DNA from: a bacterium
GTDB lineage: Bacteria; JAUVQV01; DATDCY01
Assembly: GCA_036524115.1 (NCBI GenBank)
Contig: DATDCY010000012.1
Location: 22,396 to 86,395, forward strand
Length of the DNA: 64,000 nucleotides
Reading direction: 5' to 3'
Below, piece by piece: positions 1-64,000 of the stretch; positions within the stretch are counted from its first letter, which is position 1; every line of letters begins with the position of its first letter. Under the pieces are notes generated by a model, which made no database searches, was not told the origin of the DNA, and worked only from the letters and a program-made list of their open reading frames with translations. A program made the translations under genes and the position numbers.

Positions 1-158
1 GCTCCACCTTCGCGCGCCGCGGCGGCCGCTGGTACTTCGTCGACGGCCGGGAGGTCAAGCCGAAACCGGTGGTGCGCGAGAGCCCGAAGATCGGGCGCAA
101 CGATCCGTGCCCCTGCGGCAGCGGGAAGAAGCACAAGAAGTGTTGCGGGGCGGCCTGA
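1..158 (+). CDS. 3' end of a SEC-C motif protein, probably the SecA C-terminal zinc-binding tail (partial; start lies outside the window)
   Basis: Frame 3 reads ...[26 protein letters not shown] and stops with TGA at 156-158. CPCGSGKK(H/Y)K.CCG is the classic SEC-C metal-binding motif found at the SecA C-terminus and in YchJ. Confidence 0.5.
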
Positions 159-160
159 CC

Positions 161-724
161 GTGGAGCTCGGCCAGGCGCTCCGCAGCCGCCGCTCCTGCC
201 GCCGCTACCTGCCGGACGCGGTGCCGCGCGCCGCGCTCGAGCGCGTGGTCGAGGCCGCGACGTGGGCGCCCTCGGGCAAGAACCGGCAGAACTGGCGGAT
301 CTTCGTCGTTCAGGGCGGGGCGCGCGACCGCCTCGCAGAGATCTCGGGCCGCTCGTTCGCCTTCCACGAGGATTCGCTGCGCCGGCTCTACCAGGAGAAG
401 ACGGTCGAGTTCACCCGCGGGTTCTTTCGCGACTTCGGCGGCGCGCCGGTCGTGCTCGTCTTCTACACGGAGCCGACGGAGGACGGGCCGTTCGTCGACC
501 TCCAGGCGGGCGCCGCCGCGGTCGAGAACGCCCTGCTCGCCTGCGTGGACGAGGGGCTGCAGGGGTGCTGGATGACGGCGCCGGTGCGGTTCGCCGACGA
601 GATCGCCGCGTTGCTCGACGCGCACGGCCTGGATCTGGTGGCCGTGGTGCCGGTCGGCTACCCGGCGCGCCAGGCGCCCGAGCCGCCCCGGCGCCCCGAC
701 CGCATCACCTGGGTCGGCTTCTAG
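161..724 (+). CDS. Nitroreductase family protein (NAD(P)H-flavin oxidoreductase-like)
   Basis: The ORF track entry 107..724 contains RSRRSCRRYLPDAVPRAALERVVEAATWAPSGKNRQNWRIFVV, the typical nitroreductase N-terminal signature (RRS.R.F ... A.WAPS..N.Q.W). The track's ATG at 107 lies inside the SEC-C gene in another frame. GTG 161, giving VELGQALRSRRSCRRY, is the more plausible start; it remains uncertain. Confidence 0.7.
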   Translation: MELGQALRSRRSCRRYLPDAVPRAALERVVEAATWAPSGKNRQNWRIFVVQGGARDRLAEISGRSFAFHEDSLRRLYQEKTVEFTRGFFRDFGGAPVVLVFYTEPTEDGPFVDLQAGAAAVENALLACVDEGLQGCWMTAPVRFADEIAALLDAHGLDLVAVVPVGYPARQAPEPPRRPDRITWVGF

Positions 725-869
725 CCGGCCGCCGATACGGGGCCATCGGCGGCTCCTTGCCCGTGCGAGCCGCGCGAGTGCGGGAATCCCTGCGGCGGCC
801 ACCAGGCCGCCTCAGTCGCCGGATCGTCAGGCTCCTTGCATCTGACCCCTTCTCGGCGGCCGGCAACCC

Positions 870-1451
870 TCAGCGGTCCCCGGGTTGAGCGAGCGATGAC
901 TTACCCGGGCGGGCGGCGCGGTCCATCAAGGCGGTGAGAGTGCGCCAGTCGCAGGCCATCAGGTTCACGGCGAGGGCATCGACGAGCCTGCGCTGCAGCC
1001 ACTGCTCCTGGTCGGCGGGCTCCGTCACCCCGTGGAAGGGGAGCATCTCGCGGTAGGCCCGCGCGAGCAGGCCGGCGGGCGGCGTGAGCAGATCCGCGCG
1101 GCGGACGTGGAACGGGTCCTCACCCTCGGCGCACGGCCGTCCGAAGACCGTGAAGAGACGGCAGGCGAGGGGACGCACCGGGTGCACGGCGCAGGAGTCG
1201 TCGACGAGGAAGGGGCAGGGGCCGCCGCGCGCGTGGGCCGCGAGCCTGGCGCGCACGGCTTCGCGGCTGGCGCCGGTCAGCCCCTCGGCGCAGTGCCAGG
1301 AGATGCCGGTCAGCTCGATCGGCAAAGCCGGGACGTCGCTCTGGTGGCGGCAGCAGACCGAGCAACCGCGCCGGCACGCGCGCCGCGCACCCCGGCGCCG
1401 CTCCTCGGCGCGCACCGCCTTCTCGATGCCGGCGTCCGCGACCGCGTGCAT
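870..1451 (-). CDS. YkgJ/UPF0153-family CxxCxxCC putative Fe-S or zinc cluster protein
   Basis: This is the C-terminal 193 codons of the artefactual 618-aa track ORF 870..2726. It reads MHAVADAGIEKAVRAEERRRGARRACRRGCSVCCRH...CPFLVDDSCAVHPVRPLACRLF. The C..C..CC plus CPFL...C.IY..RP..CR.F pattern is that of PF03692. The start codon (cat on the plus strand at 1449-1451) was checked. Confidence 0.55.
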   Translation of the reverse strand: MHAVADAGIEKAVRAEERRRGARRACRRGCSVCCRHQSDVPALPIELTGISWHCAEGLTGASREAVRARLAAHARGGPCPFLVDDSCAVHPVRPLACRLFTVFGRPCAEGEDPFHVRRADLLTPPAGLLARAYREMLPFHGVTEPADQEQWLQRRLVDALAVNLMACDWRTLTALMDRAARPGKSSLAQPGDR

Positions 1452-1492
1452 GCGCCGCAGCAGCGGCAGCCACGGCGGCTGCGCCCCGCCGG

Positions 1493-2719
1493 TCACGTCC
1501 CGTGACGTTTCCGGTAATTCTGGAGGAAGTTCGCGATCCGGCCGATCGCCTCGGTCAGGTCGTCGACGTTCGGCAGGAAGACGACGCGCGCGTGGTTCAC
1601 ATCCGGCCAGTTGAAGCCCGAGCCCTGCACGAGCAGGACCCGCTCCTCGTTGAGCAGCTCGAGGATGAACTGCCGGTCGTCCTCGATCGGGTAGATCTGC
1701 GGGTCGAAGCGCGGGAACATGTAGAGCGCCGCCTGCGGCTTGAAGCACGTGACCCCGGGGATGGCCGTGAGCAGCCGGTGGGCCGCGTCGCGCTGGCGGC
1801 AGAGGCGCCCCTCGGGCTTCACGAGGTCGTCGATGCTCTGGTAGCCGCCGAGGGCCGTCTGGATGCCGTACTGCGCCGGGACGTTGGCGCAGAGGCGCAT
1901 CGAGGCGAGGATGTTCAGCCCGTCGATGTAGTCCGCGGCGTGGCGCTTCTCGCCCGAGACGATCATCCAGCCGGCGCGGTAGCCGCAGGCGCGGTAGTTC
2001 TTCGAGAGGCCGTTGAGCGTGACGAAGAAGACGTCGTCGGCGAGCGACGCGATCGAGGTGTGGGTGCGCCCGTCGTAGAGGACCTTGTCGTAGATCTCGT
2101 CGGAGAAGACGATGAGCTGGTTGCGGCGGGCGATCTCGACGATCTCCTGCAGCAGGGCGTCGGGATAGAGCGCGCCGGTCGGGTTGTTCGGGTTGATGAG
2201 CACGATCGCGCGCGTCCTCGGCGTGACCTTCGCGCGGATGTCCTCGAGGTCCGGCAGCCACCCGGCCTGCTCGTCGCAGCGGTAGTGGCGCGGCTGGCCG
2301 CCGCCGAGGCTCACCGCCGCGGTCCAGAGCGGATAGTCCGGCGAGGGGACGAGCACCTCGTCGCCGTTGTTGAGCAGGCCCTGCATCGCCATGACGATCA
2401 GCTCGGAGACGCCATTGCCGATGTAGATGTCCTCGAGCTGCACGTCGCGGATGCGCTTCTGCTGCGTGTAGTGCATCACGGCCTTGCGCGCGGCGAAGAG
2501 CCCCTTGGAGTCGCAGTACCCGGACGCCGCGGGCAGGTTGTAGATCACGTCCTGGAGGATCTCCTCCGGCGCCTCGAAGCCGAACGCGGCGGGGTTGCCG
2601 ATGTTCAGCTTGATGATGCGGTGCCCCTCCTCCTCGAGCCGGCGGGCGTGCTCGAGGACCGGGCCGCGGATGTCGTAACAGACGTCCGCCAGCTTGTTCG
2701 ACTTGAGTACCGGCTGCAT
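1493..2719 (-). CDS. Class I/II PLP-dependent aminotransferase, AlaA/YfbQ-like (glutamate-pyruvate type)
   Basis: KLADVCYDIRGPVLEHARRLEEEGHRIIKLNIGNPAAFGFEAPEEI...NGDEVLVPSPDYPLWTAAV aligns by eye with E. coli AlaA. The proposed start is MQPVLKSNKL at 2719, preceded by AAGGAG 8 nt upstream. The track's extra 65 N-terminal residues are Arg/Pro-rich read-through. Confidence 0.8.
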   Translation of the reverse strand: MQPVLKSNKLADVCYDIRGPVLEHARRLEEEGHRIIKLNIGNPAAFGFEAPEEILQDVIYNLPAASGYCDSKGLFAARKAVMHYTQQKRIRDVQLEDIYIGNGVSELIVMAMQGLLNNGDEVLVPSPDYPLWTAAVSLGGGQPRHYRCDEQAGWLPDLEDIRAKVTPRTRAIVLINPNNPTGALYPDALLQEIVEIARRNQLIVFSDEIYDKVLYDGRTHTSIASLADDVFFVTLNGLSKNYRACGYRAGWMIVSGEKRHAADYIDGLNILASMRLCANVPAQYGIQTALGGYQSIDDLVKPEGRLCRQRDAAHRLLTAIPGVTCFKPQAALYMFPRFDPQIYPIEDDRQFILELLNEERVLLVQGSGFNWPDVNHARVVFLPNVDDLTEAIGRIANFLQNYRKRHGT

Positions 2720-2916
2720 TGCGCACTCCTTTGCGGCAGGGGCGCCGGCCACCCGGCGCGTTTTTCCCCGCTTTTCCCTACTATGCTGCCAGTTGATCCT
2801 CCCGTCAACGCCCCGCGGCGCCGGGAGGGGCGCGCCCGGCGACGGCGGCGCCCCGGACCGGGCCCGGACCGGCCGGGTTGACACGGCCCCGGCCGCGCCG
2901 GAGAATTCCCCCAATC

Positions 2917-3669
2917 ATGCCCGAGACTGTCGCTGAGAGCGTGCTCGTCGGTGTCGGCGTCGACGCGGAGGATGTGCGGCGCTTCGCGAAGATCGCGGCC
3001 GGGGCCCCGCGCTGGCGGCTGGTCTTCACCGAGAGAGAGGCCGAGCATCTCGCGGCGCAGCCCCGCCCCGCGCTCGCGTTCTGCGCGGCGTTCTGCGCGA
3101 AGGAGGCGGTGTGCAAGGCGCTCGGGGAGCGCTACCCCTTCGTCGAGTGCGAGTGCCGCTTCCCCGGCGGGGGGCGCAGCCTGGAGGTCATCGCGGCGCC
3201 CGCGCTGCTCGAGAGCCGCGGCATCGCGGGCATCCGGGTGCACCTGCGCGAGCACTATCCCGACGAGCGCGGGGAGTGCGTCGTCGAGGCCTACCTCTAC
3301 CGGGGCGCGCCGGAGGGGGCCGAGGCGCTCCCGGCAGCCCGCTCCCGGCTCAAGTCGCTCGCGGTCGCGGCGGCCGCGCGGGGCAGGGCGCAGATCGAGG
3401 CCCGGCACTTCTCTCCGGCGGAGCTGGCCGACCTCGGCGAGCGCTCCGTGCAGAGTGTGGCCGGCTTCCTCGCCCTCAAGAGCGCCCTGGTCGTGCTCTG
3501 GGCCGACGCGGGCGCCCCGCTCCCCGTGCCCCGCGACTTCGAGCTTCGCCACCAGCCCGGCGGCGCACCCGTCGTCGTGAGCGCGCCGCCCGGCCCCGGG
3601 GGGGTCCATGTGTCGATCTCGCACACGCGGGCATGGGCGTACGGACTGGCGGCGCTGTGTCCCGCGTGA
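2917..3669 (+). CDS. 4'-phosphopantetheinyl transferase superfamily protein (Sfp/AcpS-like)
   Basis: VLVGVGVDAEDVRRF (GxD-containing PPTase motif), later FLALKSALVVLW (the W/FxxKEA motif) and SISHTRAWA. The first in-frame ATG is 2917 (MPETVAES). The track ORF starts at TTG 2878. Confidence 0.5.
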   Translation: MPETVAESVLVGVGVDAEDVRRFAKIAAGAPRWRLVFTEREAEHLAAQPRPALAFCAAFCAKEAVCKALGERYPFVECECRFPGGGRSLEVIAAPALLESRGIAGIRVHLREHYPDERGECVVEAYLYRGAPEGAEALPAARSRLKSLAVAAAARGRAQIEARHFSPAELADLGERSVQSVAGFLALKSALVVLWADAGAPLPVPRDFELRHQPGGAPVVVSAPPGPGGVHVSISHTRAWAYGLAALCPA

Positions 3670-3701
3670 GCGCGCGGGCGGGTGCGGGCCGAGCACGCGG
3701 C

Positions 3702-4538
3702 GTGACGGACCGGGGGCCGATCGGCATCTTCGATTCCGGCTTCGGCGGCCTGACGGTCTTCAAGGGGATCCGCCGGCTGCTGCCGGAGTACGACTACGTC
3801 TACCTCGGCGACAACGCGCGGACGCCGTACGGCAACCGCTCCTTCGAGGCGGTGCTGCGCTTCACGCTCGAGGGCGTCGCGCGCCTCTTCGCGCTCGGCT
3901 CCCCGCTGGTGATCATCGCCTGCAACACCGCCTCGGCCAAGGCGCTGCGCACGATCCAGCAGGGGTACCTCGCGGCCAGGCACCCCGACCGGCGCGTCCT
4001 CGGCGTGATCCGCCCCACCGTCGAGGCGGTGGACGAGCACTCGACGTCCGGCGCGGTGGCGCTCTGGGCGACGCAGGGGACGGTGCAGTCCGGCAGCTTC
4101 GCCATCGAGCTGGCGAAGCACGCGCCGCGGGTGCGCCTGACGCAGCAGGCCTGCCCGCTGCTCGTTCCCCTGATCGAAGCCGGCGAGCTGGAGGGGCCGG
4201 GCCTCGAGCACTTCATCCGCACGTACTGGGAGGCGACGCTGGCGCAGGACGGCGGGGTCGACACCCTGCTGCTCGGCTGCACGCACTACCCGCTCATCCG
4301 CGGGCGGATCGAGGCGCTGATCGCGCCGGGGGTGAAGGTGCTCTCGCAGGACGAGCTGGTCGCCCCGCGGCTGGCGGACTACCTGCGGCGGCACCCGGAG
4401 ATGGACGCGCGCCTCGCCCGCCACGGCCGCTGCCGCTTCCTGACCACCGATTCGAGCGCGCACTTCGACCACCTCGCGGAGATCTTCATGGGGCACCCGA
4501 TCGCCTCCGAGAGCGTGGAGCTCGCGCCCGTCCGCTGA
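3702..4538 (+). CDS. murI: Glutamate racemase
   Basis: PIGIFDSGFGGLTVFKGIRRLLPEYDYVYLGDNARTPYGNRS...VIIACNTASA...LLGCTHYPLI carries the canonical MurI motifs, including both catalytic Cys regions. Start is uncertain. GTG 3702 sits 6 residues before PIGIFDSG. GTG 3666 overlaps the upstream stop as GTGA, and ATG 3633 is also in frame. The track ORF start at 3111 is read-through across the PPTase gene. Confidence 0.8.
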   Translation: MTDRGPIGIFDSGFGGLTVFKGIRRLLPEYDYVYLGDNARTPYGNRSFEAVLRFTLEGVARLFALGSPLVIIACNTASAKALRTIQQGYLAARHPDRRVLGVIRPTVEAVDEHSTSGAVALWATQGTVQSGSFAIELAKHAPRVRLTQQACPLLVPLIEAGELEGPGLEHFIRTYWEATLAQDGGVDTLLLGCTHYPLIRGRIEALIAPGVKVLSQDELVAPRLADYLRRHPEMDARLARHGRCRFLTTDSSAHFDHLAEIFMGHPIASESVELAPVR

Positions 4539-4555
4539 AGCGGGACGCCTGACGT

Positions 4556-4575
4556 GCCCGCGCCCCCGCGCGGGC
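4556..4575. terminator. GC-rich hairpin between convergent murI and plsC-like genes (terminator-like, no U-tract)
   Basis: gcccgcgc-cccc-gcgcgggc forms a perfect 8-bp stem with a 4-nt loop. It lies in the 43-nt gap between convergent 3' ends. Confidence 0.3.
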
Positions 4576-4581
4576 GGCGCT

Positions 4582-5202
4582 TCACGTGGCCAGGAGCGAG
4601 CCGATCCGCTCCATGAGGAGGGCCGCCGCCTCGTCGAGGTGGCCCCTGCCGCGGTGTTCCGCCCAGGCGGCGGGGAAGGCCAGCGGCGGGCCGATGCGGA
4701 CCGCGATCGGTCCCGGACGCGGCACGCGGTGGTGCCGGGAGTACGCCCTGAAGGAGCCGGCGATCGCGACCGGTAGGAGCGGGACGCCGGCGCGCAGGGC
4801 CAGCAGCGCGGCCCCGGGCCTGGCGGCCTTGAGCGAGCCGTCGTCCGACCGTCCTCCCTCGGGGAAGATGCCGAGGACCGATCCCGCCCGCAGGGCCTCC
4901 AGCGCGCGGCGCAGCGAGCCGAGGTCGCGCGGCGCGTTCTCGACGGGGATGGCGCCGGTGCGCGTGGCGATCCAGTGCACCAGCGGCCGCACGTACTGCG
5001 CGCGGTCGACGATGAACCGGACCGGCCGCGGGCAGGCGATGGCGAGCACGATGGGGTCGACGTAGCTCGCGTGGTTCGCGGCGAGGATGCAGGGGCCGGC
5101 GGCCGGCACGTGGCCGGCGCCCTCCACCCGGAGGCGGAAGTACCACCGGGGCAGCATGGAGAGCGCCCGCAGCGCCCGGTAGAAGGGCGTCTCGTCGATC
5201 AC
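4582..5202 (-). CDS. 1-acyl-sn-glycerol-3-phosphate acyltransferase (PlsC/LPLAT family)
   Basis: NHASYVDP (HX4D acyltransferase motif), GIFPEGGRS (FPEG motif) and PGAALLA. Confidence 0.75.
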   Translation of the reverse strand: MIDETPFYRALRALSMLPRWYFRLRVEGAGHVPAAGPCILAANHASYVDPIVLAIACPRPVRFIVDRAQYVRPLVHWIATRTGAIPVENAPRDLGSLRRALEALRAGSVLGIFPEGGRSDDGSLKAARPGAALLALRAGVPLLPVAIAGSFRAYSRHHRVPRPGPIAVRIGPPLAFPAAWAEHRGRGHLDEAAALLMERIGSLLAT

Positions 5203-5325
5203 GAGCCAACGCTACCAGATGGCGCCGCCCCGGGCCAGACGCCGCCGGCAGACGCGCGGGGACCGTGCCCTGCGGGGCGGCGCGCCTCGCGCGGAGGAGC
5301 CGAAAAGGGGTATGCTCCCCGGACC

Positions 5326-6264
5326 ATGACGGCGGCCAATACTTCGCGGCGGGCGACGCTGCTCGGCGTCGGCTCGATCCTGTTCTGGTGCTGGAGCGGC
5401 GCGTGCTTCGCGCGGGGCGGACGCATCTTCGGCCCCGGGGTCTACCTGACCCTGATGACGGCCACCGGCGCAGCGACCGACGCGCTGCTGCACGTGCTGC
5501 GCGGGCGCCCCCTGGCGGCGCTGTATCGCCTTCCCGTCCGCTTCATCGCCGCGGGGGCTGTCGGCGTGGCGGTCTACACGGTGCTGCTGGCGCTGGCGCT
5601 CTTCGCGGCCGCCCCCGCGGACCTCGGGCAGGTGAACCTGCTGAACTATCTCTGGCCGATCTGGATCGTGGTCTTCTCCAACGTGCTGCTGCCCGAGCGC
5701 GGCGGCCGGGCCGCGCTCTTCGGCGCGCTCCTCGGCTTCGCCGGCGTGCTCGCCGCGCGCGGGCCGGAAGGGCTCCTGCGCCTGCCCGAGCGCTGGCTCC
5801 CGCACCTGCTCGCGCTCGCGGCCGGCGCCCTCTTCGCGCTCTACTGCGTCCTCATCCGGCGCTGGCGCATCCCCGCGGAGCAGGAGGGCACGGCGCTGAA
5901 CTTCGGCCTCTGCGCCGCGATGTCCGCCGCGCTGGCCGGCTGGCGCGGCGAGTGGTCAGCGCCCATCGCCTTCAGCCCCGAAGGGCTCTTCTGGGTCGTC
6001 TTCGGCGGCGTCGGTCCGGTTGCGCTCGGCTACCACTGGTGGGAGGCCGGGATGAAGCTCGGCAACGCGCGCCTGCTCGGCACCCTGGCGTACCTGATCC
6101 CCGTCGGCTCCAGCGTCATCCTCGGCCTGCTCTACCGGGAGGCGCTCGGCCCGGGGCTCTTCGCCGGCGCGGCGCTCATCGCGCTGGGCGCCTGGGCCGG
6201 CAACCGCACCCCGATCCGCGCGCACGTGCGGATCCAGCGGAACAGACCTGGTGATATGCCCTGA
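5326..6264 (+). CDS. EamA/DMT-superfamily transporter
   Basis: About ten hydrophobic helices in two EamA-like halves (LGVGSILFWCWSG..., ...GYHWWEAGMKLGNARLLGTLAYLIPVGS). The real start is probably ATG 5326 (MTAANTS). The track ORF 4975.. is upstream read-through. Confidence 0.6.
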   Translation: MTAANTSRRATLLGVGSILFWCWSGACFARGGRIFGPGVYLTLMTATGAATDALLHVLRGRPLAALYRLPVRFIAAGAVGVAVYTVLLALALFAAAPADLGQVNLLNYLWPIWIVVFSNVLLPERGGRAALFGALLGFAGVLAARGPEGLLRLPERWLPHLLALAAGALFALYCVLIRRWRIPAEQEGTALNFGLCAAMSAALAGWRGEWSAPIAFSPEGLFWVVFGGVGPVALGYHWWEAGMKLGNARLLGTLAYLIPVGSSVILGLLYREALGPGLFAGAALIALGAWAGNRTPIRAHVRIQRNRPGDMP

Positions 6265-6390
6265 CCCGAGGTGATTGCACCGCACGTCGACACGGAAGGA
6301 CTTGTCAGGAACCACCCGCAGCAGGCGCCAAGGTCGAAGCACGGCGAAATGCGGGATGAACCGAAGCACGATAACAAGTCTGCTTTTCCG

Positions 6391-6410
6391 ATCCGCGCCT
6401 GCGCGCGGAT
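6391..6410. terminator. Hairpin between convergent EamA and peptidase genes
   Basis: atccgcgc-ctgc-gcgcggat, an 8-bp stem. Only a short T-run flanks it on either strand. Confidence 0.25.
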
Positions 6411-6423
6411 TTCGCGGCGGGGA

Positions 6424-9400
6424 TCAGCGCGGGACGAGCTGAGCCTCGGCGGTCCGCTCCTCCCCGCCGCGGGTGAACCGCAGTGCGACCTTTCCCGGCT
6501 GCAGTGCCTTGAGCTCGGCCGAGAGCGCCTTGAGCCCGGCCAGCGCCCTGCCGTCGATCGCCAGCAGGATGTCGCCGGCGTGCAGGCCGGCGGCCTCCGC
6601 GGGGGAGCCGGAGACGACGCCGTCGAGGCGCACGCCGGGCCCGGTGAACGCGAAGTCGGGCACGACGCCGAGGCTGACCTTGCGCTCGCCCTCGCCGGCG
6701 GGCCCTGGCTGCGGGCCTGCCGCGGGCGGCGCGGCAGTGTCCGGCGGCGTCAGGCGCGCCTCCGCGCCGGCGAGGTGGCCGACGACTTCGGCCGCCAGCC
6801 CCGCGATCTTCACGAGGCCCGCCCCGTCGATCCTGTCCGCGGTGTCGCCCGGGCGGTGGTAGTCCGGGCTCGGCCCGCCGAAGATCTGCACGGCCGGCAC
6901 GCCCGCGGCGCGCCACGTCACGTCGTCGCTCGCGTCGAGGTCGCCTGCGGCAAGCGCGGTCTCCACGCCCGCGAGGTAGCCGGCGCCGCGGAAGATGTGC
7001 ACCCACTCGCGCGCAGACGCGCCCCCGAGGATCAGCGCCTTGCGGCCCTCGAGGCGCCCGACGGTGTCGAGGTTGACCATCGCGAACGTCCGGTCCGCGC
7101 CGTATTCCGGCCGGGAGAGGAAGTGCTTCGAGCCGAGTCGTCCCTGCTCCTCGCCCGCGAACGCGACGAAGACAACGGTGCGCGCGGGCGGCGCCTCCTT
7201 CCAGAGGGTGCGCGCCAGCTCGAGCATCACGGCCACGCCGCTGGCGTTGTCGTCCGCGCCGGGGTGGGTCCGGCCGCGGTTCTCGGGGAGACAGCCGGGA
7301 TCGCCGAGGCCGAGGTGGTCGTAGTGCGCGCCGATCACCAGCAGGGCCCGCGGCAGCTCGGGGCGCGAGCCCGGGAGCACGCCGACGACGTTCTTGAGCG
7401 ACGCCTCGCGCGCCGGGGCGCCGCCGCTCGCCGCGAAGGCCTGGAACCACGTCCCGCCGTCGCCCCCGGGGCGCAGGCCGGCGGCGGCAAACGCCGCAGC
7501 GATCAGCTCCGCGGCCCGGTCCAGCTCCGGCGCGCCGAAGCCCCGGCCGCACAGCCCCGGGTCGGCAAGCGCCCGCACGTCGCCGAGCATCCGCTCCTGG
7601 GAAAAGCGCGGCGGCAGCGTTGCCAGCGGCGTGCGCGGCGGCAGCTTCCCGGGCGCGGGCGGCGCCCCGCCCGGAGCAAGAACGCGCGTCAGGGGCGAGC
7701 CCGACGTCGGCCACAGCCCCTTGGCGATGTTCGCGGGCTCGGCGCCCTCGAAGGCGAGGAACCCGTACTTCCCGTAGTGCGGCAGCTTGCGCCCGAGCCC
7801 CTCGGCGGCTGCCGGGACGTCGAGCGCCGCCCAGGAGAGAGTGAGCGCGGGGTCCGCGGGGTGGCGCGCGCACAGCACGAAGGCGTTGCCGCGCCGTGCG
7901 ATGGGCGCCTGCTCGAGCCGCACGTCGTTCTCGCCGAAGACGGCGCCGAGCGCGGCCGCGGCGTCCCGCGCCGCCGGGAAGAAGCGGTTCTCCCAGCCGA
8001 GGACGAACACCGCGCGGTCGCGGGGCAGCTCGGCGAGCGCGGCGTCCTCCACCGTCTCGACGCGCCCCGGCCCCGAGTGCTCCAGCAGGCCGGCGAGCGT
8101 GCGGTACGCGGCGGCGAGGTCGGGTGGCGCCGCGGCGGGGAGGACGACGAGCGCCTGTTCCGCGCCGAACGCGCGGCTGAGGGACGGCGGCGTCTCGTGC
8201 ACGTCGAGGCGCCGAAAGACGTCGAACGCCGGGTCCACGTCGACGCGCACCGGCTTTCCGGGGAGGTCGCGGACCGTCGTCTCCGCCGTGCGGCCGGTCA
8301 TCTCGACGACCGCGGTGACCGCCTGCGCCGAGCCCTCGACCGTGACCGCCAGCGGCACGCGCATCCGGTAGGGCGCGCCCTCCTGCGCCTGCTCGATGAC
8401 CACGGCCAGGTCGCGGTCCCCGGCGCCCGCGGGCCGAGCTTCCCGCAGTCGCAGCTGTGGCGCGCCCGTGCGGGTCACCCACTGGTCGAAGAACCAGCCG
8501 AGGTCGCGTCCGGCCGCGCGCTCGAAGGCGGCCCGCACGTCCGCGAACGACGCCGTGCTGAAGCGCTTCTCGCGCCAGAACCCCCGCAACCCCGCGACGA
8601 AGGCGTCGTCGCCGATCTCGAGGCGCAGCATGTGAAAGAGCATCAGCGTCTTGCCGTAGCCGACCGCCTCGGTCACCGAGCCGTGCCGCGAGCGGAACGC
8701 GGTGAGGGGCAGGTCGCGCCCCGCGAGGACGAAGTCCGCGTACTTCTGCAGCGTCGTCCGCCGGTACTCGGCCCCCTCGCCGCGCTGCTCCTTGTCGAGA
8801 TGGTCGGCGAGGTACGCCGTGAGTCCCTCCGACCAGTTGCCGGACCCGTAGTCGACGAAGACGCCGTTGCCCCACCAGGAGTGCAGGATCTCGTGCGGGA
8901 ACGAGGTGTGCAGGATGAACGGGAAGCGGATGACCTTCGGGCCCAGCAGCGTGAACGAGGGCATGCCGTAGCCGGTCTCCCAGAAGTTCTCGACGGTCGA
9001 CCAGGTGCCGTAGGGGTAGGGGCCGATGAGCTTCGCGTACAGGTCGAGGTAGCCGGTGGTCGCATCCAGGTACTGGCGCGCAAGGGCGCCGTCAGGCTCT
9101 CGCAGGAAGACCAGCGCCTCCACGTCGCCCGCCCGGTCGCGATACTCTGTCCAGCGGTCGGCGACGAGGGCGATGTCGTCCTGCGGCACCTCGCACGCCC
9201 AGCGCACCCGCCGCCGCCCCGCTTCGACCGCGTGCGCCGTGCGGCTCCCCTGGCTCACGGCGTCCCAGCCCTCGGGGAGGTCGACGGCGAGCGAGAACGT
9301 CACGGTGCCCCCCGCCTCGAGCGCCGGGTACCAGCCCGAGGCGCCCGTGAGGAAGACGCCGGCGTCCGAGATCGTCCCGCGCGTTTCCTTCTGCCCCCGG

Positions 9401-9840
9401 GCGTACTCCTCGCCGACCTGCTCGATCGGGTGGTCGATCGCGCCGCGGTAGGCGAGCGTGGCGACCGCCGCGCCCGCCGGGAGCACGAGCCGGTAGCGCG
9501 CGAACTCCGCGTCGGAGCCGGCCTCCTCGAGCCGGGCGCCCGCCTCCGCGACCGCGGGCTGCATTCCAGGGTGCAGTCTGATGACAACGGGCGCCGTCGG
9601 CGGCGCCGGGAACGTCAGCGTGTCGCGCACGGCAATGGTGTGCGCCGCCGGCTCGATGGTCACCGCCAGCTCGTGCCGCACGGCCGGCTCGGCGCGCACC
9701 GCAGCGGACGCAGTGAGGAGCATGGACAAGGCCGCGATCCCGAGCACGCGCGGGGGTGACAGCGGCGTAAGCCGCGCCAGAGGGGGCGCAGCCCCCATGG
9801 GAGCGCCCGCAAGCCAGCGTTGCCGGGCGAACAACTTCAT
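6424..9840 (-). CDS. Secreted multidomain peptidase: N-terminal M1 (gluzincin) domain, central M28 aminopeptidase domain, C-terminal PDZ
   Basis: Signal peptide at the N-terminus. HEILHSWWGNGV...NWSEGLTAY is an HEXXH-X18-E M1 zinc site. GAHYDHLGLG...DDNASGVAVMLELAR...FVAFAGEEQG is an M28 metal site. The C-terminus GVVSGSPAEAAGLHAGDILLAIDGRAL is a PDZ domain. The overlapping track ORFs 6271..9759(+) and 6305..8875(-) are rejected. Confidence 0.75.
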   Translation of the reverse strand: MKLFARQRWLAGAPMGAAPPLARLTPLSPPRVLGIAALSMLLTASAAVRAEPAVRHELAVTIEPAAHTIAVRDTLTFPAPPTAPVVIRLHPGMQPAVAEAGARLEEAGSDAEFARYRLVLPAGAAVATLAYRGAIDHPIEQVGEEYARGQKETRGTISDAGVFLTGASGWYPALEAGGTVTFSLAVDLPEGWDAVSQGSRTAHAVEAGRRRVRWACEVPQDDIALVADRWTEYRDRAGDVEALVFLREPDGALARQYLDATTGYLDLYAKLIGPYPYGTWSTVENFWETGYGMPSFTLLGPKVIRFPFILHTSFPHEILHSWWGNGVFVDYGSGNWSEGLTAYLADHLDKEQRGEGAEYRRTTLQKYADFVLAGRDLPLTAFRSRHGSVTEAVGYGKTLMLFHMLRLEIGDDAFVAGLRGFWREKRFSTASFADVRAAFERAAGRDLGWFFDQWVTRTGAPQLRLREARPAGAGDRDLAVVIEQAQEGAPYRMRVPLAVTVEGSAQAVTAVVEMTGRTAETTVRDLPGKPVRVDVDPAFDVFRRLDVHETPPSLSRAFGAEQALVVLPAAAPPDLAAAYRTLAGLLEHSGPGRVETVEDAALAELPRDRAVFVLGWENRFFPAARDAAAALGAVFGENDVRLEQAPIARRGNAFVLCARHPADPALTLSWAALDVPAAAEGLGRKLPHYGKYGFLAFEGAEPANIAKGLWPTSGSPLTRVLAPGGAPPAPGKLPPRTPLATLPPRFSQERMLGDVRALADPGLCGRGFGAPELDRAAELIAAAFAAAGLRPGGDGGTWFQAFAASGGAPAREASLKNVVGVLPGSRPELPRALLVIGAHYDHLGLGDPGCLPENRGRTHPGADDNASGVAVMLELARTLWKEAPPARTVVFVAFAGEEQGRLGSKHFLSRPEYGADRTFAMVNLDTVGRLEGRKALILGGASAREWVHIFRGAGYLAGVETALAAGDLDASDDVTWRAAGVPAVQIFGGPSPDYHRPGDTADRIDGAGLVKIAGLAAEVVGHLAGAEARLTPPDTAAPPAAGPQPGPAGEGERKVSLGVVPDFAFTGPGVRLDGVVSGSPAEAAGLHAGDILLAIDGRALAGLKALSAELKALQPGKVALRFTRGGEERTAEAQLVPR

Positions 9841-9846
9841 CGGGCG

Positions 9847-10911
9847 CTACGGTATCCAGTCGGCGATGAAGATGTTGAACTCGTGCGGCCCCGCCGCCCC
9901 GCGCGTCGAGCACCACAGAAGCTTCTTCCCGTCCGGGCTGAACATCGGAAAACTGTCGAAGCGCGCCCCGTACGTCACCCGCTCGACGCCGCTGCCGTCC
10001 GTGTTGACCAGGTACAGCGAGAACGTCCGCTTCTGCGCATCGTGCATGTTCGACGCGTAGATGATCTGCCGCCCGTTCGGGTGCATGAACGGACTCCAGT
10101 TGGCGTCGCCCGAGCGCGTCACCTGCGTCTGCCCGCTGCCGTCCGCGTTCATGTAGTAGATCTCGGCGCGGGTCGGCCGCATCAGGTTCTTCGCCAGCAG
10201 CTCCCGGTACTCCGCGATCTCCTCGGGCTTCTCGAGGTAGTTGCTGCGGTAGACGATCTTCGTCCCGTCCCAGGAGTAGAACGGCCCGCCGTCGAAGCCG
10301 ACGCGGTTGGTCAGCCGCTTCACGTCGCTGCCGTCCGGCTTCATCGTGTACAGCTCCAGGTCGCCGTCGCGCACGGAAGTGAAGACGATGCGCGAGCCGT
10401 CGGGCGAGACCGCGGCCTCGGCGTCATAGCCGGGCGTGTCCGTGAGGCGCACGGGCGTCCCGCCATCCAGGGCGCGGGCGAAGATGTCGTAGTCGGGGTA
10501 GAGCGGCCAGACGTAGCCGAGGCTGCGGTCGGCCGGCGGCGGGCAGGCGGGGCTGCCGAGGTGCGTCGAGGCGTAGACGAAGCGTTTGCCGTCCGGGAAG
10601 AAGAACGAGCACGTCGCCCGCCCCTCGCCGGTGGAGACGAGCCGCACGTCGGAGCCGTCGGGGTTCATGGTGAAGATCTGGTCGCACTCGAAGGGCGGCC
10701 GCGTGGACTGGAAGACGATGCGGCCGCCGTCGAGCGAGAAGTACGCCTCCGCGTTCTGGCCGCCGGCGGTGAGCTGGCGCACGTTGGCCAGGTGCCGCTC
10801 CTGCGGGTCTCGCAGCCCCGAGGGCTTCGAAGCCTGGGTGGAGGCACAACCCGCGCATGCCGCAACTGCAGCGAGCATGAGCGCCGACTGCCCGAGCCGT
10901 TTCCCTGTCAT
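9847..10911 (-). CDS. TolB-like WD40/beta-propeller lipoprotein
   Basis: Repeated PDGSRIVFTS...DGDLELYTMKPDGSDVKRLT-type TolB propeller blades. The real start is MTGKRLGQSALMLAAVAACAGCAS, a lipobox, at 10911 (cat at 10909-10911 checked). The 132 upstream residues in the track are Arg/Gly-rich read-through. Confidence 0.7.
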   Translation of the reverse strand: MTGKRLGQSALMLAAVAACAGCASTQASKPSGLRDPQERHLANVRQLTAGGQNAEAYFSLDGGRIVFQSTRPPFECDQIFTMNPDGSDVRLVSTGEGRATCSFFFPDGKRFVYASTHLGSPACPPPADRSLGYVWPLYPDYDIFARALDGGTPVRLTDTPGYDAEAAVSPDGSRIVFTSVRDGDLELYTMKPDGSDVKRLTNRVGFDGGPFYSWDGTKIVYRSNYLEKPEEIAEYRELLAKNLMRPTRAEIYYMNADGSGQTQVTRSGDANWSPFMHPNGRQIIYASNMHDAQKRTFSLYLVNTDGSGVERVTYGARFDSFPMFSPDGKKLLWCSTRGAAGPHEFNIFIADWIP

Positions 10912-10988
10912 CTTCCGAATCCTCCTCCTCTCGACCTGTCCCAGGGCAGGCTGCGGGAGTCCTGCCGCTGCGCACCCCCGTCGGTGGC

Positions 10989-12323
10989 CTATTTCTTGTG
11001 CATGCCCGGCGGCGGCTCCGGCGGGGCCGCCAGGGTCGGCGTCACCGTGACTTCGGCGTCGCCGCGCTTGAGCACCACCGTCGCCGTGTCCCCCGCCTTC
11101 TTGCCGTTGATCACGATGATCACGTCGCCCTGCTCGGCGATCGGGAAGCCGTCGATCGAGACGAAGGCGTCCCCGGCCTGGACGCCCGCCGCGGCGGCGG
11201 CCGAGCCCGGGACGACCTTGTCGACGTACACCGTCTTGTCCTCCGCGCGCAGCACGACGCCGAGCCGCACCCGCTTCTTCTCGACGTCCTCGTACGGCAC
11301 CAGCCACGCGAAGTCCCCGGGCAGCAGCGGGATCTCGGGGACGTCGACGTCCATCGTCAGCTCCTCGCGCAGCTCCTCGGGGATCGAGATCTCCTCCGGG
11401 AGGACGATGACCTGCGGCCAGGCGGCGCGGCGCAGCACCCGGCGCGGGATGCCCAGGCCGTAGCGCACGTGGAAGCCGCCGGCGACGACCACCATCTTCT
11501 TCCCCTCGCCGGCCGGGCTCCTGAGGTAGTCGACCACCCGCGAGGCCATCGTCTCGTCCCAGAGGACCTGCGTCCGGAAGAAGCTCTCGAACATCTTCTC
11601 CTTCGCGGCCTCGGAGCGCCGCTCCCGGGCCGTCGCCTCCATCCAGTCCTCATCGGGGTTCGCGGCGCGCGCGGCCGTGCCGTGCCCGGCGTCGTGCCCC
11701 CCGAACACCGCCTCGAGCAGGGCGCGCTGGTAGGGGTCGGAGAAGTCCGTCTCCGGCACCTTGGCGGCCAGCTCCGGCGGCAGCGGGCCGGATCCCGCGG
11801 CGGCGAACTGCTTCTGGGTCTCCTTCGCCGGGTCCAGCGCGATCACGTCCAGCCGGCGGTCGCGCGCGAGCTCGAGGATGCCGCGGTAGTTGCCGAAGTC
11901 GGAGCCCCAGTTGTCGAACCACTGGGACTCCTTGAGGAACTGCGGCTCGGTCAGCTCGCCGCGCACCCAGCGGTCGAGCGCGGGCTGCTGCGGCACGCGG
12001 AACATCTCCATGCCGATCGCGACCTTCCCGGGGTGGCGTCGCTCCAGCTCGGCGATGATGCGCCGCTGCGCCTCGTGCGCCTGGAAGTTGCTGTGCATCT
12101 CGCCGATGTAGACGACCTTGGCGGCGTCGACGATGTCCATCATCTGCTCGAAGCTCATGAGCAGGCCGGTCGGCATGTGGACGATGTCGCCGGCCTGTGG
12201 GGCGCGTGCGAGGGGGTAGGGCGAGAGCCCGCTGCCTGCCTCGGGTACCCGCGCGCCCGCGCAGCCGGCCAGGAGGGCGGCGCCGAACGAGAGCACAAGA
12301 AGGGCCATGGATCGTGACGTCAT
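10989..12323 (-). CDS. ChaN-family (Tiki-like, haem-binding) lipoprotein with C-terminal PDZ domain
   Basis: VVYIGEMHSNFQAHEAQRRIIAELERRHPGKVAIGMEMF...WFDNWGSDFGNYRGIL matches PF04187 by recollection. The C-terminus GDAFVSIDGFPIAEQGDVIIVINGKKAGD is a PDZ domain. Start MTSRSMALLVLSFGAALLAGCAG is a lipoprotein signal at 12323. Confidence 0.6.
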   Translation of the reverse strand: MTSRSMALLVLSFGAALLAGCAGARVPEAGSGLSPYPLARAPQAGDIVHMPTGLLMSFEQMMDIVDAAKVVYIGEMHSNFQAHEAQRRIIAELERRHPGKVAIGMEMFRVPQQPALDRWVRGELTEPQFLKESQWFDNWGSDFGNYRGILELARDRRLDVIALDPAKETQKQFAAAGSGPLPPELAAKVPETDFSDPYQRALLEAVFGGHDAGHGTAARAANPDEDWMEATARERRSEAAKEKMFESFFRTQVLWDETMASRVVDYLRSPAGEGKKMVVVAGGFHVRYGLGIPRRVLRRAAWPQVIVLPEEISIPEELREELTMDVDVPEIPLLPGDFAWLVPYEDVEKKRVRLGVVLRAEDKTVYVDKVVPGSAAAAAGVQAGDAFVSIDGFPIAEQGDVIIVINGKKAGDTATVVLKRGDAEVTVTPTLAAPPEPPPGMHKK

Positions 12324-12415
12324 GTCGTTCACCTCGTCGTGGGTTGCGTCCTGCGATCCTACGCCAGATTTGAGCGTCGGGGCTGCGAAAAGTTCCGCCG
12401 GGGGCGGACGGGGGG

Positions 12416-13252
12416 CTAGCCGGAGGAGCGGCCCCCGGGCCGGTGCGCGAGCTTCTCCCGCCTCAGCCAGTCGAGCCACTCGCGCTGCTCGTCCGAGAGC
12501 AGGCCCTTCTGCGCCGCGACGAAGGCCGCCCAGGCCTCCGCGCTCTCGAACCGGACGCCGTAGTACCCGCTCGCGAAGGAGCCGCGGCCGGTGAAGTAGA
12601 TCTCGCCGCCGGGGGAGACGTCGACCATGAGATCGTGGTTCTTGTAGATCACCGACTCGCCGACCTGCGAGACCGTCCCCTCGCGCTGGCGACGCAGCTC
12701 GTCGTACACCAGGTAGGAGGCGCCGAGCAGCAGGAGCAGGGCCGCCGCCGTGCTGAGCTTGGCGACGCTCCGGTACGCCTGGGGGCTGAAGAGGTCCTGG
12801 ATCGAGAAGGCCACGCGCCTGCCGATCGCGCGCTGGATGTCGCCGACGCGGGCGAGGGCCGGGCGGACCGCCCGTCCCGTGTAGTTCTCCACCTCGCGGA
12901 TAGCCAGGTCGTCGAGGGGGTCGGCCATGGCCAGCCGCAGGACGTTGTTCTCCTCGAAGGCGAGGGGGATCACGGCGTAGCGGTGGCAGATGTGCCGCGG
13001 GAGGACGCGCCGGACATCGGCGGCGGTCTCCTCATCCGGCCGTACGACGGGGAGGTCCAGCTGCTGCGAGAGCGCCTTGAGGAGCTGCTCGTCGCTGATG
13101 AGCTTCATGCGCACGAGGAGGTAGCCCAGCCGGCGCAGGCCGCCGGCCTGGACGCGCAGCGCCCGGTCGAGCTGGTCCCTGGCGATCAGCCCCTGTCCCA
13201 CGAGCAGCTCGCCGAGATACGGTCTGCCGCCGCGGTCCCTCGGTGCCGCCAT
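12416..13252 (-). CDS. MshEN (T2SS protein E N-terminal) domain protein with one TM helix; putative c-di-GMP receptor
   Basis: PYLGELLVGQGLIARDQLDRALRVQ...LGYLLVRMKLISDEQLLKALSQQLDLP matches the tandem RLGxxLLxxGLIxxxQLxxAL motifs of the GspE_N/MshEN domain. A TM segment AALLLLLGASYLV follows. Start MAAPRDRGG at 13252. The upper part of track ORF 12416..14287 is read-through over the neighbouring gene. Confidence 0.6.
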   Translation of the reverse strand: MAAPRDRGGRPYLGELLVGQGLIARDQLDRALRVQAGGLRRLGYLLVRMKLISDEQLLKALSQQLDLPVVRPDEETAADVRRVLPRHICHRYAVIPLAFEENNVLRLAMADPLDDLAIREVENYTGRAVRPALARVGDIQRAIGRRVAFSIQDLFSPQAYRSVAKLSTAAALLLLLGASYLVYDELRRQREGTVSQVGESVIYKNHDLMVDVSPGGEIYFTGRGSFASGYYGVRFESAEAWAAFVAAQKGLLSDEQREWLDWLRREKLAHRPGGRSSG

Positions 13253-13320
13253 GCTCGTACGCCTCCTCTCCCCGCGTTCCCGCCGGACGAGGGCGGGACC
13301 CTGCGTTCTCCGTCCCCCGG

Positions 13321-15111
13321 CTAGGGGAGCGCGCGCGCGTCCCAGGCGCGATAGTCGTCGAAGTGCGCGACCGACTTCTCGGCCAGGCAGCCGATGCCGC
13401 CGGCCGTCGCGTCCCCGAAGCGGTAGGTCACGACCGGCCGCGTCTCCCTGCCGAAGAAGACGGCGACCCGGCCGCCCGGGTGGATGTCGGCGCGCAGCTG
13501 GTACCACTGGTCCGCCCGGAGGCGGCGGGCCGCCGACGCCTTGATGCCGGCCTTCTCGCCGGGCGAGTCCCCCGCCTGGCCGATGACGACCCGCGAGTCC
13601 CGGAGAGCGACATAGCGGTAGTGCTGCGCATCCGTCACGGCGAAGAGGATGCCCGTTCTGTTCGCCAGCGAGCGCGCGCTCAGCCTGAGTTTCGTCACGA
13701 TTCTGCCGGCGGCGAACGCCGGCAGCGCGCTGACGACCGCGCGGTTGACGAGCGTCATGCTGCCGGAGGTGAACGTCCGGTCGGCCCCGACCAGCCATTT
13801 CCCCGAGAGCGTCCGCCACTGCGGGTCGCCGGCGGCGGTGCCGTCCGAGAAGGAGTCCGCGAGCAGCAGCGAGGCGCCGCCCGCGATCGAGACCGCGGTC
13901 GGGCCGGAGACCGCCGGGACGCTTGGGTGCAGGGCGCAGCGCGCCTCGGCGCTGACGAAGTAGACGCCCTCCGCGGGCCAGGACTTCCACGCGGCGACGG
14001 CCCCGGAGCCTCCCGGCGTCAGCCACGGCGAGGCCGTGCCGTCGCCCCACTGCAGGCGATACTGGACCGGGTCTCCCGTGCTCGATGCTGCATTCCCGGC
14101 GGTGTACCCGTAGACCACCCCGGTGAGGCCGTCGCCCGGCCCCTGCGGAGGGGCCGGCGGCGAGACCGTCTCGCCGGGCGCAGTGGCCACGGTTACCTCC
14201 AGGGGAGGTGACGGAGACGAGTGGACGCCCGGGTGGAGCACGCAGCGCGCCTCGCTCCTGACGGCATAGGTCCCCGGCAGGAGCCACGACTTGTCCGCGG
14301 AGGAGGCGCCGGCGGCGAGCCAGGGCGAGACCGTCCCGTCGGCCCAGAGGAAGCGGTACTGCACGGGGTGCCCCGCGCTCGAGAGGCTCCCGCCCGTCGC
14401 ATAGCTGTGGGGCTGCGTTCCCGTGACCGTCGTTGGGCCGTCGGGCGCGGCCGGCGCGGCGATCGTTTCCGCCGGCGCCGCCGCGACCGTCACCGCGATG
14501 GGGTCGGAGAGCGCAGACACGACGCTCGTGTGCGCCGCACAGCGGGCCTGCACGCGCACGTCCGTGTACGTCGCTGCGACGTCCCAGCTCTTGGTCGCCT
14601 CGATGACGCCGACCGGCAGCCAGTCGGAGTCCGTGCCGTCCGACCAGAAGAAGCGGTACTGCACCGGGTCGCCGGCGCTGGACGCCGCGCCCCGCGCGGT
14701 GAAGACGTACGGCGTCCCGGCCTGGAGATCGGTCGGGCCGGCAGGCGGGGAAGGCTGGGAGACGGTCTCGGGAGCGGGAATGCAGGGAGGCATGTAGGAG
14801 ACCTCGTTGGAGTACCCGCTCTCGCCTTTCGCGTCGTACGCGGTGACGGCGAAATAGTAGGTCAAGCAGGGGGACAGTCCATCGACCGTCGCCGTGACGA
14901 CGCCGTTCGTGACCACGTTGGCCACGACGGTCGGCGTCGGGTTGTAGGCCCCGCTCGAGAGTCCCCGGTAGAGGTGGTAGCCCGCCACGGTTTCCGTGTT
15001 GGCGTCCCAGGCGAGGGTGACGTTAGCGCCCCTGGCGAGGCCGGGGAACACGGCGAGCAAGACGACCGCGGCGACAAGCGTCCACCGCCATCCCGGCGAT
15101 GGCCCCGACAT
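13321..15111 (-). CDS. Secreted protein: signal peptide, FN3 domain, three roughly 95-aa repeats, shared C-terminal roughly 175-aa domain (LamG-like?)
   Basis: Signal MSGPSPGWRWTLVAAVVLLAVFPGLARG. FN3-like ANVTLAWDANTETVAGYHLYRG...YYFAVTAYDAKGESGYSNEV. Three repeats of PVQYRF.W.DGT.S.WL......KSW...G.Y.V...ARC..H. The C-terminus carries DSFSDGTAAGDP.W...HYRY...IGQAG...AGIK...WYQLRADI, shared with genes 15336 and 18277. An alternative start MRRM lies at 15147. Confidence 0.7.
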   Translation of the reverse strand: MSGPSPGWRWTLVAAVVLLAVFPGLARGANVTLAWDANTETVAGYHLYRGLSSGAYNPTPTVVANVVTNGVVTATVDGLSPCLTYYFAVTAYDAKGESGYSNEVSYMPPCIPAPETVSQPSPPAGPTDLQAGTPYVFTARGAASSAGDPVQYRFFWSDGTDSDWLPVGVIEATKSWDVAATYTDVRVQARCAAHTSVVSALSDPIAVTVAAAPAETIAAPAAPDGPTTVTGTQPHSYATGGSLSSAGHPVQYRFLWADGTVSPWLAAGASSADKSWLLPGTYAVRSEARCVLHPGVHSSPSPPLEVTVATAPGETVSPPAPPQGPGDGLTGVVYGYTAGNAASSTGDPVQYRLQWGDGTASPWLTPGGSGAVAAWKSWPAEGVYFVSAEARCALHPSVPAVSGPTAVSIAGGASLLLADSFSDGTAAGDPQWRTLSGKWLVGADRTFTSGSMTLVNRAVVSALPAFAAGRIVTKLRLSARSLANRTGILFAVTDAQHYRYVALRDSRVVIGQAGDSPGEKAGIKASAARRLRADQWYQLRADIHPGGRVAVFFGRETRPVVTYRFGDATAGGIGCLAEKSVAHFDDYRAWDARALP

Positions 15112-15335
15112 CCCGTGGCGTGTTGCCTCGCTGTGCATGCGGCGCACTATCTCTTGCGGCGCGGTCCCCTCTTATTATCGTTCCCGCCGCTCGCGGCGGC
15201 ATCGGGTTTCCACACCAGTCCCGCAGATCCTGAACATTTCGCCGACAACGGCACGATTTGTCAAGAGTTTCCGGCCAAGTGGCTCGGCGCAAGGGGCGCC
15301 GGGGGGCCGGTGTCGGACCCCCGGTTTCGCCTGCG

Positions 15336-16649
15336 CTACCGCAGGACTGCGTCGGTGAAGACGGCCGTGTTGTCGAAGAGGCTCCTCGCGCCCTCCGTGC
15401 GATAGCCGACGCGGCCCGAGGAGTTGACCACGAAGGTGTACGAGAGCACGGGCGCCGCGCTGCCGTTGAGGTAGACGCGCACCTTCGTGCCGCCCTCGAT
15501 GTCGACGCGCACCCGGTAGCCGGTGCCGGGACTGAGCCGGCGCCGCAGGGACGCCTTCAAACCGGCGCGCTCGACGGGAGTGGCGCCGACCTGTCCGATC
15601 GAGAGTCCGGTGGCGGTCAGCCGGAGGTAGCGGTAGTGCGTCGCATCCTGGTAGTGGAAGACGATCCGCGCATCCGGCGCGGCGGTGTAGGTGCGGGTCA
15701 GGCTGACCCAGCTCTCGATCCGCCCCGAACGCACGTCGCGAACGTTCGGGTCGGCGATCAGCGCCATGCTGACCGGCACGTTCGCCGAGGCGAAGCGCTT
15801 CGCCGTCCCGGTGACGGCCCACGCGCCCAGAACCCTCCGCCAGGACGGATCGCCCTTGGCCGTCCCGTCGCTGAAGTCGTCGACGAAGAGCCTGGGGTTG
15901 TCGGCGACGTTCGGGTCGGTCTCGCCGGCATCGACGCGTCCGTTGGCGTTGAGGTCCTCGCGGCCGTCGGCCAGGCCGTCGCCGTCCGTGTCGGCGGCGA
16001 GCGGGTCGGTGGCGGTGGCCGGATCGAGGTCGGGGCGGAAGACCGCCAGGTCGGTGTCCGGGCCCGCCATCGCCAGCGCGTACGCGAGCTCGGTGCCATC
16101 CTGGAGGCCGTCACCGTCGGTGTCGGCGACGCACGGATTGCTCTCGCCGGCGCCGGCCTGGCCGTCGTGGTCGGCATCCTCCAATCCGTCGGGGATGCCG
16201 TCGTCGTCGGTGTCCGCGTCGGTCGGGCTGGTGCAGCCGGCCGTCTCGAGCGTGTCGGCCAGGCCGTCGCCGTCCGAGTCGCCGCCCGCGTCCGCCTTGG
16301 GGTTGTAGACCACCTCGGCCGAGAGCGGGCTCTCCTGCCCGAGGAGGTCGTAGGCGGTGACAGCGGCGTGGTAGGCGACGGAGGCATCGAGGCCCGTCAG
16401 CGTGTAGGAGGAGACGTTGCCGACGTCGATGACCGACGAGAACGGCTGGCCCGAGAGCCCGTTGTGGACCATGTAGCCGACAGTGGTCTCCGCGGGATCG
16501 GGGTCCCACGAGATGGTGATCTGTCCGGCGAACGCCAGCGAGGGGGCGAGAAGAACCAGCGCCGCGCACAGCAGCCGGGTCACGCCGCCGTGCGGAAAGG
16601 CCCGCGTCTTCAGGGACCCGTTACCGTCGCCGAGACCGTGCCGTGCCAT
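15336..16649 (-). CDS. Secreted protein: FN3 domain, thrombospondin type-3-like Ca-binding Asp repeats, shared C-terminal domain
   Basis: Signal MARHGL...RLLCAALVLLAPSLAFA. FN3 (QITISWDPDPAETTVGYMVHNG...YHAAVTAYDLLGQESP). DxDxDGxxDxxE repeats (DSDGDGLADTLE, DTDDDGIPDGLEDADHDG, DTDGDGLQDGTE, DTDGDGLADGRED). C-terminus DDFSDGTAKGDPSW...HYRYLRL...IGQVG...AGLK...YRVRVDI. Confidence 0.7.
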   Translation of the reverse strand: MARHGLGDGNGSLKTRAFPHGGVTRLLCAALVLLAPSLAFAGQITISWDPDPAETTVGYMVHNGLSGQPFSSVIDVGNVSSYTLTGLDASVAYHAAVTAYDLLGQESPLSAEVVYNPKADAGGDSDGDGLADTLETAGCTSPTDADTDDDGIPDGLEDADHDGQAGAGESNPCVADTDGDGLQDGTELAYALAMAGPDTDLAVFRPDLDPATATDPLAADTDGDGLADGREDLNANGRVDAGETDPNVADNPRLFVDDFSDGTAKGDPSWRRVLGAWAVTGTAKRFASANVPVSMALIADPNVRDVRSGRIESWVSLTRTYTAAPDARIVFHYQDATHYRYLRLTATGLSIGQVGATPVERAGLKASLRRRLSPGTGYRVRVDIEGGTKVRVYLNGSAAPVLSYTFVVNSSGRVGYRTEGARSLFDNTAVFTDAVLR

Positions 16650-16988
16650 GAGAGCGCTCCTCCGCTGCTCCGGGCAATCCGCACCGGCGGAGGGGCGCAC
16701 CGCGGAGAGAGCACCCCGCGATGGCATCCCTTCGACTGGCAGCCCTGCCGCCGTATTCCCGCGCCGCGGGAAGCAGGCCGTCGGCTTTGCGTCCCACCCT
16801 TTCGGATGGTTTGCCCTGAGCAGTCCCGTTGTTGCCGTTCATCGTCTTCACCCGCGGAAAATCTAGAAGAGGGGGCGCGAAAAATAAGTGACGGGCGTCA
16901 CGCCGCACCGGGAATGTGACGGATGACCGAAAAAGCGATCGCCCCCACCTTCCCGCGGGGGACGATGGGGGCGATCGGACGAATGCGG

Positions 16989-18134
16989 CTAGTTGCTGCG
17001 GACGTTCTTCGGCGCGCCAGGCGGCGCCACGCCGATGCCTTGGACCGCGAAGTCGTAGGGGTTCTTGCCGGCGTCGTTGTTCGCGATGCTGAGCGTGGCC
17101 GTGCGCGTGCCGGCGACGCTCGGGTCGAAGCTCACGGTAAAGGTGGTGCTGGCCCCGGCCGCGATCGTTGCGGAGGGCTGCACGGTCACGGTGAAGTCGG
17201 CGGCGTTCGCGCCGGAAACGGCGACCAGCGGCGCGCCGGAGAGTGTCAGAGCGGCGGTGCCGGTATTTCGGATCGTGAAGGTGTGCGTCATGACGCCGCC
17301 CGTCAGCTTCGTCTTGCCGAAATCGGTGTCGTCGGTGCTGGAAGGCGCGACATCGCCGTCGGGAATCGCCGTGCCCTTGCCGAGCACGCTCATCGCGGGA
17401 GCGGTCGCGCCGGCGCCCTGGATCGCGAAGTCGTAGGGGTTCTTCGCCGCGACGTTGGTGGCGATCGAGATCGTCGCCGAGCGGGTGCCGGCGGCCCCGG
17501 CAACGAAGCTCACGGTGAAGGTGGTGCTGGCGCCCGCGGCGACCGGGGTCGTCGGCTGCGCCGTCACCGTGAAGTCCGCGGCGTTGGCGCCGCCGATGGC
17601 GACGAGCGGCGTCCCCGAGAGCGTCAGCGGGCCGGTGCCGACGTTCCGGATGGTGTAGGTGCGCGTCACCGCGGCGCCGCCGACGCCGGCCGTGCCGAAG
17701 TCGGTCTGGTCGGCCGCGGAGGGCGTGGTGTCGCCGTCGACGATCACGACCGCGTTGCCCAGGACGTTGACGTCCGGGACCCCGGGCACCGTGTACGGCA
17801 CCTCGTTGGAATAGCCGCTCTCGTTGCCGACGCTGTCGTAGGCGGTCGCGGCGAAGTAGTACGTCGTGCCGTCGGTCAGGCCGGTCACGGTGTAGGTCGT
17901 CACGTTGCCGGCGTCGATCGGCGTGCCGTAGACGCCGGATGCCGTCCCGTAATAGACCTTGTACCCTGTGACGTCAGGCTCGGTGTTCGCGTCCCACGCG
18001 AGCGTCACCTGGGCGGCGAGCGCCTGGCCCGCGCCGAGGATCAGGACCAATGCCAGGGCGATCCCGCCGCAGAGACGCGCCCGCCAGCGCGCGCCGTTGT
18101 TGTTTCTCCCGATCTCCCTGCTGACCGCTGCCAT
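16989..18134 (-). CDS. Secreted protein: FN3 domain plus two tandem roughly 115-aa ASH/'choice-of-anchor D'-like beta-sandwich domains
   Basis: Signal MAAVSREIG...LALVLILGAGQALA. FN3 (AQVTLAWDANTEPDVTGYKVYYG...YYFAATAYDSVGNESGYSNEV). Two copies of DG...DFG...TFTIRN.GT..LTLSG.PLV...G.NAADFTV...P...I.AGASTTFTVSF.....GTR.AT.SIA.N...KNPYDF..QG. It lacks the C-terminal domain shared by its three neighbours. Confidence 0.7.
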   Translation of the reverse strand: MAAVSREIGRNNNGARWRARLCGGIALALVLILGAGQALAAQVTLAWDANTEPDVTGYKVYYGTASGVYGTPIDAGNVTTYTVTGLTDGTTYYFAATAYDSVGNESGYSNEVPYTVPGVPDVNVLGNAVVIVDGDTTPSAADQTDFGTAGVGGAAVTRTYTIRNVGTGPLTLSGTPLVAIGGANAADFTVTAQPTTPVAAGASTTFTVSFVAGAAGTRSATISIATNVAAKNPYDFAIQGAGATAPAMSVLGKGTAIPDGDVAPSSTDDTDFGKTKLTGGVMTHTFTIRNTGTAALTLSGAPLVAVSGANAADFTVTVQPSATIAAGASTTFTVSFDPSVAGTRTATLSIANNDAGKNPYDFAVQGIGVAPPGAPKNVRSN

Positions 18135-18276
18135 CGCCGTCCCCTCCGTCGCGTGTCGCCCGGCGAGCCGTTCGCCGCCCGGTGCGGTGCCGTTCGCCGG
18201 AGAGAGAATGCACCCAAGCGGCAGCGGGGCGCTGTGATTGCGGTCACAGGGCGCGGAGGCGCAGGAGGGGACCCCT

Positions 18277-21261
18277 CTAGGGGAAGACGGTCGCCTCCTC
18301 GCAGTAGAAGTTGTCGAAGAAGGTCTCCACCTGGGAGGCGCCGAGCCCGAGCCAGCCGGCGACCGCCCTCTTGAACTTGAAGGCGCCCTTCAGCCTGCCG
18401 TCGAGGTAGACCCGCACGTACCCGGCGGAGTCCAGGTCGGCGCGCAGCCGGTACCACCTGCCGACGACCGTCGGCACGAAAATCGTCTTCTTGATCCCGC
18501 CGGCTTCCGTCCCGAGATACCCGGCCTGCCCGACGACGATCCTGCCGGGCAGCAGCTTCACGTACCGGTAGCGCTGGTGGTCACTCTGGTACGCGAAGAG
18601 GAGGCTGGCGTTGGCCGCGGAGCCCCCGCCCGAGAGCTTCGTCTTTATCTCGAACTTGCCCGTCAGGAACGCGCTGAAGTTGTTGTTGACGACGCGGTTG
18701 TCCACGTTCGCCGTGGACGCCAGCTGCTTGGCGCTGTTCACGCGCCAGCTCGCGTACCGGTAAGGGAGCCAGTCCGGGTCGCCGGCGTCGCTGCCGTCGG
18801 TGAAGTCGTCGCGGTGGATGATCGGCGCGGCGATGAACGAGAACCAGGTGAACGGGCCCGGGACCGGTCCGCCCGGCGTCAACGCGACCACCCGCCAGTA
18901 GTACGTGTTGCCGGCGACCTTCTCCGGGAAGATGCGCGAGTTCGTCGCGATCGTGTCCAGCAGCGTCAGCGGCGCCAGCGGGTCCGTGCCGTAGTAAAGC
19001 TCGTAGCCGGTCGCGCCGGCGACGGCGTCCCACATGAACTTTGTCTCCGAGGTCACCACGGACGAGCCCTGCGGCGGGAATGCGTTGTAGATGCCCGGGG
19101 CAGGGGAGGCGGCGGACGTCGAGAAGACCACCGAGTAATAGCCGGTCGAATCCAGGTTGTTGTCGCTCACGACGAGTGTGTAGAGCCCCCGCTGCAGGAG
19201 CGTGTGACTCAGCTTCTGCGGCATCAGCGACCCGGTGGCGGACGCCTCGATTGCCCCGCCGCCGGGGGGGTAGAGGTAGATCTCCGGCTGCACGCTCGAG
19301 TAGGCATAGGCCGCAGCCGTGAGGGTGATCCGGTCGCCGGGGCGGCCGTAGAAGTGGTAGACATCCTGGTCCGCGCCATAGTGGAACGCGCCGACCTTCA
19401 CTTCCTTGTGCGCGATCATGCCGCCGTCGTTGTCATCCGCGTTGTCCGACGGGGAGATGCCCCCGGGGATCTGAACCAGCGAGAAGGCGTACGTGCCCGA
19501 AGCGTTCAGGCCGGCGTCGCTGATCACCACCGAGTAGACGCCGGTCTCCTGCAGCTGCCAATTCTCGCGCGTCGCCCTCGTCACCGGCAGAGAGGACTGC
19601 TCGAGGTTGCCTCCGGGCGCGTACAGGCGTATCTGCGGCTCGAGACCGGAGGAAGGCGACGAGGCGGCCACGGCGACCGTGGTCCCTGCCGTGCCGTAGA
19701 AGAGATAGACGTCGGTGTCCGCCTGATAGCTGAGCACTCCGGCCTTGGTTCCGCCGGACATGATCGTGCCGCCGTCCGCATCGCCCGCCGAGGTGACGGC
19801 CCCCGGTATCGTCACGAGCGCGATCGCGTACCACCCTTCGGCGTCGAGGTTGAAGTCGCTCACAACGGCCGTGTAGGTTCCGCTCTGCGCGGGCAACCGC
19901 TGCTCCAGCCACTGCGAGTCCTTGCTGCCGATTGCCTGCGCGACAAAGGACCCGTCGGGCGCATAGAATCGAATCTCGGGCTGCACGCCGCCGGTGTTCT
20001 CGGCCGTCGTCAGGATCACCATCTCACCGCCCTGGGCGTCGAACTGGAAGATGTCGGTGTCGGAGCGGTTCGAAAGGTACCCGAGCTTCGTCTCGCCCGA
20101 GGCGATGATCCCGCCGTCGGCGTCGTCCGCCGAAGCGGCCGCGCCCGGGATCTTCGCCAGGGACAGCGAGTACCACCCCTCGGCGTTCAAGCCGTAGTCG
20201 CTCACGAGGATCGTGTAGGTCCCGCTCGCTGCGGCGACCGCGTCAAGCAGATGACCGGACGTGCTGCCGAGACTCGAGGCCTCGAGTGCGCCCCCCGCCG
20301 GCGGGTACAGGTAGAACTCCGGCTGGACACCGCTCCCCGAGAGTGGCGCTGTCGTGATGACGATCCGGTCGCCGGCGGTCGCCGCGAACTGAAAGAGGTC
20401 GCTGTCCACCGCGGGCGAGAGGTAGCCGAGCTTCGTCTCGCCCGAAGCGATCGGGCCGCCATCGCCGTCCGTCGCCGACGCGGCGTCGCCGGGGATCTTG
20501 GCGAACGAAAGCGTATAGCTGCCGTAATTGTTCATGCCATAGTCGCTGACGAGCAGCGTGTACTTCGTGCCGCCGGCGGCTGGCCCGAGGCGGTAATCCA
20601 CGCGGCGGGTGCTGAGGTTCCCGGTTCCGGGAAAGTCCGCCGCGGGGCCACCGCCGCCGGGGGGGAACAGGTACAGCTCCGGCTGCGGACCGGAGCCGGA
20701 AACGGTGACGACGATGCGATCATCGGGCGATCCGTCGAACTGGAAGCAGTCCATGTCGGCGTTCCCCGTGATCGACCCGCCGACACTCTGGCCCGAGGAG
20801 ACGGGACCGCCGTCGGGATCCACGGCCGAGGCGAGCAGACCGGGGTCGATGGCGGCCGCGCTCACGTTCGTGAAGGCGATCGAGTAATACCCGTCGTTGT
20901 TGGCGCCGTTGTCGCGCACGGTGATTGTGTACTCGCCGTCCGCCGGGAGCTGGTGCGTCAAGCGGAACATGCTGAACGAGCCCGTCGCGGACGCGATGGC
21001 CGGCGCCGGGCCCGGCCCTGCGAGGACGATCTCCGGCTGCACGCCGCCGCTGCCGTCCTGGGCCGTGGCGACCACGACCCGGTCCCCGGCGGAGCCGGTG
21101 AACGTCCAGGTCTCCTCCCGGTTGTTCCCTCCGGTGCCGCCCAGGAGAAGGCCGGAGCGGGTCTCGCCCGAGGCGATGCCCGCCGCCTCGGCGCTGGCGG
21201 GGCCCAAGGTGCCCAGGACGGCGATGACGGCGATCAGCCGGAACGGGACGCGGTGCAGCAT
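18277..21261 (-). CDS. Large secreted repeat protein: at least 7 PPC-like (pre-peptidase C-terminal-type) roughly 95-aa repeats, one FN3, shared C-terminal domain
   Basis: Start MLHRVPFRLIAVIAVLGTLGPASAEA at 21261, with GGGAGG about 13 nt upstream. Repeats read ...DGG.I.SGETK.G.LS...D.D.FQF.A.AGD.IVI.TA...SGVQPE..LY.P.GG.LE.S.LG... in the D.D.Y.F style of the PPC domain. A late FN3 (PPQGSSVVTSETKFMWDAVAGATGYELYYG...YYWRVVAL) is present. C-terminus DDFTDGSDAGDPDW...HQRYRYVKL...VGQAG...GGIK...WYRLRADL...YVRVYLDG. The 82 N-terminal residues of the track ORF are rejected. Confidence 0.7.
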   Translation of the reverse strand: MLHRVPFRLIAVIAVLGTLGPASAEAAGIASGETRSGLLLGGTGGNNREETWTFTGSAGDRVVVATAQDGSGGVQPEIVLAGPGPAPAIASATGSFSMFRLTHQLPADGEYTITVRDNGANNDGYYSIAFTNVSAAAIDPGLLASAVDPDGGPVSSGQSVGGSITGNADMDCFQFDGSPDDRIVVTVSGSGPQPELYLFPPGGGGPAADFPGTGNLSTRRVDYRLGPAAGGTKYTLLVSDYGMNNYGSYTLSFAKIPGDAASATDGDGGPIASGETKLGYLSPAVDSDLFQFAATAGDRIVITTAPLSGSGVQPEFYLYPPAGGALEASSLGSTSGHLLDAVAAASGTYTILVSDYGLNAEGWYSLSLAKIPGAAASADDADGGIIASGETKLGYLSNRSDTDIFQFDAQGGEMVILTTAENTGGVQPEIRFYAPDGSFVAQAIGSKDSQWLEQRLPAQSGTYTAVVSDFNLDAEGWYAIALVTIPGAVTSAGDADGGTIMSGGTKAGVLSYQADTDVYLFYGTAGTTVAVAASSPSSGLEPQIRLYAPGGNLEQSSLPVTRATRENWQLQETGVYSVVISDAGLNASGTYAFSLVQIPGGISPSDNADDNDGGMIAHKEVKVGAFHYGADQDVYHFYGRPGDRITLTAAAYAYSSVQPEIYLYPPGGGAIEASATGSLMPQKLSHTLLQRGLYTLVVSDNNLDSTGYYSVVFSTSAASPAPGIYNAFPPQGSSVVTSETKFMWDAVAGATGYELYYGTDPLAPLTLLDTIATNSRIFPEKVAGNTYYWRVVALTPGGPVPGPFTWFSFIAAPIIHRDDFTDGSDAGDPDWLPYRYASWRVNSAKQLASTANVDNRVVNNNFSAFLTGKFEIKTKLSGGGSAANASLLFAYQSDHQRYRYVKLLPGRIVVGQAGYLGTEAGGIKKTIFVPTVVGRWYRLRADLDSAGYVRVYLDGRLKGAFKFKRAVAGWLGLGASQVETFFDNFYCEEATVFP

Positions 21262-21527
21262 GACAGACAGTTCCTCCCTGGCGTTGGGACGCTCTAGGCC
21301 GAAACGACGCAAAGATCCCTCGATTCTCGCGTTTCCTATTAACGCAATAATCATGTGGCCGGCCTCGCATGTCAAGGGGACGCTCTTGATCGATGCCCGG
21401 ACTTCACCGGGGCGAACCCGCATTTGCCGCGCTGGAGCGTCGCGCTTCATGATAAGAGAGTGAACAAAGTTGATATCAGGGGACCGATTTGGTAAGAATG
21501 TCCGCAAATCAATTCAGAGGAGCAATC

Positions 21528-23810
21528 ATGCACGGTCAGGTGCGGAAGGTTTCGCTGTGTCTCCTCGTCGCGATGGCATTCTCTCTCCTTCCGGGGTGCA
21601 GTTCAGAGCAGAAGAAGGCGAAGCATCTCAAGCGGGGCGAGGCCTACCTGGCGGAGTCGAAGGTGCGCGAGGCGATCATCGAGTTCCGGAACATGCTGCA
21701 GATCGACTCCCGGGACGCACTCGCGTACTACAAGCTCGGCCTGGCGTATCTCATGACCGGACAGGTCAAGGAGGCGTACGCCGATCTCTCGCGGAGCGTG
21801 GAATTGAACGCGGAGAACGTCGACGCGCAGCTCAAGCTCGCGGGCATTCTGCTCTCCGCCGGAGAGACCGGAAAGGCCAGAGAGAAGGTGACGCTCGTGC
21901 TGGCGAAGGAGCCGGGCAACGTCGAAGGGCACCTGCTGATGAGCGGGGTCGACGCCGCCTCAAAGGACATCGACGGCGCGATCGCCGAGGCGAAGAAGGC
22001 AGTCGAGCTCGACCCCAAGCGGATGCAGTCCTCCATACGGCTGGCCGAGCTGTATGCGGCCGCGCGCCAGACGGCCAAGGCCGAGGAGACGCTGAAGGCC
22101 GCGCTCGGCGTCGACGCGAACTCGCCGGAGGCGCACGCCGCTTACGGCGAGTTTCTGCGGGTCACGGGTCGCGTGGACGAAGCCGAGACGCAGTTCAAAC
22201 GCGTGGTGGAACTTCAGCCCCAGAAGGCCGAGTCGCACGTCCTGCTCGCACGTTTCTACATCGCGACGCGGCGGCCCGAGCCGGCGGGAAAGGCGCTGGC
22301 CGCGGCCATCGCGGCCGAGCCGAAGAACCCGATGCCCTACTTCACCCTCGCCGACTTCCAGCGCGCGCAGGGAAGCAGCGCCGAAGCCGAGGCGACGCTG
22401 CGCAAGGTCCTGGAATTCGACGCGGGGAACGCCCGCGCTCTCGGGACGATCGGGGAGGCCGCCCTGCTGCGCGGGAGGCCCGACGAGGCCGCCGCCACGG
22501 TCGAGGAGCTGCTCAAGCGCAACCCGAGCGACCCCCAGGGGCTGCTGCTCAAGGGCAGGATCGCCATGGGACGCGGCCAGTACCGGGAGGCCTTGGACAC
22601 GTTCCAGGCTGCCACCAAGGCCGCGCCGAACTTTGCGCCCGGGTGGTACTCGCTGGCGCTGGCCCACTTCGCGAACAAGGATGCGGAGCAGGGGAGGGCA
22701 GCGCTGCAGGAGGCGCTCAAGGTCGCGCCCGACTACCGCGAGGCGCGGTTGACTCTCGCGGATCTCGCGCTCAAGTCGAAGAACTTCGACGCGGCGCTCG
22801 AGGAAAGCAGCAGAGTCCTCGAGAAGGACCCCGACAACTACCAGGCGCGGTTGATCGCGGGCAGCGCCGCCTATTGGAAGAAGGACCTGGTCACGGCCGA
22901 GCGGCACTTTCAGGAGCTGTTGCGGATCGACCCGAAGAACCCGAACGGATTCCAGCTGATGGGCAGGCTGGCCGTCGCGAAGGGAAGGCTCGACGAGGCC
23001 GCTGCGCAGATGGAGAAGGCGCTCGCGCTCTCACCCGACTTCCTCCCGGCGCTCCAGGACCTCGCGATGCTGGCGATGATGCAGAAGCAGCCCGAGAAGG
23101 CGCTCGCCCGCGTGCAAAAGCAGGTCGAGGCGTCGCCGAGGAACCCGGCGTACCACCAGCTTCTCTTCCAGCTCTACGAGCGCGCCGGCAAGCTCGATCT
23201 CGCCGAGGCCAGCCTGAGGAAGGCCATGGACCTGGCGCCGGGGAACAACGGTCTCTACGTCGCCCTCGGCTCCTTCTACGGGCGGCACGGCATGATCGAC
23301 AAGGCGTTGCGGGAGGGGCAGACGGCCGTGGAGAAGCAGCCGGACTCGCTGCAGGCGCGTATGCTGCTTGGCGTCCTGTATGACTCGCGCGGGGAGACGG
23401 CCAAGGCCAAGGAGCAGTACGAGGCGGTCCTGCGGATCGACCCGAAGTTCGGTCCGGCGGCGAACAATCTCGCCTGGATCGAGGCCGAGCACGGCGGCAG
23501 CCTGGATCGGGCCATGCAGCTTGCGCAGATCGCGCAGGACAAGCTGCCGCAGGACCCGAACGTCGCCGACACCCTCGGCTGGGTCTTCTACAAGATGAAC
23601 ATGTTCTCGCGCGCCGTGACCTCCCTGGAGGAGGCCCGCGAGAAGATCGGCGACAACCCGGTCGTCCGCTATCACCTCGGCATGGCCTACTTCAAGAGCG
23701 GCAAGAACGCGCAGGCCGCCGCGGAGTTGAAGAAGGCGCTGGAGCTGAGTTCGGCCTTCGGCGGCGCGGACGAGGCGCGAAAGACACTGGGGGAGATCGG
23801 GAGCAAGTAG
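21528..23810 (+). CDS. prsT: PEP-CTERM system TPR-repeat lipoprotein (PrsT-like)
   Basis: Lipoprotein signal MHGQVRKVSLCLLVAMAFSLLPGCSS, with GAGGAG 7 nt upstream of ATG 21528. About 760 aa of back-to-back TPR repeats (AYYKLGLAYLMTGQVKEA...), the architecture of the TIGR02917 family. It is located immediately upstream of the PrsR-like gene. Confidence 0.7.
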   Translation: MHGQVRKVSLCLLVAMAFSLLPGCSSEQKKAKHLKRGEAYLAESKVREAIIEFRNMLQIDSRDALAYYKLGLAYLMTGQVKEAYADLSRSVELNAENVDAQLKLAGILLSAGETGKAREKVTLVLAKEPGNVEGHLLMSGVDAASKDIDGAIAEAKKAVELDPKRMQSSIRLAELYAAARQTAKAEETLKAALGVDANSPEAHAAYGEFLRVTGRVDEAETQFKRVVELQPQKAESHVLLARFYIATRRPEPAGKALAAAIAAEPKNPMPYFTLADFQRAQGSSAEAEATLRKVLEFDAGNARALGTIGEAALLRGRPDEAAATVEELLKRNPSDPQGLLLKGRIAMGRGQYREALDTFQAATKAAPNFAPGWYSLALAHFANKDAEQGRAALQEALKVAPDYREARLTLADLALKSKNFDAALEESSRVLEKDPDNYQARLIAGSAAYWKKDLVTAERHFQELLRIDPKNPNGFQLMGRLAVAKGRLDEAAAQMEKALALSPDFLPALQDLAMLAMMQKQPEKALARVQKQVEASPRNPAYHQLLFQLYERAGKLDLAEASLRKAMDLAPGNNGLYVALGSFYGRHGMIDKALREGQTAVEKQPDSLQARMLLGVLYDSRGETAKAKEQYEAVLRIDPKFGPAANNLAWIEAEHGGSLDRAMQLAQIAQDKLPQDPNVADTLGWVFYKMNMFSRAVTSLEEAREKIGDNPVVRYHLGMAYFKSGKNAQAAAELKKALELSSAFGGADEARKTLGEIGSK

Positions 23811-23861
23811 GATCCGCGCCGGCCTCCATCCATTCGGTGTTGAGAAACAGGGACGTGGTTC

Positions 23862-25253
<1,392 letters not shown>

Positions 25254-25271
25254 TCTCGCTCTTCTTTGAAC

Positions 25272-25288
25272 TGTAAAACTGTCTTACA
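25272..25288 (+). promoter_or_regulatory. Imperfect palindrome TGTAAaactgtcTTACA, a candidate enhancer (UAS) for the sigma-54 activator
   Basis: 14 of 17 positions are self-complementary (TGT-N11-ACA). It is centred about 116 bp upstream of the -24 element, a typical bEBP enhancer distance, and sits in the AT-richer intergenic region just after the prsR stop. Confidence 0.3.
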
Positions 25289-25395
25289 TGTTGCCAGACG
25301 GTCGCAGCACCACAAAGGACCTGCATTCTGGCGTCGATCATTTAAAAAGCAATATAATCAATGTGTTAGATTCGCAGATGCCCTACATTTCGGTT

Positions 25396-25411
25396 TGGCA
25401 CAACTCATGCA
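25396..25411 (+). promoter_or_regulatory. Sigma-54 (RpoN) -24/-12 promoter
   Basis: TGGCACaactcaTGCA compared with consensus TGGCACG-N4-TTGCA. The GG and GC dinucleotides are exactly 10 bp apart and the -24 hexamer is perfect. It lies 80 nt upstream of ATG 25491 and just downstream of the sigma-54 activator gene. Confidence 0.55.
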
Positions 25412-25490
25412 AACATGATTCAGGCAGAGAGCGATGATGACGAAAATGGGACGGTTGGTCTTCGGCGAGCACAGCGAAAGGAGATTGGTT

Positions 25491-25979
25491 ATGAAGAAGA
25501 AATGGATGGTGTTGGTGGTGGCCGCCCTGGTCCTGACGCTAGTACCGGTGGGACGCGCGCTGGCGACTACGATAACGCTGGACCTCCACAATAACGATGC
25601 TCCGATCTGCGCTCCCGGGACGGAGGGGTGCCCGAATGACGGCACCTATTGGCATTTCGTGATCGCTCCGGACAATGATTGGGCGACCTTCGTCCAGGTG
25701 CATCTCAATCTTGGCACCTCGTTCTACGACACATCGCTGTGGATTCAGCCACAGGTCGATCAGGTGTATGTGGCGGTGCCGACGGGGTTCCACTACGACG
25801 ACCTTCTTGTGAGTGGCAGCACCGCGACCGTTACCTATGCCGGGGATCTTCCTAAGAATGCCAAGTTCGTCCTGAGTCATGTCTGCGTGGCGAGTCAGGT
25901 TCCCGAGCCTTCTTCGCTGTTGCTTCTCGGCAGCGGAATCCTCGGCCTGGGCCTGATCCGCCGCCGGCGCCGCGCCTAG
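25491..25979 (+). CDS. PEP-CTERM sorting-domain protein (putative exosortase substrate), 163 aa
   Basis: Signal peptide MKKKWMVLVVAALVLTLVPVGRALA, with AGGAGA 8 nt upstream of ATG 25491. The C-terminus ...SQVPEPSSLLLLGSGILGLGLIRRRRRA has the PEP motif, a hydrophobic helix and an Arg-rich tail, which is the canonical PEP-CTERM tripartite signal. Confidence 0.8.
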   Translation: MKKKWMVLVVAALVLTLVPVGRALATTITLDLHNNDAPICAPGTEGCPNDGTYWHFVIAPDNDWATFVQVHLNLGTSFYDTSLWIQPQVDQVYVAVPTGFHYDDLLVSGSTATVTYAGDLPKNAKFVLSHVCVASQVPEPSSLLLLGSGILGLGLIRRRRRA

Positions 25980-26004
25980 ATTCGCCGGCCGCTCCGCAGC
26001 AACG

Positions 26005-26042
26005 CCGCCGCCCCTCGCAAGACGGGGCGGCGGTTTCTTTTT
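26005..26042 (+). terminator. Rho-independent terminator of the PEP-CTERM gene
   Basis: ccgccgcccc-tcgcaagac-ggggcggcgg is a perfect 10-bp GC stem. It is followed by tttcttttt. Confidence 0.7.
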
Positions 26043-26082
26043 GTCTCCCGTCACTTGGATGGCGCTCTCTCCTGATCAGCGC

Positions 26083-26664
26083 TCAATCCAAACGGACGTC
26101 GTCCAGGTAAATGGTCACTGGGGCCCGGGGATTCGCGACGAAGATGAACACGCGGCGGATGGACTCCCGGCGCAGGGGGCGGTGCGAGCCCGAGGTCACG
26201 AGCGAGGGCAGGGGGACAGCGATCCGATTGGCCCCCGGAACCAGTGAGAAGGTCCTGTTGAAGCGCTCCGGGAAGTCGGGGTACTCGGCGTCGTCGATGC
26301 GAAGCGTCAAGGGGACGTTGTTCGCGGCCGGGTTATACGCGTCGAATCGGAGCAGCCTCCGCCGGGACCAGTCCGGATCGAACGAGGCGAAGGTGATCCC
26401 AGGATAGGGCCGCGGATTGCCCGCGCTCGCCGGATAGAGCGTCATTTCCAGACTCGACCGGCCCGATGTTGCGTGCGAGGCAGAGAGGCGATAGATGGCG
26501 CCGCACTGCCACTGCAACTCGTCAAGAATGTCGCGCCTCTCGAACTCGTACTCGAATGGCCGTGTACGCTGACAGGCGACCAGGCCGATCGCGACGGTGA
26601 GAGCCGTCGCGGTTCGGCGGGTCGTACCTGACGACATGAGGCGACGGACAGCCGGGGCAATCAC
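26083..26664 (-). CDS. Hypothetical lipoprotein (possible beta-sandwich / carbohydrate-binding-like); function unknown
   Basis: Signal plus lipobox ...TATALTVAIGLVACQ. I recognise no catalytic motifs. It is convergent with the PEP-CTERM gene. Confidence 0.45.
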   Translation of the reverse strand: MIAPAVRRLMSSGTTRRTATALTVAIGLVACQRTRPFEYEFERRDILDELQWQCGAIYRLSASHATSGRSSLEMTLYPASAGNPRPYPGITFASFDPDWSRRRLLRFDAYNPAANNVPLTLRIDDAEYPDFPERFNRTFSLVPGANRIAVPLPSLVTSGSHRPLRRESIRRVFIFVANPRAPVTIYLDDVRLD

Positions 26665-26665
26665 G

Positions 26666-27505
26666 CTACGGCCTCCTGAACTCGAAGAGCACGATTTCCG
26701 GTGGAGCGCCGAGGCGAAATGGCAGACGAGATGTGCCGATTCCCCGCGTCACGTAGAGGAACTTCTTGTCTTCCCGATACAGACCGGACGGGTGCGACGG
26801 GTCCGGCAGCAACCGCAGAAGGCGCCAGGCCCACGTGGGGAGCCAGACTTGGCCGCCGTGGGTGTCGCCGGAGAGGACGAGGATCTCGCGGGCGGCCGCA
26901 ATTTCCGCAAAACTGGTGGAAGAGTGCGAGAGGACAATTGTCGGACCAGACCCTCGAATCAGGCTACGGAGCCTCGCATCGGGGTGCGAGTGGGCCTTCG
27001 GATCGAGTCCCGCAATCCTCAGGGTTCCCGTCCTGGCTGGAATTTCCGCCGCCTGGTCGCGGAGGAAGGTCACGTCATGGCGCGACGTCCGGTCGGGCTC
27101 CCCAGGTTCATGACAGAACTCGCAGGACCGGCGCGCGCCGGTCGCATCGGCGTCGCCGAGCACTGCAAAAACCCCTAGGGGGGCGTGCAACCCGGCCAGG
27201 AAGGCGAGCGCCTGGTCGTAGGCCCTTCCGCGCGCGCCCCATTCCACGAAATCACCCCCCAGGAGTATCAGGTCGGGCTGGATCTCGTCCAACTGGCGCA
27301 GAACCAGGTTGGGCGCCGGGCCTCCGGCATCGCGGAAGTGGAGATCGCTCAAGAAGGCGACCCGGCAGCCGTCGAGTGCCTTGGACAGATCTCCCTCATT
27401 GAAGACGATGTTGGTGACACTGATCTGGGTTGGCTCGATAGCCGTCGCGTAGAGGAGGATGGACGCCGCACCGACACCCGCCGCCCATTTCACCCGTGAG
27501 CCCAT
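26666..27505 (-). CDS. Calcineurin-like metallophosphoesterase (YkuE-like) with N-terminal TM anchor
   Basis: VAFLSDLHF (DxH motif), LILLGGDFV (GDxxD), VFAVLGDAD (GNH/D-like) and LVLSGDTHGGQV (GDxHxGQ). Start MGSRVKWAAGVGAASILLYA at 27505. The 100 upstream residues in the track are read-through. Confidence 0.7.
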   Translation of the reverse strand: MGSRVKWAAGVGAASILLYATAIEPTQISVTNIVFNEGDLSKALDGCRVAFLSDLHFRDAGGPAPNLVLRQLDEIQPDLILLGGDFVEWGARGRAYDQALAFLAGLHAPLGVFAVLGDADATGARRSCEFCHEPGEPDRTSRHDVTFLRDQAAEIPARTGTLRIAGLDPKAHSHPDARLRSLIRGSGPTIVLSHSSTSFAEIAAAREILVLSGDTHGGQVWLPTWAWRLLRLLPDPSHPSGLYREDKKFLYVTRGIGTSRLPFRLGAPPEIVLFEFRRP

Positions 27506-27595
27506 CGCAGCCTGAGGATGCCCGATTCTCCGAGGCAAGGCCAGCAGGCCGCCCGTCTCCAGCGGTGCGCGAGACCCGGAACCGTTGGCGTAACC

Positions 27596-27624
27596 TTGAC
27601 TTCCCTTACGCAATTGTCTATTTT
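27596..27624 (+). promoter_or_regulatory. Candidate sigma-70-type promoter for the XrtA-locus operon (TTGACT-N17-TATTTT)
   Basis: The -35 TTGACT (5/6), a 17-bp spacer and the -10 TATTTT (4/6) lie in the 290-bp AT-richer divergent intergenic region, about 170 nt upstream of the deacetylase start. This is pattern matching only. Confidence 0.25.
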
Positions 27625-27797
27625 GTTTGCGGTTTTGCTTCGGACAGACAGCCATTATTGGGTACCGGGCGGCCGAGGCTCTTGAGCGTCGGCCTGCGGC
27701 GGTAGCCCGTCTCGGTTTTCCTTGATCGACTCTGGGCTTACCTTTCAGAACCTCAGCCAGACTCTGATCCGCGCGCTCAGGACAGGAGTCACGCCCT

Positions 27798-28631
27798 ATG
27801 ATCAACGCACTCAGTGTCGACGTCGAAGACTACTTCCACGTCAGTGCGTTCGAACACAATGTCAATCGATCCGACTGGGATAGGTATCCGCTCCGCGTGG
27901 AGAAGAACACCGAGGTTCTTCTCGACCTCTTCGACAGCCACCAGGTGCGGGCTTCGTTCTTTGTGCTCGGTTGGGTCGCGGAACGGGTGCCGGGCCTGGT
28001 CAAACGCATTCAGGGCAGGGGGCACGAGATTGCCTGCCACGGATTCGGCCACGAGCGGCTGGACGTCATTGGCCCCCATCGCTTCCGGGAGGATCTGCGC
28101 CGCGCCAAGCACGTCCTCGAGGATCAGTGCGGGGCACCCGTCCTTGGCTATCGGGCGCCGAGCTTCTCGATCACGCCCAAGTCGGTCTGGGCCGTCGACA
28201 TCTTGATCGAAGAGGGCTTTGTCTACGACTCGAGCATCTTCCCCATCCACCACGATGTCTACGGGATGCCTGGGGCCGACCCGGGCATTCACAGTATCAG
28301 GCGGGAAGCCGGCATTCTGCGGGAATTCCCGCCGACGACGGTGCCCCTTCTTGGCGGGAAGGTCCGCCTGCCCGCAGCCGGAGGCGGGTACCTGCGGTTG
28401 TTCCCCCTTTGGGTGACGCGTCTCGCCATCGACCGCGTCAACGAAGGAGGGCGGCCCGCGGTGCTGTACATGCATCCCTGGGAGTTCGATCCCGAGCAGC
28501 CGCGGATCAAGGCGCGCATGAAGTCGCGGTTCCGTCACTACTGCAATTTGCGCACCACCATCCACAAGATGAGATCATTGCTCGGTTCCTATGCCTTCGC
28601 CCCGCTGAGACAGGTCCTCGGGTTGAGCTGA
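27798..28631 (+). CDS. Polysaccharide deacetylase (NodB/CE4 fold), PEP-CTERM/XrtA-locus type
   Basis: MINALSVDVEDYFHVSAF...RASFFVLGWVAER...GHEIACHGFGHERLD are the NodB-homology motifs DxD, and H..H. It is the first gene of the long plus-strand operon. Confidence 0.8.
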   Translation: MINALSVDVEDYFHVSAFEHNVNRSDWDRYPLRVEKNTEVLLDLFDSHQVRASFFVLGWVAERVPGLVKRIQGRGHEIACHGFGHERLDVIGPHRFREDLRRAKHVLEDQCGAPVLGYRAPSFSITPKSVWAVDILIEEGFVYDSSIFPIHHDVYGMPGADPGIHSIRREAGILREFPPTTVPLLGGKVRLPAAGGGYLRLFPLWVTRLAIDRVNEGGRPAVLYMHPWEFDPEQPRIKARMKSRFRHYCNLRTTIHKMRSLLGSYAFAPLRQVLGLS

Positions 28632-28639
28632 CGTTCGCC

Positions 28640-30619
28640 ATGTGCGGCATCGCGGGTGTCCTGAACGGCGTTTCGAGAGAGCCGGTGCGCCGTGAACAGC
28701 TCCAACACATGATCGGCGTGTTGCGTCACCGGGGGCCGGATGGTTTCGGGTTCTTCCAGGGGGAGGGCGTCGGCCTGGCGCACGCACGCCTGAGCATCAT
28801 CGACCTCGAGGGAGGCTGGCAGCCGATCCACAACGAGGACAAGAGGGTCTGGATCGTCTTCAACGGTGAGATCTTCAACTACCTCGAGCTGCGGGAAGCC
28901 CTGGTGAAACTCGGGCACGTCTTTTACACGCGCTCGGACACGGAGGTGATCGTCCACCTCTACGAGGAGTACGGCATCGATTGCGTGCAGCACCTCAACG
29001 GCCAGTTTGCGTTTGCGGTCTGGGACAAGGGGCGGGAGCGACTCTTTCTCGCTCGCGACAGGGTCGGCATCCGGCCGCTCTTCTACACGCGCGTCGGAGG
29101 CTCCCTTCTTTTCGCCTCCGAGGTCAAGTCCCTCTTCACGGATCCGCGCGTCAGCCGGACGATCGAGCCGCGCGCGCTCGACCAGGTCTTCACGTTCTGG
29201 ATGACGGTGCCGCCGCAGACGGCCTTCGCCGGCGTCCAGGAGCTGCCGGCCGGCCACGTCATGGTGGTCGAGAAGGACGTCGAGACGACGGCGTGCTACT
29301 GGGACCCGGACTTCCGCCAGGAACAGCCCCCTCGCCGCGAGGCCGAGTACGCCGAGGAGTTGCGGGCGCTGCTCCTCGATGCGACCCGGCTCCAGCTCCG
29401 GGCGGACGTGCCCGTGGGCGCCTACCTCAGCGGCGGGCTCGATTCCTCCGTGATCGCCACGCTCGTGCGGAGGTTCAGCGACACGCCCGTGCGCACGTTC
29501 TCGGTGAACTTCAGCGATGAAGCCTTCGACGAGCGGGGATACCAGCAGGAGGTCGTCGACCACCTCGGCACGGATCACAGCAGCATCACCTGCACCGGGC
29601 GGGACATCGGCGCAGCGTTTCCCGACGTCATCTGGCACGCGGAAAAGCCCATCCTCAGGACAGCGCCGACGCCGCTCATGCTCCTCTCGCGGCTGGTGCG
29701 CGAGAGCGGCTACAAGGTGGTGCTCACCGGCGAAGGTTCCGACGAGATTCTGGCCGGCTACGACATCTTCAAGGAAGCAAAGATCCGTCGTTTCCTGGCA
29801 AGGGCGCCCGAGTCGACGTTCCGCCCCCTGATCCTCAAGCGCCTGTACCCCTACCTGGAAAAGTCGCCGGTGCGCTCCGTGCGCTACGGGGAGGCCTTCT
29901 TCAATGCCGACGTCTCGGGCTACCCGGAGGCCTTCTACGCGCACGTGCCCCGCTGGAACACCACGCGGAAGACCAAGGTCTTCTTCTCCGACCCGCTGAA
30001 GTCCGCGCTCCACGGCTACGACAACCTCCAGGCCCTTGCGCCCCTCCTGCACGAGAGATTGCCGCAGTACGATTACCTCTCCCAGGCTCAGTACCTGGAG
30101 ATCAAGACGCTCCTCTCGGGATACCTGCTCTGCTCCCAGGGGGATCGGATGGCGATGGCGAACTCCGTGGAGGGCCGGTTCCCGTTCCTGGACCACCGGG
30201 TCATGGAGTTCTGTTTCGCCCTGCCGCCTGGCCTGCGCATGCGGGCCCTCACGGAAAAGTACCTCCTGAAGAAGAGCGTGCGCGACCTGCTTCCGCAATC
30301 GATCACGCGCCGCACGAAGCAACCCTACATGGCGCCGGACGCCCAGAGCTTCTTCCACGCGCAGCCGCTGGACTACGTGGACGATCTCCTTTCCGAGAAC
30401 CGCCTGCGGCGGGCCGGGTACTTCAATCCAACGGCGGTCGCGATGCTGGCCAAGAAGTGCCGGCAGAGCCAGGTGCTTGGGTTCAAGGACAACATGGCGC
30501 TCGTGGGAATTCTCTCGACGATGCTCCTGCACGATCAATTCGTCGAGAACTTCGCCCCGCGCATCAGCCGGATGCAGGGGAATCTCAGGGAGGAGACCCG
30601 GTATGCCGTTGAGGTGTAG
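28640..30619 (+). CDS. Asparagine synthetase (glutamine-hydrolysing) family amidotransferase, exosortase-A-system associated type
   Basis: MCGIAGVLNG (Met-Cys N-terminal nucleophile of class II GATase), RLSIIDL, YLSGGLDSS (PP-loop SGGxDS) and C-terminal AsnB-like regions. ATG 28640 was checked in frame. The track ORF 27971.. is read-through across the deacetylase gene. Confidence 0.85.
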   Translation: MCGIAGVLNGVSREPVRREQLQHMIGVLRHRGPDGFGFFQGEGVGLAHARLSIIDLEGGWQPIHNEDKRVWIVFNGEIFNYLELREALVKLGHVFYTRSDTEVIVHLYEEYGIDCVQHLNGQFAFAVWDKGRERLFLARDRVGIRPLFYTRVGGSLLFASEVKSLFTDPRVSRTIEPRALDQVFTFWMTVPPQTAFAGVQELPAGHVMVVEKDVETTACYWDPDFRQEQPPRREAEYAEELRALLLDATRLQLRADVPVGAYLSGGLDSSVIATLVRRFSDTPVRTFSVNFSDEAFDERGYQQEVVDHLGTDHSSITCTGRDIGAAFPDVIWHAEKPILRTAPTPLMLLSRLVRESGYKVVLTGEGSDEILAGYDIFKEAKIRRFLARAPESTFRPLILKRLYPYLEKSPVRSVRYGEAFFNADVSGYPEAFYAHVPRWNTTRKTKVFFSDPLKSALHGYDNLQALAPLLHERLPQYDYLSQAQYLEIKTLLSGYLLCSQGDRMAMANSVEGRFPFLDHRVMEFCFALPPGLRMRALTEKYLLKKSVRDLLPQSITRRTKQPYMAPDAQSFFHAQPLDYVDDLLSENRLRRAGYFNPTAVAMLAKKCRQSQVLGFKDNMALVGILSTMLLHDQFVENFAPRISRMQGNLREETRYAVEV

Positions 30620-30657
30620 GCGCAGGTCCGGCATCGAGCTTCGTCGGGAGAGCGGGC

Positions 30658-31512
30658 ATGTATGACCATCTGTGCGAGATCTACGCCCGCTTCAAGGCAG
30701 CGGGGGTTGCGGAGCCCTTCAGGGAGGCCGTGCACCTGCTGGACCTTCTGGGCGACGGTTCCCTCCGGAGGATCGACGCGACGGCGGCCGACGGGATGAG
30801 CGAATGCCTGGCCGCAATCGAGCAGAGAGGCAAGGGGACCGTGCCCCTGGAGTACCTCGTCGGCAGGGCGGTGTTCATGGGAAACGTGTTCCACTGCACG
30901 CCGGACACCCTCATTCCGACCGAGGACACCGATCTGCTTGTCCGGGTGGTCAGCGAACACGCCCGGGGCGCGACGGCACCCGGCAGGCGCCCGACGATCA
31001 TCGAGATCGGCACCGGCAGCGGGAACATCGCGATCACTCTGGCGCTGGGGCTGGAAGGCGCGAGGATCCTGGCTTCCGACATCAGCGCCGGCGCGGTCGA
31101 GGTGGCGCGGCGCAACGTGGCGAAGCATGGGGTCCAGGACCGCGTCAGCCTGTTCTGCGGAGACATGTTTGCCCCTTTCGCCGATCTGGATTGCCGGGGC
31201 GCAGTCGATGTGGTGGTCAGCAATCCCCCCTACATTCCCACATCGTCGCTTGCCAGGCTTTCTTCCGAGATCGTGGATCACGAGCCGCTCGTTGCGCTGG
31301 ACGGCGGACCCTACGGCATCGACATCTACCGGAAGCTGATCGCCGGTGCCCGGGAATTCCTGTCGCCGCAGGGCGTGCTCGTGTTCGAGATCGGGGAGCG
31401 GCAGGAGAAGCTGGTGGAGCGATTGCTCAAGAAGACCGGGGGCTACGGGGACATCGCCTGCCACGAGCGGCAGGGCAGCGTCCGCGTGATGAGCGCCCGG
31501 AAGAAAACCTAG
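30658..31512 (+). CDS. HemK/PrmC-like SAM-dependent methyltransferase (NPPY motif; N5-glutamine / N6-adenine class)
   Basis: IIEIGTGSGNIAITLA (SAM motif I), VVSNPPYIP (the (D/N)PPY catalytic motif) and EPLVALDGG. GGGAGA lies 8 nt upstream of ATG 30658. Confidence 0.6.
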   Translation: MYDHLCEIYARFKAAGVAEPFREAVHLLDLLGDGSLRRIDATAADGMSECLAAIEQRGKGTVPLEYLVGRAVFMGNVFHCTPDTLIPTEDTDLLVRVVSEHARGATAPGRRPTIIEIGTGSGNIAITLALGLEGARILASDISAGAVEVARRNVAKHGVQDRVSLFCGDMFAPFADLDCRGAVDVVVSNPPYIPTSSLARLSSEIVDHEPLVALDGGPYGIDIYRKLIAGAREFLSPQGVLVFEIGERQEKLVERLLKKTGGYGDIACHERQGSVRVMSARKKT

Positions 31513-31522
31513 GAGATCGCAC

Positions 31523-31771
31523 ATGCCCGTCAAGGAGGCGCTTCGCACGTTCATCCTCGAGAACTTTCTGTTCGGCCAGGAGAATCCGGACTTCACGGAC
31601 GGCGCGTCGCTGCTCGAGAACGGCCTGATCGACTCGACGGGCGTACTGGAGCTCGTGGCCTTCGTCGAGGAGAAGTACGGCATCTCGGTGGCCGACGAGG
31701 AGCTGCTCCCCGAGAACTTCGACTCCGTCGACAACCTCGCCAACTACGTCGGCAGGAAGAGTGCGGCCTGA
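31523..31771 (+). CDS. Acyl carrier protein
   Basis: 82 aa. GLIDSTGVLELVAFVEEKYGI has a DS(T/L) phosphopantetheine-attachment Ser. AGGAGA RBS. Confidence 0.7.
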   Translation: MPVKEALRTFILENFLFGQENPDFTDGASLLENGLIDSTGVLELVAFVEEKYGISVADEELLPENFDSVDNLANYVGRKSAA

Positions 31772-31802
31772 CCGGACCGGGGCGGGCCAGGGAGCAGTCG
31801 GC

Positions 31803-33380
31803 GTGAGACAGACCCTCGTCAACCATTTCCTCGAGCACAGCGCCGGGAAGTTCCCGGAGAAGGTCGCGCTGCTCTGTCATGGGCAGCGGCTCACGTACGC
31901 GGAGCTGAACGGCAGGGCGGATGCCCTTGCCGCGGCGCTGGCGGGGGCCGGCGTCGTCCGCGGCGACAGGGTCGCGGTGTTCATGGACAACTCCGTCGAG
32001 GCCGTGGTGTCCATCTTCGCCACGATGAAAGCCGGGGCGGCCTTCATGGTCGTCAACCCCACGACGAAGGCCGAGAAGCTCGAGTACATCCTGAACAACA
32101 GCCGGGCGCGTGTCCTCGTCACGCAGACGCCGCGGCGGGCCGTCGCCAGCCGCGTTTCCAGCCCGCACCTCGAGACGGTCATCCTCGCGGGGAAGGCCGG
32201 CGCGGACGTGGCCGCCTTTGCCGGGGCGAGACTCCTTTCCTTCGAGGATGCAGTGGCCGCAGCTCCGGCGGGTGGCCTCGTGTCGCCCTGCATCGATCTC
32301 GACCTCGCCGGCGTCATCTACACCTCGGGTTCGACGGGGAACCCGAAGGGGGTGATGCTCTCGCACCTGAACATGGTCTCGGCGGCGGATTCCATCACGA
32401 CCTATCTCGAGAACACACCCGACGACGTCATCGTCAACGTGCTGCCGCTGGCCTTCGACTACGGCCTCTACCAGGTGCTCATGGCCTTCAAGATCGGCGG
32501 CACGGTCGTGCTGGAGAGGTCCTTCACGTACCCGTACGAGATCATCGAGCTCATGATCCGGGAGAAGGTCACGGGCTTCCCGGGAGTTCCCACCATCTTT
32601 GCCATCCTTCTCGGACTGAAGGACCTGCCGAAGTGGGACCTCAGCTCTCTGCGCTACATGACCAACACCGCGGCCGCGCTGCCCGCGAGTCACATCAGGC
32701 GGCTGCGGGAACTGTTCCCGGCCGTGCGGCTCTACTCGATGTACGGTCTCACCGAGTGCAAGCGGGTGTCGTATCTGCCGCCCGCGGAGCTGGACCGCCG
32801 GCCGCACTCCGTTGGCCGGGGAATGCCGAACGAGGAGGTGTACATCGTCGACGAGCAGGGAAACCGCGTCGGGCCCGGCGTGGTCGGCGAACTGGTCGTC
32901 AGGGGCGCCAACGTCATGCTCGGCTACTGGGAGCTGCCCGAGGAGACGGCGGCCTGCATCCGGCCGGGCAAGTACCCCGGGGAGCGCGTCCTGTACACCG
33001 GCGATCTCTTCAAGACCGACGAGGAGGGTTTCCTCTACTTCGTCGCGCGGAAGGACGACATCATCAAGAGCCGCGGCGAGAAGGTGAGCCCCAAGGAGGT
33101 CGAGAACGCGCTGTACGGGCTCGATGGGGTCCTCGAGGCGGCCGTCATCGGTGTCCCGGACGACATCCTCGGCGAGGCGGTCAAGGCGTTCGTCGTCCCC
33201 GAGGCCGGTGCCGCGCTGACCGAGAGGGACGTCCTCAAGCACTGCGCCGCGCATCTCGAGAACTTCATGGTTCCAAAGGCGGTCGAGATCATGAAGTCGC
33301 TGCCGAAGACCTCGACCGGCAAGATCAGCAAGAAGGAACTCAAATCAGGAGACTTCGCCCGCCATGAAAATCTGCACTAA
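31803..33380 (+). CDS. Acyl-CoA ligase / acyl-ACP synthetase (AMP-forming), exosortase-A-associated type
   Basis: IYTSGSTGNPKGV (AMP-binding P-loop), YGLTE, YTGDL...DDIIKSRGEKVSP...KTSTGKISKKEL. GTG 31803 has AGGGAG 8 nt upstream. The track start GTG 31761 lies inside the ACP gene. Confidence 0.8.
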   Translation: MRQTLVNHFLEHSAGKFPEKVALLCHGQRLTYAELNGRADALAAALAGAGVVRGDRVAVFMDNSVEAVVSIFATMKAGAAFMVVNPTTKAEKLEYILNNSRARVLVTQTPRRAVASRVSSPHLETVILAGKAGADVAAFAGARLLSFEDAVAAAPAGGLVSPCIDLDLAGVIYTSGSTGNPKGVMLSHLNMVSAADSITTYLENTPDDVIVNVLPLAFDYGLYQVLMAFKIGGTVVLERSFTYPYEIIELMIREKVTGFPGVPTIFAILLGLKDLPKWDLSSLRYMTNTAAALPASHIRRLRELFPAVRLYSMYGLTECKRVSYLPPAELDRRPHSVGRGMPNEEVYIVDEQGNRVGPGVVGELVVRGANVMLGYWELPEETAACIRPGKYPGERVLYTGDLFKTDEEGFLYFVARKDDIIKSRGEKVSPKEVENALYGLDGVLEAAVIGVPDDILGEAVKAFVVPEAGAALTERDVLKHCAAHLENFMVPKAVEIMKSLPKTSTGKISKKELKSGDFARHENLH

Positions 33381-34380
33381 CTGTATCCTCCCCGAGACGT
33401 TCCCCGGCATCCGGTTCGACGAGCAGGGGGTCTGCACGCACTGCCAGCAGTTCGTCGGGCGGTCCGGCAAGCTCGGCGAGGACAAGGCGAAGTACGCGCT
33501 CAAGTTCGCGCAGCTGCTGGAGCAGCTCGGCCGGGACGGCAGGCGCGAGCGGCGCACCCACGACGTCCTCATGGCCTTCAGCGGCGGCAAGGACTCGACA
33601 TACACGCTGGCGCTCCTCAAGGAGAAGTACGGTCTGCGCATCCTCGCGGTCAGCTACGACAACGGCTTCATCGCGCCGCGGGCCGTGGAGAATATCAGGA
33701 ACGTCACCGAGCGGCTCGGCGTCGACCACGTCCTCTTTAAGCCGCGGTGGGACCTGCTGCGCACGATCTTCGCGGCCGCGGCAGAGGAGGAGCTCTACTC
33801 GAAGAAGACGCTCGAGCGCGCGAGCACGATCTGCACCTCGTGCATCGGGCTGGTGAAGACCGCGTGCCTGAAGATGGCGATCGAGCAGGACATCCCGATG
33901 ATCGGCTTCGGCTGGTCCCCGGGGCAGGCGCCCGTGCAGTCGTCGATCATGCAGACGAACCCGGCGCTGCTGCGGATGACCCAGCAGGCGATCGTCGGAC
34001 CGCTGAAGCGGGTGGCGGGGGAGGACGTCGGCGCCTACTTCCTGAGCGAGAAGCACTTCGCGGCGCCGGAGAAGTTCCCGTGGAACGTGCACCCGCTGGC
34101 CTGGGAGGAGTACGACGAGGGCAAGATCTTCGCGGCGATCGGCAAGCTCGGCTGGCAGGCGCCGCGGGACACCGACAGCAACTCGACGAACTGCCTCCTG
34201 AATGCCTTCGCCAACGACATCCACCTGCGGCGGTACGGCTTCCACCCCTACATCTGGGAGATCGCCAACATGGTGCGCGAGGGGGTCATCCCGCGGGCCG
34301 AGGGGCTGCGCAAGTTCGAGGAGCCGGTGCCGCCGGAGTGGATCCGCGCCGCCAGGGAGAAGCTCGGGCTGCCGGCCTGA
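33364..34380 (+). CDS. N-acetyl-sugar amidotransferase (PP-loop ATP pyrophosphatase; WbuX/WbpG/PseA-like)
   Basis: An N-terminal Cys cluster C..C...C..C (CTNCILPETF...CTHCQQF) followed by a PP-loop MAFSGGKDST. This architecture is typical of the acetamidino-sugar amidotransferases found in O-antigen and pseudaminic-acid loci. Confidence 0.55.
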   Translation: MKICTNCILPETFPGIRFDEQGVCTHCQQFVGRSGKLGEDKAKYALKFAQLLEQLGRDGRRERRTHDVLMAFSGGKDSTYTLALLKEKYGLRILAVSYDNGFIAPRAVENIRNVTERLGVDHVLFKPRWDLLRTIFAAAAEEELYSKKTLERASTICTSCIGLVKTACLKMAIEQDIPMIGFGWSPGQAPVQSSIMQTNPALLRMTQQAIVGPLKRVAGEDVGAYFLSEKHFAAPEKFPWNVHPLAWEEYDEGKIFAAIGKLGWQAPRDTDSNSTNCLLNAFANDIHLRRYGFHPYIWEIANMVREGVIPRAEGLRKFEEPVPPEWIRAAREKLGLPA

Positions 34381-34407
34381 GCCGCGCGGCCAAGGCCCGA
34401 GGTTGCC

Positions 34408-35439
34408 GTGGAGGTCCGCGCCGCGGTCGCCGACGACGCAGAGCGATGGGACTGCTATGTCGACGGGAGCCCCGCGGCGGCGGCCTACCACCGGTTCGGC
34501 TGGAAGGGCGTCGTCGAAAGGAGCTTCGGCCACAGGACGCACTACCTCCTCGCCGAAAGTGGGGGCGGCGTGGCGGGAGTGCTCCCGCTGGTTCGGCTCA
34601 AGAGCAGGCTCTTCGGCAACTTCCTGGTGTCGATGCCGTTCGTCACCTACGGTGGCGTCTGCGCCGACGACCAGGAGGCGAGGGTCGCACTGCTCCGGGA
34701 GGCTGTGAACATCGCCCGGCGGGAGAACGCCTCTCACATCGAGCTGCGGCACAGGGAACCGCTCGACCTCGGGCTGCCGGCCAAGACTGCAAAAGTGTCG
34801 ATGCACCTCGGGCTCCCCGACAGCGCCGACCACCTGCTGAAGTCTTTCGACGCGAAACTCAGGAGCCAGATCCGCAGGCCGGCAAAGGACGGGATGACGG
34901 TCCGCTCCGGCCGCGCCGACGAGTTGGACGCCTTCTACGACGTATTTGCGGCCAACATGCGCGACCTGGGAACCCCGGTCTATGCGAAGGACTTCTTCAG
35001 GAACATCCTCGAGGAGTTCCCCGACAGCACCTGGATCCGTACGGTCTACACCAGGGACGGGGAGCCGGCGGCGTCGGGCTTTCTTCTCGGCTTCAAGGAC
35101 ACCCTGGAGATACCCTGGGCCTCCTCCGTGCGGCGGTTCAACAGGAGCAGCCCGAACACCCTTCTCTACTGGAGCGTCCTGGCGTTCGCCTGCGAGCAGG
35201 GGTATGCAACGTTCGATTTCGGGCGCTCGACGCCGGGCGAGGGCACGTACCGTTTCAAGGAGCAATGGGGCGCCCGTCCCGTTCAGCTCTATTGGCATTA
35301 CTGGCTCGACGGCGGCGGGGCGCTGCCCGAGATCAATCCGAGGAACCCGAAGTACCGGGCCGCCATTGCCTGTTGGAAGCGGCTCCCCGTGGGCCTCACC
35401 ACGCTGCTGGGGCCGAGGATCGTGAAGAACTTGCCGTGA
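34408..35439 (+). CDS. FemAB-related acyltransferase, PEP-CTERM-system associated (GNAT fold; N-acyl amino acid synthase-like)
   Basis: AERWDCYVDGSPAAAAYHRFGWKGVVERSFGH...LPLVRLKSRLFGNFLVSMPFVTYGG... has a FemAB/BioF2-like layout and no other catalytic signature. GTG start. Confidence 0.65.
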   Translation: MEVRAAVADDAERWDCYVDGSPAAAAYHRFGWKGVVERSFGHRTHYLLAESGGGVAGVLPLVRLKSRLFGNFLVSMPFVTYGGVCADDQEARVALLREAVNIARRENASHIELRHREPLDLGLPAKTAKVSMHLGLPDSADHLLKSFDAKLRSQIRRPAKDGMTVRSGRADELDAFYDVFAANMRDLGTPVYAKDFFRNILEEFPDSTWIRTVYTRDGEPAASGFLLGFKDTLEIPWASSVRRFNRSSPNTLLYWSVLAFACEQGYATFDFGRSTPGEGTYRFKEQWGARPVQLYWHYWLDGGGALPEINPRNPKYRAAIACWKRLPVGLTTLLGPRIVKNLP

Positions 35440-35446
35440 GGTGGAC

Positions 35447-35695
35447 ATGAGCGACGCCGTGCAGACACAGGTGGTGGACGTGGTCGTGGGCACCGTCGGG
35501 AGCGGGCTGAAGCGCGAGACGGTCACGCCCGAGACGAAGTTGGTCGGCAACGTGCTCGACTCCATGGCGGTCATGAACCTGATCATGTCCCTCGAAGATC
35601 ATTTCGGATTTTCGTTCCGGGACGAAGAACTCTCCGCCGAGGCGTTCGAGACCGTCGCGACGTTGACAGCGCTCGTCAGGAGCAAGCTGGCCTAG
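35447..35695 (+). CDS. Acyl carrier protein (second copy)
   Basis: NVLDSMAVMNLIMSLEDHFGFSF has a DSM Ser attachment site. AGGTGG lies just upstream. GTG 35441 is an alternative start. Confidence 0.65.
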   Translation: MSDAVQTQVVDVVVGTVGSGLKRETVTPETKLVGNVLDSMAVMNLIMSLEDHFGFSFRDEELSAEAFETVATLTALVRSKLA

Positions 35696-35700
35696 CCGGC

Positions 35701-36528
35701 ATGGGCGAGAGTCTGGAAAAGATCTTCTTCTTTCGGGGGAGCGAGCGCCGCCGGCTGCTCGGCGTTCTCTACCGGCCGCCCGGCGGCCAGTCCCGGGCCA
35801 CGGGCATCGTGTACTGCCACCCGTTCGCCGAGGAACAGAACATGGCCCACGCCGTGGCGGTGAAGGCGTGCCGGTCGTTCAGCGAGCAGGGCTTCCCCGT
35901 GCTGCGGTTCGACATGAGCGGCTCCGGCGACAGCGAGGGGACGCTCGAGGACGTGACGGTCTCCTCTTGGATGGAGGACCTCCAGGCGGCGGTCAAGGTT
36001 CTCAAGGCCGAGGCGAACGTCGACCGGGTCGCGCTGTGGGGGCTCAGGCTCGGCGGCGGCCTGGCCCGGCTGCACGCGTGCGACGATGACTCCGTGCACT
36101 CGCTGATCTTGTGGGAGCCGGTGCTCGATCTCTCCCTCCACATCAGGCAGTTCCTGCGCAGGAGCACGGTTTCGAGAATCATGGCAAACGATGCCGGGGG
36201 GAGCGCTCCCGTTCCGACCGACGGTCAGTTCGCCAAGGGGCATACGATGTCGGTCATCGGCTACCCGGTCGCGCCGGCATTGTTCGACAGCTTCTGTGCC
36301 GTCGGGCAACAGCCCCTGCGCTGTCCGACCGACCGGCCGACCCTGGTCCTTTCAATCTCGTTGTTCGACAAACCGAGCGCGACGATGGCGGGGATGATGG
36401 GCGTCCTCGGTTCAGGCGCCGCCGTCCGGTGCGATCACATCGAGGCGGAACCGTTCTGGGACCGCTATTTCCGCTGGGAGTGCCCCGCGCCGATTCAGCA
36501 CTCCCTGCAGTGGCTCGGGGAACGGTAG
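35701..36528 (+). CDS. Alpha/beta-fold hydrolase, exosortase-A-system associated (type 2)
   Basis: GIVYCHPFAEEQNMAHA...VLRFDMSGSGDSEG...LWGLRLGGGLA (GxSxG-like nucleophile elbow). Confidence 0.6.
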   Translation: MGESLEKIFFFRGSERRRLLGVLYRPPGGQSRATGIVYCHPFAEEQNMAHAVAVKACRSFSEQGFPVLRFDMSGSGDSEGTLEDVTVSSWMEDLQAAVKVLKAEANVDRVALWGLRLGGGLARLHACDDDSVHSLILWEPVLDLSLHIRQFLRRSTVSRIMANDAGGSAPVPTDGQFAKGHTMSVIGYPVAPALFDSFCAVGQQPLRCPTDRPTLVLSISLFDKPSATMAGMMGVLGSGAAVRCDHIEAEPFWDRYFRWECPAPIQHSLQWLGER

Positions 36529-36536
36529 CGCAGGAG

Positions 36537-37406
36537 ATGGAGCAGCCGGTTCAGTTCTCGGCCAACGGCAGGCAGTTGTTCGGCATCCTTCACATCCCCG
36601 ACGGACCCGCCTCCCCGGTCGACACGGTCGTCATGGTGACCGGGGGACCGCAGACGAGGTACGGCAGCCACAGGTTGTACGTGCTCCTCGCGAGGTACCT
36701 CTGCGAACGCGGCGTGGCGGTCCTGCGATTCGACTACGAGGGCATGGGGGACAGCGAGGGGGAATTCGTTGGGGCCGCCGGCGCGGCCGGTTCGATCGAG
36801 GCGGCCCTTGCCTACATCGACTCGGCGGTCGTCAACCGCGGCCGGAAGATCGTCTGGTCGCTGTGCGACGGCGCCTCCGCAAGCGCGCACTTCGTTGCTG
36901 TGCGCCCCCGGGCGGCGGATGGGGCGGTTCTCTGCAACCCCTATATCCAGAAGGAACTCGTTCAGTATCGCCGGCATTACTACAAGCGGAGATTGCTGCA
37001 GAGGGACTTCTGGCGCGACCTGCTGAGAGTCAGGGTGAACGTCGCGGGTGCCTTGTTGGAGGTGTTGACCATTCTTCGCACGGGTGTGTCTCAGCGCATC
37101 CGCAAACTGCTTGCCGCAAGGAGCTGGACGAACGAGCCCTTCTCCCTGGATTCGCTGCTCCTGAGCCTGCAGAACATCGAGGTTCCGACGTGGTGCGTGC
37201 TCAGCGCGCACGATGACGTGGCCCAGGAGTTTCTCGAAGGGATCTCGTCCGGATTCGGGAAGACGGTGGTCGAAAAGAACCCGAACATACGCATCACCAC
37301 GATTGCGGCGGCCGATCACACGTTCAGTCTGCCCGGAAACAGCGCTGCCCTGAACGCCGCCACCGTTGCGGCGCTTCAGGCGATGGGATGTCGAACCCTC
37401 TCGTGA
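36537..37406 (+). CDS. Alpha/beta-fold hydrolase, exosortase-A-system associated (type 1)
   Basis: VVMVTGGPQTRYGSHRLYVLLARYL...VLRFDYEGMGDSEGE...VWSLCDGASASAHF. ATG 36537 lies 8 nt after the upstream stop. The track ORF 36111.. is read-through. Confidence 0.6.
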   Translation: MEQPVQFSANGRQLFGILHIPDGPASPVDTVVMVTGGPQTRYGSHRLYVLLARYLCERGVAVLRFDYEGMGDSEGEFVGAAGAAGSIEAALAYIDSAVVNRGRKIVWSLCDGASASAHFVAVRPRAADGAVLCNPYIQKELVQYRRHYYKRRLLQRDFWRDLLRVRVNVAGALLEVLTILRTGVSQRIRKLLAARSWTNEPFSLDSLLLSLQNIEVPTWCVLSAHDDVAQEFLEGISSGFGKTVVEKNPNIRITTIAAADHTFSLPGNSAALNAATVAALQAMGCRTLS

Positions 37407-37428
37407 ACGGCCGGGCCGCTGTGAAGAG

Positions 37429-39054
37429 ATGGCGAACCACCGAGGCTTCCGGATGCCGGTGATCAGGGTCGTCGGCGATCTGGCGATACACGCCGGCGAG
37501 GCGTGCCCGGACAAGGCCGCAGCGTTCATGCGCGACGACAGCATCACCTACGCGGACGTCCTCGAGCGCAGCCTCAGGCTCGGCGACTTCCTCAGTCGGA
37601 CGGGCGTCGCGAAGGGCGACAGGGTGTGCTTGTTCCTCGAGAAGCGCTTCGAGAAGGTGATCGCCATCTTCGGGACTGCCCTTGCCGGCGCAGTGGTCGT
37701 CCCGATCAGGCGTCTTTCCAGACCCGCACAGGTGCTGCACGTTCTCGGGGACTCCGGGGCGAAGGTGCTCATCACGACCGCTGCCGGCGTCGCGAGTCTC
37801 GGGAACCTGCCCGATGGCGCCACCGGCCTCGAGACCGTCGTCAGCATCGGCAAGGTCCCGGATGCCGGGCTTCCCGCCAGGCTCCGGCTCGTCGAATGGG
37901 ACGACGTCATGCGAAACGCAGCGTGCCCGGGACCGCGGGCGCGCGTGACCGACCGGGACCTTGCCGCGATCCTGTACACGTCCGGCTCGACCGGCAAGCC
38001 GAAGGGTGTCGTGCTCAGCCACTTGAACGTCATTGCGGGGACCCAGAAGGTCTCGGAGTATCTGGGGATCAACCCGGACGACCGCCTGCTGAGCATTCTG
38101 TCGTTCGGGTTCGACTACGGGTTGAACCAACTGACCACGGCCTTCTTCAACCGGGCGCAGATCGTCTTGCTCGACCATCTCTTTCCGCAGGACATCCTGA
38201 ATGCGGTCGCGAAGCACCGAGTGACGGGACTGGCGGCGGTGGCGGCGACCTGGATCCAGCTGGTGCAGGCGTCTTGGGAGTCGACCGCGATGCCCCGGCT
38301 GCGATACGTCACGAATTCCGGCGGCGCGATACCGCCCCGGATTGTCCAGGAGATCCGGAGGCGCCTCCCGCGGACCAAGATGTTCCTGATGTACGGCCTC
38401 ACGGAGGCCTTCCGCTCGACGTATCTCGATCCGGACCTCGTCGACCAATACCCGGGCTCCATCGGCAAGGCGATCCCGGGGGAGGAAGTGATGGTCCTCG
38501 ACGCGAGCGGCGAGCCTGTCGGACCCAACGAGGTCGGCGAACTGGTCCACCGGGGTGTCCTCGTGGCGCAGGGCTACTGGAATGACCCGGAGCTGACAGG
38601 CCGCAGGTTTCGCGACAACCCGCGGCAACCCGGCGAGGTGCCGCTGCGCGAAAAGGTGGTGTACTCCGGGGACCGGGTCAGAGTCGATGAACAGGGATAT
38701 TTGTATTTCGTCGGCAGGGACGACGACATGATCAAGTGCGCGGGCAACAGGATCAGCCCGACGGAAGTGGAAGACGTCCTCTACCGGTGTCACGGCGTCG
38801 CCGAGGCCGTGGCCTTCGGCATTCCGCACGAAACGTACGGCCAGACCGTCTATGCGGTGATCGCCCTGACCGGCGAAGGCACCGTCGCGATCGCCGACGT
38901 GCTGAAGCACTGCAGGGAGCAGCTGCCGCCCTACATGGTGCCGAGCGGGATCGAGGTCCGACAGAGCCTTGCAAGAAACGACAACGGCAAGATCGACCGG
39001 TCCGGGATCCAAAGAGAAGTCCGATCACGCGCCGCGACCGTGGGAGCCCGATGA
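37429..39054 (+). CDS. Acyl-CoA ligase / acyl-ACP synthetase (AMP-forming), second copy
   Basis: LYTSGSTGKPKGV, MYGLTEAF, YSGDRVRVDEQGYLYFVGRDDDMIKCAGNRISP and KIDRSGI. Start ATG 37429 (MANHRGF). Alternatives are GTG 37366 and ATG 37453. Confidence 0.8.
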   Translation: MANHRGFRMPVIRVVGDLAIHAGEACPDKAAAFMRDDSITYADVLERSLRLGDFLSRTGVAKGDRVCLFLEKRFEKVIAIFGTALAGAVVVPIRRLSRPAQVLHVLGDSGAKVLITTAAGVASLGNLPDGATGLETVVSIGKVPDAGLPARLRLVEWDDVMRNAACPGPRARVTDRDLAAILYTSGSTGKPKGVVLSHLNVIAGTQKVSEYLGINPDDRLLSILSFGFDYGLNQLTTAFFNRAQIVLLDHLFPQDILNAVAKHRVTGLAAVAATWIQLVQASWESTAMPRLRYVTNSGGAIPPRIVQEIRRRLPRTKMFLMYGLTEAFRSTYLDPDLVDQYPGSIGKAIPGEEVMVLDASGEPVGPNEVGELVHRGVLVAQGYWNDPELTGRRFRDNPRQPGEVPLREKVVYSGDRVRVDEQGYLYFVGRDDDMIKCAGNRISPTEVEDVLYRCHGVAEAVAFGIPHETYGQTVYAVIALTGEGTVAIADVLKHCREQLPPYMVPSGIEVRQSLARNDNGKIDRSGIQREVRSRAATVGAR

Positions 39055-40283
39055 TCGGCAACAGTGCTCTCCAGTCGGCGCTGGCCCACCACGGGCGGAA
39101 GGGGCGGACGCTCCTGATCGGCGGCCTGCCGGCGGAGGAGATCGCCGCCAGGTACGGCACCCCGGTCTACGTGTACAGCCGCGAGGCCATGGTCGCCCGG
39201 CGGAACAGCCTCCGGGAGGCGCTGCCCGGGGACGTTCGCATTCTCTACGCGGTGAAGGCAAACCCCCACCCGGAGCTGCTCAGCCTGATGGGGGAGCTGT
39301 ACGACGGCTTCGACGTGTCTTCGCTTGGCGAGATCCGGAAGGCGCTTGACGCGGGCGTGTCGGCCGCGCGGCTGAGCTTTGCGGGTCCCGGGAAGCTCAG
39401 GGAGGAACTCGATTTCGCCGTCGGCGCGGGTGTCGGGAGCATCAGCGTCGAAAGCCGCGATGAGATCGAGGCGGTACGGGACATCTGCCGGTGCCAGGGC
39501 AGGATGGCCAACATCATGGTCCGCGTCAATCCCATCTTCAGCCTGGCGCAGTCGGGGATGGGCATGGGCGGGCCACGCCAGTTCGGGATAGACGCCGATC
39601 AGGTTCCGCCCGTGCTCGATGACATTCGGGGCGACCGCCACCTGAACTTTCAGGGCATCCACGTCTTCTCCGGATCGCAGAACCTCAGCGCGGCCGTCCT
39701 CGCCGAACACTTCGCCAATATCGTCCGCTATGCCCTCGATATCTGCGCGGAGAAGGGCATGCCGCTCGCTGCGGTCAATGCCGGCGGAGGCTTCGGCATT
39801 CCCTACTTCGCGGGCGACACCGACCTCGACCTCGGCGCGGTCGGGACGGCTATCGGAGCCACGATCGCCGAGGAGAAGGCGCGGTTGGGGAAGACGACGA
39901 TCACCCTGGAACTGGGCAGGTATCTCGTCGGGGAATGCGGCGTCTATCTCTGCCGGGTGCTCTACCGCAAGGTGTCGCAAGGCACGGTGTTCCTTGTCCT
40001 CGATGGCGGCATGCACCACCACCTCGCCGCGTCGGGCAACCTGGGCCAGGGCCTCCGGCGGCGGCCGATGCCCGTCGTGACCGCGAACGACCTGGATGGC
40101 GCGGGGGAGAAAGTGACGCTCGTCGGCCCGCTCTGCACCCCATTGGATACCTTCGGGACCGTGGAGATCCCGCGCGCGGACGTCGGGGACCTGGTGGCCG
40201 TGATGAATTCCGGCGCGTACGGGCTGTCGGCCAGCCCGGTCAACTTCCTGAGCCGCAGGCCTCCTGTGGAGGCGCTCGTCTGA
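39051..40283 (+). CDS. PLP-dependent decarboxylase (fold III; DapDC/ornithine-decarboxylase-like), exosortase-A-associated type
   Basis: PVYVYSREAM...ILYAVKANPHPELL (PLP-Lys region AVKAN), GFDVSSLGE, VFSGSQ and CTPLD. ATG 39051 overlaps the ligase stop as ATGA. Confidence 0.8.
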   Translation: MIGNSALQSALAHHGRKGRTLLIGGLPAEEIAARYGTPVYVYSREAMVARRNSLREALPGDVRILYAVKANPHPELLSLMGELYDGFDVSSLGEIRKALDAGVSAARLSFAGPGKLREELDFAVGAGVGSISVESRDEIEAVRDICRCQGRMANIMVRVNPIFSLAQSGMGMGGPRQFGIDADQVPPVLDDIRGDRHLNFQGIHVFSGSQNLSAAVLAEHFANIVRYALDICAEKGMPLAAVNAGGGFGIPYFAGDTDLDLGAVGTAIGATIAEEKARLGKTTITLELGRYLVGECGVYLCRVLYRKVSQGTVFLVLDGGMHHHLAASGNLGQGLRRRPMPVVTANDLDGAGEKVTLVGPLCTPLDTFGTVEIPRADVGDLVAVMNSGAYGLSASPVNFLSRRPPVEALV

Positions 40284-41713
40284 TGATCTCCACGAGGACC
40301 GTGACCGATCCGGCAGAGATCGAGCGCTGGGTCCCGGCTTGTTCGGAGCTGGCGAGGACTACCCAAGCCTCCCTGTGTTCTCAGTACCTGGATGTCCCGC
40401 TGCTCTGGTGGAAGAGTTTCGCGAACGGAAGCGGGCAGGACACCTACACGGTTCGGGGCGCCAACTTCCTCGGGACGCGCAGTTGGCTCGAAGACATGTT
40501 CGTGATACTGGCGTTCGCGGGCGACGAGCTCCTCGGAGCGCTGCCGCTCGCCTCGCAGTCGGTGAAGGTGCGCGGCCGTGCCGTGCCGCGGCGCGTCGTC
40601 ACGCTTCCGGGAGACTTCCAGTTGATCCCCTACATGGACCTGACGGTCGCCGCGGGCAGGCGGCGGGAGGTCATAGGGGCGCTCCTCGACACCGCGATCG
40701 ACGGGCTGGGCGACGACGACCTGCTGATGCTGCAGTACCTCCCTGAAACGTCCCCGCACCTCGAGGAGATTGCCGCTCACTTGCGCGCGAAGGCGCCCGC
40801 CGGGGTTCGCTACACCGTTGCGACGACGGGGCGCAGGGGCGGCGTCTGGCCATGGAACCTGGAAATCATCGTTTCCTGCCTGAGGCAGCTGCGCGCCAGG
40901 GTGACAACGGCCGACCTCCGCGGGCATTTGGACGGGCTGCTCGAGGCGCTCGGCTCATGCCCCAGCACGTCGCTGATCCTCCCCCAGACAAGGAGGACCT
41001 TCGAAGAGAAGATTCGTGACGCCCTGGATTGCGTCAGCGCGGACGTCGGTCCGGGCGACGCGACGAGGGTTCTCCAATCTCACCTTGCGGATGCGCCGGA
41101 TTACTACGGGCGCATCTCCTTGCCGAAGGACGAGGACACGTACCGGGCGTCGCTCGGCAAGGATACACGACGGTATTTCCAGCGCTATGGCCAGGCATTC
41201 CGCGAAGCCGGGGGCTCCTTCGAGAAGATCGCGTCCGAGCGCGTGACCGAGCGTGACGTCGACGACTACCTGGCCCTGCACGACAGCCGCTGGCGCGGCG
41301 ACTCCGCCGTCTTGAAGAACGAGCGCTTGTATCGATTCCATCGCGATCTGTGCGCCCGGCTTGCAGCCAAAGGATTTCTCTCGCTCTTCTTCGCCGTGTA
41401 TCGCGGCGCGAGGATTGCCGTTCACTCCTGCATCGACATCTGCGGGCGGCGCGAGGGCTACATGATCGGCAGGGACCCGGGCTTCGAGGAAACGAGGGCC
41501 GGCCGCCTGCTGTATTTTGAGACGATTCGGGACGCCATCGCCAGCGGGTATCGCACCTACGAGATGGGGCGGGTCTGGTTTGCCTACAAGGCGAGTTTCA
41601 CCAGGGAGAGCGCCTTGACCAGGAACGTCTTCGTTTCGAAAGCGGGAACCGCACCCGATCTCAACGGGATATTTGGCGGCTACGAATGCATGCTGGCGGT
41701 GAGCGAGGCGTGA
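40283..41713 (+). CDS. FemAB/GNAT-like acyltransferase (Acetyltransf_6-like), second copy; candidate N-acyl amino acid synthase
   Basis: 476 aa. Its C-terminal half GFLSLFFAVYRGARIAVHSCIDICGRREGYMIGRDPGFEETRAGRLLYFETIRDAIASGYRTYEMG resembles the FemAB/BcsL-type GNAT. ATG 40283 sits in a TGATGA overlap with the decarboxylase stop. Confidence 0.5.
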   Translation: MISTRTVTDPAEIERWVPACSELARTTQASLCSQYLDVPLLWWKSFANGSGQDTYTVRGANFLGTRSWLEDMFVILAFAGDELLGALPLASQSVKVRGRAVPRRVVTLPGDFQLIPYMDLTVAAGRRREVIGALLDTAIDGLGDDDLLMLQYLPETSPHLEEIAAHLRAKAPAGVRYTVATTGRRGGVWPWNLEIIVSCLRQLRARVTTADLRGHLDGLLEALGSCPSTSLILPQTRRTFEEKIRDALDCVSADVGPGDATRVLQSHLADAPDYYGRISLPKDEDTYRASLGKDTRRYFQRYGQAFREAGGSFEKIASERVTERDVDDYLALHDSRWRGDSAVLKNERLYRFHRDLCARLAAKGFLSLFFAVYRGARIAVHSCIDICGRREGYMIGRDPGFEETRAGRLLYFETIRDAIASGYRTYEMGRVWFAYKASFTRESALTRNVFVSKAGTAPDLNGIFGGYECMLAVSEA

Positions 41714-41753
41714 CGCATTCCATGTGCCGAAGGGTATGCGCACGAGGAAGGTC

Positions 41754-42776
41754 ATGACCGGAAGCGGCGTGAGCGTGATCATGCCCACGTTCAACAGGGC
41801 GCAGTTCATCCCACGGGCCATCGCATCGTGCCTCGGTCAGCTCGAGGAAGGCGACGAGCTGATCATTGTCGATGATGGGTCCACGGATGAAACGGAGAGA
41901 GTGGTTGCGGAGTTCCGGAACCGATGTCGTTACATCAAGAGCGAGAACCGCGGGGCCGGGAGAGCGAGGAACATCGGGCTCGACGCGGCAAGCGGCAGCC
42001 TCGTGGGTTTCATTGACTCCGACGACGAGTGGACACCCGGCAAGTTGAAGATTCAACGCGAGTTCATGCGCCGAATGCCAGAGGTTGCGTACTGCTTCAG
42101 CGACTTTCGTGTTGTGGAGGAAGCGACGGGGCGCGAGCACGGAGCCGGCGTGGTGGCATGGTCGCTCGACCGCCGGCCTTGGGAGCAGATTCTCGGCGCG
42201 GGAAGGCCGGTCTCGTCGGTGATGGACCTCCCGCGGGGGGTGCCCGACTTCAGCTTCCATGTCGGCAGCATGTATCTGAACGAGTTGTCCGCCAACTACA
42301 TCAACGTAAACACCCTGCTCGTGCGAAGGGGCGCGAGGACCAGGGACGTTCGTTTCGCCGAGGATACGCCGACCTACGAGGACTGGGAGTACTTCGGGGC
42401 GCTCTCGGGGCGGGGCGCGGGGGCCTATCTCGACGTCGAGACTGCGTGCCAGCACAATCACGGCGGGCAACGGCTCACCGACGCCCACATCACGGAATGC
42501 GCGCGTGCCCGCGTCCGGATCATGCAGAGAGTCTGGGGCAGCGACCGCAGTTTCCTGGCGGACAATGGGCGAATCTACCAGAAGGTCCTGGACGAGCAGA
42601 ACCTCCTCGCGGCGAAGGGCCTCCTGGCGCGAGGCGAAGTCGCCGCGGCGAAAGCGCACCTTCGCTCGATGGAGCGGCCGCCCGTTGTGTATCGACTGAT
42701 TTCCCGGTTGCCGGACGCGACGGTGCGTGGGCTGACGCGCACCTACAAGTGCTCCAAGGGGTGGCTGTCCACGTGA
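41754..42776 (+). CDS. Glycosyltransferase family 2
   Basis: VSVIMPTFNRAQFI...IIVDDGSTDET...GFIDSDDEW has the GT-A DxD/DD motifs. Start is uncertain among GTG 41724, ATG 41736 and ATG 41754. Confidence 0.7.
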   Translation: MTGSGVSVIMPTFNRAQFIPRAIASCLGQLEEGDELIIVDDGSTDETERVVAEFRNRCRYIKSENRGAGRARNIGLDAASGSLVGFIDSDDEWTPGKLKIQREFMRRMPEVAYCFSDFRVVEEATGREHGAGVVAWSLDRRPWEQILGAGRPVSSVMDLPRGVPDFSFHVGSMYLNELSANYINVNTLLVRRGARTRDVRFAEDTPTYEDWEYFGALSGRGAGAYLDVETACQHNHGGQRLTDAHITECARARVRIMQRVWGSDRSFLADNGRIYQKVLDEQNLLAAKGLLARGEVAAAKAHLRSMERPPVVYRLISRLPDATVRGLTRTYKCSKGWLST

Positions 42777-44281
42777 GCGACGATCTGCGGCGGGCGAAGG
42801 TGGCGGCTCTCGCCGTTGTAGCGGCGTATCTGGCGACCGTTGCACCGGTTCTCGTCGGCCTGGTGCATACGTGGCTGAGCCAGGACGAGTATGCGCACGG
42901 TTTCCTGATCCCCTTGATCAGCGGCTACCTCGTCTACTCTCAGCGGGAGCGGCTGCGGTCGATCGGCATCAGGCCAATGCCGGTGGTCGGACTTGCCGCC
43001 CTTGTTGTCGGCTGCCTGGTCTTCCTGCTCGGACAACGGGGCGGCATCGTGACGGTGGAGCGCATCTCTGTCATCCTGATGCTCATGGCGTCGATCCTGC
43101 TGCTTCTCGGGTATGAGTTCTTCCGCGCGCTTCTTCTGCCGCTTCTGTACCTGTTCTTCATGATCCCGATTCTCGATCTCTCCGCCAATGCGATCCACTG
43201 GCCGTTCCAACTGGTCACCGCGACGATCGCCGCAAAGGCTCTCGCATTGTTCGGGGTCCCCGTCTTGCAGTCGCAGCAGTACCTGCACTTGCCAAGCATC
43301 ACGCTGGAAGTGGCGAATCTCTGCAGCGGCGCTCGGTTCTTCATCTCGATCGTCGCCATCGGCATTCCCCTGGCATACTTCACACAGCGGACCTTCCTGC
43401 GCCGGGCGGCCCTTCTGGGGTTTGCGATCTTGATCAGCATCGTCACCAACGGCGTCCGGGTCACCCTGATCGGGGTCTGGGCGTACTACTTCAATACGAC
43501 CGCCGATATTCACGGGCCGGCCCACGTTCTGCAAGGGCTCTTTGTCTCCGTCGTTGGGTACGTGGTCCTCTTCGCGGTGGCGATTGCGTATTCCGAGAGC
43601 CGCCCGCGAGAAGCCGGTTCGGCGAAGGCCGGGTTCAGCGCAAAGCCGACGAACGGCCGCATCAACGAGGTGGTCAGGGCAAGTGCCGCTGCCCTGGTTG
43701 CTCTTGGCTTCGTCTTCGTCTACGCCTACGTGGTTCCCCTGCGCGACGTTGCTGAGCCGAATGCCGGCAACCGACTGTCCCCGTCCTTCGGCACCTGGGA
43801 TATCCGCAGCGCAGAAAGCAGTCAGATGTTGCCGGGGGCCGACCATGAACTAAACGTCACGTATCGCAGCGAAGACGGGAGGAGCGTCGGTGTCTATCGG
43901 GGGTATTTCGCCTCCCAGAGGCAGGGGAAGGAATGCATCGAATCCGGGTCCAAGTGGGGCGCGCAGCGCGGCGAACTGTTGCGGCTTCGCCTGCCGGAAG
44001 GAGGAACCGCCGAGGTCAATGCGGCAACGTACATCGACGGGTCCCAGGAGTATCTCGCGCTGTACTGGTACGAGCTGGACGGCCGGACATTTGCCCGGAG
44101 AGGCGAGGTCAAGCTTCGGACGGCGCTCAACGGGGTGCTGCGCAACAGAAACAACGGCGCGGTCGTGGTCGTCTATCGTCACATCGACAATGCAGGGGAG
44201 CGCGCGCCGGCGACTGCGGAGCTCTCCGACTTTGTGAGCCGGTCGGGCCTCCTCCGCGCGCGGGCGGGTGAGACGTCATGA
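42773..44281 (+). CDS. xrtA: Exosortase A (XrtA/EpsH) with fused C-terminal EpsI domain
   Basis: GTG 42773 overlaps the GT2 stop as GTGA. N-terminus ...LVHTWLSQDEYAHGFLIPLISGYLVY is the exosortase E.YSHGFLIPL-type motif. There are about 8 TM helices including the conserved Arg region (NGVRVTLIGVWAYYF). The C-terminal roughly 170 aa (TM plus periplasmic domain) is EpsI-like. The track ORF 42029.. is read-through. Confidence 0.8.
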   Translation: MSDDLRRAKVAALAVVAAYLATVAPVLVGLVHTWLSQDEYAHGFLIPLISGYLVYSQRERLRSIGIRPMPVVGLAALVVGCLVFLLGQRGGIVTVERISVILMLMASILLLLGYEFFRALLLPLLYLFFMIPILDLSANAIHWPFQLVTATIAAKALALFGVPVLQSQQYLHLPSITLEVANLCSGARFFISIVAIGIPLAYFTQRTFLRRAALLGFAILISIVTNGVRVTLIGVWAYYFNTTADIHGPAHVLQGLFVSVVGYVVLFAVAIAYSESRPREAGSAKAGFSAKPTNGRINEVVRASAAALVALGFVFVYAYVVPLRDVAEPNAGNRLSPSFGTWDIRSAESSQMLPGADHELNVTYRSEDGRSVGVYRGYFASQRQGKECIESGSKWGAQRGELLRLRLPEGGTAEVNAATYIDGSQEYLALYWYELDGRTFARRGEVKLRTALNGVLRNRNNGAVVVVYRHIDNAGERAPATAELSDFVSRSGLLRARAGETS

Positions 44282-44479
44282 TCGTCGAGGCCTTGGCGCG
44301 TCACATGGATGCCCGCAAGGAACTCCGCCTTGCCCGCCTAATTGCTCTTGGCCTTAAAGTCCTCACGCACGTCTGTGTCGAAGGCCCTCCTGTGTGTCAT
44401 CCTGTCGCAGGATGCTTCAATGTTCTGCCAAGTGTGCCCGCGAAAGAGTCGAGATGCATCGTGACGGACGTCTAAGCCG

Positions 44480-45676
44480 ATGAAGAGAATCTTGTATATC
44501 GAGGGCAACCGGGACGGGACTGTTGGCGGCTCGTACTACAGTCTCCTCTATCTCATCCAGGGTCTCGATAGATCAAAGTATGAGCCTCACGTGCTCTTCT
44601 TCGAGTCGAATCGTTTGATTCCTGAGTTCGCGAAGGTTGCTGTCAGCGTCAGGGTCGAGGACCTACGGGCGTCGAACAGCGATTGCTGCGGCTCGCTTGT
44701 CGACGTTTTGAGGTGGCCTTATGAGTTGCTCGTTGACGTGATCGCCCGGCAGCCGCGGATAGGCCGAATCATAAGAGAGGTTCGGCCCGATCTAGTTCAC
44801 CTCAACAACGGCTACTCCGGCATGCACGATTGGATGCTCGCCTGTCGTCTCAATGGCCTGAGGATCATCGCGCACGACCGCGGGACGAGTTGCCCGTGCA
44901 GCCTGCGGACGAGGATGCTTGTGAGGTTGCTGGACGCGGTCATCTGCGTCAGCGAGAGCTTCCGAGACAACGCGGTGCGCCAGGGATTGAGGGTGCCATT
45001 CTATCGCGTCTACAATGGACTGGATGTGCATGTGTCGTCGTTAAAGCACGCCGATACCAGTTCCGCAGAGGTGCGGCGGAGCCTCGGTGTCTCTGAAGGA
45101 CGGGTGGTCCTCGGGATGGTGGGGAACATACTCAGGTGGAAGGGCCAAGCAGTAGTGCTGCGGGCGCTTCGCACCATCGTGAGAAATCATCCTGATGTGG
45201 TCTGTGTGTTCGTTGGGGACGTACCGCGGGGCGAAGAGGAATACAAACGCGAACTCGAGGAATATGTTCTAGCCCATGGTCTTCAAGATCACGTTGTCTT
45301 TGCCGGCTACAGGAAGGACGTGGCCGATGTCCTCCAGACTGTAAGCGTGTTGGTTCACGCGTCTATCTCGCCAGAGCCTTTTGGGCGCGTGATTCTCGAG
45401 GGTATGGCGGCAGGCAAACCTGTTGTCGGGACGGATGCGGGCGGTGCCGCGGAAATCATAGTGAATGGGCAGACGGGTCTATTAGTGCCGATGGACGACG
45501 CGCCGGCGCTGGCCGAGGCATTGGACAGCTTGCTGCGCGACCCTGCTAGGGCTATTGAGATGGGGAGAAGGGGCAGGAGGCGAGTGATCGAGGATTTCAG
45601 TGCCGCGCGAATGGTCGGGGAAACGGAGCGGGTGTACGACAAGGTGTTTGCGTCCCGGCGCAACGTCCTTCTCTAG
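44480..45676 (+). CDS. Glycosyltransferase family 4 (GT-B, group 1)
   Basis: GGAAEIIVNGQTGLLVP...E(x7)E-type GT4 C-terminal domain. This is the first gene of the lower-GC block. Confidence 0.75.
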   Translation: MKRILYIEGNRDGTVGGSYYSLLYLIQGLDRSKYEPHVLFFESNRLIPEFAKVAVSVRVEDLRASNSDCCGSLVDVLRWPYELLVDVIARQPRIGRIIREVRPDLVHLNNGYSGMHDWMLACRLNGLRIIAHDRGTSCPCSLRTRMLVRLLDAVICVSESFRDNAVRQGLRVPFYRVYNGLDVHVSSLKHADTSSAEVRRSLGVSEGRVVLGMVGNILRWKGQAVVLRALRTIVRNHPDVVCVFVGDVPRGEEEYKRELEEYVLAHGLQDHVVFAGYRKDVADVLQTVSVLVHASISPEPFGRVILEGMAAGKPVVGTDAGGAAEIIVNGQTGLLVPMDDAPALAEALDSLLRDPARAIEMGRRGRRRVIEDFSAARMVGETERVYDKVFASRRNVLL

Positions 45677-45853
45677 CGAAGGACCAGCGTCATGTGTCCG
45701 AGTCGGGTACGAGGCGCGAATCGGCGACGCGTACGCATCTGCATGATGAGTCCAATCCCGATGCGCGTCGTTCTTGGGTCGGCGCGTTCTTGGTGTCGAC
45801 TAAGGGAGCGGCACGGTGTGAAGCGCGCGGGCACGGCGTTAGGAGGCTGGTGA

Positions 45854-46441
45854 ATGTTTAGGCGAATTGCGAGATGCGTTAGGACTTATCGGAAGAGGCG
45901 GCATATCGAACTTCTGCAGCGCCGAGGAATGAAGCTGGGCACAAATGTTCAGATTGAAGGCGACTGCTTCTTCGATCCTTCTCACTGCTTTCTCATCGAG
46001 ATCGAAGATCATTGTGCGTTGGCGCCAAACGTCAAGCTCATAGCGCACGATGGCAGTATGTATCGGTTTCTTGGCGCGACAAGAATTGGACGGATCCGGC
46101 TGCGTCGAAATTGTCTAATTGGTGACTCCACGATCATATTGCCCGGCGTGACCATCGGCGAGAATTCTATAGTGGGGTCCGGTTCCGTTGTGGTGAAAGA
46201 TGTGCCGCCCAATGTAGTGGCAGCGGGAAATCCTGCCAAGGTAATTTGCGGTCTTGAGGAATTCCTCGCCAAGCACCGGCGAAATCTGGAAAGCTCTAGA
46301 AGGTTCGGCGAAGAAGAATACGGCATTCGGTTCATTACAGACGAGAAGCGAAACGAGATGCTTAGATATCTGGCGGATAACCCCATCGCCTACATGGAGG
46401 GATTCACACCAGACATCTCCATGCTCAACAAGCGGACATGA
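45854..46441 (+). CDS. Hexapeptide-repeat (LbH) O-acetyltransferase, maltose/galactoside acetyltransferase-like
   Basis: [49 protein letters not shown] lies 9 nt upstream. Confidence 0.75.
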
Positions 46442-46447
46442 AGTCCT

Positions 46448-47584
46448 TTGAGTCTGAGGCAAGGTGACTTGAGTCTTCGCATCATTCAGGTAAGCCACGA
46501 CCTAAACATAGGGGGTCTGCAACGGGTAGTTGTCAATCTCGCCAAGGCCTTTCGAGAGCGCGGCTGCAACGTGTCAGTGCTTGTCCTACGTGAGCGTGGA
46601 CCTCTTGCTGAGGAACTGAACCGGAGCGGCGTGGATGTCCTCACGTTGCCTGGGGGCCGTAGGGTCGACTACCTGTCCTTAATGAAGATTTCTCGAATCA
46701 TCAAGGAACAGAAACCGCACGTCGTACATACGCACAATACACAACCGTTCATAGAGGGAGGCTTAGCGGCCCTGATATGTAGAGTCCCAGTGATAGTTCA
46801 CACGGACCACGCCCGATGTTATCCGGACAAACGTCGTTACATGCTAATGGAGCGTCTGTTATCAAGACATGTGAACCGAATCGTTGCGGTGTCTGACCAC
46901 ACGAGGGACGATCTCATCCGCTACTGCGGAATATCGGGGAAGAACATTCGAGTTATTCACAATGGCATTGACGGGACATGGAGCAGCGGACCAGTGGGGC
47001 GACTACAGAAGCTGAACGAGCTTGGGCTTCGTCCCACGGATGGGCCCCTCATCGGTCTTGGGGTGAGGCTTTGCTCCCAGAAGGGCGTAGGCTACCTGAT
47101 CAAGGCGATGCAGTTAGTTGTCAAAGAGTTCCCAAAGGCGACACTCCTGATTGCCGGCGATGGGGAACTCCGAAGTCAGTTGGACTGTGAGGCGAAACAA
47201 TTGGACCTGGATGAGAATGTTCACTTTGTGGGTCCCCGACTGGACATGCCGGAGATTCTGCGAATTCTGGACATCTATGTGCTGCCTTCACTCTGGGAGG
47301 GTCTCCCTCTGGTCCTTCTTGAGGCGATGGCGGCAGCGTTGCCGGTCGTTGCCACCGATGTGGGAGGGAATCGTGAGGTGGTTCGCGATGGACGCAACGG
47401 TTTCCTTGTCCAGCCCTGTGATTCGCCCGCCCTGGCCAAGGCTCTCCTGAACTTAATAGCGGATGCAGACATGAGGGCATCATTTGGCGAGCAGTCTCGT
47501 GAGATCTTTGAATCGGAATTTGCGCTACCACGTATGGTCGAAAATTACGAGAAGCTCTACCTGGAATGCCTCGGGCGTCGCTAG
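46448..47584 (+). CDS. Glycosyltransferase family 4
   Basis: LRIIQVSHDLNIGGLQRVV...GGNREVVRDGRNGFLV. The start is a TTG (46448 or 46469); no ATG is available. Confidence 0.75.
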   Translation: MSLRQGDLSLRIIQVSHDLNIGGLQRVVVNLAKAFRERGCNVSVLVLRERGPLAEELNRSGVDVLTLPGGRRVDYLSLMKISRIIKEQKPHVVHTHNTQPFIEGGLAALICRVPVIVHTDHARCYPDKRRYMLMERLLSRHVNRIVAVSDHTRDDLIRYCGISGKNIRVIHNGIDGTWSSGPVGRLQKLNELGLRPTDGPLIGLGVRLCSQKGVGYLIKAMQLVVKEFPKATLLIAGDGELRSQLDCEAKQLDLDENVHFVGPRLDMPEILRILDIYVLPSLWEGLPLVLLEAMAAALPVVATDVGGNREVVRDGRNGFLVQPCDSPALAKALLNLIADADMRASFGEQSREIFESEFALPRMVENYEKLYLECLGRR

Positions 47585-47599
47585 GCAGAAGGTATTCTC

Positions 47600-49084
47600 G
47601 TGTCGATGACTCATCGGGCCTTGAAGGAAGGAGCCTGGTATGGCGGTCTCCGCGTAGTCTCTCAAGCGTGCTCGTGGGCGGTGACGATCGCCATAGCACG
47701 TATTCTTCGCCCAACAGACTATGGGCTGGTCGCAATGGCGACCGTCCTTACGGGGTACATCGAAATCTTTAACGAGATGGGACTTGGTGCGGCGATTGTT
47801 CAGCGAAAGCAGGTGACTGAGGAGGAACTCTCAAGTGTGTTCTGGTTCACCCTGCTCACCGGGTTCCTTTTCGCCTTGGCGGCGTGGCTTCTCGCCTACC
47901 CAACCGCCAAGTTATTCGCCGAGCCAAGGCTGGTTGCAATTACACGAACATGCGCGCTGTTGTTTGTCATAAGTTCGATGACGTCTGTTCCTTATAGCCT
48001 TCTTCAACGTGAAGTGCGGTTTCGAGAGATTGGACTAATTGGGTTGATAGCGTCCCTAGTCCAGACCTCGGCGATGCTTGCGATGGCGATCATGGGCTTT
48101 GGGGTATGGACGCTCGTCGGCGGTCAGGTCATCCAGCGGACGATGACTTCGGTCCTGAGCTTCTGGAGATCATCCTGGTGGCCTAAGCTTCATTTTCGGC
48201 TTATCGAGACGCGACAGATGCTATACTTTGGACTGAATATTGCAGCGTCGCGGTCGGTCTTCTATCTCTTTCAGCGATCAGACCAGTTCATCATAGGTAA
48301 AGTCTTCAACGCAATGCTGCTCGGTCTCTATTCACTTGCGTTTCAGTTGGCAAGCATTCCCACGGACAAGGTGGTATCCATCGTGCAGCAAGTGTCCTTT
48401 CCGGTATTCTCGAGGATGCAAGGCAATCCGGATGAGTCGAGGCGACTCTACTTGAAGCTGAATTACTACATCGCGCTGGGAGTCACACCCGTCTACGCCG
48501 CGGGGCTACTATTTGCGGATCCGCTCATTCCAATCTTGCTGGGCGAGAAGTGGCGGTCCATCATCCCGCTTTTTCGGATGCTGTGCGTTATGAACTTCTT
48601 TTTGAATATCAGCGATCTTAACAACACTGTTCATACGGCGCAGGGGAGGCCACGGTGGCGGCTCTACTATATGCTAGTATCGGTAACGGTAATGCCGGCG
48701 CTCATCCTGGTGGCGGCACTCTATGGGTTCGAATTTGTAGGGATTCCATGGATCACGGTCTTTCCGTTGATCTGTGTTGGCTGGATACTGATTAGCTTGA
48801 GAAAACTGGAGATCAGGTATGGAGAGTATCTGCGAATCTTTGCGGTTCCATCGGGCGCGACGATGGCCATGGCCACAGGCGTCTTTGTTCTTAGGAAGCT
48901 GCCGGGATGGCCTGGTTCGCGTCCTTACGGCGGCGCCGCTGTGTTGGCGATTGAGATACTTTTCGCCGGTGCTATCTTTTTGGTTACCGTTGCCGTTACC
49001 GATAGGCGGGCATTCGACGGGATGATGGCCCTCGTCCGTCCTAAGCTGGAACGAACGCCACCGGAAGAGGCCGACGCGGGCTAG
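47600..49084 (+). CDS. Wzx-type polysaccharide flippase (MOP superfamily, 'polysaccharide biosynthesis protein')
   Basis: About 14 TM helices, with N-terminus GAWYGGLRVVSQACSWAVTIAIARIL and the central GLGAAIVQ motif typical of Wzx/RfbX. Confidence 0.75.
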   Translation: MSMTHRALKEGAWYGGLRVVSQACSWAVTIAIARILRPTDYGLVAMATVLTGYIEIFNEMGLGAAIVQRKQVTEEELSSVFWFTLLTGFLFALAAWLLAYPTAKLFAEPRLVAITRTCALLFVISSMTSVPYSLLQREVRFREIGLIGLIASLVQTSAMLAMAIMGFGVWTLVGGQVIQRTMTSVLSFWRSSWWPKLHFRLIETRQMLYFGLNIAASRSVFYLFQRSDQFIIGKVFNAMLLGLYSLAFQLASIPTDKVVSIVQQVSFPVFSRMQGNPDESRRLYLKLNYYIALGVTPVYAAGLLFADPLIPILLGEKWRSIIPLFRMLCVMNFFLNISDLNNTVHTAQGRPRWRLYYMLVSVTVMPALILVAALYGFEFVGIPWITVFPLICVGWILISLRKLEIRYGEYLRIFAVPSGATMAMATGVFVLRKLPGWPGSRPYGGAAVLAIEILFAGAIFLVTVAVTDRRAFDGMMALVRPKLERTPPEEADAG

Positions 49085-49140
49085 TGTAGTGTTCCACAAC
49101 ACTGGCAGGAAGCAAGGATATAGGAAGAGCGGAGCGCTTC

Positions 49141-50247
49141 TTGGCACAGACCGTTCGCGATGACTTGATAGATTTCTTGCGAGGTCTGGCCATCTGTGAC
49201 ATGGTGCTTGTACATTATGCGAGGTATGGCCCACGGTTACTCAACAAGGTGGTTGTCTATCACGATAGCGCTCTGGAAGGTTTTCTCCTTTGCTCGGGGT
49301 ATAGCGTTGGTGTCTATGTCAGGACGGTCTATCTCAAATCGTCAGGGACCGCAACGAGGACTCTTCTCACGCAGGCTCTACGGCTGGTAAGCGTTCAATA
49401 CCTTCTTATCGTGACTGCAAGTCTACCCAACTGGCTCGTTCGCGAGTCGTCCACTCAGGGATCCGAGATTGTGCGCTTTCTTGCCCGCTCCGTCCTTTTC
49501 CAGAATCAGATCGGGCTCATGCACATACTACCGCTCTTTGTGCCGCTCTTCCTTGCGAGCCCAATTCTGCTGGCGCTCGAAAAGAGATGGCATTTCGGGC
49601 CAATTCTCGTAATCTCCGCCCTGCTATTTGTATGGGGTTCTGAACGGCCGATCGTGTACGGCGACCCGGCGATCTTTCCCGTGCTGCTATGGCAAACTTA
49701 CTTTGTCATCGGCTTCGGCGTTGGTGTTTGGGCCACGAGAGTAGCGAAGACGATACCGTGGAGTTCGCACAAGACGCCGTTCCATGCGTTCGGAGTCCTG
49801 ATGTTGGCCCTAGCTATAAGGCATCTTCGGGTCGCGCCACACCTCGTTGAATGGAAGTCACTTAGCGCTAGTTTAGGAGAGTTCAGCAGATTTCCGCTGA
49901 ATGTGACAGGGTTGCTCTATGGATGCGCCGTCTGGTTCTTCGTGGCGGCGATCGCATCCTGGGCATGGAGTGTGATCTCGGAGTATTCAGCTACCAAGGC
50001 CGTTGCCCTTGCTGGCAGATATAGTCTTTTGGTGTTCTTTATTCACGTTCTGTTTCTGAAGTACCTGGAATTGTTTCGGTTACGTTTGGACGATGGGAAT
50101 TCCTACCTTGCCTATTCATGGTTCGCCGCTAATTGTCTGGCGACCTTGCTGCTCCTCTACTGGTATGAGTCGCGGGGGCGGAGCGTCGCGGGAGGGATCT
50201 TTGCCTGGCTATTCGGCAAGCCAAAAATGCCAAGAATGGCACCGTGA
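49141..50247 (+). CDS. Integral membrane protein, acyltransferase-3/OpgC-like (putative)
   Basis: N-terminal IDFLRGLAICDMVLVHY resembles the acyltransferase_3 R.D.LRG.A...VV..H signature. The protein is polytopic. The start is TTG 49141; no in-frame ATG precedes the motif. Confidence 0.4.
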   Translation: MAQTVRDDLIDFLRGLAICDMVLVHYARYGPRLLNKVVVYHDSALEGFLLCSGYSVGVYVRTVYLKSSGTATRTLLTQALRLVSVQYLLIVTASLPNWLVRESSTQGSEIVRFLARSVLFQNQIGLMHILPLFVPLFLASPILLALEKRWHFGPILVISALLFVWGSERPIVYGDPAIFPVLLWQTYFVIGFGVGVWATRVAKTIPWSSHKTPFHAFGVLMLALAIRHLRVAPHLVEWKSLSASLGEFSRFPLNVTGLLYGCAVWFFVAAIASWAWSVISEYSATKAVALAGRYSLLVFFIHVLFLKYLELFRLRLDDGNSYLAYSWFAANCLATLLLLYWYESRGRSVAGGIFAWLFGKPKMPRMAP

Positions 50248-50434
50248 TCCATTGTCATCGGCAGGTTCGTCATATCGCTCACGTGTGCCTGGTGGCGAGG
50301 CCGAACCCGAGTCGGCGGAAGCGACTCGCCTCGCGCCAATAGGAGCGATGCCTTGGAGCGACTTGACGACTGCGATAGCCCGACCCCGGTGTGGTCTTGT
50401 CGGCCCGTCGCGGGGCCAATCTTGAGATAGATCC

Positions 50435-51679
50435 ATGGAAAAGGCCGTGCTTCTGTTGTGGCTGTTGCACCTATTCGATTTTCAGTGGCTAGTATGCCAC
50501 TGGATTCCGGGACTTTCCATACTGAAGTCAATCCCTACGATCTTCACCTTTCTGTTGCTAGCTTACATGTTCCTCAGTAGGGGCGTCAGCGTCGGAAGCA
50601 AGACCGTCCTCGCTTTCTTGGCTGTCATCTTAATGAGTTCATTCTTTGCGGAGAACACGGGACGTGCACGCGTGCTAATTCGACAGATGGCAGTAGTGTA
50701 CTCCCTTCTGATACTCGTGCTCACATACATTCAAAGCGAAACGAACATCAGGACATTCTTCCGTATCTATCATGCATACATCGCATATATGGCCTGCTGG
50801 GGTCTCTTCGCGGGGGGCAAAGTTCCCTGGCACTACCTGCTCAATGAGGAGGACTCGTTCGGCCCACTGATGTGCATCGGCGCATCCATATGCTTCAGTT
50901 CTGCCAGGGCGGCCCGGCCAGGCAATGAAAGAAGATTCCTTCAGTCATCTGCCCTTTTGTCGGTCGCCGGGGTTGTTGCATCGTTTGCCCGCGGGGCTTT
51001 TGTGTCGTTGGTACTGACGATGACGCTGTGGGTGCGAGGAGCGAGAAAGAAGTGGGCCGCATTGTCGTCCTTGGCGATCGCGGTCGCGACCATTCTACTT
51101 GCGGCAAGGCTCATATTCCCCAACAATGAATACTGGGAGGAGATGAAGACGATCAGTCATGGGACGTCTCAGGGGACTGGCCATGACAGAAAGGTGCTCT
51201 GGGGCGTTGCGTGGTTGGAGTTCATCGATCACCCGCTCTTGGGAGTGGGACCCTATAACTTCGGAGTCAGGGCGCCCGAGTACATTGTTCGTCTGGAGGA
51301 TGCCGGTCATTACACCGATCCGGGTCGCATTTGGGGGCGAGCCTTGCACAATGGATACTTTCAAGTTCTTTCGGAGTTGGGTGTCTTCGGGGTGATCGCA
51401 TTCTTGGGAATCCTTGTGGACTTCCTTCGATCAAACACTAAAGGGAGGGTTTGTGTCGCAACAACCGCCACGGACGGCGAAGAAGGCCACAGAATCGCCG
51501 GCTTCGAGGCGGTGTCGCTGCTTCGCGGCGCGCTTTTCGGCATGATCGCGCTTCTCTTGAACTTAGTCTTCTTTGACATTCTATATTATGGGTGGTTGTT
51601 TGACATCTATTTGCTGAACGCCGTGGTCACCAGACATTTGGGTGTTGACTCTTCGGCGGCAGATTCGGTTCCAGGATGA
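50435..51679 (+). CDS. O-antigen ligase / Wzy-like polymerase family (Wzy_C domain), exosortase-locus type
   Basis: Polytopic, with FARGAFVSLVLTMTLWV and a large periplasmic loop (...GVGPYNFGVRAPEY...). Confidence 0.6.
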   Translation: MEKAVLLLWLLHLFDFQWLVCHWIPGLSILKSIPTIFTFLLLAYMFLSRGVSVGSKTVLAFLAVILMSSFFAENTGRARVLIRQMAVVYSLLILVLTYIQSETNIRTFFRIYHAYIAYMACWGLFAGGKVPWHYLLNEEDSFGPLMCIGASICFSSARAARPGNERRFLQSSALLSVAGVVASFARGAFVSLVLTMTLWVRGARKKWAALSSLAIAVATILLAARLIFPNNEYWEEMKTISHGTSQGTGHDRKVLWGVAWLEFIDHPLLGVGPYNFGVRAPEYIVRLEDAGHYTDPGRIWGRALHNGYFQVLSELGVFGVIAFLGILVDFLRSNTKGRVCVATTATDGEEGHRIAGFEAVSLLRGALFGMIALLLNLVFFDILYYGWLFDIYLLNAVVTRHLGVDSSAADSVPG

Positions 51680-51802
51680 GCCTCGTTCAATCGCCACCAC
51701 GCATGCCTGACTGGTTCATCGTCCCTCACCGATGGACAAAGTGCTGGACTACGGTGTGCACCGGTTTCTGGGTACATCCGACTATGGCACCGGTGTGTTG
51801 AT

Positions 51803-52894
51803 GTGAACGACTCAAACACGGCTTCGCGGCTGCCAGCCTTTCGTGCTAACAGTCTTGATCTATTGCGGTTGCTGGCGGCGGGTCAGGTCGCGTTCATGCA
51901 CTCCACTGAATTGTTGGATCCACGGTTTGCTGATAGCCACCTGTGTAGACTGGTGAACTTATGGCCTGGCGTACCCGTCTTCTTCTTCATAAGCGGATTG
52001 TTAATCAGCAAGTCTTACGAGAGCGCGCAGAATGTTCGCCAATACGCGGTTAACCGTATTCTCAGAATATATCCCGCGCTGTTGATCTGTGTGTTGATCA
52101 ACCTAGTGATGGTAGGCTTTACAGGGTACTTTTCGCGACAGAGCGTTTCTTGGACTGCGCTGATGGTATTGGCGGCCGCGAAGACAACCGTCGTGCAATT
52201 CTACAATCCAGACTATATGCGAGGATTCGGCGACGGAGTACTTAACGGCAGCCTGTGGACGATAACCGTCGAACTGCAGTTCTACGCATTTGTGCCGATC
52301 TTCTATGAATGTGTCAAGAGAACGCGACTCCGCTTTGGCATTGCCAGTGCGATTGTGATATCAGCATCAGTGGTGGCGAATATTCTGCTGTATTGGCTGC
52401 GCTCGGGCTACTCGGACACCCTTCTATGGAAACTGGCGAGGGTCAGTTGTGCTCCTTGGGTGTACATGTTTGTCGTGGGGATGATGGGACAGAGGTACTT
52501 CTCCCGCATCATGCCAGTTCTGATGCGAATAAACATCTGGGCGCTAATCACGACTTACTTTGCTGTGGCATACCTTGCACGCGCTGGCGGTGTGTCCTTG
52601 GACAACAGTGTTCCACCATACATGTTCGCAGTGTTGTGTGTGACGGTTCTACGTGCAGCCTATTCCTTTGAAGGATTCACCCGCATGCTCTTGAGGGGGT
52701 ATGACCTTTCCTACGGACTGTACCTATGGCATATGCCCCTGGTCAACCAGTTCTTGTACCAGCAGGTCTTGGGGGGGGCGTCTGTTATCCTGTCATTATC
52801 GATATCGGTTCTGATTGCGATGCTTTCGTGGAGATTGCTCGAGAAGCCCATCCTTGGGCTAAAACGATATTCGATTCGGGCAAGTCATGCGTGA
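51803..52894 (+). CDS. Acyltransferase family 3 (membrane O-acyltransferase)
   Basis: LDLLRLLAAGQVAFMHS... polytopic, with S.SYGLYLWHMPL near the C-terminus. Confidence 0.65.
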   Translation: MNDSNTASRLPAFRANSLDLLRLLAAGQVAFMHSTELLDPRFADSHLCRLVNLWPGVPVFFFISGLLISKSYESAQNVRQYAVNRILRIYPALLICVLINLVMVGFTGYFSRQSVSWTALMVLAAAKTTVVQFYNPDYMRGFGDGVLNGSLWTITVELQFYAFVPIFYECVKRTRLRFGIASAIVISASVVANILLYWLRSGYSDTLLWKLARVSCAPWVYMFVVGMMGQRYFSRIMPVLMRINIWALITTYFAVAYLARAGGVSLDNSVPPYMFAVLCVTVLRAAYSFEGFTRMLLRGYDLSYGLYLWHMPLVNQFLYQQVLGGASVILSLSISVLIAMLSWRLLEKPILGLKRYSIRASHA

Positions 52895-52934
52895 TCAGGA
52901 TGGGGGTGTTTGCCGGACGGCGGGAGACGCTTCG

Positions 52935-53984
52935 GTGACCTTGGCCAAGACAAGAGCATCTCGGTGGATCTGGATTACCTGGGAAAGGCAGCGCCGGTCG
53001 GTTGAGATGGCAAGAGCCTTGGGCTGCAAGTTGTACGTCTTCGACTACAGCGGCAGCTTTCGGTATGTGAGATGCATCTTTTCCACCTTGTTTGCATGCT
53101 TGAGGGACAGGCCGAAGATTCTGTTCGTGCAGAATCCGTCGATGGTATTGGCGGTATTTGCCGCATGCATGAGACCGCTGGGCCGATTTGCGCTTGTGGT
53201 TGATCGGCACAGTTCCTTCCGGGTCGGCAAGCAATATGTCTGTGCCCGAGATCGAAACAGGGTTCTGCGAAGACTGGTCGAGGCATGCAATTCCTACTCG
53301 ATCCGAAGGGCTGATATTACGATCGTTACAAATGCATTTCTTGCGGATGTTGTGAAGCGCTATGGTGGAGTTCCTTTCATACTGCCTGACAAATTGCCGG
53401 ACATAGAGTGTGCGAATCCGTTTCAAGTTGCGGTTAGAGAAGGGGCCAGAGTCCTTCTAGTGTCGTCGTTTGGACGCGATGAACCCGTAGAGGAAGCCGT
53501 CGAGGCGATGAGGATGTTGCTGAACGAAGATGTCGTCATGCATGTTTCTGGCAATTGTCGGAAGCTGAGGGATTCGGTGCTGCGCGGAGCTCCTTCGAAT
53601 GTAGTCTTCACCGGCTTCATGGCAGAGGACGAATATCTCGCGACATTGTGCGCATCTGATGCCGTGATAGCGCTCACTACGTCGGACCACACGATGCTCT
53701 GTGGATGCTATGAAGCAGTGGCTGCCGGAAAGCCCCTCATTACGTCCGACAAGAAGGTGCTAGTAGACTATTTTTCAGGCGCGAGATTTGTATCTAATGA
53801 GGCGGACTCGATCCGAGAGGCGATCGTCGATGTCTTGTTCTTGAACAGGGAGAAGTATCTGGCGGAAACGAGGAAGATGCAGATAGCCCTCGCGAAGTCG
53901 TGGGGGGAACGATTCATAGGGCTGTGTCAAGTGCTGGAAGGATTACGCAGGAGCGACGAAGAGTTAGGGGATTGTGGCAACTGA
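52935..53984 (+). CDS. Glycosyltransferase (GT-B, GT4-like)
   Basis: C-terminal CYEAVAAGKPLITSD... The track start ATG 52887 overlaps the previous gene by 8 nt and has no RBS. GTG 52935 has GGGAGA upstream. The start is uncertain. Confidence 0.55.
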   Translation: MTLAKTRASRWIWITWERQRRSVEMARALGCKLYVFDYSGSFRYVRCIFSTLFACLRDRPKILFVQNPSMVLAVFAACMRPLGRFALVVDRHSSFRVGKQYVCARDRNRVLRRLVEACNSYSIRRADITIVTNAFLADVVKRYGGVPFILPDKLPDIECANPFQVAVREGARVLLVSSFGRDEPVEEAVEAMRMLLNEDVVMHVSGNCRKLRDSVLRGAPSNVVFTGFMAEDEYLATLCASDAVIALTTSDHTMLCGCYEAVAAGKPLITSDKKVLVDYFSGARFVSNEADSIREAIVDVLFLNREKYLAETRKMQIALAKSWGERFIGLCQVLEGLRRSDEELGDCGN

Positions 53985-53992
53985 TAGAGGGG

Positions 53993-55435
53993 GTGGGCGG
54001 CCTGCTCTACGAGCTATATTCACGATTTCCTGTCTGCATGCAAAACTTGGCAGTTTCGATGTACGGATATCGGGAATGTGTCGTTCGACATGGGAAATTC
54101 TTCGAATCTGCCCGGGGCCAGATCGCCGGCAGGATGTACGTTTCCGGTCGGGCTCTGCAAGAATACCAATCCCAAGCGCTTAGGAACCTTGTGATGAGGT
54201 GCAACGAAAAAGTCCCATATTACAGAAAGATCTTTCGGAAGATCGGACTCGAGCCTAGGCAGATTCGTGGCGTCGAGGATCTGCTGAGGCTCCCTATCCT
54301 TGAGAAATCTGAATTACGGGACAATCAGAGCACCTTGGTCGCTGATGATATTCGGAAGGCGGACTTAATCGTATTGGGGACGAGCGGAACGACAGGTACG
54401 CCGCTGAGGATTTGGTGCAATACGCGAACACGAAGGCTAAACTATGCCTATTATGATAGATTTCTAAGGCAAGCGGGCATAGATTATTCGGCGCCCAGGG
54501 CGACCTTTGGAGGAAGGCTGATTGTTCCGAGCGGGCAGCGGAAGCCCCCGTTCTGGCGGTATAGCGTCTTCCAAAAGAACCTTCTCTTTTCTTCATATCA
54601 CTTGAGCGATGATAATATTGGATATTATATCGACAAACTCATCCGCTATCGGCCAAGCTACATTGATGCTTATCCGTCAAGCTTGCACCAGATTGCCGCA
54701 TACGCGAGCAGACATGGGCTGGACCTGCGAGGGTGCACGGGAGGCATTACAACTTCCGCGGAGACACTGCTTGACGATCAGCGACGGATGATTGAAGACG
54801 TGTTTGGCGTGCAAGTGTATGATCAATACGGATCAGCGGAGATGTGCGCATTTATCGGCCAATGTAGAATGGGGAACTATCACATACATGGAGACTACGG
54901 GATAGTAGAGATTTTGCGGTCAGACGGCTCGCCGGCCAAACCTGGCGAGGAAGGCGAACTGGTATGCACCGGACTCATCAACGAAGTAATGCCTCTGCTT
55001 CGGTATCGAATTGGAGATATCGGAGTGTTATCGGACAGAACATGCTGCTGCGGCTCTCAGTTTCCGCTCTTGGATAGAATTCTGGGCCGCATGGACGACC
55101 TAATCACAACCCCCGAGGGCCATCGGGTCGGGAGGCTGAGCCCAGTCGCAAAGGGTCTCCCGGTGAGGGAAGTCCAGTATGTCCAGAGCAATGTCCATGG
55201 CGTAGTCGTGCTCGTGGTCCCAGATGCTGGATATTGCGAGGCTGCGGAGGCTACGCTTGTAGCCGAGCTGCAGAAGAGGTTGGGAAGATCTATGAAGATT
55301 GACGTTCAGCAGGTGGATGTTATACCGCGCTCAAAGAGCGGGAAGTTTAGGTCAACCGTTTCATCCGTTTGGAATGCTGGCCCCGAGGAGCGACGAGGTC
55401 AGCTCTCCCGACCAGGCGGTCATATCTGCCATTGA
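53993..55435 (+). CDS. Adenylate-forming enzyme, phenylacetate-CoA ligase / coenzyme F390 synthetase (CapK-like) family
   Basis: LVLGTSGTTGTPLRIWC (P-loop), SAE..., VPYYRKIF...EDLLRLPILEKSELR, and the C-terminal ACT-like region typical of PaaK/CapK. Start is GTG 53993 (GAGGGG upstream) or ATG 54038. The track start 53900 overlaps the GT gene. Confidence 0.65.
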   Translation: MGGLLYELYSRFPVCMQNLAVSMYGYRECVVRHGKFFESARGQIAGRMYVSGRALQEYQSQALRNLVMRCNEKVPYYRKIFRKIGLEPRQIRGVEDLLRLPILEKSELRDNQSTLVADDIRKADLIVLGTSGTTGTPLRIWCNTRTRRLNYAYYDRFLRQAGIDYSAPRATFGGRLIVPSGQRKPPFWRYSVFQKNLLFSSYHLSDDNIGYYIDKLIRYRPSYIDAYPSSLHQIAAYASRHGLDLRGCTGGITTSAETLLDDQRRMIEDVFGVQVYDQYGSAEMCAFIGQCRMGNYHIHGDYGIVEILRSDGSPAKPGEEGELVCTGLINEVMPLLRYRIGDIGVLSDRTCCCGSQFPLLDRILGRMDDLITTPEGHRVGRLSPVAKGLPVREVQYVQSNVHGVVVLVVPDAGYCEAAEATLVAELQKRLGRSMKIDVQQVDVIPRSKSGKFRSTVSSVWNAGPEERRGQLSRPGGHICH

Positions 55436-55556
55436 GAAGGAGATGGATGAGAAATGAGGATTGGGCCACGTTATGCGATTCAACCAGCCGGTTATTAATC
55501 GGAGCCATCCTCCGTTGTCGAGTCTCAAAGGCAGGGCACCGTGTTCATCGATCTTC

Positions 55557-55570
55557 GTGATGCGCATCAC
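55557..55570. promoter_or_regulatory. Perfect 14-bp palindrome GTGATGCGCATCAC upstream of the beta-helix gene (candidate operator)
   Basis: Exactly self-complementary. It lies about 105 bp upstream of ATG 55675 in a 240-bp intergenic region. Confidence 0.3.
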
Positions 55571-55674
55571 GGTGACTTCGCGACATTGGAGATAATGTCC
55601 GGACATGGATTGGCTGCTTTGCCGCGCGCAGAGGACGCGGACGGACGAATGGATCGGGTAAGCGAGGTGGTGGC

Positions 55675-57321
55675 ATGCCGAGATTGACGCTGAGTGCCTT
55701 GATGGCTGGCTTGGTGCTTCTGACGGTGAGCCCCGGACTATCCAGAGCTGCAAATATGTACGTTGACCCGACAATCGCTCAGAACATTACCACTGGCACG
55801 TATTCTGTCATCAATAGGAATTCGACCGGATCGAACGGGAACGCTTATAGGACGATCAAGGAAGCTATTGCCGCGATGAACGGAGGAGACGACATATATA
55901 TAAGGGGCGGGACATACAGGGAAGGCTATATTGAAATTCCTACTTCAAAGAACGGCACCGCGGGAGACTGGTCGTCCATTCAGTCATACCCCGGTGAATG
56001 GGCCATCCTTGACGGTGAAAGAGCTGCGCAGTATGGAGTCGTACTTGGAAACTACGGATACGGCGATTCGGCGCAACTGAAGTATTGGCGACTAGAAAGG
56101 CTGGAGTTGACCGGCGGGGGCACAAGATCTGGGAACGCCACGAGCACCTGTGCGGGGTTCTGGGGTAATGGAGGTCCTTTCCATATTCGGCAGTGCTATA
56201 TTCACGATAATCTTTCGTACACGTATATCAACAACCCGTCCGGTTTAACAGGCGCCGAATGGAAGGACTCGGTCGTTGAGTATTGTTTCTTTAGGAACAA
56301 TGGCTCTGATGGGCTACTGTCCGGTAATTGCGCGCATATCGCCATATATAGCGACTATTTGCACGACACGAATGCACAATATGGGTACGATGGCGTAAGA
56401 GGGACAAGGAATAACGCATTTCGGTACAACTACTTTGAAGACGGATATGTGGGCATAAAGCACAAGAGCGGGCAACTGCTCAGCGGCAGGAATGCGGGAG
56501 CCGGACATGGTTGGAATGATAATTATGTAGGTCAAGGTGACAAGATTCATCACAACATCTTTCGAAATCTAGGCAAGACTGCGATGTACATTTCGCAAGA
56601 TTTTGCACAGATATATAACAATATAGTTGACACGAGAGGGCTCCCCATCACCGTCCAATATGAACCGAGCCGATATGTGCTCTACAAGGTAGGCACCTAT
56701 AATAATACGATTCTTAATCCGGCTGGTGCAGCAATCACCCGCTATGGCAAGCAGTACTGGGCATTTGAAGAAGCTCAATACTATGGGTTCGACTTCAACA
56801 ATTTGATCGTCGGCGGGAATTCTAGCGCACCTTACGGGCAAGAAAGAATCATTAATGTCGTGCCGGATAGCAGTGGCGTGGTGCAATTTGGCTTCTCCAA
56901 CTATTCCGACAGCCATAACTACTTCTATCGGCCGATTTCGGCATATCTCTTCCGTTACTTTCGGACCGATTTTGATGCCGTCGGTGCTGGGGCGCAGACG
57001 CTTACACGTGCGCCGCGAGTAGTCTATACGAACACGGGCGGAGGCGGGCTCAATATTGCATACGAGAACGGATACTTTACCGACGGGGATCATGTATTGG
57101 GGACAGGGGTCACACTTAAGACCGGAGGGATTGGGGGCGTGCATCCGTATCTGCCGGATGTCAGGCTGCCCGGCTACGTTGGCGCGATTGATCCATCGGA
57201 CAGTCGATGGGTGAGACAGGTGCTTGATCTCAGCCAAGTCCAAAACTTGATGAATCCTGGTTACCTAGGAATCGGGGCGCCTTCGAACTTAAGGATTCAA
57301 GTCGGGAATCCTATTCCATGA
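55675..57321 (+). CDS. Secreted right-handed parallel beta-helix (pectate-lyase-fold) protein; candidate polysaccharide lyase/hydrolase or C5-epimerase
   Basis: Signal MPRLTLSALMAGLVLLTVSPGLSRA. NGGDDIYIRGGTYRE and repeated N-/G-rich beta-helix rungs (NNxxxxN.G...). Confidence 0.6.
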   Translation: MPRLTLSALMAGLVLLTVSPGLSRAANMYVDPTIAQNITTGTYSVINRNSTGSNGNAYRTIKEAIAAMNGGDDIYIRGGTYREGYIEIPTSKNGTAGDWSSIQSYPGEWAILDGERAAQYGVVLGNYGYGDSAQLKYWRLERLELTGGGTRSGNATSTCAGFWGNGGPFHIRQCYIHDNLSYTYINNPSGLTGAEWKDSVVEYCFFRNNGSDGLLSGNCAHIAIYSDYLHDTNAQYGYDGVRGTRNNAFRYNYFEDGYVGIKHKSGQLLSGRNAGAGHGWNDNYVGQGDKIHHNIFRNLGKTAMYISQDFAQIYNNIVDTRGLPITVQYEPSRYVLYKVGTYNNTILNPAGAAITRYGKQYWAFEEAQYYGFDFNNLIVGGNSSAPYGQERIINVVPDSSGVVQFGFSNYSDSHNYFYRPISAYLFRYFRTDFDAVGAGAQTLTRAPRVVYTNTGGGGLNIAYENGYFTDGDHVLGTGVTLKTGGIGGVHPYLPDVRLPGYVGAIDPSDSRWVRQVLDLSQVQNLMNPGYLGIGAPSNLRIQVGNPIP

Positions 57322-57460
57322 TTGGGGTTATCCCTAAGTAGCTTGTCGTTCGAACCTACCTCAAAGTCTGATTTCACGCCTAGGTCAGTTTTCAGCTCAT
57401 TAGGTGTGAGCTTCCACACCTTCCACGAGCGTTTGCCGACAGTAAAGGAAGGATGGCAAA

Positions 57461-58129
57461 GTGAGACTGCTGAAGAAAGTTGCATCGTGTCTTCCCCCAG
57501 CTTTACAGGCCGAGCTCAAGCGCATTCATTATGGGCGCCAAATCCGCAGGGCGAGCTTTCGCACATCCGAACCCGAATTTGAGATTCTCCCAAGACTTGT
57601 GAGGCCGGGAGATTGGGTCATCGATATTGGCGCTAACGTAGGGCACTATACCATGAGATTGTCCGAGTTGGTGGGCAGCCACGGTAGAGTTATTGCTTTG
57701 GAGCCGGTGCCGGCAACCTTCGCTCTACTTGCCGCGAACGTCCAACTCTTCCCATTCGCAAATGTTACGCTCATGAACGTTGCCGCATCGAACAGTCTCG
57801 GTGTGATTGGGATGAGCATTCCACGCCACTCGAGCGGATTGACGAACTACTACCAAGCGTACCTGTCATCCGAGGGGAAGACCGCTGTTTCTGTGCTCAT
57901 GATGCCGCTTGATTCCCTTCGTATTGCGAAGCGGGTCGGGCTTGTCAAGATTGACGCCGAAGGTCATGAGCTGTTCGTCCTCCGAGGGATGGATGATCTG
58001 CTGCGTGAGCATCACCCTACACTCATAGTCGAGACCGATTCCCGGGAGGTGGTCGACACTCTGGTGTCACTTGGCTATCGAGCGGAGAGGCTCGCGGATT
58101 CGCCTAATCTTCTATTTGTGGCCAACTGA
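57461..58129 (+). CDS. FkbM-family SAM-dependent methyltransferase
   Basis: VIDIGANVGHYT...VIALEPVPATFALLAANV...KIDAEGHELFVLRG. AGGAAGGA lies 9 nt upstream of GTG 57461. Confidence 0.75.
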   Translation: MRLLKKVASCLPPALQAELKRIHYGRQIRRASFRTSEPEFEILPRLVRPGDWVIDIGANVGHYTMRLSELVGSHGRVIALEPVPATFALLAANVQLFPFANVTLMNVAASNSLGVIGMSIPRHSSGLTNYYQAYLSSEGKTAVSVLMMPLDSLRIAKRVGLVKIDAEGHELFVLRGMDDLLREHHPTLIVETDSREVVDTLVSLGYRAERLADSPNLLFVAN

Positions 58130-58221
58130 CGCCGCCTGGCGCTCGACTGTGTCTGAATGGCGGGAGTGCCCCGCTGTCCGAAGAGTTGGTCTTGATTTCG
58201 TTGACAACCAGTAGGACCTTC

Positions 58222-59262
58222 ATGGGGGGGACGAATTCCAGGCTGCGCTCTGGCGTCTCAGATTCAGCCAACCTAGACATCTTGCGAAGCTTTGCGGTGA
58301 TGTCGGTGCTCTCGGATCACGTCTTGGAAGCAGCGGGCATAAAGACAGGCATGTGTTTCCATCCGCTCGACTGGTACCTGGGTCGCATGGGCGTCCTTAT
58401 GTTCTTCGTACATACCAGCCTGGTTCTCATGCATTCACTCGAGCGCCTTTCGGTAAGCAAACGGCGACTACTCGCGAGATTCTACGTAAGGAGAGTATTC
58501 CGGATCTATCCCCTCAGTATGGTGACCGTCCTTGGGGTTGTCGCGTTATCCCTGCCGCCGATGCCATGGGCCACGTTCCAGTGGCATGGATATGGCAATC
58601 TTGCATCGAATCTCATGCTAACTATGAACTTCACTCGAAGCACCCCGGTGCTCAATCCCCTTTGGAGCCTTCCGCTTGAGGTGCAGATGTACGTGGTTCT
58701 GCCTCTTGTGTTTCTCTGTCTTCGTGGCACTCGACCCGTACTCGCCGCATGTACTCTGTGGCTACTCGCCGTTGGTGTCGCAACGGTTCAGAGCGGGATC
58801 AGCGATCGCCTGAGCGTTGCGCAATTTGCCCCTTGCTTCATGGCTGGCGTAATTGCGTATACCGTGGGGCGAACGAATAATCTTCGACTAGTTGGCAGGC
58901 TTTGGCCTCTTGCCATCGTTGCACTGATCGGATTCTATCTGTTCTTCGAGGAGGTGGACTCCCAGATACATTCTCCGATGCTGGGATGGTTCTTCTGCTT
59001 GGCGCTCGGAAGTGCCATCCCTTTCTTCAAGGATCTACCTGGCGGACTCTTCGCTAAGGTTGGGCGCATCGTCGCAAGATATTCATATGGTATCTACCTT
59101 CTTCATATAGTCGCTTTGTGGGGGGGGCTGTTCGCCCTTCAGCATTCACCGTTGCTGCTCCAGGTTATCGTGAGTACTGTCCTGCTCGTAGCGTTGCCGG
59201 TGGCTAGCTATCATCTCGTGGAAGCGCCTCTCATTCGAGTTGGACGGAAGCTTTCGGATTGA
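58222..59262 (+). CDS. Acyltransferase family 3 (membrane O-acyltransferase)
   Basis: LDILRSFAVMSVLSDHVLE... polytopic. ATG 58222 is preferred over the track's TTG 58186. Confidence 0.65.
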   Translation: MGGTNSRLRSGVSDSANLDILRSFAVMSVLSDHVLEAAGIKTGMCFHPLDWYLGRMGVLMFFVHTSLVLMHSLERLSVSKRRLLARFYVRRVFRIYPLSMVTVLGVVALSLPPMPWATFQWHGYGNLASNLMLTMNFTRSTPVLNPLWSLPLEVQMYVVLPLVFLCLRGTRPVLAACTLWLLAVGVATVQSGISDRLSVAQFAPCFMAGVIAYTVGRTNNLRLVGRLWPLAIVALIGFYLFFEEVDSQIHSPMLGWFFCLALGSAIPFFKDLPGGLFAKVGRIVARYSYGIYLLHIVALWGGLFALQHSPLLLQVIVSTVLLVALPVASYHLVEAPLIRVGRKLSD

Positions 59263-59297
59263 CGGCATGAAGCAGTCACTTGGGTAGACGCCGTGGG

Positions 59298-60473
59298 ATG
59301 ACGGGACGACATTTGTCCCCAACGGCACCTCCACTCGGGATGGCGGATCTCTGGGGCGGGGTCTGCGGCCTGCTCAGGGGAAAAGAGACGGCACGTGTGG
59401 TCGAGGCGGAATTTGGGGCGGCTCTAGATTCGACGCACGCGTTCTTGACTTCGTCGGGCAAGGCGGCCCTGATCACTGCCCTGCGAGCGCTGTCACGAAT
59501 CGCGCCGGAACGCCGCCAGGTCGTCGTCCCCGCCTACACATGTTTCTCCCTCCCCGCGGCAGTCGCCAGAGCGGGGATGATCGCCGTGCCGGTCGACGTC
59601 GATCCCTCAACGCTGGACCTGGACCAAGAGGCTCTCAGGCGCGCAGTCAGCCCTGCGACGCTCTGCGTCATCCAAGTCCATCTCTTCGGGAGACCGGCGG
59701 ACACTGCGGCGATAGGGGAGGTGTGCAGGGAACAGGAAGTCTTCCACATCGAGGACGCTGCGCAGGCGCTCGGCACTACGCATGATGGGAAGATGCTCGG
59801 GACGAGGGGCGACATCGGGATCTTCAGTTTCGGGCGAGGGAAGACGGTCACGTGCGGTGCCGGGGGGGCGGTGGTTACGCAGTCGGGGCGCGTCGGCGCG
59901 CTCCTTCGCGACGAGGTTGTACATCTCAGAGCCCCGGCATGGCACCACGAGACCGCAGCGCTTGTCTCCGTCGGCCTGATGGCGCTCTTCATCCGGCCGG
60001 CGCTCTACTGGTTTCCAGCAAGCCTGCCGTTCCTCGGGCTGGGTGAGACGGTATACGACACCGAGTTTCCAATCGCCAGGCTCTCGGGAATGCGTGCCGG
60101 TCTTCTGGGGCGCTGGCGGCGGAACCTCGAGCGGGGGAACGCTGCGCGGCAGGAGAACGTGGCGTGGTACTCCCAGCGGGTTCGCTGCGCCGTAGCCAGC
60201 GGCGACGACGCACCGCTGCTGCGATTTCCCGTGCTCCTCGCGACCGCGGGGCAGAAGGATCGTGCCCTGGATGCGTCTCGGAGGATGGGGCTGGGAATCA
60301 GCGGGATGTACCCCGCGGCGATTGACGAATTGTCGCAGGTGCGGGCCGCGCTGGGCCGGCGTGTCGAATGCGCGCAGGCGCGGGATATTGCACGTCGACT
60401 CGTGACGCTGCCGACGCATCAGCATGTCCGGCCGAAGGACCGCGAGCGCATCGTGGGGGCGCTGTGCTCCTGA
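59298..60473 (+). CDS. DegT/DnrJ/EryC1/StrS-family PLP-dependent sugar aminotransferase
   Basis: AFLTSSGKAALITALRAL...DAAQALG...GDIGIFSFGRGKTVTCGAGGAVV are the DegT motifs, including the PLP-Lys region FSFxxxK. GC content returns to high here. Start is ATG 59298 or 59340. Confidence 0.75.
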   Translation: MTGRHLSPTAPPLGMADLWGGVCGLLRGKETARVVEAEFGAALDSTHAFLTSSGKAALITALRALSRIAPERRQVVVPAYTCFSLPAAVARAGMIAVPVDVDPSTLDLDQEALRRAVSPATLCVIQVHLFGRPADTAAIGEVCREQEVFHIEDAAQALGTTHDGKMLGTRGDIGIFSFGRGKTVTCGAGGAVVTQSGRVGALLRDEVVHLRAPAWHHETAALVSVGLMALFIRPALYWFPASLPFLGLGETVYDTEFPIARLSGMRAGLLGRWRRNLERGNAARQENVAWYSQRVRCAVASGDDAPLLRFPVLLATAGQKDRALDASRRMGLGISGMYPAAIDELSQVRAALGRRVECAQARDIARRLVTLPTHQHVRPKDRERIVGALCS

Positions 60474-61612
60474 CGATCGCGTTCTGGTCTGCTGCAGCCT
60501 TTGTCCTGTACGCCTACGCGGGGTATCCGTTGGCGTTGTGGCTCATCGGGTTGTGCCGGACGCGGTCCGAGCGGCGAGAGTTCCAGTCCGAGGCGTTCTG
60601 CCCGACGGTGACGTTCGTCATCGCGGCACACAACGAGGAGCGGCGTCTCCCGGAGAAGCTGCAAAACACGCTGACTTTGGAGTACCCGCGCTCACGCTTG
60701 CAGGTGATCGTGGCCTCGGACTGCTCCACGGACGCCACCGACGAGATCGCGAGATCCTACTCCTCGGACGGCGTCACGCTTGTCCGGGCGACAGAGCGCA
60801 AGGGGAAGGAAAATGCGCAACGGCTGGCGGTCGAGGCGGCAACAGGTGAGGTGATCGTGTTCTCCGATGTGGCTACGATACTGCAGCCGGACGGTGTCCA
60901 GCGGATTGTTCGGGGGTTCGCTGACCCAACGGTCGGCTGTGTCAGCAGCGTGGACCGGTTCATCGAGGCCGACGGCAAAGTCAGCGGCGAGGGTGCCTAT
61001 GTGCGGTACGAGATGCTCCTGCGCCGGCTCGAAACCCGCGCCAATACCCTTGTCGGCCTGAGCGGATCGTTCTTTGCGGCTCGGCGGGCTGTTTGCACGC
61101 CGTGGGCCACGGACCTGCCGAGTGACTTCAATACGGTGCTCAATTCCGTTCGCCATGGTCTGAGAGGAATTTCCGACCCGGAGAGCGTGGGGTACTACCG
61201 AAACATCGCGGATGAGAAGAAGGAGTACAGTCGAAAGGTGAGGACCGTTCTGAGGGGCATCTCGACGCTCATGAGAAGCCTCTCTCTCCTCAACCCGTGG
61301 ACGTATGGGCTTTTCTCGTGGCAGCTCTTCAGCCACAAGCTGTGCCGATGGCTGGTGCCGTTCGCGTTGCTGCTGGCACTCGTGTCAAACTCAGTTCTCG
61401 CGGCAAAGAATCCTCTGTATCTTGCGACATTGAGCGTTCAGGCGGTGTTCTACGCGGCGGGAGTGGTCGGAATTGCCGCGCCAATGGTGGCACGCGCAGC
61501 CCTCGTCAAGATTCCGGCCTTCTTTCTCATCGTCAACATGTCGATCGTGTCCGCCTGGTGGCGATACGCGAAAGGCGAACGTCGTACTCTCTGGACTCCG
61601 TCCCAGCGTTGA
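60464..61612 (+). CDS. Glycosyltransferase family 2 (membrane-anchored, polymerising-type?)
   Basis: N-terminal TM LLTIAFWSAAAFVLYAYAGYPLALWLIGL, then TVTFVIAAHNEE...ASDCSTD...VFSDVATIL (D, DxD), a QxxRW-less C-terminal region and C-terminal TM helices. GTG 60464 overlaps DegT by 10 nt. The track start 60368 is read-through. Confidence 0.65.
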   Translation: MLLTIAFWSAAAFVLYAYAGYPLALWLIGLCRTRSERREFQSEAFCPTVTFVIAAHNEERRLPEKLQNTLTLEYPRSRLQVIVASDCSTDATDEIARSYSSDGVTLVRATERKGKENAQRLAVEAATGEVIVFSDVATILQPDGVQRIVRGFADPTVGCVSSVDRFIEADGKVSGEGAYVRYEMLLRRLETRANTLVGLSGSFFAARRAVCTPWATDLPSDFNTVLNSVRHGLRGISDPESVGYYRNIADEKKEYSRKVRTVLRGISTLMRSLSLLNPWTYGLFSWQLFSHKLCRWLVPFALLLALVSNSVLAAKNPLYLATLSVQAVFYAAGVVGIAAPMVARAALVKIPAFFLIVNMSIVSAWWRYAKGERRTLWTPSQR

Positions 61613-61632
61613 GATCGGCGCAAGGTAGGCGT

Positions 61633-62679
61633 GTGAAGCTGCTTCTGCGTAGAGGAGTGGCGGGGCTTCTCCACGCGTCCGGGGCGCCGCTCAAGAGACT
61701 GCGCGGGAAGGTGTGCATTCTGGCCTACCATCGTGTGCTGAAGGACGGCCAGCTTCGGCCGCGTGCACTGCAGCCGGGCATGTACGTTCTGGAGGAAAGC
61801 TTTGACCGGCAGATGCGGTTCCTCTCCAAACACTGTGACGTGATCTCGTTTCCAGACCTGCTTGGACTCTGGGGGGAGCGCAGGTGGGATGGCAATGGAC
61901 GGTACTGCGTGATCACGTTCGACGACGGTTGGGTCGACAACTATCTCAACGCCTTGCCGATACTTGCAGACCATCGGTTGCCGGCAACCGTCTTCCTGAC
62001 CACCTCGCTGATCGGCACCAACCGCTGGTTCTGGCCGCAAAGACTCGGGCGGCTGCGCGAGCATTGTCTGGCCCAGGGTGTGAAGACTCAGTCGGGCGGT
62101 GGCCGAGAATCGATCGAGGACAGGGTCCTGTCGGAGATGAGCATCCTGCTCAACTACCAAGGCGCCGGCGACGCGGAGATGCTGGATCGTGCAGTGGAGA
62201 GCCTGAAGGATTGTCCCGAGCGCGTAATCGAGCAGGTACTCGGAGAGCTTGAGGAAAGAGCCGGAATGGCGGGAACTGACGAAAGGGCACTGCTGAATTG
62301 GGATGAAGTCCGCGAAATGTCCGAGAAGGGAATGAGCTTCGGCTCCCACGGCAGTTCGCACCGAATATTCACGCGACTCACCGTGCAGGAGATGGAGAAT
62401 GAACTGGTCGAGTCATGGGAAAGCCTCCAGAGCCCTGGAGTCGCAGCGGTGCCCGTCCTCGCGTATCCCAATGGCGACTGGAATCAGAAAGTTGAGGACA
62501 TGGCAGCCGAAGCCGGATATCGGGCGGCCGTCACTACGAGATTCGGACTTGAAGGATCAGCACCGAAGGACCTCTTCGCCCTGCGAAGGGTGTGTATTCA
62601 CGACGACATAACTTCCACCGTCCCGACGTTCGCGATGCGGATCTCCGGTTTGCTCTGCAAGCAGACCGCCGAGCCATAG
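61633..62679 (+). CDS. Polysaccharide deacetylase (CE4), second copy
   Basis: LLRRGVAGLLHASGAPLKRLRGKVCILAYHRV...CVITFDDGWVDNY...ATVFLTT...GSHGSSH are NodB motifs. GTG 61633 lies 21 nt after the GT2 stop. The track ORF 61297.. is read-through. Confidence 0.7.
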   Translation: MKLLLRRGVAGLLHASGAPLKRLRGKVCILAYHRVLKDGQLRPRALQPGMYVLEESFDRQMRFLSKHCDVISFPDLLGLWGERRWDGNGRYCVITFDDGWVDNYLNALPILADHRLPATVFLTTSLIGTNRWFWPQRLGRLREHCLAQGVKTQSGGGRESIEDRVLSEMSILLNYQGAGDAEMLDRAVESLKDCPERVIEQVLGELEERAGMAGTDERALLNWDEVREMSEKGMSFGSHGSSHRIFTRLTVQEMENELVESWESLQSPGVAAVPVLAYPNGDWNQKVEDMAAEAGYRAAVTTRFGLEGSAPKDLFALRRVCIHDDITSTVPTFAMRISGLLCKQTAEP

Positions 62680-62682
62680 ACA

Positions 62683-63807
62683 GTGCCGCTCTCGGTCCTT
62701 CAAGTATTTTCTGGTGATCTATGGGCCGGCGCCGAGGTGATGGTGTTCCACCTCATCGACCGCCTGGCGGCAGACCCCAATGCGCGCGTCACGGCCCTCG
62801 CCCAAAACGAAGGCGTTCTCGCGGCGAAGCTCAGAGAACGTGGCATTCAGGTGGTCGTTGTTCCGGAAGCCTCCACGTCTTTCGTGGGGGCTGTGCGGAA
62901 GGCCTTTTCGGCAATCCGTTCCCAACATTTCGATGTGGTGCACACGCATCGCTACAAAGAGAACCTCCTGGGCTTCTGTCTGAGCAAGTTGCTTCACGTC
63001 AAAGTCCTCGTCGCCACCATGCACGGGATGCCCGAGTCCCCGATTGCGCAGCGCGGACGCCCCCGGGGTCTCGGGGTGACCGCGAAAGGAAACCATCTGC
63101 TCCTGCGCCATGCCTTCAGCAAGGTCGTCGTGGTCTCCGACGATATGCGCAAGGTTCTTGTCGATCGCCACGGTTTCGCCTCGACGGATCTCGAGGTGAT
63201 CCACAATGGCATCACCGTTCCCGCTGCAGTCGAGTCGGCTGAGAAGCGCGAGGCCGGACCGCTCCGGATCGGTACTGTCGGACGGTTTGTCCCGGTCAAG
63301 GACTACGCGCTGTTTCTCGAAGTTGCGGCGGCGATCGCGCGCGAGGCGCCCGATGTCCGCTTTTCGCTGCTCGGCGATGGACCGCTCAAGGAGGATCTGC
63401 GGCGCAAAGCCGAGAATCTCGGCATCGGCGAACTCGTCGAGTTCCGGGAGCCGGTCCCTGATCCAATGTCGTATTACGGATCGCTGGACCTCTATCTGAG
63501 CACGTCGGTTCACGAGGGCATACCGCTCAGCATCCTGGAGGCGATGGCGTGCGGAAGGCCCGTGGTGGCGCCGAGAGTCGGCGGTATCCCCGAAATTGTA
63601 TCGAGCGATGCGGAGGGCTGCCTCGTGGACTCGCGGCGACCGGAAGACTTCGCCCGCGTGTGTCTGCAGCTCCTGGGCGACCGGCGACGAAGTATCGCAA
63701 TGGGCCGCGCGGCGCGCGAGCGCGTACAATCTGCGTTCAGCGACAGGGCGATGGCCGATGCGTATCGGGATCTGTATCGCGGTCTGTTGACGGGGGAGGT
63801 GCGATGA
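62683..63807 (+). CDS. Glycosyltransferase family 4
   Basis: MPLSVLQVFSGDLWAGAEVMVFHL... and the C-terminus VAPRVGGIPEIV...GCLVD. Confidence 0.8.
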   Translation: MPLSVLQVFSGDLWAGAEVMVFHLIDRLAADPNARVTALAQNEGVLAAKLRERGIQVVVVPEASTSFVGAVRKAFSAIRSQHFDVVHTHRYKENLLGFCLSKLLHVKVLVATMHGMPESPIAQRGRPRGLGVTAKGNHLLLRHAFSKVVVVSDDMRKVLVDRHGFASTDLEVIHNGITVPAAVESAEKREAGPLRIGTVGRFVPVKDYALFLEVAAAIAREAPDVRFSLLGDGPLKEDLRRKAENLGIGELVEFREPVPDPMSYYGSLDLYLSTSVHEGIPLSILEAMACGRPVVAPRVGGIPEIVSSDAEGCLVDSRRPEDFARVCLQLLGDRRRSIAMGRAARERVQSAFSDRAMADAYRDLYRGLLTGEVR

Positions 63808-64000
63808 AGCGGCTCGGAGCGCTGGCAGCGGTCGCCGTGATCGCCGCCTGCGGTGTACAAGGGGCCAGGGAGGTCAAGAGCGTGGCGTTGCCCTCGATGA
63901 AGGACGTATCTCCTGCGGCATGGGAGCGGCTGGCCGAGAGCAGGATCTACTTCGGGCATCAGTCCGTCGGTGACAATATCTTGAAGGGTGTCGCCGCCAT
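63804..64000 (+). CDS. Hypothetical lipoprotein, 5' part only (continues beyond the window)
   Basis: ATG 63804 overlaps the GT4 stop as ATGA, with GGGGGAGG upstream. MKRLGALAAVAVIAACG is a signal plus lipobox. Confidence 0.4.
   Translation, partial: MKRLGALAAVAVIAACGVQGAREVKSVALPSMKDVSPAAWERLAESRIYFGHQSVGDNILKGVAA

Follow-up and report, generated by a model that had tools for sequence, protein, structure and literature searches.

Exopolysaccharide loci of the XrtA/PEP-CTERM type have been described (Haft et al. 2006, PMC1569441), as have XrtA/PEP-CTERM clusters for Zoogloea zooglan and from the Sphingomonadales (bioRxiv 10.64898/2025.12.21.693542). The locus analysed here, within a window of 64,000 nucleotides (the whole stretch of DNA that was analysed), has in common with them PrsT, PrsR, a PEP-CTERM protein, the XrtA-system deacetylase, FemAB, acyl-CoA ligase, decarboxylase and hydrolases, an exosortase together with EpsI, and a Wzx/Wzy glycan module in the locus. 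It differs from them in that its exosortase scores as XrtW and has EpsI fused to it, and in that the window showed no initiation or export genes of the EpsB/D/E/F/G type.

The glycan module resembles the Wzx/Wzy clusters for O-antigen, capsule and exopolysaccharide, such as the enterobacterial rfb and colanic acid clusters, in encoding a flippase, a Wzy_C protein, several GT4 enzymes and decorating enzymes from co-oriented genes, in having a GC content clearly under that of its host, in its placement between conserved genes, and in having relatives with a common core and differing accessory genes. Unlike such clusters, it sits in an exosortase/PEP-CTERM locus of an uncultured high-GC bacterium, neither an initiating transferase nor Wzz/Wzc or Wza was found near it, and the terms 'serotype' and 'strain-variable' are not established for it. 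On the basis of composition, gene families and gene order, and of how other XrtW loci differ, the region 44282-59279 is probably a horizontally acquired Wzx/Wzy cassette for an undecaprenyl-phosphate-linked glycan, placed between xrtW and a conserved DegT-GT2-deacetylase-GT4 block. All genes of the window that are discussed below lie on the forward (+) strand.

The exosortase gene (42773-44281), the immediate upstream neighbour of the cassette, encodes XrtW, to whose C-terminus an EpsI domain is fused. The 502-aa protein, named 'exosortase W' by NCBI, scored 479.5 bits with NF038142 (cutoff 425) and missed the XrtA profile TIGR03109 (193 bits vs a cutoff of 208), the EpsI domain scoring 75 bits with TIGR02914; the closest XrtW to it is 55% identical. 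The first-pass annotation had spoken of an XrtA locus, a name that suits the neighbouring accessory genes, which belong to XrtA-system families, but not the exosortase itself. Further upstream, the genes for the TPR lipoprotein PrsT and the PEP-CTERM-box sigma-54 response regulator PrsR (21489-25253) were identified with TIGR02917 (387.5 bits, cutoff 312) and TIGR02915 (617 bits, cutoff 502.6). Their GC3 is 0.90-0.95, they form a left edge to the exosortase locus that looks native, and the PrsR protein is 90% identical to one from a Rokubacteria MAG (locus L019). A PepA-like PEP-CTERM protein (25434-25979; TIGR02595 PEP_CTERM, 27.3 bits at residues 156-180, cutoff 16) is the presumed exosortase substrate.

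The left scaffold of XrtA-system accessory genes (27798-42776) encodes, in order, a deacetylase, an AsnB-like amidotransferase, a PrmC-like methyltransferase, an acyl-CoA ligase, a WbuX-like protein, FemAB, ACP, two hydrolases, a second ligase, a decarboxylase, a GNAT protein (Acetyltransf_6) and a GT2. Four profiles were over their cutoffs, given in brackets: TIGR03006 with 378 bits (276), TIGR03019 with 398 (260), TIGR03100 with 198 (168) and TIGR03098 with 631 (592); TIGR03099 was narrowly under (472 vs 478). On the other side of the cassette, the right scaffold (59280-63807) encodes a DegT aminotransferase, a GT2, a polysaccharide deacetylase and a GT4, all assigned with Pfam.

The GC content of 44282-59279 is 0.54, compared to 0.65 in the left flank, 0.63 in the right flank and 0.71 in the first 25 kb of the window. 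In 1-kb windows, values of 0.49-0.60 were obtained over 44001-59000, whereas they were 0.62-0.68 over 26001-44000 (with a lone exception just before, 0.59 at 25001-26000), 0.60-0.66 over 59001-64000 and 0.64-0.77 over 1-25000. The cassette lines of 60 nt had a median GC of 0.53 (5-95% range, 0.43-0.65), and those at or below 0.55 made up 60% of the cassette, 7% of the left flank, 14% of the right flank and 1% of the first 25 kb. A GC drop between the exosortase gene and DegT, with many lines at 43-55%, had been noticed by eye and was borne out by these values; the 65-72% GC claimed for both flanks did not hold on the right.

Codon usage followed the same division. Synonymous-site GC3s was 0.599 in the cassette, 0.856 in the left scaffold, 0.740 in the right scaffold and 0.926 in the first 25 kb. 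Gene by gene, GC3 was 0.56-0.65 in eleven cassette genes and 0.70 in the first GT4 gene, compared to 0.66-0.97 in the flanking genes of the locus and 0.89-0.97 in those of the first 25 kb; the difference between cassette and scaffold genes was significant (p = 3e-6, Mann-Whitney). Synonymous codon fractions of the cassette differed on average by 0.22 from the first 25 kb and by 0.16 from the left flank, and rare codons such as CTA, TTA, AGA and CGA were common in the cassette only.

Maximum-likelihood change points were located at 44339, within the 198-bp intergenic spacer 3' of xrtW (44282-44479), and at 59289, at the start of DegT; therefore, the block coordinates first proposed are accurate to some 60 bp. 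On the right, the border is defined to within tens of bases and separates two genes 17 bp apart, and a secondary GC step was detected at 45851, just past the first GT4 gene. Neither GC nor codon use is anywhere near uniform across the window. Both flanks also sit below the rest of the window in GC, and as their GC3s values (0.86 and 0.74) compare with 0.93 in the first 25 kb, the exosortase locus is layered in composition and its flanks are not native-looking either. Therefore, to call them a conserved native scaffold is an oversimplification.

Pfam or NCBIfam matches upheld eleven of the twelve gene assignments proposed earlier, and the remaining one, a secreted beta-helix protein, was upheld as such by a structure model. 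GT4a (44480-45676; Glycos_transf_1, 139 bits) is of intermediate composition, and its best NCBIfam match was the PEP-CTERM/XrtA-system glycosyltransferase TIGR03088, under its cutoff. The same profile matched GT4b (46448-47584; Glycos_transf_1, 147.5 bits) with 231.5 bits, under the cutoff of 409. A third, divergent GT4-like enzyme (52887-53984) was barely over the cutoffs of Glyco_trans_1_4 (33 bits) and Glycos_transf_1 (32 bits); the gene call in the Logan assembly puts its start at 52935. The Wzx-type MOP flippase (47600-49084) scored 271 bits with Polysacc_synt_3 and 245 bits with NF007773, under the cutoff of 273. The Wzy_C-superfamily membrane protein (50435-51679; Wzy_C, 63.6 bits) would be a polymerase of repeat units or else a ligase of the glycan.

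The decorating enzymes include a hexapeptide (left-handed beta-helix, LbH) sugar O-acetyltransferase (45854-46441; Hexapep, 43 bits), an FkbM-family methyltransferase (57461-58129; Methyltransf_21, 66 bits; TIGR01444, 94.7 bits, cutoff 37.7) and a CapK/PaaK/F390-synthetase-like adenylate-forming enzyme (about 53924, also 53900, to 55435), identified by a precomputed Pfam CapK_C match and with every NCBIfam PaaK-like match under its cutoff. To these are added three membrane proteins of the acyltransferase-3 superfamily: an OpgC-like one (49141-50247; OpgC_C, 74 bits; Acyl_transf_3, 34 bits), a second at 51803-52894 (Acyl_transf_3, 95 bits) and a third, the last gene of the cassette, at 58186-59262 (Acyl_transf_3, 76 bits). 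Judging by family names, the repeat unit is predicted to be O-acylated, methylated and aminoacylated.

The secreted right-handed beta-helix protein (55675-57321) matched nothing in the local copy of Pfam, although a precomputed Pfam match to Pel9A-like_beta_helix exists; its N-terminus, judged by eye, resembles a signal peptide, and its AlphaFold model (pLDDT 88) is a beta-helix. Its nearest solved folds were PL6 and PL9 lyases, a rhamnogalacturonan lyase, GH136 and RbmB, with TM scores of 0.38-0.46 at about 12% identity (0.3-0.46 across the solved lyases), and it is probably a glycan lyase or hydrolase. A beta-helix protein encoded inside the cluster recalls matrix loci with their own degrading enzyme (Vibrio cholerae RbmB/VPS, AlgL/alginate and PslG/Psl); unlike RbmB, AlgL or PslG, a protein so distant from any solved lyase is a candidate enzyme.

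The best homologues of the cassette proteins are only 37-55% identical and were found in collinear cassettes of lower-GC organisms; no donor could be named. Wzy has its closest homologues (43% and 40% identity) in L030/L031, with the order exosortase-EpsI-LbH-GNAT-GT4-PIG-L-GNAT-Wzx-Wzy, and in L033, with the order exosortase-EpsI-GT4...Wzx...GT4-Wzy-OpgC-deacetylase-beta-helix-GT2-FkbM, two of the collinear loci being placed immediately after the exosortase/EpsI pair. The same gene order was also seen in L036 and L041, and the GC of all these loci is 0.36-0.43. A homologue of the OpgC-like protein (37% identical) adjoins Wzy in L033, as does a Pfam OpgC_C gene in L041. Homologues of the LbH acetyltransferase (50-55% identity) are present in L030, L036 and L017, and those of GT4b (46-48%) in L030, L033, L036 and L017, the last with a GC of 0.56; in L038, a CapK-like homologue (51% identical) is close to a beta-helix homologue. 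By these likenesses, the block belongs to a recurrent family of exosortase-linked Wzx/Wzy cassettes and is not a generic insert.

In other XrtW loci, the arrangement around the exosortase gene was different. DegT starts 1.1-4.0 kb 3' of xrtW in eight of them (L008, L010, L013, L014, L015, L016, L017 and L020), all distant and from other lineages, compared to a gap of 15.0 kb here, and DegT is followed by homologues of GT2b, PDA2 and/or GT4d in L013, L014, L016, L017 and L020. A search up to 10 kb from xrtW in L002-L020 detected no homologue of the cassette Wzx or Wzy. Therefore, the proposal of a foreign cassette in a conserved exosortase scaffold agrees with composition and synteny, but its flanks are not native-looking and its insert is not generic.

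A misjoin of a 15-kb lower-GC contig between two high-GC contigs, during assembly or binning, had to be considered, as the window derives from a third-party metagenome-assembled genome and the independent Logan assembly of run DRR101456 breaks near both borders (44188; 59203-59225). However, Logan contigs matched the window with zero mismatches over 44188-59225 and 59203-64000, and each GC switch falls 76-94 bp inside a single contig: L001 begins at 44188 and joins 94 bp of the 72%-GC xrtW tail to the cassette, and L039 (59203 to the window equivalent of 68479) joins the final 60 bp of the acyltransferase gene (52% GC) to DegT. As both switches are spanned, the block is not an assembly chimera; the EpsI-domain alignment crosses 44188, the genes are all co-oriented and tightly spaced, related cassettes follow exosortase genes elsewhere too, and an artefact is highly improbable. 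A long-resident native cassette that drifted to lower GC, escaping GC-biased gene conversion for want of a homologous partner and maybe weakly expressed, is also unlikely, though less so. Low GC is a general, long-known pattern of O-antigen and capsule loci, and related cassettes are likewise below their neighbours, with GC falling from 0.44-0.39 to 0.30-0.38 in L030, 0.38-0.45 vs 0.46-0.52 in L033, 0.34-0.47 across the cassette genes vs 0.44-0.48 outside in L036, and 0.54 vs 0.66-0.69 in L021. In low-GC organisms, homologous cassettes lie a few points under their surroundings, and the deficit seen here may be partly intrinsic to cassettes of this kind. Drift is nevertheless at odds with a GC3s that is 0.33 under that of the first 25 kb, a very large gap, with so sharp a right border between adjacent genes, and with the eight XrtW loci that have no Wzx/Wzy block, some of which would be expected to carry an old native one.

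The function of the Wzy_C protein admits another reading, in which it would be an O-oligosaccharyltransferase (PglL or TIGR03097-like) that transfers the flipped oligosaccharide onto XrtW-processed PEP-CTERM proteins, whose glycosylation was proposed earlier (PMC1569441; bioRxiv 10.64898/2025.12.21.693542). TIGR03097, a putative O-glycosylation ligase associated with the exosortase A system, is its best and only NCBIfam match, but at 52 bits vs a cutoff of 188, and its sole solved relative is the WaaL-type ligase/polymerase 7TPG (E = 2e-6), although the Wzy_C family covers polymerases and ligases alike. The Wzy_C gene lies in a cassette right after the exosortase here and in L030 and L033, and neither a chain-length regulator nor an exporter was found in the window; such export genes may be elsewhere in the genome, however, there is a single Wzy_C gene, and an enzyme that is secreted and lyase-like is more in keeping with a polymer. 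We regard this reading as doubtful, about as much so as native drift.

Horizontal acquisition of a polymer cassette is thus the preferred explanation, and its likeliest history would be the entry of a cassette from a lower-GC donor (roughly 50-55% GC, by GC3) into a PEP-CTERM/exosortase exopolysaccharide locus of a high-GC uncultured bacterium, probably of the Methylomirabilota (Rokubacteria). Searches for marks of mobile elements gave no tRNA gene, no flanking repeat and no plasmid match, and there is no integrase or transposase among the twelve cassette genes. The order of steps, the substrates and the chemistry are inferred. The lipid carrier would be primed by an initiating phosphoglycosyltransferase encoded elsewhere, as neither this enzyme nor a chain-length regulator or outer-membrane exporter was present among the ORFs scanned from position 1 to the window equivalent of 68479. 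The repeat unit would then be built by the three cassette GT4 enzymes, probably with the flanking GT2 and GT4, decorated in the cytoplasm by the hexapeptide acetyltransferase, the FkbM methyltransferase and the CapK-like enzyme, and flipped to the periplasmic face by Wzx. There, the three acyltransferase-3/OpgC-like proteins would O-acylate it and the Wzy_C protein polymerise it, and the secreted beta-helix enzyme may trim or remodel the polymer outside the cell.

The low-GC block follows the usual pattern for variable surface-sugar loci and is not a new kind of system. If the glycan were instead transferred to PEP-CTERM proteins, it is the cassette that would decide which type of glycan the sorted proteins carry.

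Base composition was followed along the window at several scales. With 1-kb windows, GC content was 0.49-0.60 at 44001-59000, compared to 0.62-0.68 at 26001-44000 and 0.60-0.66 at 59001-64000; a lone 0.59 window was detected at 25001-26000, and the first 25 kb were mostly at 0.68-0.77, with a few windows at 0.64-0.67. When 60-nt lines were scored, the median GC of the cassette was 0.53 and 60% of its lines were at or below 0.55, a level found in 7% of the lines of the left flank, 14% of those of the right flank and 1% of those of the first 25 kb. Maximum likelihood placed the left change point at 44339, within the 198 bp that separate the exosortase gene from the first GT4 gene, and the right one at 59289, at the start of the DegT gene and 27 bp downstream of the stop codon that ends the cassette; a further step was located by change-point analysis at 45851, after the first GT4 gene.

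The GC shift was strongest at synonymous sites. GC3s came to 0.599 over the twelve cassette genes; the left and right scaffolds stood at 0.856 and 0.740, respectively, and the genes of the first 25 kb at 0.926. The per-gene GC3 values of cassette and scaffold hardly overlapped (Mann-Whitney p = 3e-6). The codons CTA, TTA, AGA, CGA, GGT and GCT were frequent in the cassette and nearly absent from the first 25 kb. Composition is therefore not uniform along the locus, and the low-GC block that the first-pass annotation had proposed at 44282-59279 is real and strong by all of these measures. It combines the atypical composition and codon use with the sharp borders expected of a horizontally acquired genomic island. 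The amino-acid composition of the membrane proteins was ruled out as the cause, as the shift peaks at synonymous sites and the soluble GT4, CapK-like, beta-helix and FkbM proteins were shifted equally.

Three compositional layers can be distinguished in the window: the first 25 kb with PrsT/PrsR (GC3s 0.93), the exosortase scaffold in its two parts (0.86 and 0.74) and the cassette (0.60), with change points at about 25186, 44339, 45851 and 59289. The arrival of the whole locus together with the cassette was ruled out, because DNA arriving together cannot yield three composition classes split by such sharp steps.

The window comes from a third-party MAG, where it is part of a 90,866-bp contig, and the Logan assembly of run DRR101456 was used as an independent comparison. 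Logan contigs matched the window at 32298-40920 (two mismatches), 44188-59225 and 59203-68479 (zero mismatches in the compared parts of both). The middle contig opens with 94 bp of the 72%-GC xrtW tail and the right contig with the final 60 bp of the acyltransferase gene (52% GC). Both GC switches are thus contained within single independent contigs and, therefore, it is very unlikely that the sequence was chimerically joined there. Breaks in the Logan assembly fall at 44188 and, with a 23-bp overlap, at 59203-59225, at a distance of 60-94 bp from the two GC switches; the assembly is fragmented at 40920-44188 and unbroken in the cassette (15 kb) and the outer pieces (8.6 and 9.3 kb). The breaks near the borders could be graph branches from co-existing strains or an effect of coverage; they may reflect strain-level variation at the cassette edges, for which they are only suggestive.

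Searches with Pfam and NCBIfam bore out eleven of the twelve assignments made for the cassette genes. These are a GT4 (44480), a hexapeptide acetyltransferase (45854), a second GT4 (46448), a MOP-family Wzx flippase (47600-49084; Polysacc_synt_3 271 bits, Polysacc_synt 140 bits), an OpgC_C/Acyl_transf_3 protein (49141), a Wzy_C protein (50435; 63.6 bits), an Acyl_transf_3 protein (51803), a weak GT4 (52887), a PaaK/F390/CapK-like adenylating enzyme (53900; precomputed Pfam match to CapK_C), an FkbM protein (57461) and another Acyl_transf_3 protein (58186). The glycosyltransferases for the repeat unit comprise three GT4 genes within the cassette and a GT2 and a GT4 in the flanks. The best NCBIfam matches of the GT4 proteins at 44480 and 46448 and of the Wzy_C protein were PEP-CTERM/XrtA-system families, all of them below cutoffs.

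The twelfth protein, of 548 aa and encoded at 55675, had no match in the local Pfam copy, but a precomputed annotation assigned it to Pel9A-like_beta_helix, and its N-terminus resembles a signal peptide by eye. AlphaFold, with 30 homologues, modelled it as a right-handed beta-helix (pLDDT 88), so that this assignment also stood. The closest solved folds were PL6 and PL9 lyases, rhamnogalacturonan lyase, chondroitinase B, GH136 and the Vibrio VPS lyase RbmB, at TM 0.3-0.46 and about 12% identity, and the beta-helix family profile had no match among PDB sequences. Because the nearest solved folds are polysaccharide lyases, GH136 and RbmB, the modelled protein probably cleaves or modifies glycans.

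Between 27798 and 63807 every gene lies on the + strand, close to its neighbours, which makes co-transcription of the cassette with its flanks plausible. Scans for sigma-70 promoters and terminators at 43800-60000 found sites no more numerous than in shuffled sequence. A sigma-54-type -24/-12 site with one mismatch (TGGCACAACTCATGCA, 25396-25411) was detected outside the cassette, 23 nt before the PEP-CTERM (PepA-like) gene at 25434. It neighbours the sigma-54 activator PrsR, a position that is suggestive; a single such site in the window does not exceed chance expectation.

The exosortase encoded at 42773-44281, which has a fused EpsI domain, had been identified as XrtA. This proved wrong: the protein passed the XrtW model (NF038142, 479.5 bits; cutoff 425) and failed the XrtA model (TIGR03109, 193 bits; cutoff 208), and its NCBI name is exosortase W. 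A search of the literature library turned up no paper on XrtW. XrtA-system accessory genes and PrsT/PrsR were present, with TIGR03006, TIGR03019, TIGR03098, TIGR03100, TIGR02915 and TIGR02917 above cutoffs, and a PEP-CTERM substrate protein was encoded at 25434-25979 (TIGR02595, 27.3 bits; cutoff 16). Besides PrsT, PrsR and the PEP-CTERM protein, the locus encodes a deacetylase of the XrtA system, FemAB, an AsnB-like amidotransferase, pairs of hydrolases and acyl-CoA ligases, and one ACP, decarboxylase, GNAT and GT2 each; by this predicted gene content it is, apart from XrtW, a typical XrtA-type PEP-CTERM system. Among the ORFs scanned from window position 1 to window-equivalent 68479, no initiating phosphoglycosyltransferase of the WbaP/WecA type was found, nor any chain-length regulator or outer-membrane exporter (Wzc/Wzz, Wza), as Wzz, Poly_export and tyrosine-kinase families had no match. 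The initiating transferase may be encoded elsewhere, like wecA in E. coli.

Several other features of the region were recorded. Two paralogous exosortase-system acyl-CoA ligase-like genes (31761-33380 and 37366-39054) and a small acyl-carrier protein gene (35447-35695) are accompanied by the two hydrolases and the decarboxylase in a little-understood XrtA-associated acyl/aminoacyl module, which could be a source of glycan substituents. On the minus strand, 13321-21507 encodes a series of large proteins, predicted to be secreted or located at the surface, with fn3/PKD, CglD-like, choice-of-anchor D and PPC domains; this stretch flanks the exosortase locus and has a native-looking GC3. Past the right end of the window, the independent contig L039 (4602-9276, window-equivalent about 63800-68479) encodes a 279-aa protein without family assignment and two Hydrolase_4 proteins, followed near window-equivalent 66.5 kb by a GAF and HATPase histidine kinase (PrsK-like). 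The exosortase locus thus lies between PrsT/PrsR and this kinase.

The setting of the cassette was compared with that in other XrtW loci. A genome scan with the single XrtW protein returned no relative; a search with a 7-sequence alignment against one genome per species gave 28 loci, among which there was no close relative, the next-best XrtW being 55% identical. The comparison of synteny thus covers distant XrtW loci. In eight of the 28 (L008, L010, L013, L014, L015, L016, L017 and L020), DegT starts 1.1-4.0 kb after xrtW, compared to a gap of 15.0 kb in the window, and the Wzx/Wzy block is absent between the two genes. These loci include a Dehalococcoidales MAG (L008), two Manganitrophaceae (L013 and L014), a Nitrospirota (L015), a 'Deltaproteobacteria' MAG (L017) and a Rokubacteria with a uniform GC of 0.66-0.71 (L016). 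In most of the eight, the interval holds only GNAT and/or FemAB, and homologues of the GT2, deacetylase and/or GT4 genes that follow DegT in the window were found after DegT in L013, L014, L016, L017 and L020. Across L002-L020, the 10 kb around xrtW showed no homologue of this Wzx or of this Wzy. As FemAB and GNAT lie upstream in the window, other rearrangement has taken place besides the cassette.

The best clue to the host is L019, a Rokubacteria MAG with a PrsR of 90% protein and 86% DNA identity, whereas the EPS genes adjoining PrsR are just 60-69% identical in protein. This contrast, together with the change point at about 25186, makes the scaffold itself a separate compositional layer; the exosortase scaffold looks exchanged too. 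The representative of the 90% PrsR cluster (P0073) is labelled as an archaeon, Candidatus Methanoperedens, a label that most likely stems from misbinning in the MAG concerned.

Homologues of the cassette genes were found elsewhere, some of them beside exosortase genes. The nearest Wzy homologues were 43% (L030/L031) and 40% (L033) identical, and the nearest beta-helix homologues 46-48%. In L030/L031 (GC 0.36), the order is PMT_2, exosortase, EpsI, hexapeptide acetyltransferase (50% identity), GNAT, homologue of the GT4 at 46448 (46%), PIG-L, GNAT, Wzx (41%) and Wzy (43%). L033 (GC 0.43) has exosortase, EpsI, two GT4, hexapeptide, Wzx, hexapeptide, GT4, the 46448-type GT4 (47%), Wzy (40%), OpgC (37%), deacetylase, Pel9A-like beta-helix, GT2 and FkbM, and L036 (GC 0.43) has Acetyltransf_6, hexapeptide acetyltransferase (55%), GNAT, an unassigned protein, the 46448-type GT4 (48%), Wzx (37%), the 44480-type GT4 (45%), Wzy (27%) and beta-helix (47%). 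A beta-helix homologue lies near a CapK homologue of 51% identity in L038 (GC 0.36), the Wzy-OpgC-beta-helix-GT2 order is found again in L041, and L017 carries hexapeptide acetyltransferase (52%) and 46448-type GT4 (47%) homologues after its DegT block. At two loci the cassette directly follows an exosortase/EpsI pair. As these homologous cassettes are collinear, the one in the window is, by homology and gene order, a member of a recurrent family with a common core and variable accessory genes. All the homologous cassettes sampled were in lower-GC organisms (0.36-0.56), none near enough to name a donor.

A shorter run of Wzy, OpgC-like acyltransferase, (deacetylase), Pel9A-like beta-helix, GT2 and (FkbM) is common to L033 (9734-16746) and L041 (10001-16851), and since these metagenomic contigs are unrelated, the shared order may represent a conserved functional sub-module. 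A GC step like that in the window was also seen at an unrelated exosortase locus in a Gammaproteobacteria MAG (L021, 1-11527), where at least 10 kb at GC 0.54, encoding GT4, two sulfotransferases, GH71, GT4 and Wzx, lie directly upstream of an exosortase-EpsI gene and are followed by GC 0.66-0.69.

As for marks of mobility, no tRNA genes were found, flanking direct and inverted repeats were only short and at chance level, and no integrase or transposase was present among the twelve cassette genes. Neither half of the cassette had a match among 72,556 plasmids.

Composition, gene families and the contrast with the eight XrtW loci uphold the earlier view of a Wzx/Wzy-type cassette of foreign composition inside an exosortase locus. 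Most likely, an already mosaic locus took up, between xrtW and DegT, a Wzx/Wzy cassette of an exosortase-linked family from a donor of lower GC. A long-resident cassette that has drifted intrinsically towards AT would also be low in GC; homologous cassettes elsewhere are likewise somewhat below their neighbours in GC, and L021 has a comparable step beside another exosortase. The step here is, however, large and sharp, and other XrtW loci lack a Wzx/Wzy block in the xrtW-DegT interval, so that drift appears unlikely. That the block is a product of assembly is scarcely credible against the independent Logan contigs.

The function of the Wzy_C protein allows a second reading. Its best NCBIfam match is a ligase-type family, below cutoff, and the Wzy_C domain does not separate polymerase from ligase; in a PDB search with the Wzy family, 7TPG was the sole match, which does not tell the two apart. 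It is doubtful that the protein would be a ligase glycosylating PEP-CTERM proteins. Under the favoured reading, an imported Wzx/Wzy pathway, priming would be carried out by a transferase encoded elsewhere, and the GT4 enzymes would assemble the repeat unit, which would be acetylated and methylated in the cytoplasm, where the CapK-like enzyme might also activate a carboxylate. Wzx would then flip the unit, the three acyltransferase-3/OpgC-like proteins would O-acylate it in the periplasm, the Wzy_C protein would polymerise it and the secreted beta-helix enzyme would trim the polymer. Families and gene order were directly observed, and this chemistry is predicted from the families.

Cassette biology as such is expected; imported low-GC surface-glycan cassettes are textbook, and variable low-GC ones are the rule in bacteria. 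Wzx/Wzy modules in exosortase loci are also already known, for example in zooglan and in a Sphingomonadales cluster (PMC1569441; bioRxiv 10.64898/2025.12.21.693542). Of modest interest here are the XrtW context, the recurrence of the cassette core beside exosortases, the layering of the window into three compositions and the assembly breaks near the cassette edges. A bolder and rather improbable proposal is that the cassettes of the type hexapeptide acetyltransferase-GT4-Wzx-Wzy-OpgC-beta-helix seen after exosortase/EpsI genes in several lineages form a dedicated and exchangeable 'glycan-type' exosortase module, in which a TIGR03097-related Wzy_C protein would attach the flipped oligosaccharide to PEP-CTERM proteins released by XrtW and the border breaks would mark differing modules in co-existing strains. 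If so, the cassette would set a strain-specific glyco-coat on sorted proteins, and not exopolysaccharide alone.

The locus adds a clear, independently assembled case of an imported glycan module in an exosortase locus of a poorly known high-GC lineage, and flags XrtW as an unstudied exosortase class. The core of hexapeptide acetyltransferase, GT4, Wzx, Wzy, OpgC-like acyltransferase and lyase-like beta-helix recurs beside exosortase genes in distant bacteria, and gives studies of the coupling between exosortase sorting and glycan synthesis a concrete set of genes to work with.
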